Positions 1 through 64,000 of a DNA stretch of 64,000 bases are shown in pieces. The position numbers were made by a program, and so were the translations under genes. The notes beneath the pieces are model-generated. The model saw only the letters and a program-made list of their open reading frames with translations. It was not told where the DNA came from and made no database searches. Source of the stretch: Bacteroidota bacterium (lineage in GTDB: Bacteria > Bacteroidota > Bacteroidia > UKL13-3); NCBI GenBank assembly GCA_947453415.1, contig CANGGG010000005.1, positions 2,688 through 66,687 on the forward strand. The letters run 5' to 3'. Each line of letters opens with the position of its first letter. Position 1 is the first letter of the stretch.

Positions 1-184
1 CAATTTTTATTGAACCTTGATGATTTACTACATCTTCAAATTTGTAGTTTAAAATATAACCATTTTCAAATAGAACTTTGGTTATTTCTTTTTTAAGATT
101 TGATGCAGGAATTTCTACAATGCGATGATTCGCTTTGATAGCATTACGCAACCTTGTTAGGTAATCTGATATTGGATCTGTCAT
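1..184 (-). CDS. rpsH: 30S ribosomal protein S8, N-terminal part (gene continues past the left edge)
   Basis: Reverse-strand ATG at 184-182 reads MTDPISDYLTRLRNAIKANHRIVEIPASNLKKEITKVLFENGYILNYKFED, a canonical S8 N-terminus; follows rpsN as in spc operons. Confidence 0.9.
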   Translation of the reverse strand, partial: MTDPISDYLTRLRNAIKANHRIVEIPASNLKKEITKVLFENGYILNYKFEDVVNHQGSIKI

Positions 185-262
185 TATTTAATTGTTATAC
201 TTGTTAGCAGTAAGCCAAAGGCACTCTTACTAACTAAGTGTTGTTAAAATTTATAAGGGGTG

Positions 263-270
263 CAAATATA
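263..270 (-). promoter_or_regulatory. Bacteroidota -7 box (TATATTTG on minus strand) inside the rpsN-rpsH spacer
   Basis: Plus strand CAAATATA = reverse complement of TAnnTTTG, about 80 nt upstream of the rpsH start; embedded in a 17-nt string that also occurs upstream of rpsL. Confidence 0.4.
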
Positions 271-305
271 ATTATTTAAACACCTTAAGCAAATTTATTT
301 TTAAA

Positions 306-575
306 TTACCAAGAAGCTTTAGTAACTCCTGGTATTTTACCCATTGATGCTAATTCACGGAATTGATTACGACAAATACCGAAATCACTCATATAGCCTT
401 TTGGTCTACCTGTTAATTTACATCTATTATGTAAACGAACTGATGATGAGTTACGAGGTAATTTTTGTAAACCTACATAATCACCTGCTTCTTTAAGAGC
501 TTTGCGTCTATCTGCGAATTGAGCATTTAACTTTTCTCTTTTACGTTGACGAGCTTTTACTGATTCTTTAGCCAT
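306..575 (-). CDS. rpsN: 30S ribosomal protein S14
   Basis: 89 aa ending ...[43 protein letters not shown]; operon position. Confidence 0.97.
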
Positions 576-582
576 AACTTAA

Positions 583-1146
583 TTATTTATTTTGATTTTT
601 GAAAGGTAAACCAAATTCTTTCAACAATGAAAGACATTCTTCATCAGTTGGAGCAGTAGTAACGAAAGTAATATCCATACCATTAATTCTACTCACTTTT
701 TCAATTACTATTTCAGGGAAAATAATTTGTTCTGTAATACCCATAGTATAATTACCACGACCATCAAAACCTTTATCATTCAATCCTGCAAAATCTCTAA
801 CACGAGGTAAAGATACAGCAATTAATCTATCTAAAAATTCATACATTCTTTCTCCTCTTAACGTTACACGAGCCCCAATAGGAACATTTTTACGTAATTT
901 AAAGTTAGAAATATCTTTCTTAGATTTTGTACCAACAGCTTTTTGACCACTAATAGTTGTCATTTCAAGCAATGCTTGGTCAATTATTTTCTTATCTGAT
1001 ACTGCAGCACCAACACCTTGGTTTAAACAAATTTTAAGTAATTTGGGTACTTGCATTACATTTTTATAGCCAAACTTTTCTATCATTGCAGGTTTTATCT
1101 TTGCATCATAGTCAAGTTTTAATCTAGGAACGTATGTTGTAGTCAT
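583..1146 (-). CDS. rplE: 50S ribosomal protein L5
   Basis: 187 aa, typical L5 sequence and operon position. Confidence 0.97.
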
Positions 1147-1150
1147 GTTC

Positions 1151-1495
1151 TTAATTAATTATATCTTTATTTTCGGATTTTTTTGAAAATCTAACAGTTT
1201 TACCTTCTTCGTTTTTCATACGACCAACTTTAGTTGCTACTTCATTTTTATCTAAAACAGCTAAATTGCTAATATGGATAGGTGCTTCTTTTTTAATAAT
1301 ACCACCTTGTTGATTTTGAGCATTTGGCTTTGTATGACGGCTAACAATGTTAATTCCCTCTACAATAGCTCTATTAGTGTCAGTAATAATTTCTAATACC
1401 TTACCAGTTTTGCCTTTATCATCACCTGCAATTATCTTTACGCGATCATCTTTCTTAACGCGTAATTTAATTTTTACTTTTTGTTTCTTTTCCAT
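1151..1495 (-). CDS. rplX: 50S ribosomal protein L24
   Basis: KOW-type motif [24 protein letters not shown]; operon position. Confidence 0.95.
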
Positions 1496-1497
1496 GA

Positions 1498-1866
1498 TTA
1501 TAATACCTCCGGTGCTAATGAAACGATTTTCATGAATTGTTTTTCTCTTAATTCACGGGCTACTGGGCCAAAAATACGAGTAGCACGAGGTTCATCTTGA
1601 GCATTTAATAATACACAAGCATTATCGTCAAAACGAATATAAGAACCATCGGCTCTACGAATTTCTTTTTTTGTTCTAACAACAACAGCTTTTGAAACTG
1701 CACTTTTTTTAACTCCACCTGAGGGTAAAGCTGATTTTACTGTTACGACAATTTTATCGCCTACAGAAGCATATCTTCTTCCAGTACCTCCAAGAACTCG
1801 GATACATAATACCTCGCGAGCTCCACTGTTATCGGCAACTTTTAGTCTTGATTCTTGTTGTATCAT
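1498..1866 (-). CDS. rplN: 50S ribosomal protein L14
   Basis: [27 protein letters not shown] canonical L14. Confidence 0.98.
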
Positions 1867-1867
1867 T

Positions 1868-2137
1868 TTATTTAGCTTTTTCTACTATTTCTACTAATCT
1901 CCAACGCTTATCTTTACTTAATGGTCTAGTTTCCATCAACTTTACGATATCGTTAATACTACTTTCGTTATTCTCGTCATGAGCTTTAAAAGTAGAAGTC
2001 ATTTTTATAAATTTACCGTATTTTGGGTGCATAACTTTACGTTCTACAGAAACAACAATTGTCTTTTGCATTTTGTTGCTTACTACTTTCCCAACTATAA
2101 CTTTACGTGAATTTCTGTTTTCTGCTGTTATTTCCAT
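1868..2137 (-). CDS. rpsQ: 30S ribosomal protein S17
   Basis: [29 protein letters not shown]17 core; operon position. Confidence 0.96.
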
Positions 2138-2152
2138 TTTATTACAGTTATA

Positions 2153-2350
2153 TTAAGCAGTAGCTAATTGACGAGCTCTTTTTTCAGTAAGAATTCGTGC
2201 AATAGTTTTTTTGCTTTCGTTTATTAATTTTGGATTTTCAATTGGAGATACAGCATTTTGAAGAGTCATTTTTGTTAAATTTAACTTTTCATCTTTAAAA
2301 GCAATATTCAATTCTTTTTCCGATAATTCTTTAATTTCTTTATTATTCAT
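2153..2350 (-). CDS. rpmC: 50S ribosomal protein L29
   Basis: 65 aa helical protein between rplP and rpsQ. Confidence 0.93.
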   Translation of the reverse strand: MNNKEIKELSEKELNIAFKDEKLNLTKMTLQNAVSPIENPKLINESKKTIARILTEKRARQLATA

Positions 2351-2352
2351 AA

Positions 2353-2775
2353 CTAGTTTCCGTTATAATCTGGTTTAACAATAAATTTGGTAACAACTGG
2401 TAATTTTTGAGATGCTAAACGCATTGCTTCTTTTGCAGTTTCCATCGAAACACCTTCAGCTTCAAAAATTATTGTACCTGGCTTACAAACAGCAACCCAA
2501 AATTCAGGAGCTCCTTTACCTTTTCCCATACGAACCTCTGCAGGCTTTCTAGTCATTGGTTTATCAGGGAAAACTCTAATCCAAACTTGACCTTCTCTTT
2601 TCATGAAACGATTTAAAGCAACACGGGCAGCTTCAATCTGTTTAGACGTTAAAAAACAAGTATCAAGTGCTTTTAAACCAAATGATCCAAAGGCTACAGT
2701 AAATCCTCTAGAGGCATTACCTTTAACTTTACCTTTTTGTTGTTTTCTAAATTTTGTTTTTTTAGGCTGTAACAT
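2353..2775 (-). CDS. rplP: 50S ribosomal protein L16
   Basis: [15 protein letters not shown] canonical L16 start. Confidence 0.98.
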
Positions 2776-2810
2776 TTTTACAGTTATTTATTAATATTGA
2801 TAAAACTAAT

Positions 2811-3587
2811 TTATTTATTTTCTCTTCTTGGTTTTCTATCACCAGCTTTTCCCGCGCCACCACGACTATCTCTTCTGTCGTCTCTTCTATCGCCTCTTCT
2901 GTCTGGACGTTGGTTTTGACCTTTTACTTCAGCAACACCTTGATTAGGAGATAAATCTCTTTTACCATAAATCTCACCTTTACAGATCCAAACTTTAATA
3001 CCAATTTTTCCATATACAGTTAATGCTTCAGCAATTGTATAATCAATGTCAGCACGTAAAGTGTGTAATGGAGTTCTTCCTTCTTTATAAGATTCAGAAC
3101 GAGCCATTTCAGCTCCACCTAAACGACCACTAATCATTACTTTAATACCTTCAGCACCCATTTTCATGGTGTTTTGAATAGCACCTTTAAGCGCTCTTTT
3201 GTAAGAAACACGAGCTTCGATTTGGCTAGCAATTTGCTCTCCTACTAAAACTGCGTCTAACTCAGGACGTTTTATTTCAAAGATATTAATAGCAACATCT
3301 TTTTTAGTTAACTTTTTTATTTCTTCTTTGATTTTGTCAACTTCAGTACCACCTTTACCAATGATAATACCTGGGCGAGAAGTATGAATAGTAATGATTA
3401 TACGTTTAATAGTACGCTCAATTACAATTTTAGACATACCCGCTTTAACTATACGAGCACGTAAATATTTTCTAATTTTTTCGTCTTCTATTAGTTTTTC
3501 AGCAAAATTCTTACCTCCAAACCAATTGCTTTCCCAGCCTCTAATTATTCCTAAACGTAATGCTATCGGATTTACCTTTTGTCCCAT
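2811..3587 (-). CDS. rpsC: 30S ribosomal protein S3 with Arg/Asp-rich C-terminal tail
   Basis: [14 protein letters not shown] start, KH domain, tail ...[18 protein letters not shown]. Confidence 0.98.
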
Positions 3588-3982
3588 TATATTTTAGAGT
3601 TTTCTTTATCGTTTGTTGTTTCTACTGAATTATTTATAACCATACTGTCAACTATTAAAGTAACATGGTTAGAACGTTTACGAATTCTATGTGCACGTCC
3701 TTGAGGAGCTGGTAAAACACGTTTCATCATTGTACCACAATCTACAAAAATTGTTTTAACAAATAACTCATTGCTTTCAGCACGAGAACCTTCATTCTTT
3801 TGCTCCCAATTTGCTATTGCACTACGTAATAATTTTTCAACGCGATGTGCACTTTCTTTTTTATTGTTGAAACGTAAAGTGTTAAAAGCTTCTTCCACTT
3901 TTTTACCACGTATCAAATCCACAACTAATCTCATTTTACGAGGAGAGGTAGGACAATTATTTAATTTTGCAACTGCTTCCAT
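3587..3982 (-). CDS. rplV: 50S ribosomal protein L22
   Basis: [20 protein letters not shown] motif; 1-nt overlap with rpsC. Confidence 0.96.
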
Positions 3983-3984
3983 TA

Positions 3985-4251
3985 CTAATCTTTCTTAACT
4001 GGATGTGATTTAAATGTACGTGTAGGAGAAAATTCACCTAATTTATGACCAACCATATTTTCAGTTACATAAACAGGTATAAATTTATTGCCATTATGAA
4101 CAGCAAAAGTATGTCCTACAAATTCTGGAGATATCATTGATCTGCGACTCCAAGTTTTAATTACAGATTTTTTCTTAGCCTCATTCATAACATCAACCTT
4201 TTTTTCAAGTTTGAAATCAATGAAAGGACCTTTTTTTAGTGAACGAGCCAT
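3985..4251 (-). CDS. rpsS: 30S ribosomal protein S19
   Basis: [15 protein letters not shown] canonical S19. Confidence 0.98.
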
Positions 4252-4257
4252 ATTCTA

Positions 4258-5079
4258 TTACTTCTTACGCTTTTCGATGATAAATCTATTTGAATATTTT
4301 TTAGGTGTACGTGTTTTGTAACCTTTTGATTTAATACCGTTACGAGAACGAGGATGTCCACCAGAAGCTCTACCTTCACCACCACCCATTGGATGATCTA
4401 CTGGATTCATTGCTACTGGACGAGTACGTGGTCTTACACCTCTCCATCTGTTAGCACCAGCTTTACCTTTTCTTTCTAAATTATGATCTGGATTTGAAAC
4501 TTGACCAATTGTAGCAGAACAAGCCACTAAAATCATACGAGTTTCACTTGATGCTAATTTAACAGTAGCATAACGTCCATCTCTATTTAATAATTGAGCA
4601 AAAGAACCCGCGGAACGAACTAATTTACCTCCTTTACCTGGTAATAATTCAATATTATGAATTAATGAACCTAAAGGTATTTCTGAAATAGGTAATGTAT
4701 TACCAATTTCTGGAGGTGAACCTGCTCCACTTTGAACTACTTGTCCAACTTGTAAATTTTTTGGCGATAAAATATAACTTTTTTCACCATCTGCATATTG
4801 AATTAAAGCAATACGAGCAGAACGATTTGGATCATACTCTATTGTTAATACATTAGCCTCACCAGCTTTAGATCTTTTAAAATCTACTAGTCTATATTTT
4901 CTTTTATGACCACCACCTACGTAGCGAATTGTCATTTTTCCAGTATTATTTCTACCACCAGATTTGTTTAACGGAAATGTTAAAGATTTTTCTGGTTTTG
5001 AAGCTGTTAATTCCTCAAATGTGTTTGCAGACTTAAAACGTGTGCCTGGAGTTATCGGGTTAAATTTTCTAATTCCCAT
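4258..5079 (-). CDS. rplB: 50S ribosomal protein L2
   Basis: 273 aa, ...[13 protein letters not shown]..., [13 protein letters not shown]. Confidence 0.98.
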
Positions 5080-5087
5080 TTTGTTTA

Positions 5088-5378
5088 TTAAACGTTTTGG
5101 AAGAAGTCAATTTTTTGATCTTCTTTAAGTGTAACAATAGCCTTTTTAAAAGCTGTTCTTTTGCCAGAAAACTGACCGCGTTTAGTTGATCTTGATTTTA
5201 CTTTACCAGCATAAACCATAGTACTAATACCAGTTACGTTTACACTATATATTTTTTCAATTTCACTAATAATTTCAGGTTTTGATGCTTTTTTCTCAAC
5301 GATAAAAGCAAACTGATTAAATTTTTCGCTTAAACGATTAAATTTTTCAGTGATAAGTGGCTTTTTAAGAATACCCAT
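5088..5378 (-). CDS. rplW: 50S ribosomal protein L23
   Basis: 96 aa, operon position between rplD and rplB. Confidence 0.94.
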
Positions 5379-6013
5379 TACTTAATTTTATTAAAAAGGT
5401 TATCAATAACTCCTAAAGAATTTTCTATTAAAATTACTTTTTGAGCATCCAAAATTTCATAAGTATTTACATCAGAAACAGTAACAACCTTAGTTCTAGG
5501 CAAATTACGACTAGATTTATAAATAAAATCATTGTAATCAGCCATAATCAATAATGTTTTAGCATTACTTAATTTAAGGTTACTTAAAATATTGATATAA
5601 TTTTTTGTATTAGCAGAATCAAAAGTAAAATTCTCTAAAACTGTAATATTGTTATCTTTAGCCTTGTAAGCGAATGCTGACATTCTAGCTAATTGTTTCA
5701 ATTTTTTATTTAATTTAAAGCTATAATCTCTTGGTCTTGGTCCAAAAATACGTGCACCACCTACTCTAGTTCCAGATTTAATACTTCCCTTACGAGAACC
5801 ACCTGTACCTTTTTGACGGTGAAGCTTTTTAGTTGAACCACTAATCTGACTTTTTTCTAAAGCTGAATGTGTTCCTTGACGTTGGTTAGCTAAAAATTGT
5901 TTAATGTCTAAATAAATTGCATGATCGTTAGGTTCTATTCCAAAAATATCTTGACTTAAAACTACTTTACGACCAGTATCAGCGCCCTGTGTATTTAATA
6001 TTGCTAATTCCAT
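5378..6013 (-). CDS. rplD: 50S ribosomal protein L4
   Basis: 211 aa, ...KLHRQKGTGGSRKGS... L4 loop. Confidence 0.96.
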   Translation of the reverse strand: MELAILNTQGADTGRKVVLSQDIFGIEPNDHAIYLDIKQFLANQRQGTHSALEKSQISGSTKKLHRQKGTGGSRKGSIKSGTRVGGARIFGPRPRDYSFKLNKKLKQLARMSAFAYKAKDNNITVLENFTFDSANTKNYINILSNLKLSNAKTLLIMADYNDFIYKSSRNLPRTKVVTVSDVNTYEILDAQKVILIENSLGVIDNLFNKIK

Positions 6014-6018
6014 CCTTC

Positions 6019-6636
6019 TTATTTCTCCAATAATATAAATGAACCTTTAGCACCAGGAATTGATCCTTTAATTACCAAAAGATTCTGATCTTTCAACACT
6101 TTTAAAATTTGAAGATTTGTCTTCTTCACTCTAACTCCACCCATTCTACCAGCCATTCTCATTCCTTTGAATACTTTAGAAGGATCTGAAGATGCACCAA
6201 TTGAACCTGGAGCTCTTTGACGATCATGTTGACCGTGAGTAGCCATTCCAACACCAGCAAATCCATGTCTTTTAACAACACCTTGAAAACCTTTACCTTT
6301 TGAAGTACCAACAACATCTACATACTCTCCAACTTCAAATAAATCAGCCATCAAAACATCACCTAAAGTTAAAGGAACTTCAAATCCTTTAAATTCAACA
6401 ATTTTTCTTTTAGCAGTTGTATTTGCTTTCTTAAATATTCCTTTTAGTGCAGCGGGTGTGTTTTTTTCTTTTGCATCACCATACGCTAATTGAATAGCAT
6501 TGTAACCATCAGTTTCCACAGTTTTAACTTGTGTAACAACATTTGGTCCTACTTCAACCACGGTGCAAGCCATTTGCTTACCATCTTGGTTAAATACGCT
6601 AGTCATACCTACTTTTCTTCCTATCAATCCTGACAT
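6019..6636 (-). CDS. rplC: 50S ribosomal protein L3
   Basis: [15 protein letters not shown] canonical L3 start. Confidence 0.98.
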
Positions 6637-6669
6637 AATCTATCTGTCTAAATTTCTTTTAATAATTGA

Positions 6670-6975
6670 TCAAACTTTAATTTCAACATCAACACCACTT
6701 GGCAATTCAAGCTTCATAAGAGCATCTACTGTTTTAGCAGTGCTACTATAAATATCAAGTATGCGTTTGTATGAACATAATTGAAACTGTTCTCTAGCCT
6801 TTTTGTTTACGTGAGGCGAACGTAATACTGTATAAATTTTCTTTTGTGTTGGAAGAGGTATTGGACCACTTACAATAGCACCAGTGCTTTTTACAGTTTT
6901 AACGATTTTTTCTGCTGACTTGTCAACTAGATTATAATCGAAACTTTTTAACTTAATTCTTATTTTTTGGCTCAC
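6670..6975 (-). CDS. rpsJ: 30S ribosomal protein S10
   Basis: [22 protein letters not shown]10 signature. Confidence 0.98.
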
Positions 6976-6994
6976 AATTATTATATTATTAAGC

Positions 6995-9091
6995 TTATGC
7001 TTTTCCGTTAACTTTTGCTAATACTTCTTCTTGAACATTTCTAGGAGCTTCAGCGAAGTGACTAAATTCCATTGTAGATGATGCACGTCCAGAAGATAAG
7101 GTTCTAAGTTGAGTTACATACCCAAACATTTCTGCTAAAGGTACTTTTGCTCTTACAACCTGTGCTCCTGCTCTACTATCCATACCCTCTAATTGTCCAC
7201 GTCTTCTATTTAAATCACCAATTATATCTCCCATATTTTCTTCTGGGGTCAAAACTTCTAATTTCATTATTGGTTCAAGTAATACAGGTTTTGCTTTTCT
7301 AGATGCTTCCTTGAAAGCAATTTTAGCACAAAGTTCAAAACTCATCGAATCTGAATCCACCGCATGGAATGATCCATCAAATAATCTTACTTTTAAACTT
7401 TCTACCGCAAATCCAGCTAAAACACCATTATTCATTGCTGCTTTAAAACCTTTTTCTACAGAAGGAATAAATTCTTTTGGAATTGATCCTCCTACTATTT
7501 CATTTACAAATTCTAAACCTGATTTTTCTGGATCTCCAGGTATTAACTCAAATTGAATATCTGCAAATTTACCTCTACCACCTGATTGTTTTTTATATGA
7601 TTCTCTGTGAGTAACAGGTACTGTAATTGTTTCTTTGTATGAAACTTGTGGAGCACCTTGGTTAACTTCAACTTTAAATTCACGTCTTAATCTATCAACT
7701 ATAATTTCTAAATGCAATTCTCCCATTCCAGAAATAATTGTTTGTCCAGAATCTTCATCTGTTTTAACACGGAATGTAGGATCTTCTTCAGCTAATTTAG
7801 CCAATGACATACCTAATTTATCAGAATCAGTTTGAGTTTTAGGTTCAACCGCTAAACCAATAACTGGTTCAGGGAAATTCATTGATTCTAATACTATTGG
7901 GAATTTTTCATCACTTAGCGTATCACCTGTTTTTATATCTTTAAATCCAACTGCAGCTCCAATATCACCAGCGCCTAAACTTTCAATTGGATTTTGCTTG
8001 TTAGCATGCATTTGGAAAATACGTGAAATACGTTCTTTATTTCCACTTCTGTTATTTAGTACATAAGAACCAGCATCTAATTTACCTGAATATGCTCTAA
8101 TAAATGCTAATCTACCAACAAAAGGATCAGTTGCTATTTTAAATGCTAAAGCGGCAAAAGGCTCTTTGTAATCTGGTTTACGAGTTTCCTCTAAACCAGT
8201 ATCAGGATTAGTACCAATAACTTCTTTTCTATCCATTGGACTAGGCATTAATTCCATTACTAAATCCAACATTGTTTGAACACCTTTGTTTTTAAAAGAA
8301 GAACCACATACCATAGGTACAATCTTCATATCTAAACAAGCTTTACGCAAGGCATCTAATATTTCTCTTTCAGAAATTGAAGAAGGATCATCAAAAAATT
8401 TAACTAATAAATTATCGTCATATTCTGAAACTGCTTCTAATAATTTTTCTCTCCACTCTAAGGCCTCATCCATCATATCTGCTGGAATTGGAACTTCTTT
8501 GTAAGTCATACCTTTATCATGCTCATTCCAAACCATTCCTCTGAAATTGATTAAATCAATAACTCCAGTGAAATTGTCTTCTGCACCAATAGGTAATTGT
8601 AAAGGAACTGCGTTACTTCCTAACATGTCGCGAACTTGTTTCACAACCATTAAGAAATCTGCACCAGCTCTATCCATTTTATTAACAAAACCAATACGAG
8701 CTACGTTGTAATTATTTGCTAGTCTCCAGTTAGTTTCAGACTGAGGCTCAACACCATCAACTGCACTAAATAAAAATACTAAACCATCCAAAACACGTAA
8801 AGAACGATTAACCTCTACTGTGAAATCAACGTGACCAGGAGTATCAATAATATTGATGTGGTATTGTTGATCACGGTACTTCCAGAAAACGGTAGTAGCC
8901 GCAGAAGTAATTGTTATACCTCTTTCTTGTTCTTGAACCATCCAGTCCATAGTAGCAGCACCATCATGAACTTCACCAATTTTATGGTTTACTCCAGAAT
9001 AGTACAAAATACGCTCAGTTGTAGTGGTTTTACCCGCATCAATATGAGCTGCAATTCCTATGTTTCTTGTATATTTTAAGTCGCGAGACAT
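6995..9091 (-). CDS. fusA: Elongation factor G
   Basis: 698 aa, [16 protein letters not shown]1 motif, DTPGHVDF G3; sits between rpsG and rpsJ with no tuf gene. Confidence 0.98.
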
Positions 9092-9113
9092 TATATTTAC
9101 TCTTTTTTAATTA

Positions 9114-9584
9114 TTATGATAACTTAAAATGAGAGAATGCTTTATTGGCGTCAGCCATTTTATGCGTATCTTCTCTTTTCTTAACTGATGCACCTTCGTT
9201 TTTTGAAGCAGCAATAATTTCAGCAGCCAATTTATCTGACATAGATTTTTCACTTCGTCTACGAGCATATAAAATTAACCATTTCATTCCAACAGCAACT
9301 TTTCTATCAGCAGGTACTTCAATAGGAATTTGAAAGGTAGACCCTCCAACTCTTCTTGCTTTTACCTCAACAGAAGGCATAATGTTGTTTAATGCTTTTT
9401 TCCATACATCGATTCCGCGTTCTTGCAATTTTGCTTCTACTTTATCTAATGCATCATAAAATATGGTAAAAGAAGTATTCTTCTTTCCGCTCCACATCAT
9501 ATTATTTACAAACCTTGTAACCAAAGTATCATTAAACTTTGGATCAGGTGTTAAAATGCGTTTTTTAGGTTTTGATTTTCTCAT
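9114..9584 (-). CDS. rpsG: 30S ribosomal protein S7
   Basis: MRKSKPKKRILTPDPKFND canonical S7. Confidence 0.98.
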   Translation of the reverse strand: MRKSKPKKRILTPDPKFNDTLVTRFVNNMMWSGKKNTSFTIFYDALDKVEAKLQERGIDVWKKALNNIMPSVEVKARRVGGSTFQIPIEVPADRKVAVGMKWLILYARRRSEKSMSDKLAAEIIAASKNEGASVKKREDTHKMADANKAFSHFKLS

Positions 9585-9613
9585 TGTAATCTATCGCTTA
9601 TCTAGCTACTAAA

Positions 9614-10030
9614 TTATTTCTTCTTTTTGCCTTTGGCGTCTGCTGCAGGAGCTGCTCCTGGTTTAGGACGTTTAGTTCCATATTTAGATCTTTGTTGTGT
9701 TCTTCCTTCAACACCTGCGGTATCCAATGCACCACGAACAATGTGATATCTTACACCCGGTAAATCTTTTACACGACCACCACGTACTAAAACAATTGAA
9801 TGTTCTTGTAAATTGTGACCTTCTCCAGGTATGTATGCGTTTACTTCATTTCCGTTAGTTAAACGAACACGAGCAACTTTACGCATTGCTGAATTTGGTT
9901 TTTTTGGCGTAGTAGTATAAACACGAGTACAAACACCTCTACGTTGAGGACAGTTGTCAAGTGCTGGTGATTTACTTTTAAAAACCACATCGGTACGACC
10001 TTTTCTAATAAGCTGTTGTATAGTTGGCAT
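9614..10030 (-). CDS. rpsL: 30S ribosomal protein S12 with Lys-rich tail
   Basis: [12 protein letters not shown]..., [13 protein letters not shown]. Confidence 0.98.
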
Positions 10031-10067
10031 ATTAATTAAATACTTATAAACCTTTTTTTAAGGGCTG

Positions 10068-10075
10068 CAAAGGTA
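10068..10075 (-). promoter_or_regulatory. -7 box TACCTTTG (minus strand) for the rpsL operon
   Basis: Plus CAAAGGTA about 38 nt upstream of the rpsL ATG; matches TAnnTTTG. Confidence 0.5.
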
Positions 10076-10214
10076 GATGAATAATCGAGCAAAACAAATG
10101 CGCAACAAAAAATATTTTAACAAAGAATATAAAATACAATTTGCTGAGCGGGTTGAATCGAAAAATTAACCATCAGACAATGCCGCTTGGGACTTTTCCC
10201 GTTTAAAGGGGGTG

Positions 10215-10222
10215 CAAATATA
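10215..10222 (-). promoter_or_regulatory. Second upstream -7 box TATATTTG (minus strand)
   Basis: Plus CAAATATA inside GGGGTGCAAATATAATT, the same 17-nt string found at 257-273. Confidence 0.35.
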
Positions 10223-10358
10223 ATTTTCTTATTTACTAATACAAGTATTATTCAAAAAAAATATAATTATTTTTTGAAATCAAATAAAGCCAAACAGTTA
10301 CGCATAAAAAAAATCGCTAAAAAAGCGATTTTTTGTTTTAAAAATATCATTTGAAAAT

Positions 10359-10724
10359 TTATTCTAAACCCCAAGCATCATATAATGCATTGATAAATTT
10401 ATTTTCTTGAATTTCCATTTTTTCATCTGCCATGCATATTTTCATAGCAAATTGAATTAGTTTATTTCTTTCTACTACATTAGAAATTTTAAAAAAATGT
10501 TCGGCTGTTTCTAAAAAATGATCCATAACAGTGTCTAATGGATAAGCCATTAAAAATGCTTGTTCTTTGATTAAGTCAACTGGTTCCTTGAAGTTTTTTT
10601 CTAAAAACTCAAATAATACATCACTTTCAGATGTGTCTATTCTACCATCAGCTTTTGATAATATCATTAATATATGAAAACCAGCTTCGGTTTTATTCAT
10701 TTTACTTATAAATTGGGTTGTCAT
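10359..10724 (-). CDS. TerB-like (tellurite-resistance/DjlA N-domain-like) small protein
   Basis: 121 aa all-helical; ...ILSKADGRIDTSESDVL... and ...MADEKMEIQENKFINAL... resemble the paired TerB helices. Family call is from memory. Confidence 0.5.
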   Translation of the reverse strand: MTTQFISKMNKTEAGFHILMILSKADGRIDTSESDVLFEFLEKNFKEPVDLIKEQAFLMAYPLDTVMDHFLETAEHFFKISNVVERNKLIQFAMKICMADEKMEIQENKFINALYDAWGLE

Positions 10725-10825
10725 AATTTCTATAAATTTGAAGTGAAAGTATTAGAAATAATTAATAATACAAATAACTTCCCAAATATTTTCATAAAAA
10801 TTTTTGTTTATTTATTTATTATAAA

Positions 10826-11275
10826 CTAAATCAATTGTTTGGAATGAGCTTTAGTATCTACCTTTTCTATTATTTTTTCAATAATTCCTTGCTTATTTAT
10901 TACAAAAGTGCTTCTTAAAATACCCATATATTTTTTTCCATACATACTTTTTTCACCCCAGGCACCAAATGATTCAGCAACTGAATGATCAATATCTACT
11001 AATAAACTAAATGGTAATTCATATTTTGAAATGAACTTAATATGTGAAGCCGCGCTGTCAGGACTAACACCTAAAATTTCGTAACCTTGCTCTTTAAAAA
11101 CATGGTAATTATCTCTTAAATCGCATGCCTCGGCAGTGCAGCCAGGTGTTGAATCTTTTGGATAAAAATACAAAACCAAATTTTTGTTTTTAAAATCTGC
11201 TAATGAAACTGCTTCTCCTTTTTCATTAGTGCTTGAAAATGCAGGTGCTTTATCACCTTCTTTAAGTGTAATCAT
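10826..11275 (-). CDS. bcp: Thiol peroxidase / peroxiredoxin Bcp
   Basis: MITLKEGDKAPAF..., YFYPKDSTPGCTAEAC peroxidatic Cys motif. I prefer the internal ATG at 11275; the longer ORF to 11374 overlaps the upstream gene. Confidence 0.9.
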   Translation of the reverse strand: MITLKEGDKAPAFSSTNEKGEAVSLADFKNKNLVLYFYPKDSTPGCTAEACDLRDNYHVFKEQGYEILGVSPDSAASHIKFISKYELPFSLLVDIDHSVAESFGAWGEKSMYGKKYMGILRSTFVINKQGIIEKIIEKVDTKAHSKQLI

Positions 11276-11312
11276 TTTTGTAGTTAGTTTTGGTTTAAAT
11301 TTGTTAAAATAA

Positions 11313-13127
11313 TTAGAATGTAATTGGCATTTCAAATGATTTTTCTGCCACATTTCCTTTCTTATCAGTAACACGAATTAGTACTTCTGGTTTTATTATA
11401 GCTGTATTATTTAATTTACTGTCTTTATTATCAGCAACTTGTTTTTTCCAAACTTCGTCAAAATGGTAAGTTAAAAGATTGCTTTTGGCATCAAAATCCA
11501 ATAAAATCCATTCATTATTTAAAAAGCCTTCATATTTTCCTATTCCACTAAAATTATCTTTTATTTCAAAATAATAATGTAAACTATCGTTGATGGCTTC
11601 TTCAGTGTTTAAAAATATTTGTTTTATAATTGGTGCAACAGTATCAATAGTTATAAAATAATGTCCAAAATTACTTGCTTTACCTTTTACCACTCCCCCA
11701 TCAAAATTGCCACCGGCACTTTTATAATTTTTTTCATCTGTAAAATAATAGGCGAGCAATAATTTACTTTCCAAATCACTTTTAACTTTTACAGGTTTTA
11801 TTGAAATATCAGCTGCTTTGTGAATGGGCGCAGTTTGGTTAAATATTTTATATGTTTTACTGAATGCCTTTAGGGGTTTTGGTAAAATATCATATTTATA
11901 ATACACGGTATCGTAAAGAGATTTTTCTTCCAATTCAAATGAAAAATCTTTGGTTTTTATCGTATTCTTTGTTAATGGATAAAATGCTTTTATTCCTTTT
12001 AAACTCTTTAAATAAGATACTTTTTGGATATCTGTTTTTTTATTTAAAACTTTAATGGGTAAATACAACACAAAGAAATTTTTATTGTTATCAATTACTT
12101 GGAATATCAAGGTATCTATCGATTTTTCGGTTAAATAAATCTTACCTTTTTCGATGTTTGTTTCATAAGTAGAAAATTCATTTCCATCATCAATAAAACA
12201 TTTTTGAATTCGAAACTTTTCAGTTTTATAAAAGGGGAAATCAATGTGAGCATTGATGTATTTACTTTCATTAAAAGCAAACTGATTCAATGTGTGCTTA
12301 AAAACAAGCTTTCCTTTATGTTTTAAACTGTATTCATAAATACCTTTTTCGTCTTCTTGGTTATGAATAAAATCGATTGCCTCAATTCCAAAACCATATT
12401 GATCCTCTTCTAATTCTGTTTGCTTATTATAAATAAATACGTTTGTAAATTCTTTCAGTTTTGAAATATGAGTTTGGTCTATTTTAAGTTCTTTTTTTAA
12501 CAATAATCCATCATTTACATACTTATAAATAAATACTTTTTTGATAGTTGGATTAATCGTATCAAAGGGAATAATTCCAAATAAAGTTGGATTGATAATT
12601 TTTTCTGATTTTGTATTTCTAATTTCAAAGTGAACATGTGGACCCGAACTGCCACCACTGTTTCCACTTAAGCCAATGGTATCACCTTTTTTTACCAATA
12701 AAATTGGTTTTTCAAAAACATAATCAAACTCAAATGTTTGATTTTTATATTGATAATTATGAATCCATTGTGCAATTTTTCCTGAGTATTTTTGTAAATG
12801 CCCATAAACAGTAGTATAACCATTTGGATGGTCAATATAAATGGCTTTTCCATATCCAATACTTTGAATTTTTATACGAGAAATATATCCATCGGCACTG
12901 GCAAAAACCGGTAATCCTTCTTGCTGATTTGTGCGCAAATCCATGCCACTGTGAAAATGATTATCACGCAAGCCTCCAAAAGGCGAAACCAAGTTTGGTA
13001 AAGAATCTAAAGGATATCTAAAATAATTTTGCGGGTAATTTTGAGCGTTTGTTTCAAACAAAATAATTATGAAAACAAACAATAAACCTAATTTCCATTT
13101 TACCATATAAAAAAAATTGAACCACAT
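11313..13127 (-). CDS. M23 family metallopeptidase, secreted
   Basis: Signal peptide, HFHSGMDL and SSGPHVHFEI (HxxxD / HxH) motifs, long C-terminal extension. Start could be 13127 or 13106. Confidence 0.85.
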   Translation of the reverse strand: MWFNFFYMVKWKLGLLFVFIIILFETNAQNYPQNYFRYPLDSLPNLVSPFGGLRDNHFHSGMDLRTNQQEGLPVFASADGYISRIKIQSIGYGKAIYIDHPNGYTTVYGHLQKYSGKIAQWIHNYQYKNQTFEFDYVFEKPILLVKKGDTIGLSGNSGGSSGPHVHFEIRNTKSEKIINPTLFGIIPFDTINPTIKKVFIYKYVNDGLLLKKELKIDQTHISKLKEFTNVFIYNKQTELEEDQYGFGIEAIDFIHNQEDEKGIYEYSLKHKGKLVFKHTLNQFAFNESKYINAHIDFPFYKTEKFRIQKCFIDDGNEFSTYETNIEKGKIYLTEKSIDTLIFQVIDNNKNFFVLYLPIKVLNKKTDIQKVSYLKSLKGIKAFYPLTKNTIKTKDFSFELEEKSLYDTVYYKYDILPKPLKAFSKTYKIFNQTAPIHKAADISIKPVKVKSDLESKLLLAYYFTDEKNYKSAGGNFDGGVVKGKASNFGHYFITIDTVAPIIKQIFLNTEEAINDSLHYYFEIKDNFSGIGKYEGFLNNEWILLDFDAKSNLLTYHFDEVWKKQVADNKDSKLNNTAIIKPEVLIRVTDKKGNVAEKSFEMPITF

Positions 13128-13197
13128 AGATACATAGAAAAAATAGTATTTAAAACTTCATTCAATAATTAGATAAAATGAAAGAATATTTAACCAA

Positions 13198-13806
13198 TTA
13201 TTTTACCTCACAAATCAACATTGATTCATTGCCAATAAATCCTTCTAAATGATCGCCAATGTTTACCTGACTAACTCCAGCTGGTGTTCCTGTATAAATT
13301 AAATCACCCACTTTTAAAGTAAAATATTGAGAAACAAAACTAACTATTTGTTCAAAAGAAAATATCATTTGTGAAGTATTACCTTGTTGAACCAATTGTC
13401 CATTTTTTTGCAGGCTGAAATCAATATTTTTCAAATCAATGTTTTCAATATTTATAAAATTTCCAATTGGTGCCGATCCATCAAAAGCTTTGGCTAATTC
13501 CCAGGGCAACCCTTTTGCTTTTAATTCATTTTGTTTGTCGCGAGCGGTAAAATCAATTCCTAAGCCAATCTCCGAAAAATAATTTCTAGCAAATTTTTCC
13601 TGAATTTTTTTGCCCACTTTATTTATTTTTATTACCAATTCTATTTCATGATGCACATCGTTACTAAAACTAGGAATATAAAAAGGTTCTCCATTTTTTA
13701 ATAAAGCGGTATCGGGTTTGCTAAATATTACTGGGTTTTCAGGAACCGCATTTCCTAATTCCTTAGCATGTTCGCTGTAATTTCGTCCTACACAAAGTAT
13801 TTTCAT
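13198..13806 (-). CDS. Fumarylacetoacetate hydrolase (FAH) family protein
   Basis: 202 aa, MKILCVGRNYSEHAKELG..., HHEIELV, ...GDLIYTGTPAGV typical FAH fold motifs. Confidence 0.85.
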   Translation of the reverse strand: MKILCVGRNYSEHAKELGNAVPENPVIFSKPDTALLKNGEPFYIPSFSNDVHHEIELVIKINKVGKKIQEKFARNYFSEIGLGIDFTARDKQNELKAKGLPWELAKAFDGSAPIGNFINIENIDLKNIDFSLQKNGQLVQQGNTSQMIFSFEQIVSFVSQYFTLKVGDLIYTGTPAGVSQVNIGDHLEGFIGNESMLICEVK

Positions 13807-13989
13807 TATAAATTATTGTCTTTATTTTAGTGCGAATATATTTTTATATTGAAATAATATCATTGAAAAATTATTTACAAAAACATTCATCATTACAAAT
13901 ACTTATTATGCTGCCTTGCAGCATTTACCATTGTAATTTAAATTAGCTATTGTAAATTTAAATACAATTGGTATTACTTTGCAACGCAT

Positions 13990-15636
13990 TTGAATAATCC
14001 CGTAAAAATATTAGCGAAAATTTGTAGCCAATTTGGAATTGAGCATGCAGTTATTTGTCCAGGTTCGCGATCTGCGCCTTTGGTTTTTGCTTTTAATAGA
14101 AACAAAAACATTAAAACTTATTCCATCATTGATGAAAGAAGTGCAGCATATATGGCATTGGGAATGGCGCAACAATTGCAAAAACCTGTGGCTTTAATTT
14201 GTACCAGTGGAACTGCTGCATTGAATTTTTATCCTGCCATTGCGGAAGCATTTTACCAAAAAATTCCTTTAGTGATTTTAACAGCTGATAGACCTTTGGA
14301 GTTGTTAAATCAGCAAGATGGACAAATGATTAACCAAGTAAATGTATTTGGAAATCATGTAAGAGGAAGTTTAAATTTTGATTCGATACTTCGCACTTCG
14401 CACTCCGAACTTCGCACTTTTTTAAATAAATCAATGTTTCCTGTGATGGGTCCGGTTCATATCAATGTGCCTTTAGTGGAACCGCTGTACGAAAATTTGG
14501 AGGAAGAAATTTTAATCGAAAATCTTGAAAAACCTTTAAATATTTTTGGTGATTTTGATAATAAAAATATCATTGATGCGCTGCAACAAACACAGAAACG
14601 GGTGATTATAATTGGACAAAATTTACCTAATCAAGAACTATTAGCAACTTTAAAAGAATTAGCAAAAAAAGATTTTGCAATTTTAGCTGATGTAGTTTCT
14701 AACCAACATGAAAGTTCAGTGCTAAAACATTTCGATTTTTTAGTTTCGCAAGCTAATATAGAAACATTACAAGTTTTAGAACCTGATTTTATTATTAGTT
14801 TGGGAGGACCAGTATTATCAAAGGCTTTGAAACTTTGGTTAAAGAAACAAAAACCAAAATATCATTTTAGAATTCAACAAGATGAAACCTTGGTGGATAC
14901 TTATAATAACGTTACTGAATACATTTATGGCAATAATATTGAGGTATTAAAAAGTTTAGTAAATGCTGAATTTTCAAGTTCCACTTATGCTGAATATTTA
15001 GGATTAATGGAGCTCAAATCGCAAAGAAAAATAGCTGAATTTATTAATCAAAACAATGTTGAATTCAATGAATTGGTAACAGTAAATTTTGTACTTAAAA
15101 ATTTACCTAAAAACAGCCAATTACAAATTGCAAATAGCGCATCCATTCGCTACGTAAGTTATATAGGTTTGCCTGATAAAAATATTACTGCATTTTGCAA
15201 CAGGGGAACAAGTGGCATTGATGGTTGCACCTCTACCGCCATTGGCGCAGCCAACATGACCAAAGAAATTGTAACTTTAATAACTGGTGATTTGGCATTT
15301 TTTTATGATAGAAATGCATTTTGGAATAATTTTGTTCCAAACAATTTGCGTATTATTTTGCTAAACAATCATGGAGCTGGAATTTTTAATTTAATTGATG
15401 GACCAAATAGTCAACCTGAATTAGAAGAATTTTTCTTGACTAAACACAAATTGAATGCAAAAAATTTAGCAGCTGAAAACGGATTGAGTTATAATCTTTG
15501 TAAAAACAATGATGAGTTTGCAAATGCATTAGCAACATTTTATGATGTTTCGGAACAAGCTAAAATAATAGAGTTAAGTTTTGATATGGATAAAAGTGCT
15601 GCCATTTTCAAGGCATTTAAGAAGATAGAATTATAG
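13990..15636 (+). CDS. menD: SEPHCHC synthase (menaquinone biosynthesis, ThDP enzyme)
   Basis: 548 aa, TTG start, ICPGSRSAPL, TADRPLELL, GPVHINVPLVEPLY, GTSGIDG; followed by menB. Confidence 0.9.
   Translation: MNNPVKILAKICSQFGIEHAVICPGSRSAPLVFAFNRNKNIKTYSIIDERSAAYMALGMAQQLQKPVALICTSGTAALNFYPAIAEAFYQKIPLVILTADRPLELLNQQDGQMINQVNVFGNHVRGSLNFDSILRTSHSELRTFLNKSMFPVMGPVHINVPLVEPLYENLEEEILIENLEKPLNIFGDFDNKNIIDALQQTQKRVIIIGQNLPNQELLATLKELAKKDFAILADVVSNQHESSVLKHFDFLVSQANIETLQVLEPDFIISLGGPVLSKALKLWLKKQKPKYHFRIQQDETLVDTYNNVTEYIYGNNIEVLKSLVNAEFSSSTYAEYLGLMELKSQRKIAEFINQNNVEFNELVTVNFVLKNLPKNSQLQIANSASIRYVSYIGLPDKNITAFCNRGTSGIDGCTSTAIGAANMTKEIVTLITGDLAFFYDRNAFWNNFVPNNLRIILLNNHGAGIFNLIDGPNSQPELEEFFLTKHKLNAKNLAAENGLSYNLCKNNDEFANALATFYDVSEQAKIIELSFDMDKSAAIFKAFKKIEL
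14388..14421 (+). repeat. ACTTCGC heptamer array (about 5 units) inside the menD reading frame
   Basis: acttcgc acttcgc actccga acttcgc actttt, translated as ...LRTSHSELRTF... Confidence 0.8.
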
Positions 15637-15735
15637 ACCATGGTCCATAGACGATAGACCATAGTAGTTGATAGACGATGGAAAATAAGCAATGAGCAAA
15701 GGTGTCATCCTGAGCAAATACCGATAGCTATCGGT
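15621..15735. repeat. Degenerate 7-nt tandem array (nnATAGA type) plus hairpin TACCGATAGCTATCGGTA
   Basis: ATAG recurs at 7-nt spacing (one 10-nt step), starting in the last menD codons; same unit family as 27083-27166. Confidence 0.8.
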
Positions 15736-15796
15736 AGAAGGAGTATATAAGTAAAAGACAAAATTGAAGAAAAAAGAATAACTAATAATAAAATAT

Positions 15797-16621
15797 ATGA
15801 CAAGTAAATATAACTGGACTACACTTAAAGAATACAAAGAAATTTTGTTTCAATACTATGAAGGTATTGCCAAAATAAGCATTAACCGACCACATGTTCA
15901 CAATGCATTTACACCTTTAACGGTGCAAGAAATGAGTGAAGCAATGGAATTGGCTCGCCAAAATACGGATGTTCGCGTAGTGATTTTAACTGGCGAAGGA
16001 GGAAAAGCTTTTTGCAGTGGTGGCGATCAAAGTGTGCGTGGACATGGTGGATACGTAGGTGATGATGGAATTCCTCGTTTAAACGTGTTGGATTTACAAA
16101 TGCAAATACGTAGAATTCCAAAACCCGTAGTGGCCATGGTAGCAGGTTATGCCATTGGTGGTGGACATGTATTGCATGTAATTTGCGATATTTCTATTGC
16201 TGCTGAAAACGCAAAATTTGGTCAAACAGGACCAAAAGTTGGAAGTTTTGATGGTGGTTTTGGAGCAGGTTATTTAGCAAGAGTTGTTGGTCAAAAGAAA
16301 GCAAGAGAAATTTGGTTTTTATGCGACCAATACAATGCGCAAGAAGCATTAGATATGGGCTTGGTGAATAAAGTTGTTCCTTTAGAAATATTGGAAGATG
16401 AAACCATTAAATGGTGTCAGAAAATGATAGAGAAAAGTCCGGTTGCTTTGCGAATGATTAAAGCAAGTTTTAATGCAGAATTAGATGGCCAAGCAGGAAT
16501 TCAAGAATTGGCAGGAAACGCTACCCTTTTATATTATATGAGCGATGAAGCCAAAGAAGGCAAAAACTCTTTCTTAGAAAAACGAAAACCAGATTTTAGT
16601 AAATTTCCAAAGTTTCCTTAA
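15797..16621 (+). CDS. menB: 1,4-dihydroxy-2-naphthoyl-CoA synthase
   Basis: 274 aa crotonase fold, ...[30 protein letters not shown]... diagnostic MenB insert. Confidence 0.95.
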
Positions 16622-16630
16622 ATAGTTTCC

Positions 16631-16660
16631 CGCAGATTTCACAGATTCTCGCAGATAAAT
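16631..16660. repeat. CGCAGATTT/CACAGATTC short tandem array after menB
   Basis: cgcagattt cacagattct cgcagataaa; same word family as 17737-17891 and, in reverse orientation, 18241-18269. Confidence 0.7.
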
Positions 16661-16717
16661 TATTTCTTTTTTCGGTAAAATTTGTTCATATAAAAAATAA
16701 AATTTCCTTTGCTTTAA

Positions 16718-17734
16718 ATGATTGTAAAAACCAAAATATCACTTCAACCTTATAACACCTTTGGAATAGATGTAAATGCAGCTGATTTTATTGAAATAAA
16801 TTCAATTGAAGGCTTGAAATTTATTATTGAAACCTTTGATTTAATGAACCGACATACTTTAGTAATTGGTGGTGGAAGTAATATTTTATTGACCAAAAAC
16901 TACGATGGCTTGGTTTTAAAAATGGCTATTTTAGGTATTGAAAAAGTAAATGAAGATGCTGAACATGTTTATATCAAAGCCATGGCAGGCGAAGCTTGGC
17001 ATCATTTTGTGTTGTATTGTGTAAATAATAATTATGCTGGAATAGAAAATCTTTCGCTTATTCCAGGTTGTGTGGGAGCTGCGCCTATGCAAAATATTGG
17101 CGCTTATGGAGTAGAAATTAAAGATACTTGCTACGAAGTAGAAGCTTATAATATTGAAACCAATGAGCAAAAAATATTTTCGAACGCTGAATGTAAATTT
17201 GGTTACAGAGAAAGTATATTTAAACACGAAGCCAAAGGAAAATACATCATTACATCGGTTACTTTTAAATTATTGAAACAAGCCAAAGTCAATGTTTCTT
17301 ATGGTGCCATTCAAGATGTATTGCGAAGTAAAAACATAGAAAATCCAACTATAAAAAATGTAAGTGATGCGGTAATTTCAATTCGTGAATCAAAATTACC
17401 AAATCCAAAAGTATTGGGAAATGCGGGTAGTTTTTTCAAAAATCCTGAAATACCAACCGAAGAATATTTGAGTTTAAAAGAAAAATTTCCAGCAATAGTT
17501 GGATATAAAACCAGCGAAACAAATACCAAATTAGCCGCGGGTTGGCTCATAGAACAATGTGGTTGGAAGGGTAAAGTAGTTGGAAATACGGGTTCTCACA
17601 AAGACCAAGCGTTGGTTTTGGTAAATTATGGAAATGCTTCTGGAAACGAAATTTGGAAACTTGCCATGCAGATACAAGAATCTGTTTTTGAAAAATTTGG
17701 AGTAACAATTATTCCTGAAGTGAATGTGATTTAA
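16718..17734 (+). CDS. murB: UDP-N-acetylenolpyruvoylglucosamine reductase
   Basis: 338 aa, ...GGGSNILL..., ...GNAGSFFKNP..., AGWLIEQCGWKG. Confidence 0.95.
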   Translation: MIVKTKISLQPYNTFGIDVNAADFIEINSIEGLKFIIETFDLMNRHTLVIGGGSNILLTKNYDGLVLKMAILGIEKVNEDAEHVYIKAMAGEAWHHFVLYCVNNNYAGIENLSLIPGCVGAAPMQNIGAYGVEIKDTCYEVEAYNIETNEQKIFSNAECKFGYRESIFKHEAKGKYIITSVTFKLLKQAKVNVSYGAIQDVLRSKNIENPTIKNVSDAVISIRESKLPNPKVLGNAGSFFKNPEIPTEEYLSLKEKFPAIVGYKTSETNTKLAAGWLIEQCGWKGKVVGNTGSHKDQALVLVNYGNASGNEIWKLAMQIQESVFEKFGVTIIPEVNVI

Positions 17735-17736
17735 TA

Positions 17737-17891
17737 TTAGCCACAGATTTCACAGATTGCACAGAAAAATTAACCGCAAAGGGCGCTGAGGTTTTCGCGA
17801 AGGACGCAGATAAATTAGCCACAGATTGAACAGATTACAAAGAAAATAACCGCAAAGGGCGCAAAGATTTACGCAAAGGACGCAGAGGAAA
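17737..17891. repeat. Two tandem 78/77-nt copies, each built from 9-nt CACAGATTN and CGCAAAGGN sub-repeats
   Basis: Copy A 17737-17814 and copy B 17815-17891 both start TTAGCCACAGATT and contain AACCGCAAAGGGCGC...CGCAAAGGACGCAGA; roughly four-fifths identical by eye. Confidence 0.85.
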
Positions 17892-17970
17892 TTGTATAAA
17901 ATATTGGGGAGGAAACCAATAACAGAAATTTTTTAATTTAATTGTAAATAATGAAGTCTAACATTGTGTG

Positions 17971-18132
17971 ATGTCAAAACAAAATATCTTAAAAATAATA
18001 ATAGTAACAATAATCGTCAATGCTATTTTTGTTTATGTTAGTTACTTAACATACGGGAAATTCAAACTTTCATTTTTGCATATATTTATTGGTTTACTTC
18101 CACTTATTTTAATAAGTCGAAGAAATAAATAA
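17971..18132 (+). CDS. Possible 53-aa two-TM membrane peptide
   Basis: ATG ORF below the track cutoff: MSKQNILKIIIVTIIVNAIFVYVSYLTYGKFKLSFLHIFIGLLPLILISRRNK; no other support. Confidence 0.3.
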   Translation: MSKQNILKIIIVTIIVNAIFVYVSYLTYGKFKLSFLHIFIGLLPLILISRRNK

Positions 18133-18195
18133 CTATTTCAGCCATAATTTGATGTAAGCGAGGACGCCAACATCGTTAGTAATATTTTCCCTTAT

Positions 18196-18269
18196 ATAAC
18201 TTTGTCAAAGTTTTATACTTTGCTAAAGTTTCCAAAAATTAATCCGTGTAATCTGTGAAATCTTTAGCT
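18196..18269. repeat. AACTTTGTCAAAGTT-type and (reverse) CACAGATT-type word repeats
   Basis: aactttgtcaaagttttatactttgctaaagtttcc ... aatccgtgtaatctgtgaaatct; related copy at 51247-51280. Confidence 0.65.
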
Positions 18270-18274
18270 ATTTC

Positions 18275-19468
18275 TTATTTTGTTTCCCAATAGCGATGCT
18301 GTTTGGTTTCGTTATATACAAAAGTTAAAATATTTTTATCGTCTTCGGTAAGTTCCAAACCTCTGCGTTTATAAACAGCTTCCGCAGTTTTGAAGAATTT
18401 ATTGATTACAAAAGTTTCAAAACCTTGTGCGCCACCCCAAGCAAAATCGGGAATGAAGTTACGAGGGAATCCAGCACCAAAAATATTTGCACCCACTCCT
18501 ACTACTGTTCCTGTATTAAACATAGTATTGATGCCACATTTGGCATGATCGGCCATGATTAAACCACAAAAAGTTAAGCCGGTTTTTTCAAATTTTTGTC
18601 TGTCGTAACTCCACAATTTTACTTCATCATAGGTGTTTTTTAAATTAGAGTTATTAGTGTCAGCGCCCATATTTACCCACTCTCCTATTACAGCATTGCC
18701 CACAAATCCATCGTGACCTTTATTGCTATATGCAAAAAATACTGCATTATTTACTTCACCACCTACTTTACAATGCGGACCAACAGTAGTTGGGCCATAA
18801 ATTTTAGCATCCATTTTTAAGCCTGCATGTTCGCCTAATGAAAACGGACCACGTATTTTACAACCTTCCATTACTTCTGCATCCTTGGCAATATATATTG
18901 GGCCAACAGTAGCATTTAAAATACTACATTCTACAATGGCACCTTCTTCCAAAAATACATTTTCAGGATGGATCACTTGATTGGTATTTGAAATGGGTTG
19001 TGATTTTCTACCAGCTGTTAAAAACTTAAAATCTTCTTCAATGGCTTGTCCATTTAATGAAAAAATATCGTAACTGAATTTAATATGTAAAAAGTTTTCT
19101 ACTTTTGATTCTATCAATTCAAATTGCGTGGCAATGTTTTTAAAATCAATAGCAAGGGCGCTTTTAAAGGCAAGCATTACTTCATTTTTATATAAAGCTT
19201 GTCCCATTTGAAGGTTTAAAATTTCGTTGATTAAATCTTCATTCGGACAAATACTTCCATTGATAAAAACATTTTCATTTTGCAAAGCAATAGGAAACTT
19301 ATTTTGCAAATAATCCATTGTTAAATAAGAAACAGAAGATTTCAAATGTTTTTCCCATTTTTCAGCAATGGTTAAAATACCTATTCTAATATTTGCAACG
19401 GGCCTAGTAAAAGTTAAAGGTAATAGGTTTTGTCTGTCAGTTGGATTATCGAATAATATGTAATTCAT
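18275..19468 (-). CDS. GlmU-like sugar-phosphate nucleotidyltransferase/acyltransferase (left-handed beta-helix) family protein
   Basis: 397 aa, hexapeptide-repeat C-terminal half (GPHCKVGGEVNNAVFFAYSNKGHDGFVGNAVIGEWVNMGADTNNSN). Confidence 0.75.
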   Translation of the reverse strand: MNYILFDNPTDRQNLLPLTFTRPVANIRIGILTIAEKWEKHLKSSVSYLTMDYLQNKFPIALQNENVFINGSICPNEDLINEILNLQMGQALYKNEVMLAFKSALAIDFKNIATQFELIESKVENFLHIKFSYDIFSLNGQAIEEDFKFLTAGRKSQPISNTNQVIHPENVFLEEGAIVECSILNATVGPIYIAKDAEVMEGCKIRGPFSLGEHAGLKMDAKIYGPTTVGPHCKVGGEVNNAVFFAYSNKGHDGFVGNAVIGEWVNMGADTNNSNLKNTYDEVKLWSYDRQKFEKTGLTFCGLIMADHAKCGINTMFNTGTVVGVGANIFGAGFPRNFIPDFAWGGAQGFETFVINKFFKTAEAVYKRRGLELTEDDKNILTFVYNETKQHRYWETK

Positions 19469-19510
19469 GGCGTAAAATTATAAAAAATAAAACTGAAATC
19501 AGCTAAAAAT

Positions 19511-19540
19511 AAAAAAGCCTCCCAAATTGGAAGGCTTTAA
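19511..19540 (-). terminator. Rho-independent terminator after rpmE
   Basis: Minus strand AAAGCCTTCCAATTTGGGAGGCTTTTTTATTTTT: GC stem plus T-run. Confidence 0.8.
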
Positions 19541-19560
19541 ATATTGAAAAAATAAATAAA

Positions 19561-19809
19561 TTATTTCTTTCCGTAACGTTTTTGAAACTTGTCAATACGA
19601 CCAGCTGTATCAATTAACATATTTTGTCCTGTAAAGAAAGGATGTGATTTTGAAGAAATCTCTACTTTAAAAAGTGGATATTCAACACCATCTTCCATTG
19701 TAATTGTTTCTTTTGTTTCTACTGCTGAACCAGTTACAAAAGTATAACCATTACTCATGTCTTTAAATGCAACTTTTCTATAATTTTCTGGATGAATTCC
19801 TGCTTTCAT
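19561..19809 (-). CDS. rpmE: 50S ribosomal protein L31 (type B, no Zn Cys motif)
   Basis: [17 protein letters not shown]...; start moved to the internal ATG at 19809. Confidence 0.92.
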
Positions 19810-19830
19810 TTTATTTGTTATTTTGGAGTG

Positions 19831-19838
19831 CAAAAGTA
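19831..19838 (-). promoter_or_regulatory. -7 box TACTTTTG for rpmE
   Basis: Plus CAAAAGTA 22 nt upstream of the ATG. Confidence 0.5.
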
Positions 19839-19955
19839 ATTTTTTTTGAAATAAAAGCAAATATATTTTTCAAAAAAAAAATTTTACTATTTTAGCCTAA
19901 CAAAATTCTAATTCAATTTCAGTAAAATTGTGTTCGGAATCCTTTTAAGTTTAAA

Positions 19956-19963
19956 TATATTTG
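19956..19963 (+). promoter_or_regulatory. -7 box TATATTTG for the PyrR-like gene
   Basis: Exact TAnnTTTG 20 nt upstream of the GTG start. Confidence 0.5.
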
Positions 19964-19982
19964 CCCATCAAAAACTAAAACT

Positions 19983-20480
19983 GTGAAAACAAAAGTACTT
20001 CATCATTCCGATATTGAAAAAATAATTAAGCGTATGGCTTATCAAATTTATGAAAATAATTTTGGCGATAAATACATAACGCTAGTTGGCATCAGTTCAA
20101 GAGGTTTTGAAATAGCAAAACTTTTACAAAACGAATTAGAATTAATCAGTAATTTAAAATCAATTTTATTAGAAATTACTATTGAAAAAGAAAATCCATC
20201 GGTTGATACAACGGTTATAAAACCTTTTAAATTTGAAATAAAAGGAACTTTAGTTGTTATTGATGATGTATTAAATACAGGAAGAGCAATGGTTTATGCA
20301 TTGTTACCTTTTTTAAGTTTGAAAGCACCTAAAATTCAGGTAGCAGTTTTGGTAGATAGGAATCATAAAAAATTCCCCGTTGCTGCTGATTATACTGGCA
20401 TACAATTGAACACTACATTTCAAGAACATGTGAGTGTTGAAATAAATAAGAAAAAACAATTGGATGTTTATTTACAATAA
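19983..20480 (+). CDS. PyrR-like phosphoribosyltransferase family protein
   Basis: 165 aa, GTG start, IKRMAYQIYENN..., PRPP loop VVIDDVLNTGRA. Confidence 0.75.
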   Translation: MKTKVLHHSDIEKIIKRMAYQIYENNFGDKYITLVGISSRGFEIAKLLQNELELISNLKSILLEITIEKENPSVDTTVIKPFKFEIKGTLVVIDDVLNTGRAMVYALLPFLSLKAPKIQVAVLVDRNHKKFPVAADYTGIQLNTTFQEHVSVEINKKKQLDVYLQ

Positions 20481-20485
20481 GCCAC

Positions 20486-20522
20486 AAAAAAAAACGCTTC
20501 TAAAATTAGAAGCGTTTTTTTT
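20486..20522. terminator. Bidirectional terminator between the PyrR-like gene and HU
   Basis: AAAAAAAACGCTTCTAAAATTAGAAGCGTTTTTTTT: 9-bp stem flanked by an A-run and a T-run. Confidence 0.85.
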
Positions 20523-20540
20523 GTGATTACAGCTAGTTAA

Positions 20541-20813
20541 TTACTTAACTTTAGCTTGTAAATTAGCACCTGCTTTGAATTTAACAACCTTTTTTGCAGG
20601 GATGTTAATTTCAGCACCAGTTTGAGGATTACGTCCTTTACGAGCAGCACGCTTAGTTACTGAAAATGTTCCAAAACCAACTAAAATTACTTTGTCGTTT
20701 TTCTTTAACGCACCTTGAGTTGATAACATGAAAGCATCTAAAGCAGCAGCAGCTTGAACTTTAGTAGTACCGGCAGCTTTTGCCATTGAGTCGATTAAAT
20801 CTGATTTGTTCAT
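20541..20813 (-). CDS. hup: HU family DNA-binding protein
   Basis: 90 aa, MNKSDLIDSMA..., GFGTFSVTKRAARKGRNPQTG. Confidence 0.95.
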   Translation of the reverse strand: MNKSDLIDSMAKAAGTTKVQAAAALDAFMLSTQGALKKNDKVILVGFGTFSVTKRAARKGRNPQTGAEINIPAKKVVKFKAGANLQAKVK

Positions 20814-20963
20814 TTTTATTTATTTTTTAAAGTTTTGCATAACGAAAGTAGCTATACAAATGAAAAAATCAAGCGTTGCCTCTTTTTTTTTGAAAAAAAT
20901 ATAAAAATAAATTTTCACACATTATCAACATTGTAGTTTTTTGAAGTTCAAATAATGCTATTA

Positions 20964-21563
20964 TTAAGCAAATAAAACCACTCTAATAGCTTTATTTACA
21001 AATGATTGAAATGTTTCTTGTGGTATATTAAATGAATAGTGTGCTTGCTCAAAAAAAGGAGTTCTATTTAGAAATAATTCTTCCATTTTTTTTTCAATTT
21101 CCGCCTTTTCAATACCTAAAAACATCGGTCTTCGCATTTTTGAGTTCAAAATTCTATCCACTAAAAGTCCAATAGCACCATTTAAATAAAAAGATATACC
21201 ATTTGCATTTATCAAATCCATGTTATTATGATAACAAGGTGTACCACCACCACAACTAATAACTACATGATTCATGACAACAGTTTTCAATAAATATTTA
21301 TGTTCTAAATTTCTAAAATATTCTTCACCTTTTTCAGTAAAAATTTCTTCAATGCTAAGTTCTTCCTGTTGCTCAATTAATTTATCTAAATCAACAAAAG
21401 AATACTGCAAAGCATTGGCAAGTTTTTTACCCCAAGACGATTTTCCTGAGCCGGGCATTCCTACTATATATATTCTTTGATTTTTGATAATTTTTATTTT
21501 TGAAGGATGAAGGATAAAGTAAGAAGTATGAAGTGTAAAGGATGAATAAAAAAGGATGCCCAA
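20964..21563 (-). CDS. aroK: Shikimate kinase (start uncertain)
   Basis: P-loop IYIVGMPGSGKSS. There is no ATG upstream of the P-loop; the only in-frame start is TTG at 21563, which adds about 27 aa encoded by a heptamer array. Confidence 0.85.
   Translation of the reverse strand: MGILFYSSFTLHTSYFILHPSKIKIIKNQRIYIVGMPGSGKSSWGKKLANALQYSFVDLDKLIEQQEELSIEEIFTEKGEEYFRNLEHKYLLKTVVMNHVVISCGGGTPCYHNNMDLINANGISFYLNGAIGLLVDRILNSKMRRPMFLGIEKAEIEKKMEELFLNRTPFFEQAHYSFNIPQETFQSFVNKAIRVVLFA
21501..21556. repeat. TGAAGGA heptamer array (8 units)
   Basis: tgaagga tgaagga taaagta agaagta tgaagtg taaagga tgaataa aaaagga. Confidence 0.85.
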
Positions 21564-21595
21564 TGACTTATTTTAGGGCAACATGATTTTACGAA

Positions 21596-22708
21596 TTATT
21601 TCATGTAACGAGTTACAATATCATAAGTAGGAAAGTTATAAGCACTCCATTTTTTTACAACCACACTTCCTTTCATTAACACTAAACCTGGATTAGATCG
21701 AACCATTGATTTTAAAGGAACATTATCTACAGTATAATATTGAAAAGCGAGTTGGTTTTGATGGCGATATTCTTCTAATTTATCAGGTGAAGTAGCTGTT
21801 AAAGCCCAAAATTCTTTTTGATCTTTTTTACAATCATCGGCTAATAATGCCATTTGTTTTTCTAAGCCAACTCTTCCACCGTCTACAGTTAATTGAACAA
21901 GAATAAGTTTGTAACCTTTATTGGCAAATAAACTATCGGTGTAATTATTTCCATTTGCATCGGTTAAACTAAAATCGTGAATAGGCGGCTTACAGCCTTC
22001 ACGAACTACTTTATCTTTTCTATCTAAAAATTTATAGTTGGTATCACTTGGAATATTGTTCATATCAAACTCTTCTTTTACTCCATTTTTTTCGTAAATA
22101 AATACCATTACTACTGAATCAACAGGTGAACCGGGAGGGCAAACCATTTTTTCTTGAATGTTATTTCCAATTTTATATGGTAAAAAATCTTTGATTGGTA
22201 AAAACATATAAGTATAAAAAGTAAAGAAAGTTACTACCAAAAATGCAACTGATAATGCAATGTTTTGCAAAGTAAATTTCATTAAAGGTTTGAGGTGTTT
22301 TTGACCAAAGAATATAATTAAAATAAGTACCAATAATATCAAATCTTTATAAAAAGATTCTATAGGTTTTAGTTTAACCGCATCGCCAAAGCAACCACAA
22401 TCAGTAACCTTATGAGTAATGGCCGAATAACCAGTTAAAATAGTAAAGAAAACAATCATTAAAAGTAATAACCAAGCATTAAGTTTGTTAAACGCTCCCA
22501 ATAAAAGTGCTACACCACTAATTATTTCAAAAATACAAATGAACATAGACAATGCCACTGCGTATGGAATAAAAACTGGCATGTTAAACACCTCAAAATA
22601 TTCAACTAATTTATAACTGAAGCCAAGCGTGTCGTTGGCTTTAATTAAACCTGAAATAATAAATAATACGCCTACAAAAATGCGGCTAATTTGTGTGATG
22701 ATTTTCAT
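21596..22708 (-). CDS. DoxX/MauE-like membrane protein fused to a thioredoxin-like periplasmic domain
   Basis: 370 aa, four to five N-terminal TM helices with a CGCFG motif, soluble C-terminal half. Confidence 0.65.
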   Translation of the reverse strand: MKIITQISRIFVGVLFIISGLIKANDTLGFSYKLVEYFEVFNMPVFIPYAVALSMFICIFEIISGVALLLGAFNKLNAWLLLLMIVFFTILTGYSAITHKVTDCGCFGDAVKLKPIESFYKDLILLVLILIIFFGQKHLKPLMKFTLQNIALSVAFLVVTFFTFYTYMFLPIKDFLPYKIGNNIQEKMVCPPGSPVDSVVMVFIYEKNGVKEEFDMNNIPSDTNYKFLDRKDKVVREGCKPPIHDFSLTDANGNNYTDSLFANKGYKLILVQLTVDGGRVGLEKQMALLADDCKKDQKEFWALTATSPDKLEEYRHQNQLAFQYYTVDNVPLKSMVRSNPGLVLMKGSVVVKKWSAYNFPTYDIVTRYMK

Positions 22709-22739
22709 GCTTGTTATATTGTTGTTATGTTAAATTTGT

Positions 22740-22754
22740 TCCGATACATCGGGA
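22740..22754. repeat. Hairpin word TCCGATACATCGGGA
   Basis: 14-nt CCGATACATCGGGA also at 24279-24292; palindromic CCGAT/ATCGG arms. Confidence 0.7.
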
Positions 22755-22786
22755 GTAAGTTAATTAAATTGCTAGAGGCTAGAAAC

Positions 22787-23317
22787 CTAAAGCTTTATTA
22801 AAGCAAAAATTGAATAGTTTATCATATCCATTAAATTACTTTCTATTCCTTCGCTGGCAATTGTTTTTCCTTTATTGTCCAATATTTGTTTCATTCTTTG
22901 AACCCTCATTAACATCATATCGGTAAAAGTAGTTACCAACATATCGCGCCAAACCTCACCATAATCGTGATTTTTTTCTTCCATTAAAGTTTTGGTTTGA
23001 AACACATATTTATCGTAAAGTTTTTCAATAACGATTATGTTTAAATCCATTTCTTTACTTTCTACAAGTTCCAATTGAATTAAGCCCATGATACAATAGT
23101 TAATAATTCCCATAAATTCAGGTTCTATTCCTTCATTGACCATCATTGTTCCATTGTCTTCTATGGTTCTAATTCTATTTGCTTTTATATAAATTTGATC
23201 TATGATACTACTGATGCGCATAATTCGCCATGAAGTACCATAATCAGCATTTTTATTTAAAAATACTGTTCTGCATTTACCAATTACAGCATCGTATTGA
23301 GTGGACGTTTTATTCAT
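22787..23317 (-). CDS. DUF1599-like helical protein (internally duplicated)
   Basis: 176 aa; two similar halves (...NADYGTSWRIM...INYCIMGLIQL / ...NHDYGEVWRDM...INYSIFALIKL); divergent from folP. Family name is from memory. Confidence 0.6.
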   Translation of the reverse strand: MNKTSTQYDAVIGKCRTVFLNKNADYGTSWRIMRISSIIDQIYIKANRIRTIEDNGTMMVNEGIEPEFMGIINYCIMGLIQLELVESKEMDLNIIVIEKLYDKYVFQTKTLMEEKNHDYGEVWRDMLVTTFTDMMLMRVQRMKQILDNKGKTIASEGIESNLMDMINYSIFALIKL

Positions 23318-23419
23318 TCTTTTTATTTTGTAAAAATATATTTTTGAAAGCTACACATGAAAAATACCATTTGCCAATAGCAATTTTTATATTGCGCAAA
23401 AATAAACACCAAACCGACA

Positions 23420-24265
23420 TTGCAAACTTTTAAATCTAAAAAAACTATTAATTGTAAAGGAAAGCTGATAAACCTTGATAAACCAAGGGTTATGGGAATT
23501 TTAAATATTACCACAGACAGCTTTTTTGACGGTGGTAAATACAATTCAATGGACAATGCCTTGTTTCAAACCGAAAAAATGTTGACCGATGGTGCCACTT
23601 TTATTGATATTGGTGCGCAAAGTACACGACCGGGTGCTGACATGATTGGAGCAGAGGCCGAACTAAAATTTGCAATTCGTGCCATTGAAAATATTATACA
23701 AAGATTTCCTGAAGCCATCATTAGCATTGATACTTTCAATTCCAAAGTAGCTCACGAAGCCATTATTGCTGGTGCTGCTATTATTAATGATATTTCGGCA
23801 GGTGATGACGATGAACAAATGTTCAAAACCGTTATTCAACATCAAGTTCCTTATATCATGATGCACAAAAAAGGGAATAGTAAAACCATGCAACAAAATC
23901 CAAGTTACAACAATGTTTTATTGGAGGTGATTGATTATTTTGTTCAAAAAGTTGAATTTTTAAAACAAAATGGAGTAGCCGATATCATCATTGATCCAGG
24001 TTTTGGTTTTGGAAAAAACATAGAACATAATTACACTTTGCTGAATAAATTGGATAGATTCAAAATTTTCGAATTACCCATTTTAGTTGGATTTTCGAGA
24101 AAGAAAATGATTCAAAACATCATCAATGAACCGGCAGAAAATGCTTTAAATGGAACTACTGTAGCTAATACCATCGCGCTAATGAAAGGTTCAAAAATAC
24201 TGAGAGTTCATGATGTAAAAGAAGCGGTGGAAGCGGTGAAAATATTTGGTATGATGGAAAATTAA
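23420..24265 (+). CDS. folP: Dihydropteroate synthase
   Basis: VMGILNITTDSFFDGG, IDIGAQSTRPG, DPGFGFGK. Confidence 0.95.
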   Translation: MQTFKSKKTINCKGKLINLDKPRVMGILNITTDSFFDGGKYNSMDNALFQTEKMLTDGATFIDIGAQSTRPGADMIGAEAELKFAIRAIENIIQRFPEAIISIDTFNSKVAHEAIIAGAAIINDISAGDDDEQMFKTVIQHQVPYIMMHKKGNSKTMQQNPSYNNVLLEVIDYFVQKVEFLKQNGVADIIIDPGFGFGKNIEHNYTLLNKLDRFKIFELPILVGFSRKKMIQNIINEPAENALNGTTVANTIALMKGSKILRVHDVKEAVEAVKIFGMMEN

Positions 24266-24276
24266 TAGTGGTTGTT

Positions 24277-24292
24277 GTCCCGATACATCGGG
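24277..24292. repeat. Hairpin word TCCCGATACATCGGGA just after folP
   Basis: Second copy of the 22740 word. Confidence 0.7.
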
Positions 24293-24450
24293 ATTGAATG
24301 TTGAATTATAATTTGAAAATGATTTAATATTTCAGCTAAAAACAATATTATTAATTTAAATATTTTGCTTAATTTATCTTTTGAAATGCTCCTTTTTATA
24401 AGATCTAAATATACAATTCAACTTTTTTCCGTAAACTTGCCCAATAAACA

Positions 24451-25245
24451 ATGGAAATATTAACCTATAAATTTAGTTGGATAAACCTCATTGACATTTT
24501 GTTGGTGGTGGCTATTGCCTGGCAATTATTTGTTAGGCTAAAAGGTAGTTTGGCATTTAATATTATGATTGGTTTGCTTACCCTTTATGCTTTTTGGTGG
24601 GTGGTAAAATATTTTGAAATGCCTTTATTAGAAACCATTTTAGGTGGTTTTGCCAGGTTTGGTGTGGTGGCAGTTTTAATTGTTTTTCAACAAGAAATTA
24701 GGCGCTTTTTATTAATTATTGGAAGGAATTCTTTTTTAGGCGAAAACAAAAAATGGTGGCATATTTTTCCTTGGATGTGGAAATTAGATGAAAACGATGA
24801 ACTAGATTTTGAAACCATTGTAGATGCTTGTCAGGTATTAGCCGAAACCAATACGGGTGCTATTATTATTTTTCCAAAAACAAGTGAAATGCGTTTTTTA
24901 GCAGCAAGTGGTGAAACCATAGATGCGCAAATTACCAAACGATTAATTTTAACCATATTTAATAAGAACAGTCCTTTGCACGATGGCGCTATGATTATTG
25001 CCAAAGGCAAAATAAAAGCTGCAAACTGTGTATTACCCGTAAGTGATAATCCTGATATGATAAATAAATTTGGATTACGTCACTTAGCTGCAATTGGAAT
25101 TACAGAACAAACAGACGCTATTTGTTTGGTAATTAGCGAAGAAAGTGGCTTAATTAGTTTTGTGAAAGAAGGAAAAATTAAAGAAGCCATTGACCGAGAA
25201 TTACTCATTGACTTACTTCATAAAGAACTTAAACCGAAGGGTTGA
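24451..25245 (+). CDS. cdaA: Diadenylate cyclase (c-di-AMP synthase), membrane-anchored
   Basis: Three N-terminal TM helices, DAC domain motifs ...SPLHDGAMII... and RHLAAIGITEQTDAICLVISEESG. Confidence 0.9.
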   Translation: MEILTYKFSWINLIDILLVVAIAWQLFVRLKGSLAFNIMIGLLTLYAFWWVVKYFEMPLLETILGGFARFGVVAVLIVFQQEIRRFLLIIGRNSFLGENKKWWHIFPWMWKLDENDELDFETIVDACQVLAETNTGAIIIFPKTSEMRFLAASGETIDAQITKRLILTIFNKNSPLHDGAMIIAKGKIKAANCVLPVSDNPDMINKFGLRHLAAIGITEQTDAICLVISEESGLISFVKEGKIKEAIDRELLIDLLHKELKPKG

Positions 25246-25385
25246 TTTGTTGATTTATTAAATTGTTGAATTGGAGATTTGGAGATTTTTTGATTAAGTT
25301 TTTGGTTGGTTAATTTGTCTATTGCTAATTGCTAATTGCCAATTGCCTCACTTCGCATTTTTGTCATTCCGAAATCCGCATTTTT
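25243..25385. repeat. Intergenic region made entirely of degenerate 8-nt then 7-nt tandem units
   Basis: tgttgatt tattaaat tgttgaat tggagatt tggagatt ttttgatt ... tgctaat tgctaat tgccaat tgcctcac ttcgcatt; fills the whole gap between the convergent cdaA and TPR genes. Confidence 0.85.
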
Positions 25386-25889
25386 TTATTCCTCCAATAT
25401 ACTGTCTTTATTAATTGACTCTAAAAACTCTTCATCTGTTTTGCCTAAGTTTTCAATGGAAAGTTTAGCATCTTCAGTTAAATCGCTATTCGGGTATTTT
25501 TGTAAAAACTGATTGTAATAAATACGAGCTTGCTCAAAGTCGTTTAAATTATTTTCGTAACTGAAAGCTATTGAGAACAAAGCTTGTTCGCAAAATTTAG
25601 AATTAGGATACGTTTTAATTAATTTTTCAAAAAAACCAATTCCTTCTTTTGCTTTATTTAAAATACTACTTCTTTGCGCAGCTTTAAATAAAAACTCAGG
25701 TGCACGCTCATCGTCAGGGTATTTTTCAACGAAGGAAGCATAATTTAAATACAAGTCGGAAATTTGTGTAATGCTAAAAGCACTGTCACTGTTTTCTAGT
25801 TTTGTTATTTGTTCAATCATTTTTTCCTTTGGCGAATGACAAGCATAAACAATTGAAATGGCACAAATTAATATAAATATTCTTTTCAC
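25386..25889 (-). CDS. TPR-repeat lipoprotein
   Basis: Lipobox IVYAC, TPR-like helices (YPNSKFCEQALFSIAFSY, YPNSDLTEDAKL). Confidence 0.75.
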   Translation of the reverse strand: MKRIFILICAISIVYACHSPKEKMIEQITKLENSDSAFSITQISDLYLNYASFVEKYPDDERAPEFLFKAAQRSSILNKAKEGIGFFEKLIKTYPNSKFCEQALFSIAFSYENNLNDFEQARIYYNQFLQKYPNSDLTEDAKLSIENLGKTDEEFLESINKDSILEE

Positions 25890-26080
25890 TTTAATGGGTT
25901 TTTAGTGCTGCAAAGAAAATGATGAAGCATTAAACTATTTTGTTAATTTTTACACAATTTTTATTAGGTTGCGCAATAATTATTACAATAATATTTTACA
26001 ATATTCGGTTGTAATCAATTCAAAAATCAAATCATTTACAAAAAAGTTTCATTTAAAGTTTGAAAGCATCGTAATCCGAT

Positions 26081-26088
26081 TATTTTTG
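26081..26088 (+). promoter_or_regulatory. -7 box TATTTTTG for pdhB
   Basis: Exact TAnnTTTG 24 nt upstream of the ATG. Confidence 0.5.
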
Positions 26089-26111
26089 CAACACTTTTTT
26101 TAAAAACATAC

Positions 26112-27089
26112 ATGAGAGTAATACAATTTAGAGAAGCCCTACGCGAAGCCATGAACGAAGAAATGCGTAGAGATAAAGATATTTTTTTAATGGGCGAAGA
26201 AGTTGCCGAATACAATGGTGCTTATAAAGTGAGCCAAGGTATGTTAGAAGAATTTGGCGAAAAAAGAATCATTGATACACCGATAGCTGAACTTGGTTTT
26301 GCGGGAATAGCAGTAGGTGCGGCCATGAATGGCTTACGCCCAATTGTTGAGTTTATGACTTTCAACTTTTCGTTGGTAGCCATTGACCAAGTAATTAATT
26401 CGGCTGCTAAAATGTACCAAATGAGCGGTGGACAATTTAATATGCCTATGGTATTTAGAGGACCAACAGCTAGTGCCGGACAATTAGGAGCCCAACATAG
26501 TCAAGCTTTTGAAAATTGGTATGCAAACTGCCCAGGTTTAAAAGTAGTTGTTCCTTCAAATCCTTATGATGCCAAAGGTTTGCTTAAAACTGCCATTAGA
26601 GATAACGATCCGGTTATATTCATGGAAAGTGAGCAAATGTATGGCGATAAAGGCGAAGTGCCAGAAGAAGAATACTTAATTCCAATAGGAAAAGCAGTTA
26701 CCAAACGTGAAGGAACTGATGTAACCATTGTTTCATTTGGTAAAATTATAAAACTAGCTTACGTAGCTGCCGAGGAATTAGCTAAAGACGGAATCAGTGT
26801 TGAAATTATAGATTTACGCACCGTTCGTCCTATTGATTATGAAGCAATCGTTGAGTCAGTAAAAAAAACAAATAGACTAATTATTTTAGAAGAAGCATGG
26901 CCTTTGGCCAATATCAGTACCGAAATTACTTACATGGTTCAAAAACGTGCCTTTGATTATTTGGATGCACCTATTCGCAGAATAAATACGGCAGATGCGC
27001 CACTGGGCTACGCTCCTACTTTTGTTGAAGCATTTTTACCAAGTGTAAAACAAATTATTGATACTGTAAAAGAAGTTCTTTACAGATAG
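26112..27089 (+). CDS. pdhB: Pyruvate/2-oxoacid dehydrogenase E1 component beta subunit
   Basis: 325 aa, ...DTPIAELGFAGIAVGAAMNGLRPIVEFMTFNF... Confidence 0.92.
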   Translation: MRVIQFREALREAMNEEMRRDKDIFLMGEEVAEYNGAYKVSQGMLEEFGEKRIIDTPIAELGFAGIAVGAAMNGLRPIVEFMTFNFSLVAIDQVINSAAKMYQMSGGQFNMPMVFRGPTASAGQLGAQHSQAFENWYANCPGLKVVVPSNPYDAKGLLKTAIRDNDPVIFMESEQMYGDKGEVPEEEYLIPIGKAVTKREGTDVTIVSFGKIIKLAYVAAEELAKDGISVEIIDLRTVRPIDYEAIVESVKKTNRLIILEEAWPLANISTEITYMVQKRAFDYLDAPIRRINTADAPLGYAPTFVEAFLPSVKQIIDTVKEVLYR

Positions 27090-27166
27090 TTGTCAGTTGA
27101 TAGACGATAGACGATAGACGATAGTTGATGGACAATAGTAGATTGTCGATAGACCATAGCTAACAC
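27083..27166. repeat. GATAGAC heptamer array (12 units) starting in the last pdhB codons
   Basis: cagatag ttgtcag ttgatag acgatag acgatag acgatag ttgatgg acaatag tagattg tcgatag accatag ctaacac. Confidence 0.9.
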
Positions 27167-27240
27167 AAATTGGTCATTGAGTTTGTCGAAATGCCAACAA
27201 TTATCTTTTCGAATTTTTTATATTTAAATTTAGAATTTTT

Positions 27241-27280
27241 AAAAAGCCATTAGTTATTTACTTAACTAATGGCTTTTTTA
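27241..27280 (+). terminator. Rho-independent terminator after pdhB
   Basis: AAAAAGCCATTAGTTATTTACTTAACTAATGGCTTTTTTATTT. Confidence 0.85.
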
Positions 27281-27307
27281 TTTGTTATTTTATTATAAAT
27301 TCGTTCT

Positions 27308-27799
27308 ATGAAAATCCTTCTTTTTATTAAACTATTTGTGTTTGGTTTTTTGCTTTGCAATGCGCAACAAAAAATCATGTTTCTTGAAAAAGGAAATCAG
27401 CAAGAAATTAGAAATAGCATTTATACGCTTCCTACAGCTGTAACATGTACTTTCGGTAATAAGGTAAAAAGAGATTTAGTGCTTGAGAAAGTGCAAGGAG
27501 ATAGCTTTTATTTTGAACAATATTATAACCAAGAGGCCAATTACGACTGTTTAATAAAATCGGTTGGAAAAATAAAGTTCCATAAAAAAAGCGAAAACTT
27601 TTTGTATTTTATTGACGGAGCATTTATTGCCTCAGCATCTTTTTTAACTTTTGGAACATTCGTTGGCTTGTTTAATTATCCTCCAATTGCATTTGTTTTT
27701 GGTCCAATTGCGGCATTAAATATTGTGATTGTTGTTGCCATAAGTAAAAAACTTCCAAAATCTTATATCATTCAAAATTGGAAAATACATGTTTTATAA
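27308..27799 (+). CDS. Hypothetical signal-peptide protein with C-terminal TM helices
   Basis: 163 aa; signal peptide ...LLCNAQQ, soluble beta-rich segment, two C-terminal TM helices. Confidence 0.6.
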   Translation: MKILLFIKLFVFGFLLCNAQQKIMFLEKGNQQEIRNSIYTLPTAVTCTFGNKVKRDLVLEKVQGDSFYFEQYYNQEANYDCLIKSVGKIKFHKKSENFLYFIDGAFIASASFLTFGTFVGLFNYPPIAFVFGPIAALNIVIVVAISKKLPKSYIIQNWKIHVL

Positions 27800-28250
27800 A
27801 TTAATTATTGTATTACTATTTGCTTTTATTGGCCAAAGTATTTTTGCGCAAGAAGTAATTTTACAAAAAAACGGTACTACCAAAACATACCAATTTTCTT
27901 TGCCTAAAAGAATAACATTTGAATACAAAACTGATAGTGGAATGATTACGATTAAAGCCAAAGCCATTCGTTACGAATTTCCTTATTTAACCATTAAAAA
28001 AAATAAAAATACGACAATAGTTGATGTAAGAAAAATTACGACACTTTATTATACTTCTCGAATTGCAGGTTTGTATTATGTTGGAGGTACTGCCATTGCG
28101 CTTTTTTGTATTCCAATAGTTGTAATATCAATGAAAGAAAGAATTTACGAAGCGGCATTTTTCTTTACTTTGCCACTCGCGCTAACCTATATTCAGTATC
28201 GGGAGGCAAACAGAACATTTGATACCCAACAAAAATGGCATTTTAAATAA
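27789..28250 (+). CDS. Hypothetical protein with the same architecture as the preceding gene
   Basis: 153 aa; 11-nt overlap with the upstream gene; signal peptide, soluble segment, two TM helices. Confidence 0.6.
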   Translation: MFYKLIIVLLFAFIGQSIFAQEVILQKNGTTKTYQFSLPKRITFEYKTDSGMITIKAKAIRYEFPYLTIKKNKNTTIVDVRKITTLYYTSRIAGLYYVGGTAIALFCIPIVVISMKERIYEAAFFFTLPLALTYIQYREANRTFDTQQKWHFK

Positions 28251-28549
28251 GTATTTTTACTTCTTTATTTTCTTATAACCATAGGCCACAACAGCGGCTA
28301 CTAATAATATAATTCCTCCATCAACTAGAACATCTTGTGGTTCGTCATCAAATCTACTAATGCTTCCTTATTTTGCATTGGCTACAAAGTTTATGCATAC
28401 CAATATTGATGTGATTGCTATTACTATCATTTTTATAATTTTCCATAATCCATATTAAAAAAAAGGCAATGCATTGCATACTTGCACCTAATAAACAAAT
28501 GTGATTATAACTAAAGCTATGTTTTGAAAAAGCAAATGTCATGCATAAC

Positions 28550-28567
28550 TTATGACTGGAGTCATAA
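28550..28567. promoter_or_regulatory. Perfect 7-4-7 palindrome TTATGAC-TGGA-GTCATAA, candidate Crp/Fnr-family site for the nos promoter
   Basis: Centre about 43 nt upstream of the transcription start predicted from the CACCTTTG box at 28588-28595; near-identical copy at 37038-37055. Confidence 0.55.
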
Positions 28568-28587
28568 ATTCAAATAGCTGTAAAACA

Positions 28588-28595
28588 CACCTTTG
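28588..28595 (+). promoter_or_regulatory. Imperfect -7 box CACCTTTG for the nos operon
   Basis: TTTG core 27 nt upstream of the cytochrome c ATG; lacks the TA, as expected for an activator-dependent promoter. Confidence 0.4.
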
Positions 28596-28621
28596 TTTCC
28601 ATAAACTAGATAAAAATAAAC

Positions 28622-29113
28622 ATGAAAAAAATCTTTGTAATCTTAACATTTGCTTCCATATTATATGCCTGCGGTGGTGGTGAATCAAAATCTGAATCTA
28701 AAACTGAAGAGGCCGTTGAGGCAACAACTGAGGGAACAGCAGCAAATGCAAACCCTGACTATGACCCTAAAAGAGGTGAAGGAAAATTTACTGCAGAAAC
28801 CGTAAAAATAGGTGCAACTATAGATGCAACTATGGTAACAGAAGGCGAAAAAATTCAATCGGTAAAATGCAGTGCTTGCCATAAACTAACTGATGAAAAA
28901 TTAGTTGGTCCAGGTTGGGCGGGTGTAACTAAACGCAGAAACCCAGAATGGATTATGAACTTTATTACCAATCCCGATCCAATGATTGACAAGGATCCAG
29001 TAGTTCAAGCCTCATTAGAACTTTGCTTAGTGCGTATGCCAAACCAAAGTTTAACAGACGATGATGCAAGACATTTATTAGAATTTATGCGTAAAAATGA
29101 CGGTGTTAAATAA
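28622..29113 (+). CDS. Monoheme c-type cytochrome lipoprotein (nos-associated)
   Basis: Lipobox ILYACGG, single CSACH heme motif, distal Met in CLVRMPNQ; 21 nt upstream of nosZ. Confidence 0.85.
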   Translation: MKKIFVILTFASILYACGGGESKSESKTEEAVEATTEGTAANANPDYDPKRGEGKFTAETVKIGATIDATMVTEGEKIQSVKCSACHKLTDEKLVGPGWAGVTKRRNPEWIMNFITNPDPMIDKDPVVQASLELCLVRMPNQSLTDDDARHLLEFMRKNDGVK

Positions 29114-29134
29114 ACAATAAAATAATTACCCCAA

Positions 29135-31096
29135 ATGAAAAAAAATATAATAATTTTAAGTTCAGTAATAGGCTTGGCCATGCTTTCGGTAGTAGGCTGC
29201 AAACCTAAAAACACAAGCAATGCAACCAGTGCCGATGCAGCACAAAAAGTGTATGTAGCACCTGGTAAATACGATGAAATTTACAACTTTGTAAGTGGTG
29301 GATTCAGTGGTCAAATGAGTGTTTATGGAATTCCGTCTGGTCGTTTGCTACGTGTTATACCCGTATTTTCACAAGATCCAGAAAAAGGTTGGGGTTACAG
29401 TGAAGAAACTAAACCTATGATGAACACATCGCATGGTTTTACTCCTTGGGATGATTTGCACCATGTGCAACTTTCAAAAACCAATGGTGAAGTAGATGGA
29501 AGATGGGTGTTTGGAAATGCAAACAATACACCTCGTGTTGCTCGCATTGATTTAAGCACTTTCCGTACTCAAGAAATTATAGAATTACCAAATAGTGGCG
29601 GAAATCACTCATCTCCTTTTATAACTGAAAATACTGAATACGTTGTTGCAGGTACTCGATTCAGTGTTCCTATGGATGATGCCAATGGCGATGTTCCAAT
29701 TAATACCTACAAACAAAACTTTAAAGGAACTTTGAGTTTTATTAGTGTAGGTAAAGAAGATGGAAAAATGGATATTGCTTTCCAAATAGAATGCCCTGGA
29801 GTAAACTTCGATTTAAGCAGAGCAGGTAAAGGCGTTTCTCATGGATGGTTCTTCTTTTCATGCTACAATACAGAACAAGCTAATACTTTGTTAGAAGTAA
29901 ATGCTTCGCAAAAAGACAAAGATTTTGTAATGGCAGTAAACTGGAAAAAAGCTGAAGAATATTTGAAAGCAGGAAAAGCAAAAAAACAAGCTGTAAGATA
30001 CGCGCACAACACCTACAGCGAAAAAACTCATTCAGCAACTTCTGAAATAAAAACTGAAGTTTTGGTTTTAAATGCTAAAGAGTTAAAAGACATTTGTTAC
30101 TTTATTCCTTGTCCTAAATCGCCACACGGTTGCGATGTATCTCCAACAGGCGAATACATTGTTGCAAGTGGTAAATTAGCTGCTGTTATTCCAGTATTTA
30201 GTTTCGATAAAATTCAAAAAGCTATAGCAGCAAAAAGCTATGATGGCGAATTTGATGGAATTCCAGTTATTAAATACGAATCGGCTTTACAAGGCGAAGT
30301 TAAAAAACCAGGCTTAGGTCCATTGCATACCGAATTTGATGACAATGGAAATGCTTACACTTCAATGTTTGTTTCTTCTGAAGTAGTAAAATGGAGCTTA
30401 AAAGATTTAAAAGTATTAGACAGAGCACCAACTTTTTATTCTATTGGTCACTTATGTGTAGTAGGTGGTGATACTAAAAAACCAACTGGAAAATACTTAA
30501 TTGCTTATAATAAAATTACCAAAGACAGGTATTTACCTACAGGTCCTGAGTTATCGCAAAGCGCACAATTATTCGACATTAGTGGCGACAAAATGAAACT
30601 ACTTTTAGATTTCCCAACCATTGGCGAACCACATTATGCACAAGCATGTTTGGCTAGTTTAATCAAAGACAAATCGGTAAAAATGTTTAAGATTGAAGAA
30701 AACAGCCATCCTTATGTAGCCAAAGGAGAAAAAGAAACTAAAGTAGTAAGAGAAGGAAACAAAGTGCATGTTTACATGACTGCCATTCGCTCACATTTAG
30801 CTCCCGATAATATTGAAGGAATTAAAATGGGAGATGAAGTATATTTCCATGTTACTAACTTAGAGCAAGATTGGGATGTGCCACATGGTTTTGCTATCAA
30901 AGGAGCATCAAATGCTGAGTTATTAATTATGCCAGGTGAAACACAAACTTTAAAATGGATTCCTACTAAAGTGGGTATTTCACCCATGTATTGTACCGAT
31001 TTTTGTAGTGCTTTACACCAAGAAATGCAAGGATATGTTCGAGTTTCACCAGCATCAAGTAAGCTTCCAATTAGCTTTAGTTTAGGTGCTAAATAA
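29135..31096 (+). CDS. nosZ: Nitrous-oxide reductase, Sec/lipoprotein-type (clade II)
   Basis: 653 aa; N-terminus MKKNIIILSSVIGLAMLSVVGC has a lipobox and no twin-arginine; C-terminal CuA motif CTDFCSALHQEMQGY. Confidence 0.95.
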   Translation: MKKNIIILSSVIGLAMLSVVGCKPKNTSNATSADAAQKVYVAPGKYDEIYNFVSGGFSGQMSVYGIPSGRLLRVIPVFSQDPEKGWGYSEETKPMMNTSHGFTPWDDLHHVQLSKTNGEVDGRWVFGNANNTPRVARIDLSTFRTQEIIELPNSGGNHSSPFITENTEYVVAGTRFSVPMDDANGDVPINTYKQNFKGTLSFISVGKEDGKMDIAFQIECPGVNFDLSRAGKGVSHGWFFFSCYNTEQANTLLEVNASQKDKDFVMAVNWKKAEEYLKAGKAKKQAVRYAHNTYSEKTHSATSEIKTEVLVLNAKELKDICYFIPCPKSPHGCDVSPTGEYIVASGKLAAVIPVFSFDKIQKAIAAKSYDGEFDGIPVIKYESALQGEVKKPGLGPLHTEFDDNGNAYTSMFVSSEVVKWSLKDLKVLDRAPTFYSIGHLCVVGGDTKKPTGKYLIAYNKITKDRYLPTGPELSQSAQLFDISGDKMKLLLDFPTIGEPHYAQACLASLIKDKSVKMFKIEENSHPYVAKGEKETKVVREGNKVHVYMTAIRSHLAPDNIEGIKMGDEVYFHVTNLEQDWDVPHGFAIKGASNAELLIMPGETQTLKWIPTKVGISPMYCTDFCSALHQEMQGYVRVSPASSKLPISFSLGAK

Positions 31097-31134
31097 TAAT
31101 TTATAAAGGATCTTTCAAAAGCTCTTATTTCCTA

Positions 31135-31203
31135 GTCAGTTCGAGCGAAGTCGAAAAACTTATATTTTCGTTTTCAACATATTTCGACTTCGCTCAATAT
31201 GAC
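31135..31203. repeat. REP-like inverted repeat GTCAnnnnGAGCGAAGTCGAAA / TTTCGACTTCGCTCnnnnTGAC
   Basis: Perfect 14-bp arms at 31143-31156 and 31182-31195, extendable to about 22 bp with mismatches. Confidence 0.75.
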
Positions 31204-31211
31204 AAAATGTG

Positions 31212-31245
31212 AAGAGGCTGCCCTTTTGAGACAGCCTCTTTTATT
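31212..31245 (+). terminator. Hairpin plus T-rich tract after nosZ (terminator or attenuator)
   Basis: AAGAGGCTG-cccttttgaga-CAGCCTCTT followed by TTATTT. Confidence 0.7.
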
Positions 31246-31272
31246 TAACAGTCATTCAATTTTTCAATTACC

Positions 31273-32277
31273 ATGAAATTAACAACATTATCGCGCGTGC
31301 TTTTATTAGCAGCAGCCGTACTTTTAGGTTCATCTATTTTTGTTGCCATTTGGCGCATAGAATTAGAAGCACCGCAATATCCTGAGGGCTTAAATCTATT
31401 AATTTATGCCAATAAATTAGGTGGAAACGTAGATATAATAAATGGTTTGAACCATTATATTGGTATGCAAACTTTGCATGCCGAAAACTTTATTGAGTTT
31501 ACCATTTTGCCTTATATCATTGGTTTTTTTGCTGCATTTTCTTTGCTTGCAGCAATACTTGCAAACAAAAAAGTAGCAAATATTTTATTCTTTTCATTTG
31601 TAGCTTTTGGCATTATAGCCATGATTGATTTTTACAGATGGAATTATAATTACGGACATAATTTAGATCCAAATGCAGCCATTATAGTTCCTGGAATGGC
31701 TTATCAACCGCCATTGATTGGCTATAAACAATTATTGAACTTTGGCGCATTTTCAACTCCAGATATTGGTGGTTGGTTTTTTATAACTGCTGGTTTATTC
31801 ATGCTAACCGTATTTGTAACAGGAACAAAACTTTGGGACAAAAAATTTACAAAAAATATTGTTTCATTAGTTGTTTTTGGATTTATATCTATGCTAACTT
31901 CTTGCTCAACAGATGGACCAAAACAACCAAAATTAAATAATACTAATTGCGATTTTTGTAAAATGACCATTGCCAACGAAAAATTTATTGCACAATGTGC
32001 AACCGATAAAGGCAGGGTTTATTACTTTGACGACATTAGTTGCATGGTGAGATTTAAAAGTGAAAACAGTACTATTGCTTTTGAGAATTTTTTTATTGCC
32101 GACTTTAACAATCCAGCTAAATATTTAAAAGGAAGCGAAGCAATTTTGTTTAAAAACGAAGAAATAAAAAGTCCAATGGGCGGCAATATTATTGCTTTTT
32201 CAAAGCAAACCGATGCAGAAGAATTTTTACAAAAACATGCTGCAACAAAAGTTTCATGGACAGAATTAAACAAGTAA
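31273..32277 (+). CDS. nosL: Fusion ORF: N-terminal polytopic membrane domain (NosB-like position) plus C-terminal NosL copper-chaperone domain
   Basis: 334 aa. Residues 1-190 have about 5 TM helices. An internal lipoprotein-like signal KNIVSLVVFGFISMLTSC is followed by the NosL-type CDFCKMTI...YFDDISCM...SPMGGNIIAF. Confidence 0.8.
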   Translation: MKLTTLSRVLLLAAAVLLGSSIFVAIWRIELEAPQYPEGLNLLIYANKLGGNVDIINGLNHYIGMQTLHAENFIEFTILPYIIGFFAAFSLLAAILANKKVANILFFSFVAFGIIAMIDFYRWNYNYGHNLDPNAAIIVPGMAYQPPLIGYKQLLNFGAFSTPDIGGWFFITAGLFMLTVFVTGTKLWDKKFTKNIVSLVVFGFISMLTSCSTDGPKQPKLNNTNCDFCKMTIANEKFIAQCATDKGRVYYFDDISCMVRFKSENSTIAFENFFIADFNNPAKYLKGSEAILFKNEEIKSPMGGNIIAFSKQTDAEEFLQKHAATKVSWTELNK

Positions 32278-32300
32278 TTGATAAAACCAAAAGGCAAACA

Positions 32301-33524
32301 ATGCTAAGTATATTAAGCATTGTTTTTGCATTTATAGCAAATGGTAAAACCATTACCGTTGGTCAAAATAAACAGTGTAAAACTATTCATCAAGCCATAA
32401 AAATTGCGGCAACTTTCGATACCATAGAAATACATGAAGGCTTGTACAAAGAAGGAAATATAGTAGTTGATAAATCGCTGTATATAAAAGGAATTAACAA
32501 GCCTGTTTTAGATGGAGAAAAAAAATTTGAAATTCTTTCTGTAAAATCGAACTTTACTACCATTGATGGTTTAATAGTGCAACATTCGGGTTATGCTACG
32601 CTCGATGATCCAGGTGGAATAAAGGTGTATGATTCGCACCATGTTAACATTATAAACAATACACTTTCTGATAATTTTTTTGGTGTTTATATTCAATACG
32701 GACAACATTGTATAATTAAAAACAACAATATTGAAGCCTTTGGAGTGGAAGAACAGCAAATAGGGAATGGCATTCATTGTTGGAAAAGTGATAGCCTACA
32801 AATTATTGGAAATAAAATTACAGGACACCGAGATGGAATATATTTTGAGTTTGTAAAAGGTTCCATTATTTGGCGAAACATTTCCTATAAAAACATTCGT
32901 TATGGCTTGCATTTTATGTTCTCGAACGATGATGCATATATTGGCAATATATTTAAAAACAATGGCGCTGGTGTATCGGTAATGTTTACCAAAAACGTAA
33001 AAATGTTTAACAATTATTTTATCGATAATTGGGGCGATGCAGCTTATGGATTATTGCTAAAAGAAATATCCGATAGTTATATTTTCAACAACCGTTTTTT
33101 ATCGAACACTTCAGGAATTTATATGGAAGGTACTAGCCGAATAAAAGTGGAAAATAATAGTTTTAATAACAACGGCTGGGGAATGAAAATACAAGCAAGT
33201 TGCATGGAAAATAACATCATCAACAACAATTTTAAAAACAATACTTTCGATGTAAGCACCAATGGTTCTTTGGTATTGAACGTTTTTAACAAAAACTATT
33301 GGGACAAATACGAAGGCTACGATTTAAATAAGGACAATATTGGCGATGTAGCCTATCATCCTTTAAGTTTATTTTCTATTATTGTGGAAAATAATGCTTC
33401 GGTGATGTTGTTGTATCAAAGTTTTTTTGCCATGCTTTTAGATAAATCGGAAAAGGTAATTCCAAGTTTAACACCCACTAATTTTATAGATGAGCAACCC
33501 TTAATGCACCCAATTTTACTATGA
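32301..33524 (+). CDS. nosD: NosD, periplasmic parallel beta-helix copper-centre assembly protein
   Basis: Signal peptide from the ATG at 32301, many NNxI/GIxL beta-helix repeats; ATGA overlap with nosF. Confidence 0.9.
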   Translation: MLSILSIVFAFIANGKTITVGQNKQCKTIHQAIKIAATFDTIEIHEGLYKEGNIVVDKSLYIKGINKPVLDGEKKFEILSVKSNFTTIDGLIVQHSGYATLDDPGGIKVYDSHHVNIINNTLSDNFFGVYIQYGQHCIIKNNNIEAFGVEEQQIGNGIHCWKSDSLQIIGNKITGHRDGIYFEFVKGSIIWRNISYKNIRYGLHFMFSNDDAYIGNIFKNNGAGVSVMFTKNVKMFNNYFIDNWGDAAYGLLLKEISDSYIFNNRFLSNTSGIYMEGTSRIKVENNSFNNNGWGMKIQASCMENNIINNNFKNNTFDVSTNGSLVLNVFNKNYWDKYEGYDLNKDNIGDVAYHPLSLFSIIVENNASVMLLYQSFFAMLLDKSEKVIPSLTPTNFIDEQPLMHPILL

Positions 33525-34234
33525 TAGCTATTCAAAATATTTCGAAAAAATTTGGTAAACTAACAGTTTTAGATGGTTCCTCGGCTCAATTTAATAAAGG
33601 TGAATGCATTGCTTTAATTGGCCCGAACGGTTGCGGAAAAACTACTTTAATAAAAAGTATTTTAGGAATGGTAGTTCCCAATACTGGCAATATTTTGTTC
33701 AATGATGTTTCCATAAAAAATGAATTTTTATACAGAAACAATATTGGTTACATGCCGCAAATAGGTCGCTATCCCGAAAACATGAACATTGGCCAAGTAA
33801 TTGATATGATAAAAAATATTAGAAATTATAACAGTCAATTAGATGAAGAATTATTGGATTTATACAAAATAAAAGACCTGCTTAACAAAAAAATGAGAAC
33901 GCTTTCGGGCGGAACTACTCAAAAAATAAGCGCAACCATTGCATTTTTATTTAACCCCGATGTATTGATTTTAGATGAACCCACAGCAGGTTTAGATCCT
34001 TTGGCAGCGGAAATTTTAAAGGAAAAAATTATTAAGGAAAAACAAAAAGGCAAGCTCATTATTATTACATCGCACTTACTCAGTGAGCTAGATGAGTTGG
34101 TAACGCAAGTGGTTTTTATGCAAGATGGAAAAATAAAGTTTCATAAAAACACCGAAGAATTAAAAAACGATACGCAAATGCCAACTATTGCCAAGGCAAT
34201 TACTCATATTTTAAAAGCTACTGCGCATGAATAG
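33521..34234 (+). CDS. nosF: NosF ABC ATPase
   Basis: Walker A GPNGCGKTT, signature LSGGTTQK, Walker B ILDEP. Confidence 0.9.
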   Translation: MIAIQNISKKFGKLTVLDGSSAQFNKGECIALIGPNGCGKTTLIKSILGMVVPNTGNILFNDVSIKNEFLYRNNIGYMPQIGRYPENMNIGQVIDMIKNIRNYNSQLDEELLDLYKIKDLLNKKMRTLSGGTTQKISATIAFLFNPDVLILDEPTAGLDPLAAEILKEKIIKEKQKGKLIIITSHLLSELDELVTQVVFMQDGKIKFHKNTEELKNDTQMPTIAKAITHILKATAHE

Positions 34235-34994
34235 ATTGATAAAATTTGTAGTACTCGACATGATAAAGAATAGAACCATTTTGGGTTATACTTTGCTTTT
34301 AGCAATATTTAGCTGGAGTGTTTTTGGACTAGAAGACAATGCCACCAAAGGCGTTTTAACTTTGCTAAATATTATGCTTTTAATAGTTCCATTGGTAAGT
34401 ATAATTTTTTCAACTATTTATATTTATAATAGTTCCGAATTTATTGATTTAATGGTAAGTCAGCCGGTAAAAAGAAGTAAAATTTGGACCAGTTTATTTA
34501 TTGGTTTAAGCATTTCGCAAATATTGGCTTTTGTAGTTGGAGTAGGCATTCCGTTGTTATTATTTGCACCAATAAACATTGCATTGAGCATGATAAGCGT
34601 TGGCTGTATAGTTAGTATTATATTTATTGCCATTGCTTTTTTAGCTTGCGCAATTACGCACGATAAATCAAAGGGAATTGGTGTTTCTATTATGCTTTGG
34701 TTATACTTTGCTTTGCTGTTTGACGGATTAGTATTGTTCCTGTTGTTTCAATTTGCAGACTATCCAATTGAGCATATTATGATTGGAATAACCATGCTAA
34801 GCCCAATTGATATGGCACGAATACTCATATTATTACAGTTAAATGTGTCGGCATTACTTGGACATACGGGAGCTATTTTTACTGATTTTTTCGGTACAAT
34901 AATTGGAACTTTTATTTCTACCTTTGTACTTTGCCTTTGGGCAATTATTCCATTTTATTTATCTTTACGCATGTTTAACAAAAAAGACTTATAA
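34227..34994 (+). CDS. nosY: NosY ABC-2 type permease
   Basis: 255 aa, six TM helices, 8-nt overlap with nosF. Confidence 0.85.
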   Translation: MNRLIKFVVLDMIKNRTILGYTLLLAIFSWSVFGLEDNATKGVLTLLNIMLLIVPLVSIIFSTIYIYNSSEFIDLMVSQPVKRSKIWTSLFIGLSISQILAFVVGVGIPLLLFAPINIALSMISVGCIVSIIFIAIAFLACAITHDKSKGIGVSIMLWLYFALLFDGLVLFLLFQFADYPIEHIMIGITMLSPIDMARILILLQLNVSALLGHTGAIFTDFFGTIIGTFISTFVLCLWAIIPFYLSLRMFNKKDL

Positions 34995-34997
34995 CAT

Positions 34998-35912
34998 ATG
35001 ACGAATATTGAGATTTTAGTCAATCAAATTAAAGAAAAGTACGAAAAACTAGGAGAAAATCCTGAAACATATTTAAAAGGATTGCTGCAAGCAAAACCTA
35101 TAAACTATTGGGATTACATAGAAGTTGACACCTTATTATCGCTTCAAAAGCCAAGAACAAACTTTAAAGATGAAGAAATTTTCATCATGTACCATCAGGT
35201 AACAGAATTGTTTTTAAAACTAATGTTACATGAAATAAAACAAGTAGCAGTTGAAGCAATTTATACGGAAGAGTTTTTGATGAATAAATTTACAAGAATC
35301 ATTCGTTACACGCAAATGCTAATTAATTCCTTCGATATTATGAAAGACGGAATGAATTACGATGATTACAATGTATTTAGAGCAACTTTAGCGCCAGCAA
35401 GTGGTTTTCAAAGTGCGCAATTTAGGTTCATTGAATTGCATTGTACCGGATTAGAAAACTTAATGAATGAAGCAGGTAGAGAACGTATAAGTTTAAATCC
35501 AACTACCGAAGAATACTTTGACCATATCTATTGGAAAGATGCTGGATTGAACAGAAAAACCGGCAAAAAAAATCTGACACTTACCTTATTTGAAGAAAAA
35601 TATTTACATCAATTCATCAGTTTAGCAAACACCATGAAAGGAAAAACTATAGCTGATAGACTGAATGAATTACCTAATAAATCGGAAGCATTATTAAACA
35701 TGTTAAGAGAGTTTGACCATTTGTATAATGTGGCTTGGCCAATGGTTCATTTAAATACTGCAAAGCATTATTTAGACAGTAAAAACGAGAACCAACAAGC
35801 AACGGGAGGTTCTGAATGGAAAAAATACTTAATGCCTAAATTCCAACAGCGTAAGTTTTTTCCTGCTTTTTGGAGCAATGAAGAAAAAGAAAAATGGGGT
35901 GAAAGCATTTAA
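34998..35912 (+). CDS. Tryptophan 2,3-dioxygenase family heme protein
   Basis: YWDYIEVDTLLSLQKP...DEEIFIMYHQVTELFLKL, LAPASGFQSAQFRFIE, ...MVHLNTAKHYL...TGGS align with the TDO signature regions as I recall them; starts 3 nt after the nosY stop. Confidence 0.85.
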   Translation: MTNIEILVNQIKEKYEKLGENPETYLKGLLQAKPINYWDYIEVDTLLSLQKPRTNFKDEEIFIMYHQVTELFLKLMLHEIKQVAVEAIYTEEFLMNKFTRIIRYTQMLINSFDIMKDGMNYDDYNVFRATLAPASGFQSAQFRFIELHCTGLENLMNEAGRERISLNPTTEEYFDHIYWKDAGLNRKTGKKNLTLTLFEEKYLHQFISLANTMKGKTIADRLNELPNKSEALLNMLREFDHLYNVAWPMVHLNTAKHYLDSKNENQQATGGSEWKKYLMPKFQQRKFFPAFWSNEEKEKWGESI

Positions 35913-35915
35913 ATA

Positions 35916-36293
35916 ATGGAAGACATTGATATTATTAATGACATAAAAACTAAAATTGACATAGAAATTCTAGTCAATGCATTTTATGAAAAAGTAAAAA
36001 AAGACAACCAAATCAGTCACTTTTTCAAACATGTAAACTGGAAAACTCATATGCCAATTATGTATGTATTTTGGGAAAACGTACTTTTTTATACAGGAAG
36101 TTATGTTGGAAATCCAATGCTTTTACACAAAAAATTGCATGCACATATGCCTTTAAGCAAAAAAGATTTTGACCAATGGATTCATTTATTTCATGAAACA
36201 ATCAATGAAAATTATGAAGGAAAAATGGCTGAGGCAATGAAAGAAAGAGCCAATAATATATCCATTATAATGCAAACTAAAATATTGGTTTAA
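35916..36293 (+). CDS. Group III truncated hemoglobin
   Basis: 125 aa; FYEKVKKDNQISHFF, GSYVGNPMLLHKKLH, FDQWIHLFHETI resemble Ctb-type trHb; starts 3 nt after the TDO stop. Confidence 0.85.
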   Translation: MEDIDIINDIKTKIDIEILVNAFYEKVKKDNQISHFFKHVNWKTHMPIMYVFWENVLFYTGSYVGNPMLLHKKLHAHMPLSKKDFDQWIHLFHETINENYEGKMAEAMKERANNISIIMQTKILV

Positions 36294-36326
36294 CAACCTT
36301 CAATTACAACATTAAATACAAAACAA

Positions 36327-36360
36327 AATGGCTGCATTTATAAAATAAATGCAGCCATTT
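36327..36360. terminator. Bidirectional terminator between the nos operon and the fasciclin gene
   Basis: AAATGGCTGCATTTA-taaaa-TAAATGCAGCCATTT followed by TTATT. Confidence 0.85.
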
Positions 36361-36426
36361 TTATTAGAAACCCTTCAATAAATTAATTAAAACTTGAACA
36401 TAAAAATTGTGTCTGATAAAAAATCA

Positions 36427-36987
36427 CTAATTACCTGGAAGTAAAACTTCGTCTATAACATGAATAATACCGTTAGAGGCTGGAATAGAAGCTAAAATAT
36501 GCGCTTTTCCATTAACAACTGGTTTACCATCAACCATTGTAATTTTTATATTCCCACCATTTACTTGACCAAATGTTTGACCATCTTGCAAAGATTCTGG
36601 TTTAAGCACACCAACATAAACGTGGTATTGTAAAATATCAGTCAATGCATCTATTTTTTCTGGTTTTAATAAACCTTCAACCGTGCCAGCAGGTAATTTA
36701 TCGAAAGCTGCATTAGTAGGAGCAAATACAGTAAAAGGTCCTGCATTACTTAAAACATCCACTAATTTAGCGGCAGTAACGGCAGCAACTAAAGTTGTAT
36801 GATCCTTACTTCCAACTGCTACTTGAACAACGTTTGGATTTGATACATCATCTTTAACACCTGATTGACCAGCACCTGTGGCTTCAGTTTGAGTTGCTTC
36901 AGCTTCTTTAGCTGGAGTATTTGCGCTATTACAGCTAGCAGCTAGCATGGCTGCTACTACGATACAATTTTTTATTACTTTTTTCAT
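36427..36987 (-). CDS. Fasciclin (FAS1) domain lipoprotein
   Basis: Lipobox MLAASC, low-complexity linker, then ...TVFAPTNAAFDKLP...GIIHVIDEVLLP FAS1 motifs. Confidence 0.88.
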   Translation of the reverse strand: MKKVIKNCIVVAAMLAASCNSANTPAKEAEATQTEATGAGQSGVKDDVSNPNVVQVAVGSKDHTTLVAAVTAAKLVDVLSNAGPFTVFAPTNAAFDKLPAGTVEGLLKPEKIDALTDILQYHVYVGVLKPESLQDGQTFGQVNGGNIKITMVDGKPVVNGKAHILASIPASNGIIHVIDEVLLPGN

Positions 36988-37009
36988 ATTTCTGTATTTT
37001 ATACAGCAT

Positions 37010-37017
37010 CAAATTGA
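37010..37017 (-). promoter_or_regulatory. -7-like box TCAATTTG for the fasciclin gene
   Basis: Plus CAAATTGA 23 nt upstream of the ATG. Confidence 0.4.
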
Positions 37018-37037
37018 CAACTATTTATATTTATTTA

Positions 37038-37055
37038 TTATGACCCGAATCATAA
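37038..37055. promoter_or_regulatory. Second copy of the Crp/Fnr-type box: TTATGAC-CCGA-ATCATAA
   Basis: 13 of 14 arm positions match the 28550 palindrome; centre again about 43 nt upstream of the predicted transcription start. Confidence 0.5.
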
Positions 37056-37103
37056 AAACAAAATGATATTCAGCATTAAGAAATAATATTAAAAAACTAA
37101 AAA

Positions 37104-39113
37104 TTAGTTCAAATAATAATTGAATCCAATTGAAACATTCCTCCCAAACTGAGGTACGCCACCCCAATCTAAGTGTTCGCGATAATTTAAATCAAGCAAA
37201 TTCTCAATACCAATGTTTAATTGAAAAGATGAAGTTTTAATTGCTTTAGCAAAAGCAACTCTAGCATTAAATATTTGCCAAGATGAAGTTTTACTTTCAC
37301 CAAAATCTATATTTATATTTTTTTGACTAGATGCTAATACATGTTCTATTTGAAACTGAAATGTATTCTTTTGATATCGCAATGTATTGACAAATTTCAA
37401 AGGTGGAACTTGCTGCATAAACTGGCCATTACTTAACAATCCATATGTAAATCGAACATTTCCTTTGTATATAATTTTCTTCAAAAGTTTAACAGTTGTA
37501 GCAGTTTCAAATCCCATAAGTTGAGCATTACTAATATTGGCATATGTTTTAACTCCTCTACCTCCTATAGTCATTGGGCTATATTTATTAAGAATATAAC
37601 CATAAATATAATTTTCAATTTGATGAAAAAATAAAGTTGTATTAAAATTCCATTTTTTCTTATCAATGGTATTTGAAAATTCCATTTGTATGGCTTTTTC
37701 TGGCGCTAAATTGTAGTTACCTATATAATCAAAACCATCGGCACGATTAAATAAATAAAAACCAATTCTTTCATTGCTAGTTGGCAATCTTTGCCCATAA
37801 CCAATTGTGAATTTATTGGTAAAAACACCTTTTTTTATTTGAAAAAACAAAGAAGAAGTAGTTAAAAAATTCTGTTTATTTTCATTCGTATTTATTCCAA
37901 ATCCTTGCCATTGTAAAACACCAAATTCATCCGTTACGTATTGATAGTTATAATCTTCTCGAATATTAAAACCAATACATTTTAGGCTATCAATATTTAA
38001 CAAATAATTAGCAGCCAAACCAATATTATACAAAAAATTCCCTGGTAAAGTTTGCATAAACATTGGCTTTTCATTGTTTGGATACATAGTCATTTCAGCT
38101 TTTGTAAATGCTTGATGTGCATCAATTCTAACATTGAAAAGTTGTTTTTTTAGTTGTATTTTATATTGAGAATAAAATCCATTGGTGTAACTCCAACTTG
38201 GCATGTCCATGTGCATAATAGTTTCAAGTCTGTGGGTATCATCCATGGCATGAGTAATGTTGTTATGGTAAAATTTTGTTTCTAAAACTTTATTATAATT
38301 ACTTGAAACAAATCGATGTGTTACAGAAAAAATATTGGCTTTTGCAAACGCAACATCCATGGGTAAAGCAGGGTAACCAATATTAGATCCATTGTCGTTT
38401 ATATAGTCGAAAATAATATGATTGGTTTTGTTTAATTGATAAGCAACACTAAAGTTCAAATTCAATTTTTCGTAACCACTATGTAAAATAGTAATGTCTC
38501 CTCCTGCTTTGTAATCATTAGCTTTTCTATATGCACCACTCATTCTTAAAGCAAATTTATTAGAGTTGGTATTTAAGCTAAATCCAATGTTTTTTGAAAG
38601 ATTGGCGAAGCCATATTGCGTATAAAAATTTATTTGTGGATGGTCTTTACAATTAAATGAAGCTTCCTTCAATTGTATGTTCAAACTTCCTCCAATGGTA
38701 CTTCCCAATAAGCCACCAGCAGTTCCTTGGTTTACTTCTAATTTACTTAAATTACTGGGTTCAACATATGTTGTAACAGGATCCATTTTATCTGTACAAG
38801 CACCGTACATTTTCATTCCATTTAAGGTAATGTTTATTTGTCCGGCACTGTAAGTTCTAAGGGTTGGTTCCATTCCAAATGCGCCTCTTCTTATTAAATT
38901 TACACCTTCTATTCGTTGTAAAATATCTTCGGTGCTAGCTAATTTGCTGCTTCTGTAAAAGTTAAATGCTTCATTGGTTTTATTGGTTTCGTTTTCGCAA
39001 ATTACTACTTCTTTCAGCGTTGTAATTTTGTTGGCTGAATCAATAGCATTGAATTGAGAAAAACCTTTAAAATAAAAAAATAGCAGTAAAATAAATACGT
39101 TTTTTTTCGACAT
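37104..39113 (-). CDS. TonB-dependent outer-membrane receptor
   Basis: 669 aa, signal peptide, plug domain (...RIEGVNLIRRGAFGMEPTLRTY...), beta-barrel with aromatic-rich strands. Confidence 0.88.
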   Translation of the reverse strand: MSKKNVFILLLFFYFKGFSQFNAIDSANKITTLKEVVICENETNKTNEAFNFYRSSKLASTEDILQRIEGVNLIRRGAFGMEPTLRTYSAGQINITLNGMKMYGACTDKMDPVTTYVEPSNLSKLEVNQGTAGGLLGSTIGGSLNIQLKEASFNCKDHPQINFYTQYGFANLSKNIGFSLNTNSNKFALRMSGAYRKANDYKAGGDITILHSGYEKLNLNFSVAYQLNKTNHIIFDYINDNGSNIGYPALPMDVAFAKANIFSVTHRFVSSNYNKVLETKFYHNNITHAMDDTHRLETIMHMDMPSWSYTNGFYSQYKIQLKKQLFNVRIDAHQAFTKAEMTMYPNNEKPMFMQTLPGNFLYNIGLAANYLLNIDSLKCIGFNIREDYNYQYVTDEFGVLQWQGFGINTNENKQNFLTTSSLFFQIKKGVFTNKFTIGYGQRLPTSNERIGFYLFNRADGFDYIGNYNLAPEKAIQMEFSNTIDKKKWNFNTTLFFHQIENYIYGYILNKYSPMTIGGRGVKTYANISNAQLMGFETATTVKLLKKIIYKGNVRFTYGLLSNGQFMQQVPPLKFVNTLRYQKNTFQFQIEHVLASSQKNINIDFGESKTSSWQIFNARVAFAKAIKTSSFQLNIGIENLLDLNYREHLDWGGVPQFGRNVSIGFNYYLN

Positions 39114-39176
39114 AATTAAATAAAAACAAAGAACATTTATATCTTAAATGCTCTTTGTTAATAATTGTTTTTAAAT

Positions 39177-40004
39177 TTATAAAGTTATATCAAACGATTG
39201 GTTATCACTAATAATAACACCATTCTTTTTGATTATAATTTTTACATTCCATAATCCTGTCATGGTAAAATTAACTAATCCTGTATAATGTCCCAATTCA
39301 GTAAAAACTGGATTTACATTATTTGGTGAACCGTGACCCATGCTAGGCATTATTGGAACTATTTCTACATTATAATCATCTACTGCTGTAAAACCCATCA
39401 ATGAATCTTTTTTATGAATAGAAATCTCGAAATTATTTAAACCAATTTTTGGTAAATTTGGCTGAATTAATGATACAAAAAGATTGGTACTGTCATTTGC
39501 AGTAAAACTTTTCATCACTGAAGTGGTTGGATTTATAATAGAAACTTCCAATTCTCCATCACCTTCCATGTCTATTTTATGGTTATGAAAAGCCATGTTT
39601 AAAGTCCATTTGCCCGCTGTACTTGGCATTATAAAAACAATGGCCGCTTTCCAAAATTTATCAGCGGGCATGGTGTCTTCTTCTAATTCTATAGGTGCTG
39701 CATGTGCTAACATTTCCATATCAACCATTATAGAATTTGCATCAAAATGGCCATTTGTTAATCGTGTATTTGTAACTGAATCATACATGGCTACAAATAT
39801 TTTATTATATCCTACAAATAGCTCTTTTTCAGCATAAACTTTTGCTTTGGCCGCAGCGCCATAAATATAGGTTTCACCAATTAATTTATAATTACTTGGA
39901 ATTTCATCTGTTGGAGTTGGTATTATTGATTCATCTTTTTTACATGCTTTTGTAGCAAGTAATATGGTAGCAAATGTAATTGCCAATATTGTTTTAAATT
40001 TCAT
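39177..40004 (-). CDS. Lipoprotein with two YtkA/FixH-like Ig-fold repeats carrying Met/His-rich motifs
   Basis: Lipobox LATKAC; MVDMEMLAHAAP...GKWTLNMAFHNH and IMPSMGHGSPNN...GLWNVKIIIKKNG; the domain name is my recollection of the family. Confidence 0.65.
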   Translation of the reverse strand: MKFKTILAITFATILLATKACKKDESIIPTPTDEIPSNYKLIGETYIYGAAAKAKVYAEKELFVGYNKIFVAMYDSVTNTRLTNGHFDANSIMVDMEMLAHAAPIELEEDTMPADKFWKAAIVFIMPSTAGKWTLNMAFHNHKIDMEGDGELEVSIINPTTSVMKSFTANDSTNLFVSLIQPNLPKIGLNNFEISIHKKDSLMGFTAVDDYNVEIVPIMPSMGHGSPNNVNPVFTELGHYTGLVNFTMTGLWNVKIIIKKNGVIISDNQSFDITL

Positions 40005-40082
40005 AAAAGGTAATTGTTTTTTTTAAAATAATTGAGGTTACGATTTTGATAAAAATCGTTCAAGTAAAATCAGTAAAATAAA

Positions 40083-40457
40083 TTAATATTTTGGTGGCTG
40101 AAATATTCTTGGCTCAAAAGCAGTTAGAAGTTTACTGCTATATTTAATAAAAAAATGAAAAGAAACAAATTGCAAAAATATATTTGAAGTGTGTTTTTCA
40201 AAAAATAAAACTTCTTCAATATTGTTCTTGTTAGTATTTGAATTAGTACTTTTGGGAGTATCAGCTTCTTCGGTGTTTTTTAAAGTATTTTTCAAATAAC
40301 ATTTACCCTTACATTTCAGTTCTGGCTTAGCTTTATTTATACAGAATAATTCTATTATTTGCTTTTGATTTATTTTAAACCAAGTAATTACACCTACCCT
40401 ATTGGTTAATTGCAATAGCATACAAAGTAAAAGCGATATGGATATCATTCTTTTCAA
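40083..40457 (-). CDS. Small Cys-motif membrane-anchored hypothetical protein
   Basis: About 121-124 aa (TTG at 40457 or ATG at 40448); N-terminal TM helix, CINKAKPELKCKGKCYL, C-terminal ...FQPPKY. Confidence 0.6.
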   Translation of the reverse strand: MKRMISISLLLCMLLQLTNRVGVITWFKINQKQIIELFCINKAKPELKCKGKCYLKNTLKNTEEADTPKSTNSNTNKNNIEEVLFFEKHTSNIFLQFVSFHFFIKYSSKLLTAFEPRIFQPPKY

Positions 40458-40464
40458 ATGATTA

Positions 40465-40472
40465 CAAAGCTA
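40465..40472 (-). promoter_or_regulatory. -7 box TAGCTTTG for the small Cys-protein/receptor genes
   Basis: Plus CAAAGCTA immediately upstream of the 40457 ORF. Confidence 0.45.
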
Positions 40473-40504
40473 ATAAAAACAATAATTAATTTTAATTATG
40501 GGTT

Positions 40505-41737
40505 TCATAATAAATGCTTAATTTTTTTAATTTTCAAATTCACAAAAAACAAAGAGAATGTAGCTAAAAACAAACACAAGGCAATGGCAAATAAAATGGT
40601 GTTCACATAAGGAATAACAGTATAACTAAATGAAGCAATTCCTTGAATAGCTAAAACAAATTCATTTAAAAATACGCCAATTGCAAAGCAAAGCAATGCA
40701 ATAATTCCACTTTTAGCATGAGATAACAAATGTGTGCTGAATAAATAAAGCAATAATAAAATAGAAATAAATGCCAATAAAACTAAATGCAAATAGGCAA
40801 TTACAATGGGCCTGAATCCAAAAGCTAATGTGCTTACAAAAGGAATGGTGGAGCCTAATTGCAATGTAAATTTTACAAAACCAGCTATGGCCACAAAGTA
40901 AATTAAAAACATAATAGTATTTGAGTATTTACTTTGTAAATGAAGGTGGTAAAAAACACTTTTTAACAATAAAATCCAGCCAACAAACTGGGTAAAGGCA
41001 GCAGCAACTACAATGATATAAAGCCAAATAGGAAGATGAGCCCAAAGTGTAGATAGAAAATATGCTGGTATACAAGACCAAAACAAAAGTCCAAATATCA
41101 ATTTATCGTTTTTTATTACCACATTAAATTTATTAGCAAGGCCAGTAAATAAACCCATGCAAGCAAAGAAGAACCAACCATTATATTGAAAATGTAAATA
41201 GAAATATACTGAAGCTAAATAAGGTGTTTGATGCAAGTTTTTAGTAACCATCATATATGCCAAAGCAACAGTTCCTAATGCAGAAAAAATGGCGAAAACT
41301 AAAGCGCCTTTGAACCATTTTATAGCTTGAAAATATTGTTTAAATTGAGTAGAATGATTAAAAAACAACTGTGTAAAAACTACAATTATAGCTACTGAAA
41401 CAGCAGAAAATGTAATAGAAAAAAAGCCATATCCTTGAATAAAAAATGAAACCAATATGCCATAAGCACTTATCAAATTTAACCAAAGTAAAATATTGTA
41501 TTTTTTTAATTGAAATAATTTTAAGAAAGGTGCAATTAAACTAACTATTAACACCAAAAGTGTTTGCGTTACCCAACCTACAAAGGCAAAGTGTGAATGG
41601 GCATGTTGCACATTTTTTTGATCGAAATAAGGGAATTCAAAACCAATTTTAAACCTCATAAGTACACCTAAACTGGCAACAATAAAAAGGTTAAACAACG
41701 CAATTTTTATCCAAAAACTGGAAGAATATTTAATCAT
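40505..41737 (-). CDS. His-rich 12-TM integral membrane protein (tentatively NnrS-like)
   Basis: 410 aa, about 12 TM helices; conserved-looking HAHSHFAFVGW, YLHFQYNGWFFF, AYLHLVLL; its ATG overlaps the regulator stop (TAATG). Confidence 0.8.
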   Translation of the reverse strand: MIKYSSSFWIKIALFNLFIVASLGVLMRFKIGFEFPYFDQKNVQHAHSHFAFVGWVTQTLLVLIVSLIAPFLKLFQLKKYNILLWLNLISAYGILVSFFIQGYGFFSITFSAVSVAIIVVFTQLFFNHSTQFKQYFQAIKWFKGALVFAIFSALGTVALAYMMVTKNLHQTPYLASVYFYLHFQYNGWFFFACMGLFTGLANKFNVVIKNDKLIFGLLFWSCIPAYFLSTLWAHLPIWLYIIVVAAAFTQFVGWILLLKSVFYHLHLQSKYSNTIMFLIYFVAIAGFVKFTLQLGSTIPFVSTLAFGFRPIVIAYLHLVLLAFISILLLLYLFSTHLLSHAKSGIIALLCFAIGVFLNEFVLAIQGIASFSYTVIPYVNTILFAIALCLFLATFSLFFVNLKIKKIKHLL

Positions 41738-42339
41738 TAAATATACAATTTTCTGTTAATAATTTGAACTTGATTTTTATTCTCCATTTTTTTAAGCGTT
41801 CTAATTACAGTTTCTACTCTTAAACCAGTTAAATTAGCTATTTCTTGGCGCGTATGAGAAATCAATAACGGAGAAATATTCGAATCATCTTTCTTTTTTA
41901 TTGAATGTAAAAATCCTAAAATTTTCAGATCTGGAGTATTATGAATAAGTTCTCGAGCTGTAATTGATTTGTTGTAAATTTTTTGAGCAAAAATTTTCAA
42001 AAAATTAAATTGAATTTTAGGATCATCTTCAATCATTTTAAAAAAACTTGCTTTAGAAAGTACCATTATTATAGAATCTTTTTGAACAATGGCTGTAGAA
42101 GGATATTTTTCGTTAATAAACAATGGAGGTTCGCCAAATCCATTTCCATCATAAAAAATTCCTTGAATGTATTCACTTCCATCGTTATGCAAATTAATTA
42201 ATTTGACTTGACCTTCGATGATTTGGTAGTAAAATTGTGCAATATCATCTTCAGAAAAAACAATTTGATTTTTTCTGAATTTTTTTGCAACACCACCCCA
42301 AGCAATCAAAATGTTTATATCAATTTGCGTACTATTCAT
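41737..42339 (-). CDS. Crp/Fnr family transcriptional regulator without any cysteine
   Basis: 200 aa; cNMP-binding beta-roll (...QIIEGQVKL...GFGEPPLF...), C-terminal HTH TRQEIANLTGLRVETVIRTLKKM. Confidence 0.88.
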   Translation of the reverse strand: MNSTQIDINILIAWGGVAKKFRKNQIVFSEDDIAQFYYQIIEGQVKLINLHNDGSEYIQGIFYDGNGFGEPPLFINEKYPSTAIVQKDSIIMVLSKASFFKMIEDDPKIQFNFLKIFAQKIYNKSITARELIHNTPDLKILGFLHSIKKKDDSNISPLLISHTRQEIANLTGLRVETVIRTLKKMENKNQVQIINRKLYI

Positions 42340-42418
42340 TATTGCAATGATATATATTAAAAATCCTTTACTTAGTTGATTTCTGTTTTTTCAAAATATG
42401 ATGAAAGTATTATAAAAT

Positions 42419-42772
42419 CTAAAATGAATCAATTTGCGTTAAAAAGGGCTGAGCTAATTTAAATGGAGCCACATTGCAGTATGCAGCTGTTAAAACCTCC
42501 ATTAATAGGTCTTTTTCTATTAATTTTAAATTTACTAAAGTCCAACCATATTTGCCGGCTCTATTTGGAACTGCATAAATGATGGAAGCATCAATCATAC
42601 AAAACAATGGCTGTTCTTCTAAACTTAATTTTACACAGCACCTATTTTCTTTTTGATTATGGGTAACAAATATTTTTCCTTTTATTTTATAACATAACAT
42701 ATTTCTATGAGGTGCTTCTGTTGTTTCAGGATATAACAATGGTAATTCTTTGAAACTTTCGTTTGAAACCAT
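42419..42772 (-). CDS. MmcQ/YjbR-like protein
   Basis: 117 aa; ...YKIKGKIFVTH...WTLVNL... pattern of the YjbR fold (from memory). Confidence 0.6.
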   Translation of the reverse strand: MVSNESFKELPLLYPETTEAPHRNMLCYKIKGKIFVTHNQKENRCCVKLSLEEQPLFCMIDASIIYAVPNRAGKYGWTLVNLKLIEKDLLMEVLTAAYCNVAPFKLAQPFLTQIDSF

Positions 42773-42774
42773 GA

Positions 42775-43344
42775 TTATTCTATTACAATTTTATATTTAT
42801 GGAGTAATCCCGAAATTCCCTCATTTGAAAATTTCGCACCTTTTACTTTATTTAATTCTAAATCTATTCCATAATGATGAGATGTTCTAAAATCTACTTT
42901 TTCAATTACACTTTGCTGGAAAACCGACATGGTTAAATCACAGTCCAAAAACTTAGATTCTGATAAATCACATTCCGAAAAATCAACTTCTTTGATGCTG
43001 CAATTTTTAAAAACAGTTTTCTTTATTTTTTTCTTAAAAAATGAGGCATAATCTAAGGTACAATTTTCAAAAGTAAATGATAGTAAAAAGTCTTTACAAC
43101 GAGCAAAATCAAGCCCTAACAGCTTACAGTTTTTAAACTTAGCATCAATAAAAGCAGTATTATTTAATTTACCTAAACTGAAATCACAATTATCGAAAAA
43201 GCATTCAACAAAACTGATGCTTGCCAAGTCGCTTTTGGAAAAATTACAGTTTATAAAATGCACGGAATCATATTCATTTTCAGGCATTTTAATCAATGTA
43301 AAATCAACTCCATTAATGGTATTTTCTTGCATGGTTTGTAGCAT
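42775..43344 (-). CDS. Pentapeptide-repeat protein (Qnr/MfpA-like size and layout)
   Basis: 189 aa of A(D/N)LXX-type repeats: FINCNFSKSDLASISFVECFFDNCDFSLGKLNNTAFIDAKFKNCKL... Confidence 0.85.
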   Translation of the reverse strand: MLQTMQENTINGVDFTLIKMPENEYDSVHFINCNFSKSDLASISFVECFFDNCDFSLGKLNNTAFIDAKFKNCKLLGLDFARCKDFLLSFTFENCTLDYASFFKKKIKKTVFKNCSIKEVDFSECDLSESKFLDCDLTMSVFQQSVIEKVDFRTSHHYGIDLELNKVKGAKFSNEGISGLLHKYKIVIE

Positions 43345-43363
43345 TATTAAAGTGTTAAATATA

Positions 43364-43849
43364 TTAGCTTTTAATTTTTATTGGAATCCATATTTCTTCC
43401 TCAGAATTAGGGTCATTGTTTTTGTATTTTGCCCCTAATAATTCAAAATGAGGCCTATTGTCAAGTTTATAATTAGAATTGGGAAGCCAAGTTTGAAAAA
43501 TATATTGAAATGTTTGAGCTGCATCACTTCCATTGCCTTTATAATCAAAAACTGCATATAATCCACCTTCCAAAACAAACGATTTCATTCCATTTGGAAA
43601 ACTTTCAAAATCAGCAACTTCAACTACAGCCCACTTTTCAAAATATGCATTGATGTCAAAATTATCAAAACTATATGTTGAGTCATAAACCTGCATTGAT
43701 ATTAAATCAGTAGAAATATTGTTTTGAATTTCTTTGCGTTTTGGCATAAAGCTGCTCCACAAATAAAAAGTTTTATTATTGGCCAAATTCATGTTTAAAT
43801 GCATGCCTACCAATTTCTTTGTTGTTAATAATTCAATTCTTGGAATCAC
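43364..43849 (-). CDS. GyrI-like (SbmC/Rob effector-binding fold) small-molecule-binding protein
   Basis: 161 aa; ...KKLVGMHLNM..., ...GGLYAVFDYKG..., ...RPHFELLG...EEEIWIPIK. Confidence 0.75.
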   Translation of the reverse strand: MIPRIELLTTKKLVGMHLNMNLANNKTFYLWSSFMPKRKEIQNNISTDLISMQVYDSTYSFDNFDINAYFEKWAVVEVADFESFPNGMKSFVLEGGLYAVFDYKGNGSDAAQTFQYIFQTWLPNSNYKLDNRPHFELLGAKYKNNDPNSEEEIWIPIKIKS

Positions 43850-43862
43850 TTTACTTTAAATT

Positions 43863-45209
43863 TTATTTCCTTGGCTGTGCTTTTATCCAATTTGCAATAT
43901 CATCAATTACATATACAGGAACATTACTTCTTATAGCATATTCATCTGGAGTTGATTTCCCCTCACCTTCTAAAAACATATGATTCAGTTTTTGAAACGA
44001 AGTAAATTGGTAATTGGGATTGTTATTCAATGTTGTTTTCCATTTTAAATATTCAGAAAATGGTACTTGATAATCGCGTTCGCCCTGTAATACTAAAACA
44101 GGTTTTTTATTATTTTTAGCCAATGTTATCATATTTAAATTATTCAAATAATTCCAGTAACTAAAAGGATACATTGCAGGCAAACTATCATTGGGAAAGG
44201 TGTTTGGCAAATTTAATATTTTAGCATAATTGGCTTGAATTACCATGTTATCAAATAATGTAGAATCAGCTTTTGTTTTTGCTTGTATAGGCTTTAAATA
44301 TTCAAACTGATAAAGCATTAAATCTTGAAAACTAGTGTAATTTCCTGCAGCCATAATTGCACCCGCTACTTTTTTATTTTGTTTTAAAAACAAGGGCATT
44401 AAACCCGCACCTTGACTATGACCCATTAAGTAAATTCTTTTGGGATCAATTGCATTTTTTTTACTTACTTTATTTACCAATTCTTTTAAATCGGCTAAAT
44501 ATTCTTGCTCAATGGTATAATAATTTCCGTTTTTATGCCGCTCCATTATTTTACCAAAATAAGCCTTTGTTCTTTTATCGAACCTGAGCGTTGCAATTCC
44601 ATTACTGGCTAATCCCCATGCAAAATCTTTATAAATTCTATTTGGCCCAATGGTCGCATCTTTATCTATTGGACCGCTTCCACCAATAATAATTACACAA
44701 GGATATTTTTTTTCTTGAATGGGTACAGTAAGAATTGCTTCGTTTTCAAAACCAACGGGACCAAATTGAATTTTTATTTCATAGAAACCAAAAGTATTAA
44801 TATATGCGGGAATATTATACATTGGATCAGCTTCAACTATGTATATTCCACTAATTTGCCATTTTAAATTAAAAGATAAACGCAATCCTACCGCACCATT
44901 TTTGAATTTCAGTTTGGTTGTTGTAACATGAAATGAGTCTAAATAATTATACCTGGTAGCTCCTATTTCATTTAAATCGCCATTAACAGCCGCTAAACTT
45001 TCCCAAATACTTTGAAATCTTTCAGGTGTTATTTTCCTGAGCATAACTTCATCACAAAAAGTATAAGCTTTTTCAAATTGATCTAATTTAAACAAATCAA
45101 TTATTTCAAGTGCTTTTAGAGCGGCTAATGACTCATTTTTTTGAGCAATTGCATGGGCAAAAAAGAAAGAAAGTATTAGTGCAACAAAATACTTTGTGTA
45201 AATTTTCAT
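43863..45209 (-). CDS. Secreted alpha/beta hydrolase with an N-terminal accessory domain
   Basis: 448 aa, signal peptide, nucleophile elbow GHSQGA, C-terminal His region NHMF. Confidence 0.8.
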   Translation of the reverse strand: MKIYTKYFVALILSFFFAHAIAQKNESLAALKALEIIDLFKLDQFEKAYTFCDEVMLRKITPERFQSIWESLAAVNGDLNEIGATRYNYLDSFHVTTTKLKFKNGAVGLRLSFNLKWQISGIYIVEADPMYNIPAYINTFGFYEIKIQFGPVGFENEAILTVPIQEKKYPCVIIIGGSGPIDKDATIGPNRIYKDFAWGLASNGIATLRFDKRTKAYFGKIMERHKNGNYYTIEQEYLADLKELVNKVSKKNAIDPKRIYLMGHSQGAGLMPLFLKQNKKVAGAIMAAGNYTSFQDLMLYQFEYLKPIQAKTKADSTLFDNMVIQANYAKILNLPNTFPNDSLPAMYPFSYWNYLNNLNMITLAKNNKKPVLVLQGERDYQVPFSEYLKWKTTLNNNPNYQFTSFQKLNHMFLEGEGKSTPDEYAIRSNVPVYVIDDIANWIKAQPRK

Positions 45210-45218
45210 AAATAATTT

Positions 45219-46202
45219 TTAAATAAAATATTGGTAAATAACTGCGGCAATTACTAATGACAAAAACAAGAATTCTTTTAAAATTACAAGTTTTTTATTC
45301 ATAAAATAATTAGCCATTACAATACTTACGGGAACAGATAAATAACAAATAGCAAAAACCACATTATGGTCTTCTATTAATGTTAAAAGTACTGATATTA
45401 CAATGAACAAAACTAATGTTATTAATATTCTTCGTGTTTTTACTTTGTTCTTAAAATAATTCAGTTGTAGTGAAATTCCCGAAGCAAAAACAATGACAGT
45501 GATTAAAAACCATGGAATTATTTTGTTCCAATTAATGCTAATACTATTTAAATAATTTCTATTCAAACTATTATTAATAATTATAATTAAATCGTTCAAA
45601 TTATCCATCATAAAAAATAAAACTCCAAGTAAATAGATGGGTAATATTAGTCCAAAAATACTTGCTAAAATGAAACGAATATTGAAGTAAGTCATCAGTA
45701 TTACACTGATTAAAATAAAAGGCAAATAAATTAAGGTATCGTAGTTAAAAAGCACCGCCATACCTAAGTATAAACCACTGTCGAGTACAATGTATAAAGG
45801 TTTCTCGGATTCGTATAAGTTACAAAGCCTTTGAAACATAAGTATAATAAATAAGTTAGCAATAAGCTGTGGATTTAAAAACATTTGCTGAGGATAAAAA
45901 CTATTAAGCAGCACAAAAAGTAAAGCAGGTAAAAAACTATCTTTAATTAATATTGTATGTTTTACTACTAAATGATTAACCATCCAGGCTTGAAGTACAA
46001 CTAAAAAACTTGCTGAAACAGCACTAAAAAAATAATAATCATCAAAAGTACTAACCCAACTAAATATAAATTGAGCTAAGGGAGCATTAATATTTAAATC
46101 AATTGGAATTACGCGGAGAAAAGGCAATAATCGTATTAGAACTGTAAAAACAATTAAAAATACGAATGCGAATATGCTGTTGTTTCTAAATAAATTTAAC
46201 AA
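45219..46202 (-). CDS. Polytopic membrane protein of unknown function
   Basis: 327 aa, about 9 TM helices, no recognisable motif. Confidence 0.7.
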   Translation of the reverse strand: MLNLFRNNSIFAFVFLIVFTVLIRLLPFLRVIPIDLNINAPLAQFIFSWVSTFDDYYFFSAVSASFLVVLQAWMVNHLVVKHTILIKDSFLPALLFVLLNSFYPQQMFLNPQLIANLFIILMFQRLCNLYESEKPLYIVLDSGLYLGMAVLFNYDTLIYLPFILISVILMTYFNIRFILASIFGLILPIYLLGVLFFMMDNLNDLIIIINNSLNRNYLNSISINWNKIIPWFLITVIVFASGISLQLNYFKNKVKTRRILITLVLFIVISVLLTLIEDHNVVFAICYLSVPVSIVMANYFMNKKLVILKEFLFLSLVIAAVIYQYFI

Positions 46203-46213
46203 TGTTGTGGTGC

Positions 46214-47686
46214 TTAAAAAGTAATACGCATCAAAGTAAATCGTTTGTCACGAATGGTGCAAGCCAAAAATGAATTTGCCGAAATTTGCTTACAATCGGT
46301 AGGAATAATTAAAACGCTTGCATTGATGGCTTTTACCAATATTTTATTATCGCTTTTACCTTTTACGCTAAATTTATTCATCAAAACATCCCCTTCTTGA
46401 TTTACATCTGCATTATAAATGGTATGAATTGCATCGTTTGTTACAAAACAAGTAATGGATGAGTAATAACCTCCATCACTTACTGATTGCTGTTCTTTAT
46501 TAATTACATCGCCAATTTCAAGCGAGCCATCTGCTTTGATACTTAACAACAATACATCGTTATAATTATAAACAATTCTGGTATTTGTTTGAGGAAATCC
46601 ATTTACATAATAAGTATATGATTGCCTTGTTAAATAATATTTTTCGGAAACTAAAAAAACCCCGCCATCACTTCTTGGAATTATTTTACGAATATAAATG
46701 TCATTTAAATCCATGGTTTTACTAAACGATATTTTTTCTTTTAATAATTTCAATGAAATTGAATCAATTACATTTACTTGAACAGCAGTAGTTTTCAAAT
46801 CAATAGTATGATAAAAATAACCACTGTTGTTTATTTCATCTTCTATGGCATAAAAACCAATTATATTCACTTGTTTAGATATATTATTGATTACAAATCC
46901 TAGGTCATCTATTTCTATTCCTGGTCTTGAAATGTCGTATTCTAACATATTTTCATTTAATTTATAAAAAGCATATAAAACAAATTTTCTGTTTTCATTT
47001 TTCTTTTTCTTTTTTCCCGTTTTAGGAAAGTCAAGTAATGTAAAAAAATTTCCTTCATTGTCTATATCACATTTGGTAAAACCAACGTCATTCAAGGCCT
47101 CATTTATTTCAAAAGTTTTGGCATAAATTGGCAATAAATTTTCATCAAAACCATATAAATACAAAGCAGCTTTTTCATTATTATTTTGACTGGCCTTGCC
47201 AATAAAACTTAAACTAAAAAATTTTTTATTGATGCTATTATTGATAGTTAAATCAATATTTTCATTTAACAACATCTCATCAACTGAAGCTAAAAGCACC
47301 ATTCCACCAGTTTGGTTTAAGTTCATATCAAGTTTAGTAACTAAAAAATCAATTTTATTTGTTGCAGTATTTTTAGCCGAAATGAAAACATATATTTGTT
47401 GATTGATTAGCAATACTTTTTCAATAAATGCTGGTATAGTTAAAGGTATATCTTTACTTAATTCAATGGTAAGTTTGTTGTTAAATTTCTCGATTAATAC
47501 ATTTTTCTTAAAATTATTATCGCGGCACCTAATGATAAATGTACCCATTTCATTGCTACCAATAATTTGAGTATAACTGTTTTTATTTTTTACTTTTACG
47601 GGTTGTCCAAACTCTATTGTTTGAGCATTTACATGCAATGAAAAAATAAAAAAAATAAAAATGCTTAGCAGCTTATGTTTATACAT
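46214..47686 (-). CDS. Secreted protein of unknown function
   Basis: 490 aa, signal peptide ...LHVNAQT, beta-rich, internal KKKKKNENRK. Confidence 0.7.
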   Translation of the reverse strand: MYKHKLLSIFIFFIFSLHVNAQTIEFGQPVKVKNKNSYTQIIGSNEMGTFIIRCRDNNFKKNVLIEKFNNKLTIELSKDIPLTIPAFIEKVLLINQQIYVFISAKNTATNKIDFLVTKLDMNLNQTGGMVLLASVDEMLLNENIDLTINNSINKKFFSLSFIGKASQNNNEKAALYLYGFDENLLPIYAKTFEINEALNDVGFTKCDIDNEGNFFTLLDFPKTGKKKKKNENRKFVLYAFYKLNENMLEYDISRPGIEIDDLGFVINNISKQVNIIGFYAIEDEINNSGYFYHTIDLKTTAVQVNVIDSISLKLLKEKISFSKTMDLNDIYIRKIIPRSDGGVFLVSEKYYLTRQSYTYYVNGFPQTNTRIVYNYNDVLLLSIKADGSLEIGDVINKEQQSVSDGGYYSSITCFVTNDAIHTIYNADVNQEGDVLMNKFSVKGKSDNKILVKAINASVLIIPTDCKQISANSFLACTIRDKRFTLMRITF

Positions 47687-47755
47687 TATTTTGCGACCTT
47701 TAAATAGAGTTGCAAATTAACAAAATAGCTCGTTTTAAAAATGATGATTATTTAA

Positions 47756-48910
47756 ATGGCAAAAAAAATATATGATACAGCAAAACCGCAGGAACGTGCA
47801 GTTTTGGTGGGAGTTGTTACTCCTGGTATGAAAATTGAAAAATCGCAAGAGTATATTGATGAGTTAGCATTTTTAGCTCAAACGGCAGGAGCAGTGGTTG
47901 AAAAACAGTTTTTACAACGCTTACCTCACCCTAGCTCTCGTACTTATGTAGGTGAGGGGAAACTAGCCGAAATATTAGAATATGTTACCGTTAGAGAAAT
48001 TGATATTGTAATTTTTGACGATGAGCTCAGTCCTTCGCAATTGCGAAATATTCAAAATGAATTGAAGGTAAAAATTTTGGATAGAAGTAATTTAATACTT
48101 GATATTTTTGCCAATAGAGCTACCACGGCTCAGGCTAAATATCAGGTAGAATTGGCACAAGCACAATATTTATTACCCCGCTTAACTAGAATGTGGACGC
48201 ATTTAACCAAACAAAAAGGTGGAATTGGAATGCGTGGACCAGGGGAAACTGAAATAGAAACTGATAGACGCTTACTTCGTGAAGAAATTAGCAAACTGAA
48301 AGAACGTTTAAAGCAAATTGACAAACAATCGGCTACACGCAGACAAAACCGCGATGAAAAAAAACGAGTGGCTTTGGTTGGTTACACCAATGTTGGTAAA
48401 TCAACTATTATGAATTTATTGAGTAAAAGCGAAGTTTTGGTGGAGAATAAATTATTTGCAACCTTAGACAGTACCGTTCGAAAAGTAGTTTTTGAAAATG
48501 TTCCTTTTTTATTAAGTGACACCGTTGGGTTTATCAGAAAATTACCGCATCAATTAATCGAAAGTTTTAAATCAACCTTAGATGAAGTGCGTGAAGCAGA
48601 CTTGTTACTGCATGTTGTTGACATTAGCCACGAAAATTTTGAGGAGCAATTAAATTTGGTAAACAGCACCTTATTAGAAATTGGCGCAAGCAATAAAAAA
48701 CAATTACTTATTTTTAATAAAATAGATCAATTGAAGGAACCGCTTGAACCAGACGATCCGTTTGGCGAAGAAACAGAACACTTGACTTATATAGAAAAAC
48801 TTAAAAATACTTGGATGGCCAAAGAAAACGGACAAGTAATTTTTATTTCAGCTACAAAAAAAGTAAATATTGACGAGCTAAGAAGCAAAATTATAGCTGC
48901 CATCAAATAA
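47756..48910 (+). CDS. hflX: GTPase HflX
   Basis: ...GGIGMRGPGETEIETDRR..., G1 GYTNVGKST, G3 DTVGF. Confidence 0.95.
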   Translation: MAKKIYDTAKPQERAVLVGVVTPGMKIEKSQEYIDELAFLAQTAGAVVEKQFLQRLPHPSSRTYVGEGKLAEILEYVTVREIDIVIFDDELSPSQLRNIQNELKVKILDRSNLILDIFANRATTAQAKYQVELAQAQYLLPRLTRMWTHLTKQKGGIGMRGPGETEIETDRRLLREEISKLKERLKQIDKQSATRRQNRDEKKRVALVGYTNVGKSTIMNLLSKSEVLVENKLFATLDSTVRKVVFENVPFLLSDTVGFIRKLPHQLIESFKSTLDEVREADLLLHVVDISHENFEEQLNLVNSTLLEIGASNKKQLLIFNKIDQLKEPLEPDDPFGEETEHLTYIEKLKNTWMAKENGQVIFISATKKVNIDELRSKIIAAIK

Positions 48911-48931
48911 AAATTTAAAGTTTAATTCAAT

Positions 48932-48961
48932 AAAAAAGCCCAAATTAATTTGGGCTTTTTG
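48932..48961. terminator. Bidirectional terminator between hflX and the helicase gene
   Basis: AAAAAAGCCCAAATTAATTTGGGCTTTTTG palindrome flanked by an A-run and a T-run. Confidence 0.85.
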
Positions 48962-48980
48962 TATTATTTTGATTAATTAT

Positions 48981-49015
48981 TAGCTATCAATTGAAAACTA
49001 TCAACTGAAAACTAA
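48981..49015. repeat. CTATCAAYTGAAAA 14-nt tandem repeat (2.5 units)
   Basis: ctatcaattgaaaa ctatcaactgaaaa ctaatta, abutting the helicase stop codon. Confidence 0.7.
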
Positions 49016-51061
49016 TTAATCTCTTCTTGGTCTTCTTGGTCTATCAGAACTTGGCCTGTCAGAACTTGGTCTGTCAAAGTTAGGTCTGTCACCGCTTGGT
49101 CTATCAGAACCGCCTCTGCTACTTCCACCGCTATACGATCTGTTTCTACCTCCATCTCTGGTTCCGTATCCACTTTTTTCGCTAAAGCTGCTTCTGTCGC
49201 TTGAGCTATTTCTGTCGCCACCAGCATCTCTTCCATAGCTACTTCTTTCGGTTCTTTCGCCACCGCTTCTTCTTTCTCTATCTCCTCCTCCACTTCTTCT
49301 ATCACCACCACCATAACTTGAACCACCTTCGCTTCTGCGGCTGCTATATCCGCCACCGCTTCTACCGCCTCTATCTCCACCACGGTCTCCGCGGCTATCA
49401 CCACCACGAGAGTTTCTACCTTCTCTTGAACCACCTGGTTTTTCGCCACTTAATTCAGCTCTAACTGGTCTGTCTTCGTAGGTTTTTCCGTTCAATGAAG
49501 TAATTACTTTTTCGGCAAATTCTTCTTTCACATCTACAAAACTAAATACTCCACTTACGTCAACGTGAATATCAGTATAATCTAAGCCACTTTCTTGCGC
49601 AACCCAATCTTTAAAACTACGAATGGTTAATCCGTCTTTTTTACCAATGCTAACAAAAATTCTTTGACCTCTTACATTGCCTCCGCGTTCGCTACGTTCA
49701 CCACGTTCACTATCGCGTGAAGTTCTTTCGCCACTGGTATTTAAGTCAGGTGCATTTAAGTATTCAGCACTGAATCTACGTAATTCTAACGATAAAAATT
49801 TCTGAACTAATTCTTCCGATGGCATTTCTAATAAAGGCTTTAAACCTTCCATTACTTTTTCATCAAAAATGCTAGTTTCTATTTCAGTATTTACAATCGT
49901 ATCAATGAAAGCTACTAATTTTTTATCTCTTACTTCTTCAGCACTAGGAATTAATATTTTTTCAAATTTCACTTTACTTAAGCGTTCAATATCTCTTAAA
50001 CGTCCGTTTTCACGCATGTTTAATAAGGTAAATGAAACACCTAATTTTCCTGCACGAGCTGTTCTTCCACTTCTGTGAGTGTAGTTTTCAATATCATCTG
50101 GTAAATGAAAATGGATAACGTGAGTAATTCCAGTTACATCAATTCCACGAGCTGCTACGTCAGTTGCTAATAATATTTTAATAGCATGATGACGGAAGCG
50201 GTTCATTACTTTTTCGCGTTGTCCTTGGCTTAAATCGCCATGTAAACAATCTGCATTGTAACCATCTTTAATTAATTTATCGCTTATATCTTGTGTTTCA
50301 TGTTTAGTAGTACAGAAGATAATTGCATAAATGTTGTCGCTATTAAAATCCAAATAACGTTTTAACGCTGGATATTTATCGCGGGCATGAACTGCAGCAT
50401 ACTGATGCGTAATGTTTTCATTACCAGTATTTTTTTGGCCAACAGTAATTTCATGTGGATCGTTCATGTATTTGTTTGCAATGTTTCTGATGCCTTTAGG
50501 CATGGTAGCACTGAATAAACACACTCTTTTTTCTTTAGGAGTTTCTGCTAAAATGTATTCTACATCTTCTTCAAAACCCATGTTAAGCATTTCATCTGCT
50601 TCATCTAAAACTACATACTTAACGGTTGAAATGTTAAGCGCTCTGCGGTTCATTAAATCCATTAAACGACCAGGAGTTGCAACAATGATGTTTGCCCCTC
50701 TTTTTATGTCGCTAATTTGACGTTCAATGCTTGCTCCACCATAAACAGCCACGATGTTAATGCCTGATTTGTTTTTGCTGTAATTTCCAAGATCTCTGCT
50801 AATTTGCATACAAAGCTCACGTGTAGGACAAATAACTAATGCTTGTACTGACCTGTTGGTAGTATCTATTAGTTGAATAATTGGCAGGCCAAATGCTGCT
50901 GTTTTACCGGTTCCTGTGTGGGCTAATCCCAAAATATCTTGCCCTGTTTCTAAAAACACAGGAATAGACTGTTCCTGTATCGGGGTGGGGTTCTCAAAAC
51001 CCAATTCTTGAATCGCATTCAAGATAGACGTCTCTACGCCCAGTTCACTAAAATTTTTCAA
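49016..51061 (-). CDS. DEAD-box ATP-dependent RNA helicase with DbpA-type RNA-binding domain and about 143-aa RGG/Ser-Asp-Arg tail
   Basis: TTG start; Q motif GFENPTPIQ, AHTGTGKT, DEAD, SAT, HRSGRTARAG; tail GGSREGRNSRGGDSRGDRGGDRGG...DRPSSDRPRRPRRD. Confidence 0.93.
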   Translation of the reverse strand: MKNFSELGVETSILNAIQELGFENPTPIQEQSIPVFLETGQDILGLAHTGTGKTAAFGLPIIQLIDTTNRSVQALVICPTRELCMQISRDLGNYSKNKSGINIVAVYGGASIERQISDIKRGANIIVATPGRLMDLMNRRALNISTVKYVVLDEADEMLNMGFEEDVEYILAETPKEKRVCLFSATMPKGIRNIANKYMNDPHEITVGQKNTGNENITHQYAAVHARDKYPALKRYLDFNSDNIYAIIFCTTKHETQDISDKLIKDGYNADCLHGDLSQGQREKVMNRFRHHAIKILLATDVAARGIDVTGITHVIHFHLPDDIENYTHRSGRTARAGKLGVSFTLLNMRENGRLRDIERLSKVKFEKILIPSAEEVRDKKLVAFIDTIVNTEIETSIFDEKVMEGLKPLLEMPSEELVQKFLSLELRRFSAEYLNAPDLNTSGERTSRDSERGERSERGGNVRGQRIFVSIGKKDGLTIRSFKDWVAQESGLDYTDIHVDVSGVFSFVDVKEEFAEKVITSLNGKTYEDRPVRAELSGEKPGGSREGRNSRGGDSRGDRGGDRGGRSGGGYSSRRSEGGSSYGGGDRRSGGGDRERRSGGERTERSSYGRDAGGDRNSSSDRSSFSEKSGYGTRDGGRNRSYSGGSSRGGSDRPSGDRPNFDRPSSDRPSSDRPRRPRRD

Positions 51062-51084
51062 AGTACTTTATTAAAAATAAGCTG

Positions 51085-51092
51085 CAAATATA
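51085..51092 (-). promoter_or_regulatory. -7 box TATATTTG for the helicase gene
   Basis: Plus CAAATATA 24 nt upstream of the TTG start. Confidence 0.5.
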
Positions 51093-51246
51093 TGTAAATA
51101 ATTGACAAATTGGTTTTTAGTGAGATAAATAAGTTTTGGTGTATCATTATTCTTCACCCTTAAGTACGAAAAGTGCTAATAAAAAAATTTAAAGCGAATA
51201 ATGTTGATACAATTGTTGGCTAAAAAAAATTCTTTTTCGTGGTTTT

Positions 51247-51340
51247 AACTTTGTCAAAGTCTTGAACTTTGACAAAACCTTTCCCGCACATCCGGCTGGT
51301 TCGGATTTGCAATCCGCTTTCTAACTTGCCAATTATGATG
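51247..51340. repeat. Cluster of palindromic word repeats (AACTTTGTCAAAGT, CGGATTTGCAATCCG)
   Basis: aactttgtcaaagtcttgaactttgacaaaacc ... cggatttgcaatccg; first word shared with 18207-18240. Confidence 0.65.
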
Positions 51341-51453
51341 CAAATGAATAAAAATAGTTGTTTTTCGCATTACAAATGCTAATAATATGAAGTGCGGTTT
51401 GCAAAAAAACACCAACTCTTCTTTCGAATTTCGATATTAATTATTCGAATTTC

Positions 51454-53415
51454 CTAGTTGCCCCAGCTTCTTAATGAGCGAATCAGAATCAAAAAATCTT
51501 TTTCTACTGAGTAATCTTTGGCGTATAAAAAGTTTAATTTTTGAATGGTAATGGCATTATAACTTTTACCAGTTAGGTTATCTATTGGGTTTAAAACTCC
51601 TTGTCTTAAGCTAGGAAGTAGTTTAATATTATCGGCTTTTGCATAACCAACCCAAGTTTTTTCACCTACTAATACCTGTGCCCAATTTTTAATAAACTGT
51701 GTTTTATTTTTTATAATTAATCCAATAATTGGTATAAAAGGAAGCACAAAAATGGAGAATAAAATATCGAACATACGTTTCTTTTGTTGCTCCCAAGCCT
51801 TACTTAGCGATAAGTTTAATTCAATGGTGTAAAAATCGCCAGGGGTATTTTTGTTATTACTTCCAATGATAAAAAGACTTTCTTCTGGAACTATTTTAAA
51901 CAACAATTCTTGTTGTTTCATTCGTCCCATCCATTCTATGATTTGCGAAGCAGCCAAATCCTTGGAACAAAAAATGATTTCTTCAATTTTTAAAACATCT
52001 ACAATTTCACTCAACTGAGAAACATTTCCTAAATATTGATCATCGTTTACGCTTTTATCGTCAATGGAAATAAAGCCAAAATAATCGGTTTTGGCTTTCG
52101 ATTTTACCAATAAATCTTGAACTCGGCTAACTTCATTATAGTTTCCAACTATTGCGGTACGCAGCCTGTTACTAAAACTAAAGCTTAATTTTCCGTTTTT
52201 TAACCAAAACAGCATGAACCTGTCGAAGTAAGTCATAGCAATGGTACTGACAGTTCCAAGAACAATAATGGCTCTACTGAATCGGTATGAATCGTCAAGG
52301 AAAGCGTAAAAAACAGCAATGGCAAGCGAACCAGCAAGTACTCCTTTGCTTACACTTAAAAATGTTTTTCGTTTATTATATGCTCCTGCCAAATACAAAC
52401 CTAGCATCCATAAACCAGCGTAAATACTGCTGTTCAGCAAAACTAAATTTAGGCTGTAAGCTGTGTAAGTTTCAAATTTATAGAACGAATATGCTTTACT
52501 AATTACAAACATGCTGAGCATAATTAGCAGTAAATCGATGAAGGGTAAATACAATTTTTTAACAAATCGAATAATTATAGAAGCAGCTGCTCTTAAATAA
52601 ATAGCAAAGTTGATTAATATTCCAAAAGTTTGCGCATGTTTTTGCGAATAATGCTTTTGTGCAAAAATGATCATGGCACGGTAAAAGGTAAAAACAAAGT
52701 TTACACTTGTTTTCTTGGTACTTTCACCTTTGTAATGAATAATGGTAGTTTCGGGGAAATAGTAATTAAAAAATCCTGCTTTGGTAACTCGGTAACTTAA
52801 ATCGATGTCTTCACCATACATAAAATAATCTTCATCAAGCAAGCCAATTTTATCTAAAACAGTTTTGCGAAGCATCATAAAAGCACCTGCTAATACATCA
52901 ACTTGGTGAGTTTTATTTTTGTCTAAAAAGCCTAAATGGTATTTTCCAAATCTTTTTGATTTTGGGAATAATGCTGCAAATCCAAATATTTTATAAAACG
53001 CTACAGTTGGAGTTGGCAATCCGCGTTTACTTTCAGGTAAAAATTTACCCGATCCATCAATCATTTTAACACCCACACAACCAGCATCTGGGGTTTGTTC
53101 CATAAAAGCAATTGTTTTACTAAAACAAGTTTCTTCAACTACGGTATCAGGATTTAAAAGTAAAACAAATTCGCCTTTAGCTATTCTAATAGCTTGGTTA
53201 TTGGCTTTACTAAAACCTACATTTTCTTTGTTTTCAATTAATATAACTTGATTAGCAAACTTGTGTTTTACCATTTCGCAACTTCCATCAACCGAATGGT
53301 TGTCAACTACAATAATTTCTGCATCAATGCCGTTACAAGCTTTCTTTACGGAGTAAAGTGCTTGTTCAAGAAAATATTTTACGTTATAGTTAACTATTAC
53401 TACTGAAAGTTTCAA
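51454..53415 (-). CDS. Family 2 glycosyltransferase fused to a polytopic membrane domain and a truncated sugar-transferase-like C-terminus
   Basis: 653 aa, TTG start; GT2 motifs VVIVNYN...VVDNHSVDGS...DED; TM block from about residue 270 to 400; C-terminal KRMFDILFSIFVLPF...VGEKTWVGY. Confidence 0.85.
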   Translation of the reverse strand: MKLSVVIVNYNVKYFLEQALYSVKKACNGIDAEIIVVDNHSVDGSCEMVKHKFANQVILIENKENVGFSKANNQAIRIAKGEFVLLLNPDTVVEETCFSKTIAFMEQTPDAGCVGVKMIDGSGKFLPESKRGLPTPTVAFYKIFGFAALFPKSKRFGKYHLGFLDKNKTHQVDVLAGAFMMLRKTVLDKIGLLDEDYFMYGEDIDLSYRVTKAGFFNYYFPETTIIHYKGESTKKTSVNFVFTFYRAMIIFAQKHYSQKHAQTFGILINFAIYLRAAASIIIRFVKKLYLPFIDLLLIMLSMFVISKAYSFYKFETYTAYSLNLVLLNSSIYAGLWMLGLYLAGAYNKRKTFLSVSKGVLAGSLAIAVFYAFLDDSYRFSRAIIVLGTVSTIAMTYFDRFMLFWLKNGKLSFSFSNRLRTAIVGNYNEVSRVQDLLVKSKAKTDYFGFISIDDKSVNDDQYLGNVSQLSEIVDVLKIEEIIFCSKDLAASQIIEWMGRMKQQELLFKIVPEESLFIIGSNNKNTPGDFYTIELNLSLSKAWEQQKKRMFDILFSIFVLPFIPIIGLIIKNKTQFIKNWAQVLVGEKTWVGYAKADNIKLLPSLRQGVLNPIDNLTGKSYNAITIQKLNFLYAKDYSVEKDFLILIRSLRSWGN

Positions 53416-53445
53416 ATGCTTAAAAGTCTTTATGAATTAAGTGTA

Positions 53446-53453
53446 CAAATATA
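53446..53453 (-). promoter_or_regulatory. -7 box TATATTTG for the GT2 gene
   Basis: Plus CAAATATA 31 nt upstream of the start. Confidence 0.5.
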
Positions 53454-53676
53454 TGCTTTGTAAAATTTTATTTTTATTTTTTTTGATAAATACTTAAATA
53501 TAACAAAATAAAACAAACGAACGATTTAAATTTAGTTTTGGTATAAATATTTTTCAAACAGAATGTAGTTTACTGTAAACCATAAATATACTAATTTATA
53601 ATACAGGTTAAAGTAAAAAAATGAATCATAAAATTGAGATATAATTTAAAAATGTTTTATTTGAGGCCAAGAATTT

Positions 53677-54762
53677 ATGAAAGTATTTAATAAAATTGTT
53701 TTATTTTTTAATTGGGTAATCATATTCCTATTAGTTGGTGCCTATTTAGCGGCATATATTAGCCCTGTTCAAGCTTGGTATTTTGCTTTTTTAGGTTTAG
53801 CATTTCCCATCATTTTAATATTAAATGCTTGCTTTGTTGTTTATTGGTTATTTAATTTAAATTGGAATATTTTATATTCATTGGTAAGCATCGTAATTGG
53901 GTTTTATACTGTTCAAAAATTCATTCAATTTGGAACAATAAAAAAAGAAAATGAAGCAAACAGTTTAAACATTGTAGATTTTAACACTAAATCGTTTGGC
54001 GCATTTGAAGGGGTAAAATACGATAAAGAATTATTTTTTGAAACATTGACATTACTCAAACCAGATATTATGTGCTTCCAAGAATTTGTATCAATGAATA
54101 CACCCATTGAGAAACCAATGTTTGAAAAATTAATTGCTGATTACAAACAATTTTATAAATTTAATTTACAAGAAACAAAAAATGCTGTAACGGGTTATAG
54201 TGTAAGTATTTTAAGCCGATATCCTATTGTAAATTCAGGGTTTGTAGAACGTTTAAATGACAATGGAAATTGCACCATATTTTCTGATATTTTGTTTAAA
54301 AACGATACCATAAGAATAATTTCAACGCATTTAAAATCAATTGCATTTGATAAAAATGACTATAAAACTGTAGCTGAAATAAATGAAACCAATAAAAATT
54401 CAAATGTGAATTATCTTGATATAAAAAATATAGCAAGTAAATTAAAACGTGCTTTTATTAATAGGTCGAAACAAGCAGAAGCAATTCGTAAATTTATTGA
54501 TGAAAGTAAACATAAAATAATAATAACAGGCGATTTTAATGATTCACCAGCAAGCTATGCTTACAATATAATTAAGGGTGATATGAAAGATGCTTTTACA
54601 GAAAGTGGTGCTGGATTTAGCTCTACTTATATTGGTAAAATGCCTAATTTTAGAATAGATTATATTTTGGCAGACAAAGATTTTGAAATTTATAATTATA
54701 AGCCACATATTATGAATTTTAGCGACCATAAAATGATCAGTGCAACTGTAAAAATCAATTAA
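53677..54762 (+). CDS. Endonuclease/exonuclease/phosphatase (EEP) family protein with N-terminal TM anchor
   Basis: 361 aa, three TM helices, ...MCFQEF..., ...ITGDFND..., ...SDHKMI. Confidence 0.85.
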   Translation: MKVFNKIVLFFNWVIIFLLVGAYLAAYISPVQAWYFAFLGLAFPIILILNACFVVYWLFNLNWNILYSLVSIVIGFYTVQKFIQFGTIKKENEANSLNIVDFNTKSFGAFEGVKYDKELFFETLTLLKPDIMCFQEFVSMNTPIEKPMFEKLIADYKQFYKFNLQETKNAVTGYSVSILSRYPIVNSGFVERLNDNGNCTIFSDILFKNDTIRIISTHLKSIAFDKNDYKTVAEINETNKNSNVNYLDIKNIASKLKRAFINRSKQAEAIRKFIDESKHKIIITGDFNDSPASYAYNIIKGDMKDAFTESGAGFSSTYIGKMPNFRIDYILADKDFEIYNYKPHIMNFSDHKMISATVKIN

Positions 54763-54792
54763 ATATTGTTAATAATTTAGTATTATTGCAAT

Positions 54793-55710
54793 ATGGCATT
54801 TGAAGTTACCATATTAGGAAATAGCAGTGCCTCGCCTGCTCCAAACCGTCATCCTAGCGGTCAATATATCAATATTTTGGATCACCATATTTTAGTTGAT
54901 TGTGGTGAGGGAACGCAAATGCAATTGCAACGCTACAAGATAAAAAAATCGAGAATCAATCAAATATTTATTAGCCATGTTCATGGCGACCACATACTTG
55001 GATTACCAGGACTACTGCTTAGTATGAACTTAATGAGTAGGGAAAATCCCATTCATATTTATGGACCAAAAGAGCTTTTTGAAATATTAAATGTGTTTTT
55101 TAAACACAGTGAATCACGTTTTAGTTTTGAATTGAATTACCATACCATTGACCCTAATAAAACAGAAATTTTATTTGAAAATATCTATTATAAAGTAATT
55201 TCATTTCCTTTATTTCATCGAGTTCCAACTGCTGGATTTTTATTTCAAGAACGCAGTAAATTAAGAAAATTAAATATTGAAGTTTGCGAAAAACATAAAA
55301 TTCCTTTTACTCATTTTAACGATTTAAAAAGAGGGAAAGATTATATGAGTCCTGATGGAAAAGTACATATTGAAAATGATTTACTCACTTTTGAACCAGG
55401 AAAACCAATTACTTATGCCTATTGTAGCGATACCATTTTTGATGAAAGAGTGATAAAATCAGTTGAAAATGCTGATATATTATACCATGAATCTACATTT
55501 TTGCATGATAAATTGCAACGTGCCATTGACACCATGCATACTACTTCAAAACAAGCAGGTATAGTGGCAAACAGAGCCCATGTAGAAAAATTAATCATTG
55601 GTCATTTTAGTGCTCGTTATGACGATTTGCAACCATTACTCTTAGAAGCTAGAACTGAATTTATTAATACTGAAATAGCTGATGAAGGAAGAACTTTTAT
55701 AATGGAATAA
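54793..55710 (+). CDS. rnz: Ribonuclease Z
   Basis: 305 aa, metallo-beta-lactamase HxHxDH motif ISHVHGDHILGLPGLL. Confidence 0.92.
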   Translation: MAFEVTILGNSSASPAPNRHPSGQYINILDHHILVDCGEGTQMQLQRYKIKKSRINQIFISHVHGDHILGLPGLLLSMNLMSRENPIHIYGPKELFEILNVFFKHSESRFSFELNYHTIDPNKTEILFENIYYKVISFPLFHRVPTAGFLFQERSKLRKLNIEVCEKHKIPFTHFNDLKRGKDYMSPDGKVHIENDLLTFEPGKPITYAYCSDTIFDERVIKSVENADILYHESTFLHDKLQRAIDTMHTTSKQAGIVANRAHVEKLIIGHFSARYDDLQPLLLEARTEFINTEIADEGRTFIME

Positions 55711-55807
55711 TTAACAGAAATTTGCTGATTAAAGACATTCATATTGTTTTTTTTAAACCCTATTTATTTTGAATGGTTTTATAGAATTTACAATGCAATA
55801 AAAAACT

Positions 55808-55815
55808 TATATTTG
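55808..55815 (+). promoter_or_regulatory. -7 box TATATTTG for the methyltransferase gene
   Basis: Exact TAnnTTTG 18 nt upstream of the ATG. Confidence 0.5.
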
Positions 55816-55832
55816 CCATCTTAAAATTATAC

Positions 55833-56711
55833 ATGCAAACATTTACACCCACCAATTGGCAGCAATACGAACTTTTAGACTGTGGCGATTTTGAAAAGTT
55901 AGAAAAATTTGGTTCATTAGTACTTCGCAGACCAGAACCTCAAGCTTTGTGGAGTAAAAAATGGAGCGAACAAGAGTGGCAAAAATTAACCGACATTACA
56001 TTTAAATCGAGGACTAGCCATAGTGGCGAATGGATAAAAAAGAATAAAACTGCTGGTGAACGATGGAAGTTAAATTACAAACACAACGAATTAAGTTTAA
56101 ACTTCAACCTAGCGCTTACTTCTTTCAAACATGTAGGGATTTTTCCTGAACAAGCCGCTAACTGGGATTATATTTTTGAAAACTTAAAAAAAGTAAAAGG
56201 TGAGCAACCAAGGTTTTTAAATTTGTTTGCATATACCGGAGGCGCAAGCATTGCGGCAAAAGCTGCCGGAGCTGATGTAACTCATGTTGATAGTGTAAAA
56301 CAAGTAATTACTTGGAGCAAAGAAAATATGGAATCTTCGGGCTTATCAGATATTCGTTGGATTGTTGAAGATGCCATGAAATTTGTGAAAAGAGAAGTTA
56401 AACGTGGCAAAACTTATCATGGAATAATTTTGGATCCACCAGCATACGGAATTGGTGCCAATGGTGAACGCTGGCAATTAGAGCAAAGTATCAATGAATT
56501 ATTACAGGACGTGGCTAAAATTTTGGAACCCAATAATCATTTTCTCATATTGAATGTTTATTCTTTGGGCTTAAGTGCTTTAGTGGTTCAAAATTTAATA
56601 GAAAGTAATTTTAAACAAAACAAAAATTTAGATTTTGGTGAACTTTACCTTCAAGGAAAATCAGGCATTCAATTGCCTTTAGGAATAGTTGGAAGATATA
56701 GTTTGTTATAA
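55833..56711 (+). CDS. Class I SAM-dependent (RlmI/RlmK-like) methyltransferase
   Basis: 292 aa, LNLFAYTGGASIAAA SAM loop, ILDPPAYG catalytic motif. Confidence 0.85.
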   Translation: MQTFTPTNWQQYELLDCGDFEKLEKFGSLVLRRPEPQALWSKKWSEQEWQKLTDITFKSRTSHSGEWIKKNKTAGERWKLNYKHNELSLNFNLALTSFKHVGIFPEQAANWDYIFENLKKVKGEQPRFLNLFAYTGGASIAAKAAGADVTHVDSVKQVITWSKENMESSGLSDIRWIVEDAMKFVKREVKRGKTYHGIILDPPAYGIGANGERWQLEQSINELLQDVAKILEPNNHFLILNVYSLGLSALVVQNLIESNFKQNKNLDFGELYLQGKSGIQLPLGIVGRYSLL

Positions 56712-57036
56712 AATTTAAAGCCTACCAAATTAAAAATCTGAAGTTAATAGCTCTGGATTTTTTTGTTTCATTTGATATAGTTTCTAAAAGTGCTTTTTTG
56801 AAAGTTTTTATATAATCATTTTAATACAATCTTTTGATGCTTTTAAAATATTTTATGAATCATATTTTGTATAAATTTCATAGGTTTTTATATCATTTAA
56901 ATCAATTATATTACATTTTAGTTTTAATAAAATACAAAATTTATTTTTTATAGCTAAATAATATCAATTTTAATTAATATTTTTATAGTCTATTTATCTA
57001 AATTACAGTTTTTTACAAAATATAAACAAATCTTTC

Positions 57037-57064
57037 GGAAACTTTAAACATAAAAATAGTTTCC
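57037..57064. promoter_or_regulatory. Inverted repeat GGAAACT-N14-AGTTTCC, candidate TetR operator
   Basis: Perfect 7-bp arms 24 nt upstream of the TetR ORF. Confidence 0.45.
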
Positions 57065-57087
57065 AATGTGCAAAAAGTTTACCATCT

Positions 57088-57723
57088 TTGTGCCCGAAAA
57101 AAATAAAAGTGGAGCCCAAACAAAAAATATTAGCAGAAGCAGAAGCACTTTTTATGAAATATGGTTTTAAGAGTATTACTATGGATGACATAGCAAGAGA
57201 GCTCAGTATTTCAAAAAAAACATTGTATCATTATTTTGAGGATAAGAATGATTTAGTGAATCATGCAATTGAAAACCATATTTTATGTGATAAAGAAATT
57301 TGCTGTAAAATTTTAAATGAACATTTTGATCCTATCGAATTTTTATTTGAAATGAGTAAATCAATTACTGAAAACCACAGAAAAGTGAATGTTGCAGTAT
57401 TATTCGATTTGAAAAAATATTTTAAACCAGCATGGGATAAATTAGAAAATTTTAAATCAGTTTTTATTAATGAACAAATGCTTGCCAATATAACCAAAGG
57501 CAAAGAACTTGGCCTATACAGAGAAGATATAAATACAGAATTAGCAGCAAAGTTATATGCTCACAGTGTAGAATTTATGATGAGACCTGATCTTTATCAA
57601 AACATTTCAACCGATTTTCACTTCATACATCAAGAAATAATCAAATATCATTTAAGAGCTATTTGTACTGATAAAGGCTTAAAAAAACTAAATAAAATAT
57701 TAGATAACCAAAACACAAAATAA
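57088..57723 (+). CDS. TetR/AcrR family transcriptional repressor
   Basis: HTH ILAEAEALFMKYGFKSITMDDIARELSISKKTLYHYF; start is TTG at 57088 or in-frame GTG at 57109. Confidence 0.9.
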   Translation: MCPKKIKVEPKQKILAEAEALFMKYGFKSITMDDIARELSISKKTLYHYFEDKNDLVNHAIENHILCDKEICCKILNEHFDPIEFLFEMSKSITENHRKVNVAVLFDLKKYFKPAWDKLENFKSVFINEQMLANITKGKELGLYREDINTELAAKLYAHSVEFMMRPDLYQNISTDFHFIHQEIIKYHLRAICTDKGLKKLNKILDNQNTK

Positions 57724-57730
57724 AAACTAT

Positions 57731-59119
57731 ATGATTACTAGAATTACCACATTAATTGTGGCTACATTTTTCAGCTTAAGTTTGCTAATTGCACAGCAAA
57801 ACGTTGAAGTTAAAAAAATGTCATTAACAGAAGCAATTACTTTTGCGAAACAAAATAATGCGAATTTAAAGAATGCTAGATTAGATGAAACATTATCAAA
57901 AAAATCAGTAAACGAATTATTGGCAAATGGATTGCCACAGGCAAATGCCGAATTGTCTTACAATCATAATATTGATATTCCTGTTACACCATTTCCCGAC
58001 TTTATTACTCCATCAATCATTGGTGCTAACAAAGCATATTTTGGATTAGTTCCTACTAAGGAATATATTCCAGGAGCACCTATTCCAGTTGCATTTGGAC
58101 AAAAAAATTCAGCAAATACAAGCTTAACAATAGGCCAACTTTTATTTGATGGAACATTTTTTTTAGGAGTAAAAGCCGCAAAAGAATATGTAAAACTTTC
58201 AACTTTAACAACTCGCAAATCAGAAATTGATGTAGAAACAGATGTAACAAAAGCCTATTATTTTGTTTTAATTAATGAAGAAAGAATGACTCAAATTAAC
58301 AAAAGCATTAGTTTAATTGAGAAAAGTTTATCGGATTTACGTGAAACTTATAAGGCAGGTTTAGTTGAAAAAATAGATTTAGAAAGATTAGAATTAAGTT
58401 ATTCAAATGCAATTATACTGCGTGATCAGTTAAAAGATGGTATAAGTATTTCTTATCAAATATTAAAAATGAATATGGGAGCTAAGATGAATGATAGCAT
58501 CCAATTACTAGAAAAACTAAATGAATTATCAAACCAACTTTCTGCAGATTTTGATTTAAATGGTGGTGATTACAGCAAGCGAATAGAATACCAAATGACA
58601 GAACAAGGTTTACGTTTAAACAAACTAGATAGAAAAAGATATTTAACAGCATACATGCCTACTATTACTGCATTTGCATCGCTTGGAAGAAATACTTTTG
58701 CAACAAATTTTAGTGATTTAGGCACAAATTGGTATCCTTCAACTATCGTTGGAGGGAAAATAAGTTTACCTGTTTTTGATGGATTTAGAAAACATGCACA
58801 AACACAAAAAGCTAGTATTAACATAGAAAAAACTGAAAATATTAAAAAGTATTTAGAAACTGCAATTGAATTGGAAAGATTCAATGCTAAAACAACATAT
58901 TTAAGAACAAAAAACCAAGTAGTTGTTCAAAAGAAAAACATAGAATTAGCAGAACAAATTTATACTAGAGCTCAAATAAAACTAAAAGAAGGAGTTGGAT
59001 CAAGCACAGAATTATTACTTGCTGAATCTGATTTAAAAAATGCACAAACTAATTATTTGAGTACTTTGTACGATTTGATGGTTGCGCAATTAAATGTTAA
59101 AAAATCAATAGGATACTAA
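57731..59119 (+). CDS. TolC-family outer membrane efflux protein
   Basis: 462 aa, signal peptide, two-fold repeated coiled-coil/beta layout. Confidence 0.88.
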   Translation: MITRITTLIVATFFSLSLLIAQQNVEVKKMSLTEAITFAKQNNANLKNARLDETLSKKSVNELLANGLPQANAELSYNHNIDIPVTPFPDFITPSIIGANKAYFGLVPTKEYIPGAPIPVAFGQKNSANTSLTIGQLLFDGTFFLGVKAAKEYVKLSTLTTRKSEIDVETDVTKAYYFVLINEERMTQINKSISLIEKSLSDLRETYKAGLVEKIDLERLELSYSNAIILRDQLKDGISISYQILKMNMGAKMNDSIQLLEKLNELSNQLSADFDLNGGDYSKRIEYQMTEQGLRLNKLDRKRYLTAYMPTITAFASLGRNTFATNFSDLGTNWYPSTIVGGKISLPVFDGFRKHAQTQKASINIEKTENIKKYLETAIELERFNAKTTYLRTKNQVVVQKKNIELAEQIYTRAQIKLKEGVGSSTELLLAESDLKNAQTNYLSTLYDLMVAQLNVKKSIGY

Positions 59120-59138
59120 AATATAAATTTATAAAAAC

Positions 59139-60272
59139 ATGAACAAAGGAAAAATAATTATTGCAATTTTATCAATTATAACCATCATTTTAACATCGTG
59201 TGGCGATAAAACAGTAGAAGCAAAAAAAGCTTCACTTGAAAAACTAAAGTCGGAACAAGCAGCATTAACAACAAAAATTAAAGCATTGGAAGACGAAATT
59301 AAATCTAGTGGCGCTACACTTGATTCACGTGAAAAAATAGTTAATGTGGCGGTAAGCAATGTAGAAACTTCAAAATACAATCATTATATAACTGTTCAAG
59401 GCAGAGTAGATGGTGACGAAAATGCAACGATAAGTGCTAAAGTTCCAGGATTGGTTTTAAATGTTTTAGTAAAACCAGGTTCGGTAGTAAAAGCAGGTCA
59501 AGTATTAGCGGAATTTGATGGCAATGCAATTAGAAAACAAATTCAACCTTTAGAAACAAACTTGTTATTTTTAACAGATTTATATAACAAACAAAAAGCA
59601 CTGTGGGATAAACAAATTGGTTCAGAAATTCAATACAAACAAGCTAAAACCAATAAAGAAGCTTTAGAACAAAATATAGCTGCCATGCGTGAACAATTAA
59701 GTATGTATAAAATTACAGCTACCGTTAATGGAACTATAGACGTAGTAAATTTAAAAATTGGTCAAATGGCAATGCCAGGAATGCCATATTTTACAATTGT
59801 GAACTTTAATAAACTAAAAGTAAAAGCTGATGTAGCTGAAACTTTTGCTAATAAAATTAATGAAGGAAATGTTGCTCAAGTAGAATTTCCAGATATTAAT
59901 AAAACAATTACTTCAAAAATTACTTATAGCGGAAAAGGCATCAGTGCTTTAAACAGAACTTTTGGTGTAGAAGTAGCATTACCAAACGACAACACTTACT
60001 TACCAAATATGATTGCAGTATTAAAAATAATTGATTATTCAAAAGATAACGCCATTGTAATTCCTGTAAATTGTATTCAAAACAGCCAAGAAGGAACAAA
60101 CGTATATTTAGCCGTTACAGAAAATGGTAAAACAATTGCTAAAAAACGATTAGTAAAAGTTGGTTCTACTTATAATGATAAAGCTGAAATATTAAGTGGA
60201 TTAGGAATTGACGAAAAATTAATTACCGTTGGTTATAACGACTTAAACGATGGTGAATTAATTAAATTTTAG
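59139..60272 (+). CDS. RND efflux periplasmic adaptor (membrane fusion protein)
   Basis: Lipobox ILTSCG, coiled-coil hairpin, lipoyl-like and beta-barrel segments. Confidence 0.9.
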   Translation: MNKGKIIIAILSIITIILTSCGDKTVEAKKASLEKLKSEQAALTTKIKALEDEIKSSGATLDSREKIVNVAVSNVETSKYNHYITVQGRVDGDENATISAKVPGLVLNVLVKPGSVVKAGQVLAEFDGNAIRKQIQPLETNLLFLTDLYNKQKALWDKQIGSEIQYKQAKTNKEALEQNIAAMREQLSMYKITATVNGTIDVVNLKIGQMAMPGMPYFTIVNFNKLKVKADVAETFANKINEGNVAQVEFPDINKTITSKITYSGKGISALNRTFGVEVALPNDNTYLPNMIAVLKIIDYSKDNAIVIPVNCIQNSQEGTNVYLAVTENGKTIAKKRLVKVGSTYNDKAEILSGLGIDEKLITVGYNDLNDGELIKF

Positions 60273-60274
60273 AA

Positions 60275-60316
60275 GGCCACTGGCTATTGGCTCTTAGCCA
60301 CTAGCTACTATTTACT
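60275..60316. repeat. GGCYAYT heptamer array (6 units) after the adaptor gene
   Basis: ggccact ggctatt ggctctt agccact agctact atttact; followed by two AGCCAAAGGC words at 60341 and 60366. Confidence 0.8.
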
Positions 60317-60390
60317 TAAAAGTTAAATTACAAAAAATACAGCCAAAGGCCGTTTAGTTAGTGGAAGCCAAAGGCAAAAAGCAAAAAAAT

Positions 60391-63300
60391 ATGCTAGATA
60401 AAATAAAAGAATTTAAACCCTCGAGTTGGGCAATAAATAACAAAACAAGTATTTATATCATGACCATTATCATTACGCTTGCGGGTATAATGAGTTATAA
60501 TGGATTACCAAAAGAGCAATTTCCTGAAGTGGTTTTTCCTCAAATAATTATTAGTACAGTTCAAGCGGGAACTTCTCCAAAAGACATGGAGAATATAGTT
60601 ACCAAGCATATTGAAAAAAGTGTAAAATCAATTTCAGGTGTAAAAAAAGTAACCAGTAGTTCTTTACAAAATGTAAGTTTAGTAACCGTTGAATTTAATA
60701 CAGATGTTCAAATTCCTATTGCAAAGCAACGTGTAAAAGACCAAGTTGATAAAATACGAAAAGAACTTCCCCAGGTTTTAACAAGTGAGCCTACAGTTGT
60801 TGAGATAGATGTATCGCAAATGCCCATTATGTTTGTACATTTATCGGGCGATTATCCTTTAGATAAATTGAAGGAATATGCTGAAGATTTACAAGATAAA
60901 ATTGAAAGTTTAAAAGAAATTACCCGTGCCGATATTGTTGGAGCGTTAGACAGAGAGGTTCAAGTAAACCTTGATATGTACAAAATGCAAATAGCTGACG
61001 TGGCTATGTATGATGTAATGCAAGCAATTGGTAATGAAAATGTAACTATAAGCGGTGGTTCGGTTAAAATGGACGGTTTATTACGTGAAATAAATGTTGT
61101 TGGCCAATACGTAGATGCAAGAAAAATAGGTGATTTGGCTATTCGTTCTGCCAGTGGAGCCATTGTTTATTTGCGCGATATAGCTGAAGTAAAAGATGGA
61201 TTTAAGGAGCAGGAAAGTTTTGCTCGTTTGGAACATAAAAATGTAATTACATTAAACATTGTAAAAAAGAGTGGTCAAAACTTAATTGATGCAAGTGATA
61301 AAATAAGAAAGATCAATGAAGAAATGAAAAAAGCTCATTTCCCAGAAGGACTTAAAATTACAATTACTGGCGATCAATCTGACAAAACTCGTACTACATT
61401 ACACGACTTAATAAACACCATTGTCATTGGGTTTATATTGGTAACAATCATCCTGATGTTTTTTATGGGAGCTACCAATGCACTTTTTGTTGCTATGTCA
61501 GTTCCTTTGTCAATGGCCATTGCATTTTTGTTTTTACCAACCATTGGTTTTACCTTAAACATGATTGTATTATTTGCATTTTTACTCGCCTTAGGAATAG
61601 TGGTAGATGATGCAATTGTGGTGGTAGAAAATACCCATCGAATATTTGAAAATGGAAAAGTACCCATTAAAAAGGCCGCCAAACTAGCGGCAGGCGAAGT
61701 ATTTGTTCCTGTATTATCAGGCACATTAACTACCTTAGCTCCTTTTATTCCTTTGGCTTTTTGGCAAGGAACAATTGGTAAATTTATGTTTTTTTTACCA
61801 GTAACTTTAATCATTACATTATTGGCATCGTTAGTAGTGGCATACATTATTAATCCTGTATTTGCAGTTGGCTTTATGAAAACTCATGAAGAAGAAGAAG
61901 CGCAACGTAAAAACAAAAAAGGATTTATGATTACATCCATTGTTTTTGGTGTAATGGCTTTACTAGTTTATTTAACTGGTAACTTTGGTTTTGGAAATTT
62001 TGTTGTAGTATTATATGGCTTGTATTGCTTAAACAGATTTATAATGTATAAGTACATTGAAAAATTCCAAAACAAAACTTGGCCAAGTGTACAAGAAGGT
62101 TACAGAAAATTAATTACGTGGTGTTTAAAAGGTCGAAGACCTATCATTTTATTAACTGGAACAATTGGATTATTATTCTTTAGTATATTTTTAGTAAAAG
62201 TAAGGTCTCCAAAAGTTGTATTCTTCCCTCAAGCATCTCCAAATTTTGTTTATACATATATTGAAATGCCAGTTGGAACTGACCAAGTTGTAACCGATTC
62301 AATTACCAAATTAGTAGAAGAAAGAATTTACAAAGAAATAGGAGACAGTAATAAAATAATTGAATCTGTTATATCTAATGTGGCCATTGGCGCTGGTGAT
62401 CCTACACAATTTGAAGCAGGTGCAAAATCTAATTTAGGAAAAGTAACAGTTGCGTTTGTTGAATTTGGCAAACGTAATGGAGAGGAAACCTTACCATACC
62501 TTGACAGAATTAGAAAAGTAGTAAAAGATATACCCGGTGTATTAATTACTGTAGAACAAGAAAAAGGTGGACCTCCAACTGGAAAACCTGTTAACATTGA
62601 AATTATAGGGGAAGAATTTGATGAATTAACATCAGTTTCTAAAGGCTTGAAACATTATTTAGATTCGTTGCAAATTCCTGGCGTGGAAGAGTTAAAATCT
62701 GATTTGGTAACTAACAAACCTGAAATTTTAATAGAAGTAGACAGGGAGCGTGCAAATAGAGAAGGAATTTCTTCAGCTCAAATTGGACAGGCTTTACGTG
62801 GTGCAATATTTGGTTTAGAGGTTTCTAAATTTAAAGATGCTAAAGATGATTATCCTATTCAAGTGCGTTACAAATTTGACCAAAGAAATAATATAGATGC
62901 TTTAATGAATTTAAAAATCACTTATCGTGATATGAATATGGGTGGTATGTTACGTTCAGTTCCATTATCATCGGTAGCTAAGTTAAAATACAGCCAAACT
63001 TATGGAGGTATCAAACGTAAAAACCAAAAACGCATTGTATCACTTGGTTCTAACGTGCTCTCTGGATATAATGCCAATGAAGTTGTGGAACAGGTAAAAA
63101 AAGCGGTTGCTAAATATGAATTACCAAATACTGTAACTACCGACATGACAGGTGAACAAGAACAACAAAAAGAAACGGGTGCTTTCCTTGGAAAGGCCAT
63201 GTTAATTGCTTTAGGTTTAATCTTTTTGATTTTGGTAACTCAGTTTAACTCTATATCAAAACCAGTTATTATATTAAGTGAAATAGTACTAAGTATCATT

Positions 63301-63774
63301 GGCGTGTTATTAGGATTTTCTATATTTAAAATGGATATATCAATACTAATGACAGGAGTTGGAGTGGTAGCGCTGGCGGGAATTGTGGTAAGAAATGGAA
63401 TTCTGTTAGTAGAATTTACCGACTTACTTTTAGAAGAAGGAATGGAATTGAAAGAAGCAATTATAGAAGCTGGCAAAACACGTATGACACCAGTTATATT
63501 AACTGCTACTGCTACAATGTTAGGTTTAATTCCTTTAGCCATTGGCTTAAATGTTGATTTTGTAACTTTATTCTCTGAAGGGAATCCACATATTTACTTT
63601 GGTGGCGATAGTGTAGCTTTCTGGGGTCCTTTATCATGGACGATGATTTTTGGTTTATTATTTGCCACACTATTGACTTTAATTTTGGTTCCTGTAATGT
63701 TATTGCTCTCAGAATCAATTAAAATAAAATATTTTCCAAAAAGGGCAAACAAAAGCACCAATACATCGTTATAG
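60391..63774 (+). CDS. RND (AcrB/HAE1-type) efflux permease
   Basis: 12 TM helices with two large periplasmic loops. I prefer the ATG at 60391, because the upstream GTG at 60361 lies in repeat sequence. Confidence 0.93.
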   Translation: MLDKIKEFKPSSWAINNKTSIYIMTIIITLAGIMSYNGLPKEQFPEVVFPQIIISTVQAGTSPKDMENIVTKHIEKSVKSISGVKKVTSSSLQNVSLVTVEFNTDVQIPIAKQRVKDQVDKIRKELPQVLTSEPTVVEIDVSQMPIMFVHLSGDYPLDKLKEYAEDLQDKIESLKEITRADIVGALDREVQVNLDMYKMQIADVAMYDVMQAIGNENVTISGGSVKMDGLLREINVVGQYVDARKIGDLAIRSASGAIVYLRDIAEVKDGFKEQESFARLEHKNVITLNIVKKSGQNLIDASDKIRKINEEMKKAHFPEGLKITITGDQSDKTRTTLHDLINTIVIGFILVTIILMFFMGATNALFVAMSVPLSMAIAFLFLPTIGFTLNMIVLFAFLLALGIVVDDAIVVVENTHRIFENGKVPIKKAAKLAAGEVFVPVLSGTLTTLAPFIPLAFWQGTIGKFMFFLPVTLIITLLASLVVAYIINPVFAVGFMKTHEEEEAQRKNKKGFMITSIVFGVMALLVYLTGNFGFGNFVVVLYGLYCLNRFIMYKYIEKFQNKTWPSVQEGYRKLITWCLKGRRPIILLTGTIGLLFFSIFLVKVRSPKVVFFPQASPNFVYTYIEMPVGTDQVVTDSITKLVEERIYKEIGDSNKIIESVISNVAIGAGDPTQFEAGAKSNLGKVTVAFVEFGKRNGEETLPYLDRIRKVVKDIPGVLITVEQEKGGPPTGKPVNIEIIGEEFDELTSVSKGLKHYLDSLQIPGVEELKSDLVTNKPEILIEVDRERANREGISSAQIGQALRGAIFGLEVSKFKDAKDDYPIQVRYKFDQRNNIDALMNLKITYRDMNMGGMLRSVPLSSVAKLKYSQTYGGIKRKNQKRIVSLGSNVLSGYNANEVVEQVKKAVAKYELPNTVTTDMTGEQEQQKETGAFLGKAMLIALGLIFLILVTQFNSISKPVIILSEIVLSIIGVLLGFSIFKMDISILMTGVGVVALAGIVVRNGILLVEFTDLLLEEGMELKEAIIEAGKTRMTPVILTATATMLGLIPLAIGLNVDFVTLFSEGNPHIYFGGDSVAFWGPLSWTMIFGLLFATLLTLILVPVMLLLSESIKIKYFPKRANKSTNTSL

Positions 63775-63822
63775 ATTGTATTACACTTTGGGGTAAAGGT
63801 GTATATTTGTTTCATATACTAA

Positions 63823-63855
63823 ACGAGGTCTCCGAAAGGGGGTCTCGTTTTTTAT
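63823..63855 (+). terminator. Rho-independent terminator after the RND operon
   Basis: ACGAGGTCTCC-gaaa-GGGGGTCTCGT (11 bp with G-U pairs) followed by TTTTTTATTTT. Confidence 0.75.
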
Positions 63856-63878
63856 TTTCAAAAAACTATATTCGTGCA

Positions 63879-64000
63879 ATGGCAACCTGCGGTTATGTAT
63901 GTCCGAAATGTGAAGGAAAAGGATTTTTAGAAAATTTTTCTACCTGTGATTGGTGCAGTACCACGCCAATAATTAAAGATAATATGATAACAATATACCA
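63879..64000 (+). CDS. Cys-rich (zinc-ribbon-like) hypothetical protein, 5' part only
   Basis: MATCGYVCPKCEGKGFLENFSTCDWCSTTP... runs off the right edge. Confidence 0.4.
   Translation, partial: MATCGYVCPKCEGKGFLENFSTCDWCSTTPIIKDNMITIY

Follow-up and report, generated by a model that had tools for sequence, protein, structure and literature searches.

A clade II nos operon in a probable modular N-oxide respiration island of an uncultured freshwater Bacteroidota bacterium

The 64,000-nucleotide stretch analysed here (the window), chromosomal DNA from a freshwater member of the Bacteroidota that has not been cultured, carries a nos island of 14 contiguous open reading frames, eight on the plus strand and six on the minus strand (Table 1). 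Both the gene count and the domain content of the original prediction were borne out by the ORF positions together with Pfam and NCBIfam searches. Its core genes make up a textbook clade II (Sec-type) nos operon encoding cytochrome c, NosZ, a NosB-NosL fusion and NosDFY, an assignment supported by the NosZ model score and the gene order. NosZ begins with a lipoprotein signal peptide in which a twin-arginine motif is absent, and the cytochrome c gene lies upstream of nosZ in all full loci. What had been noted as a membrane segment fused to nosL is a NosB-NosL fusion that has already been described (PMC9697520); its polytopic NosB part, with LNHYIGM and YGHN motifs, is followed by a lipobox and then by the NosL domain. 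No nosR, nosG or nosH homologues were seen in the island in a Pfam search. To our knowledge, NosR and NosGH are absent in Bacteroidota. Clade II clusters such as those of Flavobacterium azooxidireducens and Dyadobacter fermentans have the same order of cytochrome c, nosZ, nosB-L and nosDFY, a Sec-dependent NosZ and the same two fusion motifs, and they likewise lack nosR and nosX. However, published descriptions of these clusters end at nosY, whereas the window adds a fasciclin lipoprotein, a globin, a Crp regulator paired with a twelve-helix membrane protein (TM12), copper genes and an operator box, none of which is mentioned in the clade II nos literature that we searched. The accessory genes had been said to fall outside nos cluster descriptions, and we found no paper on them.

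Table 1 Features of the nos island and its immediate neighbour (positions in the window)
Feature	Position	Strand	Basis or remark
Operator box 1, TTATGACTGGAGTCATAA	28550–28567	+	Upstream of the cytc-nos promoter
NosC-like lipoprotein mono-haem cytochrome c, first nos-operon gene	28622–29113	+	PF00034; lipobox LYAC
NosZ, Sec-dependent (clade II) N2O reductase	29135–31096	+	TIGR04246 941 bits (cut-off 625)
Hairpin then UUUUAUUU, after nosZ; candidate internal terminator/attenuator	31212–31240	+	−16.3 kcal/mol, z = −4.5
NosB-NosL fusion	31273–32277	+	Pfam NosL at residues 223–332
NosD	32256–33524	+	TIGR04247 404.6 bits (cut-off 300)
NosF, ABC ATPase	33521–34234	+	PF00005; syntenic in all loci
NosY, ABC-2 permease	34227–34994	+	PF12679; synteny
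TDO-family haem dioxygenase	34998–35912	+	PF03301 85.5 bits; 3 nt after nosY
Group III truncated haemoglobin (trHb; Ctb-like), last gene of the plus arm	35916–36293	+	PF01152
Bidirectional intrinsic terminator common to both arms	36325–36361		Perfect 17-bp-stem hairpin
FAS1 (fasciclin) lipoprotein, own box-dependent promoter	36427–36987	−	PF02469 8e-33
Operator box 2, TTATGATTCGGGTCATAA (minus strand)	37038–37055	−	Upstream of the fasciclin gene
TonB-dependent receptor, OprC/NosA type	37104–39113	−	NCBIfam TIGR01778 best, 2e-39, below cut-off
Hairpin and U-tract between YtkA and receptor genes	39125–39159	−	−16.3 kcal/mol, z = −6.8
YtkA-like-domain lipoprotein	39177–40004	−	PF13115
Small membrane-anchored Cys protein	40083–40457	−	Invariant C39, C49, C53 (C-x9-C-x3-C), alignment
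TM12, 12-helix membrane protein	40505–41737	−	Family unannotated; haem-copper-oxidase subunit-I-like fold
Cys-less Crp/Fnr-family regulator	41737–42339	−	Pfam and sequence
YjbR-family gene	42419–42772	−	Pfam; within segment absent from nos-less relatives; plausibly an unrelated neighbour

The two arms converge on a hairpin that is flanked by an A-run and, on its opposite side, by a T-run. Its folding energies on the two strands are −21.8 and −22.3 kcal/mol (z = −7.4 and −6.0), which confirms the shared bidirectional terminator predicted at 36327–36360. The arms are not the two simple convergent transcription units that had been proposed: hairpins lie inside both, and the minus arm cannot be one unit because the fasciclin gene has its own box and promoter and no box precedes crp. 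The predicted palindrome does exist in two copies, each ending 24 nt before a TTTG of the Bacteroidetes −7 type (28592–28595 in the cytc-nos promoter; 37013–37010, minus strand, in the fasciclin promoter). The second copy, however, does not head its arm as had been supposed, since it precedes fasciclin, the last minus-arm gene, and not crp; neither the 79 nt upstream of crp nor the regions upstream of TM12 and the copper module contain a copy in the window. The strict form ATGAY-N4-RTCAT occurs three times in 64 kb, against 0.29 expected, the third copy (position 60460) lying within a coding region.

The box consensus is the palindrome TTATGAY-N4-RTCATAA, and a survey of 1.28 Mb of loci recovered 94 strict sites, 60 of them within the 260 nt that precede cytc, fasc, Crp or TM12. 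Strict boxes were present in 33 of 57 cytc upstream regions, and none preceded nosZ, nosD, trHb, TDO, TonB or YtkA across the surveyed loci. With up to two mismatches allowed, the box was found in 32/55 cytc and 22/42 fasc upstream regions of other loci, compared with 148 of 5000 random windows (3%), and an nTTG followed 23–25 nt downstream in 41 of the 54 sites of this kind. Across loci the arms of the palindrome are conserved and the N4 spacer varies. Judged by this conservation and spacing, TTATGAY-N4-RTCATAA is a conserved operator, which supports the proposal of a regulatory box common to nos and a second gene. Other box-preceded genes, identified by reading the sequences, are RIC/ScdA-like, ccoNO-like, CcoI-like P-type ATPase and Usp-like. 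Flavobacterium boxes lie before a NorC-like cytochrome c gene, before ScdA and in the intergenic region between the small Cys protein gene and crp.

Which of the accessory genes accompany nos elsewhere was read from 80 NosD-anchored genome loci, among them 37 full-length loci of Bacteroidota that do not belong to the species group of the window; seven full loci of Ignavibacteria, Calditrichota and Marinimicrobia were also scored. The original prediction of co-occurrence with nosZ held for fasciclin (29 of 37), Crp (28), TM12 (25) and the group III trHb (23, downstream of nosY), and failed for the TDO-like gene (2/37); the TonB/YtkA/small-protein trio appeared within 10 kb in two to three of the 37. 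Fasciclin is also present in four of the seven more distant loci, often within the operon. Crp adjoins TM12 in most loci carrying TM12, the pair being co-oriented and placed either divergently to cytc or downstream in convergent orientation, and its linkage with nos outlasts rearrangement. Fasciclin, trHb, Crp with its DNA box and TM12 are thus, by synteny, conserved partners of N2O/NO reduction genes across Bacteroidota. The region as a whole is variably present, since relatives at 91–92% nucleotide identity lack both arms and retain a 3' remnant of nosY. The variable segment does not stop at 42339, where the island had been taken to end, and extends to 42773, so that it includes the YjbR gene.

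Although tight packing, the shared terminator and palindrome, the frequency with which fasciclin, trHb, Crp and TM12 accompany nosZ, and a copper-type receptor would all suit 14 genes forming two convergent operons dedicated to N2O respiration, with every accessory serving NosZ, we consider this unlikely. The second palindrome precedes fasciclin rather than crp, internal hairpins divide both arms, and the TDO-like gene goes against such a role on the very test proposed for it: it is absent from 35 of the 37 other nos loci, adjoins nos in only about six of 80 metagenome loci, and is retained by close relatives lacking both nos arms. Aligned to the TDO structure 2nox, its product keeps the distal His, Tyr/Arg, SGFQS, the proximal His and TGG, and its homologues usually reside in Rrf2-trHb-hemerythrin clusters. 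By this distribution, the gene is a putative lineage-specific passenger in the nos operon, whose ordinary setting is a stress cluster of Rrf2, globin and hemerythrin genes. The Crp-TM12-fasciclin and receptor modules, for their part, are not N2O-specific, because in Flavobacteriia they flank NorCB-like genes, nrdDG and RIC/ScdA. The contigs concerned belong to two named Flavobacterium genomes and another NCBI assembly, with two more from JGI metagenomes. All five were reached via TM12 homologues, and four of them have the trio flanking Crp-TM12; in at least one contig with Crp-TM12-fasciclin and the copper trio nos does not lie within 10 kb.

The receptor had been proposed to import copper, and it indeed resembles the TonB-dependent NosA/OprC copper transporters of Proteobacteria: its best PDB match is OprC, both have a plug and barrel, and the CxxxM and HxM copper ligands (GAC..M, H.M) defined for OprC (PMC8610252) align. 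It differs in coming from Bacteroidota and in its low overall similarity (it scores 136 bits, far short of the 472 that the TonB-copper equivalog requires), and neither the Met/His YtkA lipoprotein nor the three-Cys small protein is described for OprC. The lipoprotein carries invariant Met and His residues in its alignment (M93, M96, H101, M126, MPSMGHGSP) and its profile matches the 'copper resistance protein' 9ll2 (E = 3e-4). The small Cys protein, with no family match in Pfam or NCBIfam, is encoded by a gene always accompanied by those for YtkA and the receptor. There is perhaps a small chance that the trio instead handles haem, iron or zinc, or copper mainly for a cbb3 oxidase. The receptor weakly matches haem and ZnuD receptor models while falling below the copper equivalog cut-off, and the trio lies beside Nor-type islands, cNOR containing no copper; many non-denitrifiers moreover have OprC, and oxidases receive their copper through another TBDT family (PMC8610252, PMC12914433). 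Against this, the copper receptor OprC is both the best-scoring family and the sole source of PDB relatives, with all four copper ligands aligned, and the partner lipoprotein combines conserved Met/His motifs with a copper-resistance match. NosA has historically been linked to NosZ copper supply, although at least one strain of Pseudomonas stutzeri does not need it for NosZ (PMC8610252).

TM12 has more than 4840 homologues, all named 'hypothetical' and none with a Pfam domain, which fall into 1904 clusters at 50% identity. Its AF2 model (pLDDT 86.7, pTM 0.90) finds its best PDB structural matches in CcoN and NorB (TM-score 0.65–0.76, probability 1.00), in keeping with the suggestion that this His-rich protein is of a haem/Cu type. 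Going by the model, the large unannotated family of which TM12 is a member has a haem-copper-oxidase subunit-I fold. It shares with CcoN and NorB the twelve helices and invariant His residues on helices II, VI and X (H47, H182, H317; H49 is nearly invariant), the only three of the ligand helices so marked, but at about 410 aa it has neither the helix-VII His pair of true haem-copper oxidases, nor partner subunits beside it, nor sequence similarity to them; no similarity to the COX1 or NnrS models was detected. Cofactor binding is therefore conjectural, as the helix-VII pair is absent. In haem-copper oxidases the His residues of helices II and X ligate low-spin haem, and, given the respiratory-oxidase fold, the lack of nosR, nosG and nosH in the island and its frequent company with nos, TM12 might be pictured as a haem b quinol dehydrogenase feeding cytochrome c and NosZ in place of NosR/NosGH. 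We regard this as distinctly improbable: TM12 is coupled to the regulator gene and not to the nos operon, often on the opposite strand, and about one Bacteroidota nos locus in three lacks it, as do all seven Ignavibacteria/Calditrichota loci. It also stands beside genes for NorCB-like reductases, which require no such donor.

It is very improbable that the non-nos genes are mere hitch-hikers with no functional tie to nos, even though the TDO-like gene and YjbR are, or may well be, just that. The linkage of fasciclin, trHb, Crp and TM12 to nos persists from order to order through rearrangements, and fasciclin lies within the operon in deep lineages and shares an operator with nos.

We therefore favour, with somewhat better than even confidence, a variably present N-oxide respiration island built of four modules: (i) A core operon, by which N2O reductase would be made, loaded with copper and supplied with electrons. 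(ii) A regulatory pair. The regulator, confirmed to contain no Cys, is translationally coupled to TM12 (the two genes share 1 nt, at the crp stop codon and the TM12 start). It would bind TTATGAY-N4-RTCATAA, which has an FNR-type TGA-N6-TCA core and keeps a fixed, class-II-like spacing of 24 nt to the −7 TTTG, placing it at about −43 relative to the start site. From there the regulator would probably activate, rather than repress, the nos operon and, separately, the fasciclin gene. (iii) A copper module, in which receptor, YtkA lipoprotein and three-Cys protein may move copper through the outer membrane and periplasm to NosZ. (iv) A haem-protein tail, made up of the TDO-family passenger and the Ctb-like globin, of which the globin, a conserved nos partner, is probably an NO or O2 scavenger. 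The best PDB match and structural relative of this globin is Ctb (2ig3, E = 1e-10), and both are tied to a Crp/Fnr-type N-oxide regulon; unlike Ctb, the window's globin is a 3' nos-operon gene with no box of its own. Fasciclin, which would be expressed via box 2, may serve N2O respiration in some capacity.

In this four-module island, the regulator's signal is most likely NO and/or low O2 and not N2O, because elsewhere in the Bacteroidota this box is found before a NorC-like cytochrome c/COX1 pair, RIC/ScdA, ccoNO and TM12 itself. The comparison with DNR and NnrR, which are NO-responsive activators, points the same way: the protein is a Crp/Fnr member without the FNR Cys cluster, the box is a 5-4-5 palindrome with a TGA-N6-TCA core in a class-II-like position, and the predicted regulon holds nos, a NorCB-like pair and dnrN/RIC, with nos, nor and dnrN being core NO-regulon genes (PMC1274295). 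It differs in its box, (T)TATGAY-N4-RTCATA(A) rather than TTGAT-N4-ATCAA or TTGCG-N4-CGCAA, in a recognition helix reading E--IR instead of E--SR, and in having no match to the DNR/NnrR equivalogs of NCBIfam. That helix, LRVETVIR, is invariant among orthologues of 34–98% identity; two loci (L069 and L074) encode a Crp with a different helix, and there TTGAC-N4-GTCAA is present instead. In Proteobacteria, nnrS adjoins nnrR, and the window similarly encodes a His-bearing membrane protein of about 400 aa and 12 TM helices next to the regulator, although TM12 has no Pfam NnrS match. Given its fold and invariant His residues, and by this analogy, TM12 would most likely bind haem and either deal with NO at the membrane or report its presence there. 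With box sites before ccoNO and Usp genes, a general low-oxygen regulon fits as well as an NO regulon.

The fourteen genes of the island, eight on the plus strand and six on the minus strand, were as originally predicted, and every domain named at that stage was borne out by Pfam and NCBIfam. The plus arm matches cytochrome c, Sec-type NosZ, a membrane::NosL protein, NosD, NosF, NosY, the TDO family and bacterial globin, and the minus arm matches fasciclin, TonB receptor, YtkA-domain and Crp/Fnr families. Neither Pfam nor NCBIfam provided a family for the 124-aa small protein or for the 410-aa twelve-helix membrane protein (TM12). The original observation was largely correct. Its interpretation, in which nos is regulated and shares the island with helpers for copper and heme, holds in outline, whereas the operon structure, the role of TDO and the specificity for N2O do not. 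The window has a G+C content of about 31%, and its NosD shares 91-98% identity with proteins of Bacteroidota MAGs from freshwater lakes. NosZ scores 941 bits against TIGR04246 (cut-off 625) and lower, at 373, against the TAT-type model, and its N-terminus, MKKNIIILSSVIGLAMLSVVGC, contains a lipobox but no RR, so the twin-arginine motif is missing from the signal peptide; on both counts NosZ classes as clade II and Sec-dependent. NosD scores 404.6 bits against TIGR04247 (cut-off 300). The gene originally described as a membrane segment joined to nosL is as seen, but is already known as a NosB-NosL fusion: the polytopic N-terminal part contains both motifs of the NosB signature, LNHYIGM and YGHN (PMC9697520), and Pfam places the NosL domain at residues 223-332. 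Fusions of this type have been described for Flavobacterium and Dyadobacter. Lipoprotein signal peptides with a lipobox Cys are present in five products and, given these, the entire periplasmic machinery appears to be membrane-tethered.

Features of the nos island and its surroundings, in window coordinates
Feature	Position	Strand	Remark
Repeat copy 1	27565-27600		36-nt direct repeat, in gene 27308-27799
Segment missing from L085 and L086	28257-34900
Box 1	28550-28567	+	TTATGACTGGAGTCATAA, upstream of cytochrome c gene
Fourteen-gene island	28622-42339	+/-
Cytochrome c signal peptide	28622	+	lipobox Cys
NosZ signal peptide	29135	+	lipobox Cys
Hairpin after nosZ	31212-31240	+	strong, U-tract
NosL-part signal peptide	~31930	+	lipobox Cys
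Repeat copy 2	34126-34161		in nosF
Segment missing from L085 and L086	35914-42773
Bidirectional hairpin	36325-36361	+/-	U-tracts on both strands
Fasciclin signal peptide	36987	-	lipobox Cys
Box 2	37038-37055	-	TTATGATTCGGGTCATAA, upstream of fasciclin gene
Hairpin in YtkA/receptor gap	39125-39159	-	strong, U-tract
YtkA signal peptide	40004	-	lipobox Cys
Small-protein gene	40083-40457	-
TM12 gene	40505-41737	-
GyrI-like gene	43364-43849		missing from L085 and L086
Strict box match	60460		inside ORF 60361-63774

A NosD scan with one genome per species yielded 80 loci, which include at most 10 kb of flanking sequence and span Chitinophagales, Saprospiraceae, Sphingobacteriales, Flavobacteriales, Cytophagales, Ignavibacteria and Calditrichota. 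All window proteins were compared with these loci by tblastn, and co-occurrence was counted on the 37 full-length Bacteroidota loci outside the species group of the window. While cytc-nosZ-nosB/L-nosDFY is found in 37/37, the original expectation that the accessory genes co-occur with nosZ holds for fasciclin (29/37), Crp (28/37), TM12 (25/37) and trHb (23/37), but fails for the TDO-like gene (2/37) and for the receptor, YtkA and small genes (3, 2 and 2 of 37). Of 7 loci from Ignavibacteria, Calditrichota and Marinimicrobia, 4 likewise contain fasciclin; in these lineages and in Cytophagales, the gene lies within the operon (cytc-fasc-nosZ or nosZ-fasc-nosB). The Crp and TM12 genes adjoin in the same orientation; the pair is transcribed away from cytc in some loci and lies convergent 3' of nosY in others. 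The trHb gene lies directly 3' of nosY, at times after a hemerythrin gene. Since the linkage is kept through these rearrangements, it argues for a function of fasciclin, Crp-TM12 and trHb together with nos. Judged by its matches to PF02469 (8e-33, positions 2-123 of 123) and to Fdp 1w7d (1e-34), the fasciclin gene encodes a full-length FAS1 domain protein. Typical Bacteroidota nos loci were also found in MAGs titled Methylophilus (L024), Bifidobacteriaceae (L031) and Comamonas (L039), whose bins are probably mislabelled or contaminated (L numbers denote comparison loci or contigs).

The island contains the palindrome TTATGAY-N4-RTCATAA twice as an 18-mer, and the distance from the end of each copy to a TTTG is exactly 24 nt; we take this TTTG to fit the Bacteroidetes -7 promoter element TAnnTTTG. 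The palindrome was originally placed before the first gene on each side of the terminator. Both copies exist; the second precedes the fasciclin gene and not crp: the region upstream of crp has no box and only an unrelated TTTCA-N8-TGAAA repeat, and that upstream of the small gene has only TTATG-N5-CATAA, with the wrong spacing for the box. A third strict match was rejected as an operator and regarded as a chance match because it falls within a long ORF, presumably for an RND-pump-like protein from our reading of the sequence. Between the arms lies a predicted bidirectional intrinsic terminator, a stable GC-containing hairpin between an A-run and a T-run that folds strongly on either strand. 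Further hairpins with U-tracts are located 3' of nosZ and 3' of the YtkA gene, and are possible internal terminators or attenuators; an Rfam scan of 27500-43500 returned as its sole match a sub-threshold sRNA over the nosZ hairpin. Given the box before fasciclin and the hairpins after nosZ and the YtkA gene, the proposed arrangement of two convergent operons is too simple. In a Chitinophagaceae locus (L035), boxes at 8213 and 12487 also precede nosB-L and the gene for a 134-aa cytochrome c downstream of trHb, so operon subdivision varies between lineages.

The same operator recurs across the comparison loci. The strict pattern ATGAY-N4-RTCAT occurs at 94 sites in 1.28 Mb, and for 60 of these the distance to a downstream cytc, fasciclin, Crp or TM12 gene is at most 260 nt; it is present in 33/57 cytc upstream regions, and in none of the upstream regions of nosZ, nosD, trHb, TDO, receptor or YtkA in these loci. 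Sites with at most two mismatches from TTATGAYNNNNRTCATAA were found upstream of cytc in 32/55 cases and upstream of fasciclin in 22/42, compared with 3% of random 200-nt windows, and 41 of 54 such sites have an nTTG 23-25 nt downstream. When aligned across loci, the arms of the box are invariant and the central four bases drift, with a TTATGC variant half-site used in some lineages; we compiled a position frequency matrix from 52 unique sites, and the spacing to TTTG is a constant 24 nt. The box shares with FNR/DNR boxes a 5-4-5 inverted repeat, the TGA-N6-TCA core and a position of about -41 to -44, but departs from the FNR consensus TTGAT-N4-ATCAA in its outer position, which is A (ATGAY), and in its TT/AA flank.

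The regulator consists of a cNMP-binding-like domain and a C-terminal Crp-type HTH (PF00027, PF13545, PF00325), and resembles the models or structures of Crp, FixK, Fnr and DNR only weakly and without specificity; DNR is, like NnrR, a heme-based NO sensor. Whereas FNR proper ligates [4Fe-4S] through a Cys cluster, the window regulator has zero Cys. Its recognition helix, LRVETVIR, is unchanged in orthologues down to 34% overall identity; two loci (L069 and L074) have a Crp with another helix, and TTGAC-N4-GTCAA in place of the box. Crp orthologues with 29-38% identity to that of the window carry CxxC(H/N) just before the HTH (L024-L027, L037, L039, L047, L051 and L059). As the window Crp has no Cys, sensory input may differ between lineages despite the identical LRVETVIR. 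Other genes preceded by the box, identified by reading the sequence, include RIC/ScdA-like, ccoNO-like, CcoI-like P-type ATPase and Usp-like genes. In Flavobacterium, boxes lie before ScdA, in the small/Crp intergenic region, and before the gene of a NorC-like cytochrome c, downstream of which is a COX1-family gene. In Proteobacteria, the core of NO regulons includes dnrN/RIC, nor and nos (PMC1274295). The position of the box before RIC/ScdA and NorC-like genes, together with this precedent, suggests that the signal is most likely NO and/or low O2, and not N2O.

More than 4840 proteins are related to TM12; every one is named 'hypothetical', and Pfam assigns no domain to any of them. The profile search recovered 1904 clusters at 50% identity, in which the proteins are without exception stand-alone and some 400 aa long. 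In the alignment, H47, H182 and H317 are invariant and H49 nearly so. The AlphaFold model (pLDDT 86.7, pTM 0.90) has twelve long helices, and Foldseek matched it to heme-copper oxidase subunit I structures only (cbb3 CcoN, NorB and aa3/bo3, including 3mk7, 8smr, 3o0r and 4xyd), with TM-scores of 0.65-0.76 and a probability of 1.00. The conserved His residues lie, at the level of helix assignment, on helices II, VI and X, which bear ligands in true oxidases. However, oxidase subunit I has six His (II, VI, VII x2 and X x2), and TM12 lacks the helix-VII pair. Identity with NnrS or COX1 by sequence is ruled out: TM12 does not match Pfam COX1, hhalign against a CcoN sequence gives a probability of 0.3, and 21 family members match nothing in Pfam or NCBIfam, with 0/21 matching the NnrS model PF05940 even at E <= 5. 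Since the helix-VII pair is absent and similarity to the CcoN sequence is undetectable, TM12 is predicted to be oxidase-like in fold only. It always lies behind the Cys-less Crp/Fnr gene, an arrangement that parallels nnrR-nnrS, although the NnrS model is not matched. TM12 is the one component of the island with real novelty potential.

We propose a model that we consider tentative, and rather unlikely to hold. TM12, whose ~1900 clusters at 50% identity carry no family name, would found a branch of the heme-copper-oxidase fold that has not been described before and, with the Cys-less Crp/Fnr protein, would form a membrane NO/O2 input switching on nos and nor via TTATGAY-N4-RTCATAA in Bacteroidota. 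The FAS1 lipoprotein would be an unrecognised core accessory of N2O reductase throughout the FCB group, which comprises Bacteroidota and their relatives and is represented here also by Ignavibacteria and Calditrichota. Bacteroidota are the dominant non-denitrifying N2O sinks. In wastewater plants, most clade II nosZ genes are in Bacteroidota (PMC11409646), and Cloacibacterium sp. CB-01, also of this phylum, is under test as an inoculant against farmland N2O emissions (PMC11168931). None of the non-subscription papers that we searched describes the regulation, copper loading or protection of NosZ in Bacteroidota, an operator in their nos clusters, or the fasciclin, globin, Crp-TM12 and copper genes of these clusters. 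The candidates that our analysis offers are a regulator, together with its operator and the geometry of the promoter; the oxidase-fold membrane proteins linked to this regulator, which form a large family without annotation; a globin that is conserved; a module for copper import that resembles NosA; and a fasciclin lipoprotein that accompanies nosZ from Bacteroidota to Ignavibacteria and Calditrichota.

The receptor is a candidate NosA-like copper transporter. Its best family is TonB-copper TIGR01778, at 135.8 bits and thus far below the equivalog cut-off of 472.45, and within the PDB it is related to OprC structures alone. The OprC/NosA copper site comprises Cys143, Met147, His323 and Met325 (PMC8610252), that is, CxxxM in the plug and HxM in the barrel wall. 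In the phmmer alignment with 6fok, GACtdkMD pairs with GACpnrMD and HaMD with HiMD, so that all four ligands are identical. In the YtkA lipoprotein, Met/His residues are invariant at several positions, among them those of MPSMGHGSP, and a profile of this protein matches 'copper resistance protein'; the small protein has three invariant Cys in its alignment. Receptor, YtkA and small genes are seldom found within 10 kb of NosD, but of the five Flavobacteriia contigs traced through TM12 homologues, four have this trio beside Crp-TM12, and there its neighbours are fasciclin, NorCB-like genes, nrdDG, RIC/ScdA and, in two of the contigs, nos. Given these neighbours, the proposed N2O-specificity is not upheld for Crp-TM12, fasciclin and the receptor module. 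In four Flavobacteriia contigs (L081 and L082, from named Flavobacterium genomes, L164 and L165), Crp-TM12 is part of a larger anaerobic island whose partners vary by contig and include fasciclin, NorC-like cytochrome c with a COX1-family gene, nrdDG, ScdA/RIC and nadAB. The islands of L081 and L082 also hold trHb-nosYFD(L). Among these contigs, the NorC-like gene and ScdA are preceded by boxes.

Two metagenome contigs with 91-92% nucleotide identity to the window (L085 and L086) lack both nos arms, together with the GyrI-like gene; the TDO gene has remained, as have the final ~94 nt of nosY. With the nosY remnant read as a deletion scar, the island is, on this comparison, a presence/absence polymorphism within the lineage that arose by deletion, and TDO is retained without nos. 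Such gain and loss inside a species-level population matters for inferring nosZ presence from taxonomy. A repeat scan of the island borders found no IS or integrase scars; the GC content of the island equals that of its flanks, and the flanking genes are housekeeping genes. The two copies of a 36-nt direct repeat (86% identity) lie 6561 nt apart, near the size of the first deletion, yet not at its breakpoints.

The original proposal that two heme proteins buffer O2/NO is still plausible for the globin. This protein (PF01152) has its closest match in 2ig3 (Campylobacter Ctb, 1e-10), with aligned FY, H, H and W that we take to be B10 Tyr, E7 His, F8 His and G8 Trp, and by these features is a group III truncated haemoglobin nearest to Ctb. 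The TDO-like protein scores 99.8 bits against TIGR03036, below the equivalog cut-off of 390.7, with the match confined to the N-terminal half. Aligned with 2nox by phmmer, it retains the distal His, substrate Tyr/Arg, SGFQS, proximal His and TGG, with a weakly aligned C-terminal stretch, and is probably an active heme dioxygenase. As a nos accessory it is ruled out by its metagenome context and by the nos-less deletion variants that keep it: a metagenome scan with this protein gave 80 loci, of which ~6 adjoin nos, and its usual home is a cluster of Rrf2, a trHb paralogue, a 144-aa protein, TDO and hemerythrin. TDO is therefore a passenger linked to trHb-type globins. At L093 6693-9729 and in ~45 other loci of L092-L159, the order is Rrf2, group III trHb paralogue, 144-aa protein, TDO, at times a 105-aa protein, and hemerythrin; this looks like an undescribed, NsrR-like cluster in which a dioxygenase is paired with a globin.

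Follow-up and report, generated by a model that had tools for sequence, protein, structure and literature searches.

Bacterial tryptophan dioxygenases (TDOs), such as the KynA proteins of X. campestris (2NW7) and C. metallidurans (2NOX), have been treated purely as the entry point of the kynurenine/NAD pathway, and group III truncated hemoglobins (trHbs) have no agreed function. For Ctb of C. jejuni, a trHb of that group, the activator under nitrosative stress is NssR, a regulator of the Crp family (PMC4601167); Ctb gives no NO protection in C. jejuni and is implicated in O2 metabolism (PMC5577044). The clade II nos clusters described in Flavobacterium contain nosZ, nosL, nosD, nosF, and nosY, and neither a globin nor a tryptophan dioxygenase is mentioned in their description (PMC9697520). 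A further group of relevant systems is formed by the NsrR-type (Rrf2) regulons with YtfE/RIC and Hmp. To our knowledge, TDO belongs to no described NsrR regulon. Our literature searches found no paper combining TDO with NsrR, and among the papers listed for TDO together with nosZ, nos clusters, or truncated hemoglobin, none names TDO.

The window (i.e., the whole 64,000-nucleotide stretch of Bacteroidota DNA that was analysed) contains a nos island in which a TDO gene and a group III trHb gene follow nosY (Table 1). As judged from the gene layout, both ORFs are distal genes of the nos operon, for which we predict the order promoter box, cytochrome c, nosZ, attenuator hairpin, nosL-D-F-Y, TDO, trHb, and terminator. 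That these genes are real and belong to the assigned families is virtually certain. The operon has the same core as the Flavobacterium clade II clusters, including the Sec-type NosZ and the membrane-NosL fusion (an idea taken from PMC9697520), but differs from them in the two cytoplasmic heme proteins appended to it, a feature of one clade of 14 species-level genomes.

Table 1. Features of the nos island in the window (positions counted from its first nucleotide)
Feature	Position	Strand	Evidence and remarks
FNR/CRP-type palindrome TATGACTGGAGTCATA	28551-28566	.	Putative activator site of the nos promoter
Cytochrome c	28622-29113	+	Pfam Cytochrom_C; first gene of the operon; probable electron donor to NosZ
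nosZ, Sec-dependent clade II nitrous-oxide reductase	29135-31096	+	TIGR04246, 941 bits (cutoff 625)
Hairpin and U-run, nosZ-nosL spacer	31212-31240	+	-16.3 kcal/mol; probable partial terminator (attenuator)
Membrane domain fused to NosL (NosB/NosL-type), copper chaperone	31273-32277	+	Pfam NosL, residues 223-332
nosD	32256-33524	+	TIGR04247, 404.6 bits (cutoff 300)
nosF, ABC ATPase	33521-34234	+	Pfam ABC_tran; 4-nt overlap with nosD
nosY, ABC-2 permease	34227-34994	+	Pfam ABC2_membrane_2; 8-nt overlap with nosF
TDO, Bacteroidota subfamily	34998-35912	+	304 aa; Pfam, PDB matches, alignment, Foldseek
Group III trHb	35916-36293	+	125 aa; Pfam, PDB sequence match, alignment
Bidirectional intrinsic terminator, common to the convergent fasciclin gene	36325-36361	.	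17-bp hairpin, -21.8 kcal/mol, z = -8.5, then UUUUUAUU
Fasciclin-domain protein, signal-like N-terminus	36427-36987	-	Pfam Fasciclin; putative member of the same regulon
Palindrome, second copy, TATGACCCGAATCATA	37039-37054	.	~50 nt 5' of the fasciclin gene
TonB-dependent receptor	37104-39113	-	Pfam Plug and TonB_dep_Rec
YtkA-like domain lipoprotein	39177-40004	-	Pfam YtkA; possibly copper handling; syntenic in nos-linked loci
410-aa polytopic membrane protein	40505-41737	-	No family match; kept in nos islands
Crp/Fnr-family regulator without any cysteine	41737-42339	-	Pfam cNMP_binding and HTH_Crp_2

An earlier reading of the same DNA (hereafter, the sequence-only reading) had described 3-nt gaps at both junctions and an operon-like layout with nosDFY. 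The ORF coordinates bear this out: the TDO ATG lies 3 nt after the nosY stop and the trHb start 3 nt after the TDO stop, both junctions are free of hairpins (folding energies of -1.5 and -3.0 kcal/mol, respectively), and a strong terminator lies 3' of the globin gene. That terminator had also been taken for the first one, which is correct for the nosLDFY part but not for the whole operon, because a hairpin with a U-run separates nosZ from nosL. The same spacer contains another long hairpin (~31143 to 31196; -26.3 kcal/mol), and where the spacer of a nos-linked locus was read, a hairpin with a T-run is visible by eye at this place. A Bacteroidetes-type -7 motif (TACCTTTG) occurs at position 34919, within nosY and 79 nt 5' of the TDO start, so that a separate internal promoter may serve the TDO gene. 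A sigma-70 promoter scan of the window returned 39 sites against 43 expected (Bacteroidota use other promoter elements), and Rfam and tRNA scans of the window found no RNA genes.

The cytochrome c gene 5' of nosZ is kept in 10 loci, as is the fasciclin gene beside the operon. The best match of the TonB-dependent receptor is the copper-receptor (NosA/OprC-like) model TIGR01778, at 135.8 bits and below its cutoff of 472. A homologue of the 410-aa polytopic membrane protein adjoins the TDO gene in one other locus (L055).

The TDO assignment, like that of the group III trHb, agrees with the sequence-only reading. The 304-aa ORF matches Pfam Trp_dioxygenase (PF03301; 85.5 bits versus a cutoff of 34.9; residues 35 to 179), and all 15 of its 15 PDB sequence matches are TDOs. 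It shares with bacterial KynA the Pfam family, the fold, and a similar length, as well as the distal and proximal histidines, the Tyr/Arg pair of the Trp carboxylate, the threonine of the GTGGS-type loop, and the N-terminal tyrosines. The distal His66 (YHQVTEL) and the proximal H251 (WPMVH) align with H55 and H240 of the X. campestris enzyme (XcTDO) and are invariant among 12 family members; the alignment of the C-terminal stretch is low scoring, and the motif is clear. Residues Y37, Y40, I41, F62, Y124, R128, L131, and T269 (ATGGS) occupy the positions of Y24, Y27, L28, F51, Y113, R117, L120, and T254 of XcTDO, which we take to be the L-Trp recognition residues of the published structure, and all of them except I41 are invariant in the family alignment. 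The active site of the TDO is thus intact.

The similarity to KynA has limits. Only residues ~32 to 148 align well with solved TDOs, the C-terminal half is divergent, and the score against the NCBIfam equivalog TIGR03036 (99.8 bits; profile positions 5 to 118 only) is below the cutoff of 390.7. Given this score and the divergent C-terminal half, the enzyme may catalyze an altered reaction with a Trp-like amino acid. In a Foldseek search of the PDB with an AF2 model of moderate quality (pLDDT of 70.4), which was used for the fold and not for residue-level claims, the best 43 matches were all TDO entries (probability, 0.87 to 1.0) and MarE ranked 44th; the TM-scores were 0.41 to 0.44 and are weak support for the TDO fold. 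A misplaced N-terminal arm in the monomer model would lead to such low values. Fusions to a CDGSH iron-sulfur domain occur naturally in the subfamily, and one subfamily member, located at the end of a trp operon, is a fusion with a bona fide kynurenine 3-monooxygenase (KMO). On the basis of the conserved heme and L-Trp residues and the KMO fusion, the enzyme is probably a genuine tryptophan dioxygenase and not a generic gas scavenger; the proposal of the sequence-only reading that the pair acts "rather than" in kynurenine-pathway metabolism therefore does not stand. We also considered the TDO as a degenerate, noncatalytic relative and rejected this, every catalytic and substrate residue (I41 apart) being invariant.

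The 125-aa ORF matches Pfam Bac_globin (34.3 bits versus a cutoff of 21), and its best solved relative is the group III protein Ctb (2IG3; E value of 1.1e-10), with group I globins at 1e-3 or weaker. TyrB10, HisE7, HisF8, and TrpG8 (i.e., Y24, H45, H70, and W88) align with those of Ctb, and among 48 TDO-linked globins, conservation in each of these four columns is at least 95%. Unlike Ctb, the nos-linked globins carry a His-rich insertion of 3 to 4 residues after F8, and the globin of the window is paired with a TDO inside a nos operon and has no Cgb-like single-domain globin as a partner.

The TDO belongs to a compact Bacteroidota subfamily (at least 66% identity across 80 loci). Its linkage to nos is not unique to one genome: it recurs in 14 species-level genomes, which form a single TDO clade in a neighbour-joining tree without support values, and the globin gene is also present in 12 of them. 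The nosY-to-TDO and TDO-to-globin gaps in these loci are 1 to 24 nt and 2 to 47 nt, respectively, and the nosY-TDO adjacency is still found where identity has fallen to 70% for TDO and 77% for NosZ. Across the subfamily, 50 of 81 loci have a globin gene within 1.6 kb of the TDO gene, with two gene orders that depend on context. Among the 50 loci with wide flanks, 43 have at least one of globin, Rrf2, RIC/hemerythrin, heme-copper oxidase, and nos genes, with an Rrf2 gene in 31.

The O2/NO connection reaches much further than the window alone could show. Outside the nos clade, the pair usually resides in an Rrf2-controlled cluster with RIC (an iron-sulfur repair protein, above its equivalog cutoff; TIGR03652, 240 versus 204.7 bits), hemerythrin, and a cbb3-like oxidase, or else it closes a ccoNOPGH operon; in two loci (L021 and L023), TDO is the last gene of ccoNO-P-G-H-dsbD. 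In one nos-linked locus (L025), the order is nos, TDO, and NorC/NorB-like genes. Thus, in contrast to kynA, genes of this subfamily adjoin nos, Rrf2/RIC/hemerythrin, or cbb3 genes and not kynB/kynU. Other TDO companions are small cupins, a Fer2-like protein, and a conserved 144-aa membrane protein. Where TDO stands alone, its immediate neighbours are unrelated housekeeping genes and no kynurenine enzymes. More distant subfamily members (40 to 52% identity) are found in unrelated contexts; the association therefore characterizes the core Bacteroidota group. We suggest that the nos-linked genes represent a lineage-specific relocation of a conserved Bacteroidota pair, TDO and group III trHb, which in each of its settings is accompanied by regulators and genes of microoxic or nitrosative physiology.

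The absence of kynurenine-pathway genes nearby, as noted in the sequence-only reading, also holds more widely. By tblastn, neither the window nor any of 80 loci, to a distance of 10 kb from TDO, contains a KMO homologue (one weak, irrelevant match), no kynurenine-pathway gene occurs among the ~45 annotated ORFs of the window, and no kynurenine enzyme was found among the recurrent TDO-neighbour families.

The predicted control of the operon resembles that of the NssR-ctb system (PMC4601167), with an FNR-like palindrome 5' of the globin-containing unit and a Crp/Fnr-family regulator nearby. The palindrome TATGAY-N4-RTCATA has two exact matches in the 64 kb versus 0.02 expected. The centre of the first is 33 nt 5' of a -7-like element (CACCTTTG) and 63.5 nt 5' of the cytochrome c ATG, and a palindrome at this place is kept in the other nos-linked loci; the arrangement of the second, upstream of the fasciclin gene, is also found in L006, L011, and L025. 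In a nested subclade in which TDO is unlinked from nos (L009 to L017), TTGAY-N4-RTCAT lies ~61 to 67 nt 5' of the TDO ATG in all eight loci (8/8), and the box is 33 nt from a CATATTTG -7 element in six of the seven loci with an analysed upstream region. The box-to-minus-7 spacing of 33 nt is equal at the nos promoters and the unlinked-TDO promoters, which thus share one architecture. The Crp/Fnr-family regulator of the window is a candidate binder of these palindromes; it matches only generic Crp/FixK/Fnr models in NCBIfam and lacks cysteine, unlike NssR, which has one.

Most other Bacteroidota pairs, like members of the NsrR-type regulons, lie behind an Rrf2 gene with a conserved palindromic operator (rGGAyA-N5-TrTCCy, 5' of the Rrf2-type TDO clusters). 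This operator presumably differs from NsrR sites. The Rrf2 protein, unlike NsrR, matches the superfamily model only, with NsrR, IscR, and RirA all below cutoff. The window itself has no homologue of Rrf2, RIC, hemerythrin, the cbb3-like oxidase, or the 144-aa membrane protein, and a search for GGAYA-N5-TRTCC with up to one mismatch gave 0 matches versus 2.45 expected; as far as these 64 kb show, that regulator therefore does not control the pair of the window. Taken over all contexts, it is quite likely that TDO and trHb belong to an O2/NO-responsive regulon.

We tentatively favor, at slightly under an even chance, an explanation in which the pair is a module that compensates a vulnerable O2-dependent enzyme for hypoxia and NO and is coregulated with N2O respiration. 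On this reading, the pair is no maturation or protection factor of NosZ itself. TDO would still convert L-Trp and O2 to N-formylkynurenine, the first step of the kynurenine/NAD route of many Bacteroidota; at least four of five kynurenine-pathway enzymes are present in 28 Bacteroidetes genomes (PMC4217691). The reaction would require O2 and proceed via a ferrous heme that is poisoned by NO, so that the cell would raise TDO expression when O2 is scarce and NO or N2O is present. The coexpressed trHb would serve the TDO by scavenging NO, by acting as a high-affinity O2 buffer, or by keeping the heme ferrous; we hold this mechanism, with trHb as a helper, a little more tentatively than the compensation as such. 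A parallel is yeast HEM13, a biosynthetic O2-dependent enzyme that is induced in hypoxia by a low-O2-responsive regulator and so can sustain its flux as O2, its substrate, runs short. The analogy is one of mechanism only, with no homology, and the low-O2 induction of TDO is what we predict. Against compensation, KMO and 3-hydroxyanthranilate dioxygenase also need O2, yet only TDO would be compensated, and TDO has no further kynurenine gene beside it. The low TIGR03036 score with the divergent C-terminal half, the -7-like motif inside nosY, and the unrelated contexts of the more distant subfamily members also count against it.

A rather unlikely alternative, the idea of the sequence-only reading, is that the pair scavenges or detoxifies O2 and NO, shielding N2O reduction and keeping NosZ active under microoxic NO conditions, with trHb as an NO dioxygenase or O2 trap and TDO burning O2 with sacrificial tryptophan or handling NO at its heme. 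The setting agrees with such a role: the pair sits within the nos island, with copper-uptake and regulator genes on its other side, the linkage is kept in the 14 genomes, TDO lies between nosY and NorC/NorB-like genes in L025, the pair travels elsewhere with NO-stress genes (RIC, hemerythrin, and the Rrf2 regulator), and an oxy-ferrous group III-like trHb reacts with NO at ~1e6 M-1 s-1 (PMC5577044). However, by eye, NosZ, cytochrome c, and the fasciclin protein begin with a hydrophobic signal-like N-terminus, while TDO and trHb do not, so that direct protection of the periplasmic CuZ center is not the obvious role for them. The full conservation of the amino-acid-binding residues is also hard to square with a generic gas scavenger, and loci L009 to L017 keep a regulated TDO without nos and without globin. 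In addition, bacterial TDO, with a Km for O2 of ~100 micromolar, would be a poor scavenger beside cbb3 oxidases. The lack of NO protection by Ctb in C. jejuni, noted above, points the same way. As a whole, the sequence-only interpretation is partly supported.

We consider it unlikely, and somewhat more so, that TDO and trHb form a dedicated two-heme Bacteroidota system for handling NO and/or O2, one that N2O/NO respiration would need when O2 is low. Possible forms of such a system are Trp-dependent NO consumption, hand-off of O2 from globin to dioxygenase, and an O2-proportional kynurenine signal.

Quite improbable is a metabolite module, in which TDO induced under NO or low O2 would supply N-formylkynurenine or kynurenine derivatives as radical/NO scavengers, redox mediators, or an O2-proportional signal, and the globin would tune the O2/NO supply. 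Kynurenine-derived scavengers are known from other organisms. The intact Trp site, the apparently stress- or hypoxia-linked regulation, and the accompanying cupins, Fer2-like protein, and 144-aa membrane protein are compatible with such a module, and with no downstream kynurenine-pathway gene nearby, the pathway might stop at this product. Neither a formamidase nor an exporter or sensor of the product was identified, and the proposal is wholly inferential.

A little less probable again is an incidental linkage, by which TDO would be an ordinary housekeeping kynA for NAD synthesis, with a nos island inserted or rearranged beside it and cotranscription without meaning. The flanks of the island (42.4 to 48.9 kb and 57 to 63.7 kb) are syntenic with relatives L016 and L017, in which a solitary TDO lies between the same GyrI-like and YjbR genes; this fits an island that joined a resident TDO gene, and the canonical active site and the KMO-fused subfamily member fit a housekeeping enzyme. 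Against this, the adjacency survives the sequence divergence given above, the unlinked TDO genes retain a box of that type with equal spacing, the independent contexts (Rrf2 cluster, cbb3 operon, and nor) indicate the same physiology, and trHb accompanies TDO in most loci (50 of 81), in two gene orders. Finally, it is very improbable that the TDO-family protein is a noncatalytic, heme-based gas sensor or heme carrier working with the globin, since, despite a score far under the TDO equivalog cutoff, the divergent C-terminal half, and the CDGSH fusions, its catalytic and substrate residues are invariant, it has no output or DNA-binding domain, and the KMO-fused member encoded in a trp operon speaks for catalysis.

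Compensation for low O2 and NO thus remains the explanation that we favor, and the TDO-trHb module is conserved, probably O2/NO regulated, and apparently undescribed. The occurrence of the pair in dozens of Bacteroidota species, under two types of regulator (Rrf2 or Crp/Fnr) and beside nos, nor-like, RIC, hemerythrin, and cbb3 genes, provides a concrete physiological setting for both proteins. The two candidate motifs (i.e., the nos/TDO palindrome and the Rrf2 operator) can be used for regulon mapping. Bacteroidota with clade II NosZ are of special interest for N2O mitigation, and the two extra genes of the operon may have a bearing on how well N2O reduction or cell viability withstands O2 and NO. 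Should the two hemes form a dedicated system, this would be the first clear physiological role for group III trHbs and a non-NAD role for a bacterial TDO. The gene pair points to an undescribed link between tryptophan oxidation and low-oxygen life with nitrogen oxides.

The ORF map and the sequence place a tryptophan 2,3-dioxygenase (TDO)-family gene and a group III truncated hemoglobin (trHb) gene at the 3' end of the nos operon, with 3-nt gaps at the nosY/TDO and TDO/globin junctions, as first read from the sequence. The upstream genes overlap (nosL/D, 22 nt; nosD/F, 4 nt; nosF/Y, 8 nt), nosZ is of the Sec-type clade II (TIGR04246; 941 bits), and nosD matches TIGR04247. Folding detected no secondary structure at either junction. 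The globin gene is followed by a 17-bp hairpin (-21.8 kcal/mol; z = -8.5) and a U-run, shared with the convergent fasciclin gene. This hairpin had been taken for the first terminator of the operon, which did not hold: a hairpin with a U-run already occurs in the nosZ-nosL spacer. Since a similar element was seen in the other nos-linked loci (i.e., loci with TDO directly after nosY) whose spacer was read, it is probably an attenuator. Upstream of it, the spacer contains a long inverted repeat (GAGCGAAGUCGAAA ... UUUCGACUUCGCUC; -26.3 kcal/mol; z = -6.5), also present in the close relatives L006 to L008. A Bacteroidetes-type -7 motif, missed in the sequence-only reading, lies within nosY, 79 nt 5' of the TDO start.

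Features of the window and TDO equivalents of X. campestris TDO residues
Feature	Position	Strand	Remark
Cytochrome c, nosZ, membrane-NosL fusion, nosD, nosF, nosY			genes 5' of TDO
Palindrome copy 1	28551-28566		upstream of cytochrome c gene
Inverted repeat	31143-31196		nosZ-nosL spacer
Hairpin and U-run	31212-31240		nosZ-nosL spacer
End of nosY	34994
TDO ORF	34998-35912		304 aa
Globin ORF	35916-36293		125 aa
Fasciclin-domain protein, TonB-dependent receptor (closest: copper-receptor model), YtkA-like lipoprotein, 124-aa protein	36427-40457	-
Palindrome copy 2	37039-37054		upstream of fasciclin gene
Polytopic membrane protein	40505-41737	-	410 aa
Syntenic flanks	42419-48910; 57088-63774		compared with L016, L017
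N-terminal aromatics	Y37, Y40
Distal His	H66
Tyr/Arg carboxylate clamp	Y124, R128
L120	L131
Proximal His	H251
GTGGS-loop Thr	T269		in ATGGS

The TDO-family assignment was confirmed by Pfam Trp_dioxygenase (85.5 bits; cutoff, 34.9), with a score far under the NCBIfam TDO equivalog cutoff (99.8 versus 390.7 bits). Aligned with solved TDOs by sequence and by profile, the protein matches well over residues 32 to 148 and weakly in the C-terminal part. The equivalents of the X. campestris residues were all present and were invariant in a 12-member family alignment. The 43 best structural matches of the AF2 model (pLDDT 70) were all TDO entries, with low TM-scores. The subfamily comprises more than 7,600 database proteins; identity across 80 genome loci is 66 to 99%, and clustering at 50% leaves only 75 representatives that pass E 1e-30. 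A natural 814-aa fusion with kynurenine 3-monooxygenase (KMO) was found on metagenomic sequence (L085, 7665-10109; L086, 3844-6288), as the last gene of an operon of trpE-D-C/F-B-A, DAHP synthase, and TrpRS. The fused representative is 38% identical and shares the subfamily motifs, and its KMO part matches P. fluorescens KMO (E 5.5e-38). Another representative of the subfamily (P0127; 395 aa; 44% identity) has a tandem CDGSH iron-sulfur domain fused at its N terminus; this domain might serve the enzyme as its own redox partner when the heme is activated by reduction. Taken together, this makes it most probable that the window TDO can still bind L-tryptophan and oxidize it.

The globin product matches Bac_globin, and its best solved relative is Ctb, the group III trHb of Campylobacter jejuni (2IG3; E 1.1e-10, versus about 1e-3 for group I globins), in agreement with the initial group III assignment. 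TyrB10, HisE7, HisF8, and TrpG8 are kept in the 48 TDO-linked globins recovered by the ORF caller. Directly after the proximal His, nos-linked globins (i.e., the window, L008, L011, L018 to L020, L031, and L066) carry a His-rich insertion of 3 to 4 residues (window residues about 70 to 78; e.g., HKKLHAHMP and HRHIHHLHP) that is missing from Ctb and from the globins of Rrf2-type clusters (i.e., Rrf2/RIC/hemerythrin clusters; RIC, iron-sulfur repair protein). The nos-linked and Rrf2-linked globins are only 35 to 39% identical, versus about 70% for the corresponding TDOs.

A scan of one genome per species detected the TDO subfamily in 482 genomes, and the best 80 loci were analyzed with the window. 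Locus genes were simple ATG-start ORF calls, with some starts off and a few genes missed; tblastn counts are independent of these calls. Most loci come from metagenome-assembled genomes, some with implausible taxon labels: L012, L019, L028, L042, and L044 are labeled Methylacidiphilales, Bifidobacteriaceae, Agrobacterium, Burkholderiales, or Hydrocarboniphaga at a clearly Bacteroidota-type locus, which probably reflects binning or labeling errors. The association with nos read from this one stretch recurred: among the best 80 loci and the window, TDO lies directly 3' of nosY in 14 loci (gaps, 1 to 24 nt), 12 of which also have the globin after TDO (gaps, 2 to 47 nt). In L025 (11036-12780), the nos operon runs on past TDO not with the globin gene but with genes for a cytochrome c resembling NorC and for a divergent, NorB-like member of the COX1 family; in L026, a small cupin-like ORF takes the place of the globin. 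In a neighbor-joining tree (no support values), the nos-linked TDOs form one clade, within which a subclade of TDO-alone loci (L009 to L017) is nested. The window flanks are syntenic with these TDO-alone loci (shared GyrI-like, YjbR, peptidase, and RND genes), and rearrangement within a single chromosomal neighborhood therefore appears to have brought the nos island and TDO together or moved them apart. In L016 and L017, the GyrI-like and YjbR genes flank a solitary TDO gene; the window has the stretch from TDO to YjbR in inverted and expanded form. Either a recent rearrangement or the acquisition or loss of the nos island would account for the difference from L016/L017.

The palindrome TATGAY-N4-RTCATA or a close variant precedes the cytochrome c gene in every nos-linked locus. 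The window contains two exact copies (0.02 expected), and both positions are repeated in related loci; motifs were found by eye and by simple palindrome counts, and raw counts are inflated by closely related loci. At the window nos promoter, the distance between the box center and a -7-like nAnnTTTG element is 33 nt, which we infer to be the usual spacing when Crp/Fnr proteins activate in the class II mode, and the nos island encodes a Crp/Fnr-family regulator without any cysteine. All eight loci of the nested subclade with TDO alone have the related box TTGAY-N4-RTCAT about 61 to 67 nt 5' of the TDO start. The upstream region was analyzed in seven of them, and six have a CATATTTG element at the same distance of 33 nt from the box. 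TDO therefore probably keeps this type of control outside the nos operon. On the other arm of the island, the fasciclin gene bears the nos-promoter palindrome, and the gene set of this arm looks like a copper-acquisition set for NosZ. The adjacent 410-aa membrane protein has conserved histidines and matches no family in Pfam or NCBIfam; it is found repeatedly in nos islands beside the Crp/Fnr regulator, and beside TDO in L055 (window, L026, L031, L011, and L055), and might be an NnrS-like or a copper/heme membrane protein.

Outside the nos clade, the commonest gene order is Rrf2, an optional oxidase set, globin, a 144-aa membrane protein, TDO, an optional small cupin, RIC/ScdA (above the equivalog cutoff; 240 versus 204.7 bits), hemerythrin, and a Fer2-like gene. 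The optional set comprises a 711-aa cbb3-like subunit I, a FixO-cytochrome c fusion, and small proteins. This heme-copper oxidase is unusual: subunit I is extended N-terminally by about 250 aa, its CcoN-like core scores well under the ccoN cutoff, and its partners are the fusion and two or three small proteins without a family match (L032 to L036, L040, L057, L063, L070, L072, L074, L075, L077 to L079, L081, and L084; e.g., L040 5351-7486 and L081 7476-8483). It could be NO reductase-like or a specialized cbb3 enzyme. The 144-aa protein (L024 9554-9985; homologs in at least 27 loci) is predicted to be multi-pass, has no Pfam or NCBIfam match, and is absent from nos-linked loci. A second palindrome, rGGAyA-N5-TrTCCy (e.g., ATCGGATAAATTTGTCCGAT), lies about 40 to 60 nt 5' of the Rrf2 genes and again 5' of the following operon, just 5' of a TAnnTTTG -7 element (L024, L028, L046, L052, L053, L056, L071, L073, L077, L080 to L082, and others); it is a candidate site for an uncharacterized Bacteroidota Rrf2 regulator of globin, TDO, RIC, hemerythrin, and the cbb3-like oxidase. 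Neither Rrf2-cluster genes nor the Rrf2 operator were found within the 64-kb window. In L021 (555-7608) and L023 (3875-10912), which fall in the basalmost branch of the TDO tree, TDO closes a ccoNO-ccoP-ccoG-ccoH-dsbD (cbb3 oxidase) operon. In L055, the globin-TDO pair comes after a true cbb3 operon, and an Rrf2-type cluster abuts nosY tail to tail in L053. By tblastn, 50 of 81 loci have a globin gene no more than 1.6 kb from TDO, and of 50 loci with wide flanks, 43 contain one or more of the following: globin, Rrf2, RIC/hemerythrin, heme-copper oxidase, and nos. The globin is 5' of TDO in the Rrf2 type and 3' in the nos type; adjacency kept despite the differing order suggests that the two are functionally coupled.

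Taken at the sequence level, an intact-looking TDO and a group III trHb thus form a conserved pair, apparently under two different regulators, beside genes of microoxic and nitrosative stress. TDO would require O2 and ferrous heme, which NO would block; at low O2 with NO, the cell may raise TDO expression and so sustain the flux from Trp to N-formylkynurenine, probably for NAD. The globin would aid TDO: it may take away NO, buffer O2, or hold TDO in the reduced state. The kynurenine pathway is found in many Bacteroidetes (PMC4217691). Against this compensation reading, no other kynurenine gene was found co-located with TDO, as had been noted for the window at the outset; the search for KMO homologues covered the loci and the window. 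The initial proposal, an O2/NO scavenging pair attached to nos, is a possible but doubtful alternative. Direct protection of CuZ ranks lower because, by eye, TDO and trHb have no N-terminal signal-like sequence and NosZ has one. Ctb is induced by nitrosative stress through the Crp-family regulator NssR (PMC4601167), is not protective against NO, and is linked to O2 metabolism (PMC5577044); by this analogy, a helper role for the globin fits better than that of a front-line detoxifier. A product-forming or signaling role of the module is unlikely. An incidental linkage of TDO to nos is a rather poor prospect, since the control that unlinked TDO seems to retain argues against accidental co-transcription. 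That the TDO-family protein is a sensor or heme carrier is very improbable.

The component families (i.e., TDO, group III trHb, and clade II nos) are already known. Our literature search found no nos cluster or NO regulon that includes TDO and no TDO-trHb pairing, and Flavobacterium nos clusters are described as nosZ, nosL, nosD, nosF, and nosY, with no mention of TDO or globin (PMC9697520). What appears to be new is the extension of a nos operon with a conserved module of two heme proteins that elsewhere is part of an Rrf2-type stress cluster. The TDO-trHb association is robust and, although the mechanism is inferential, it provides testable roles for two proteins of unclear physiology.
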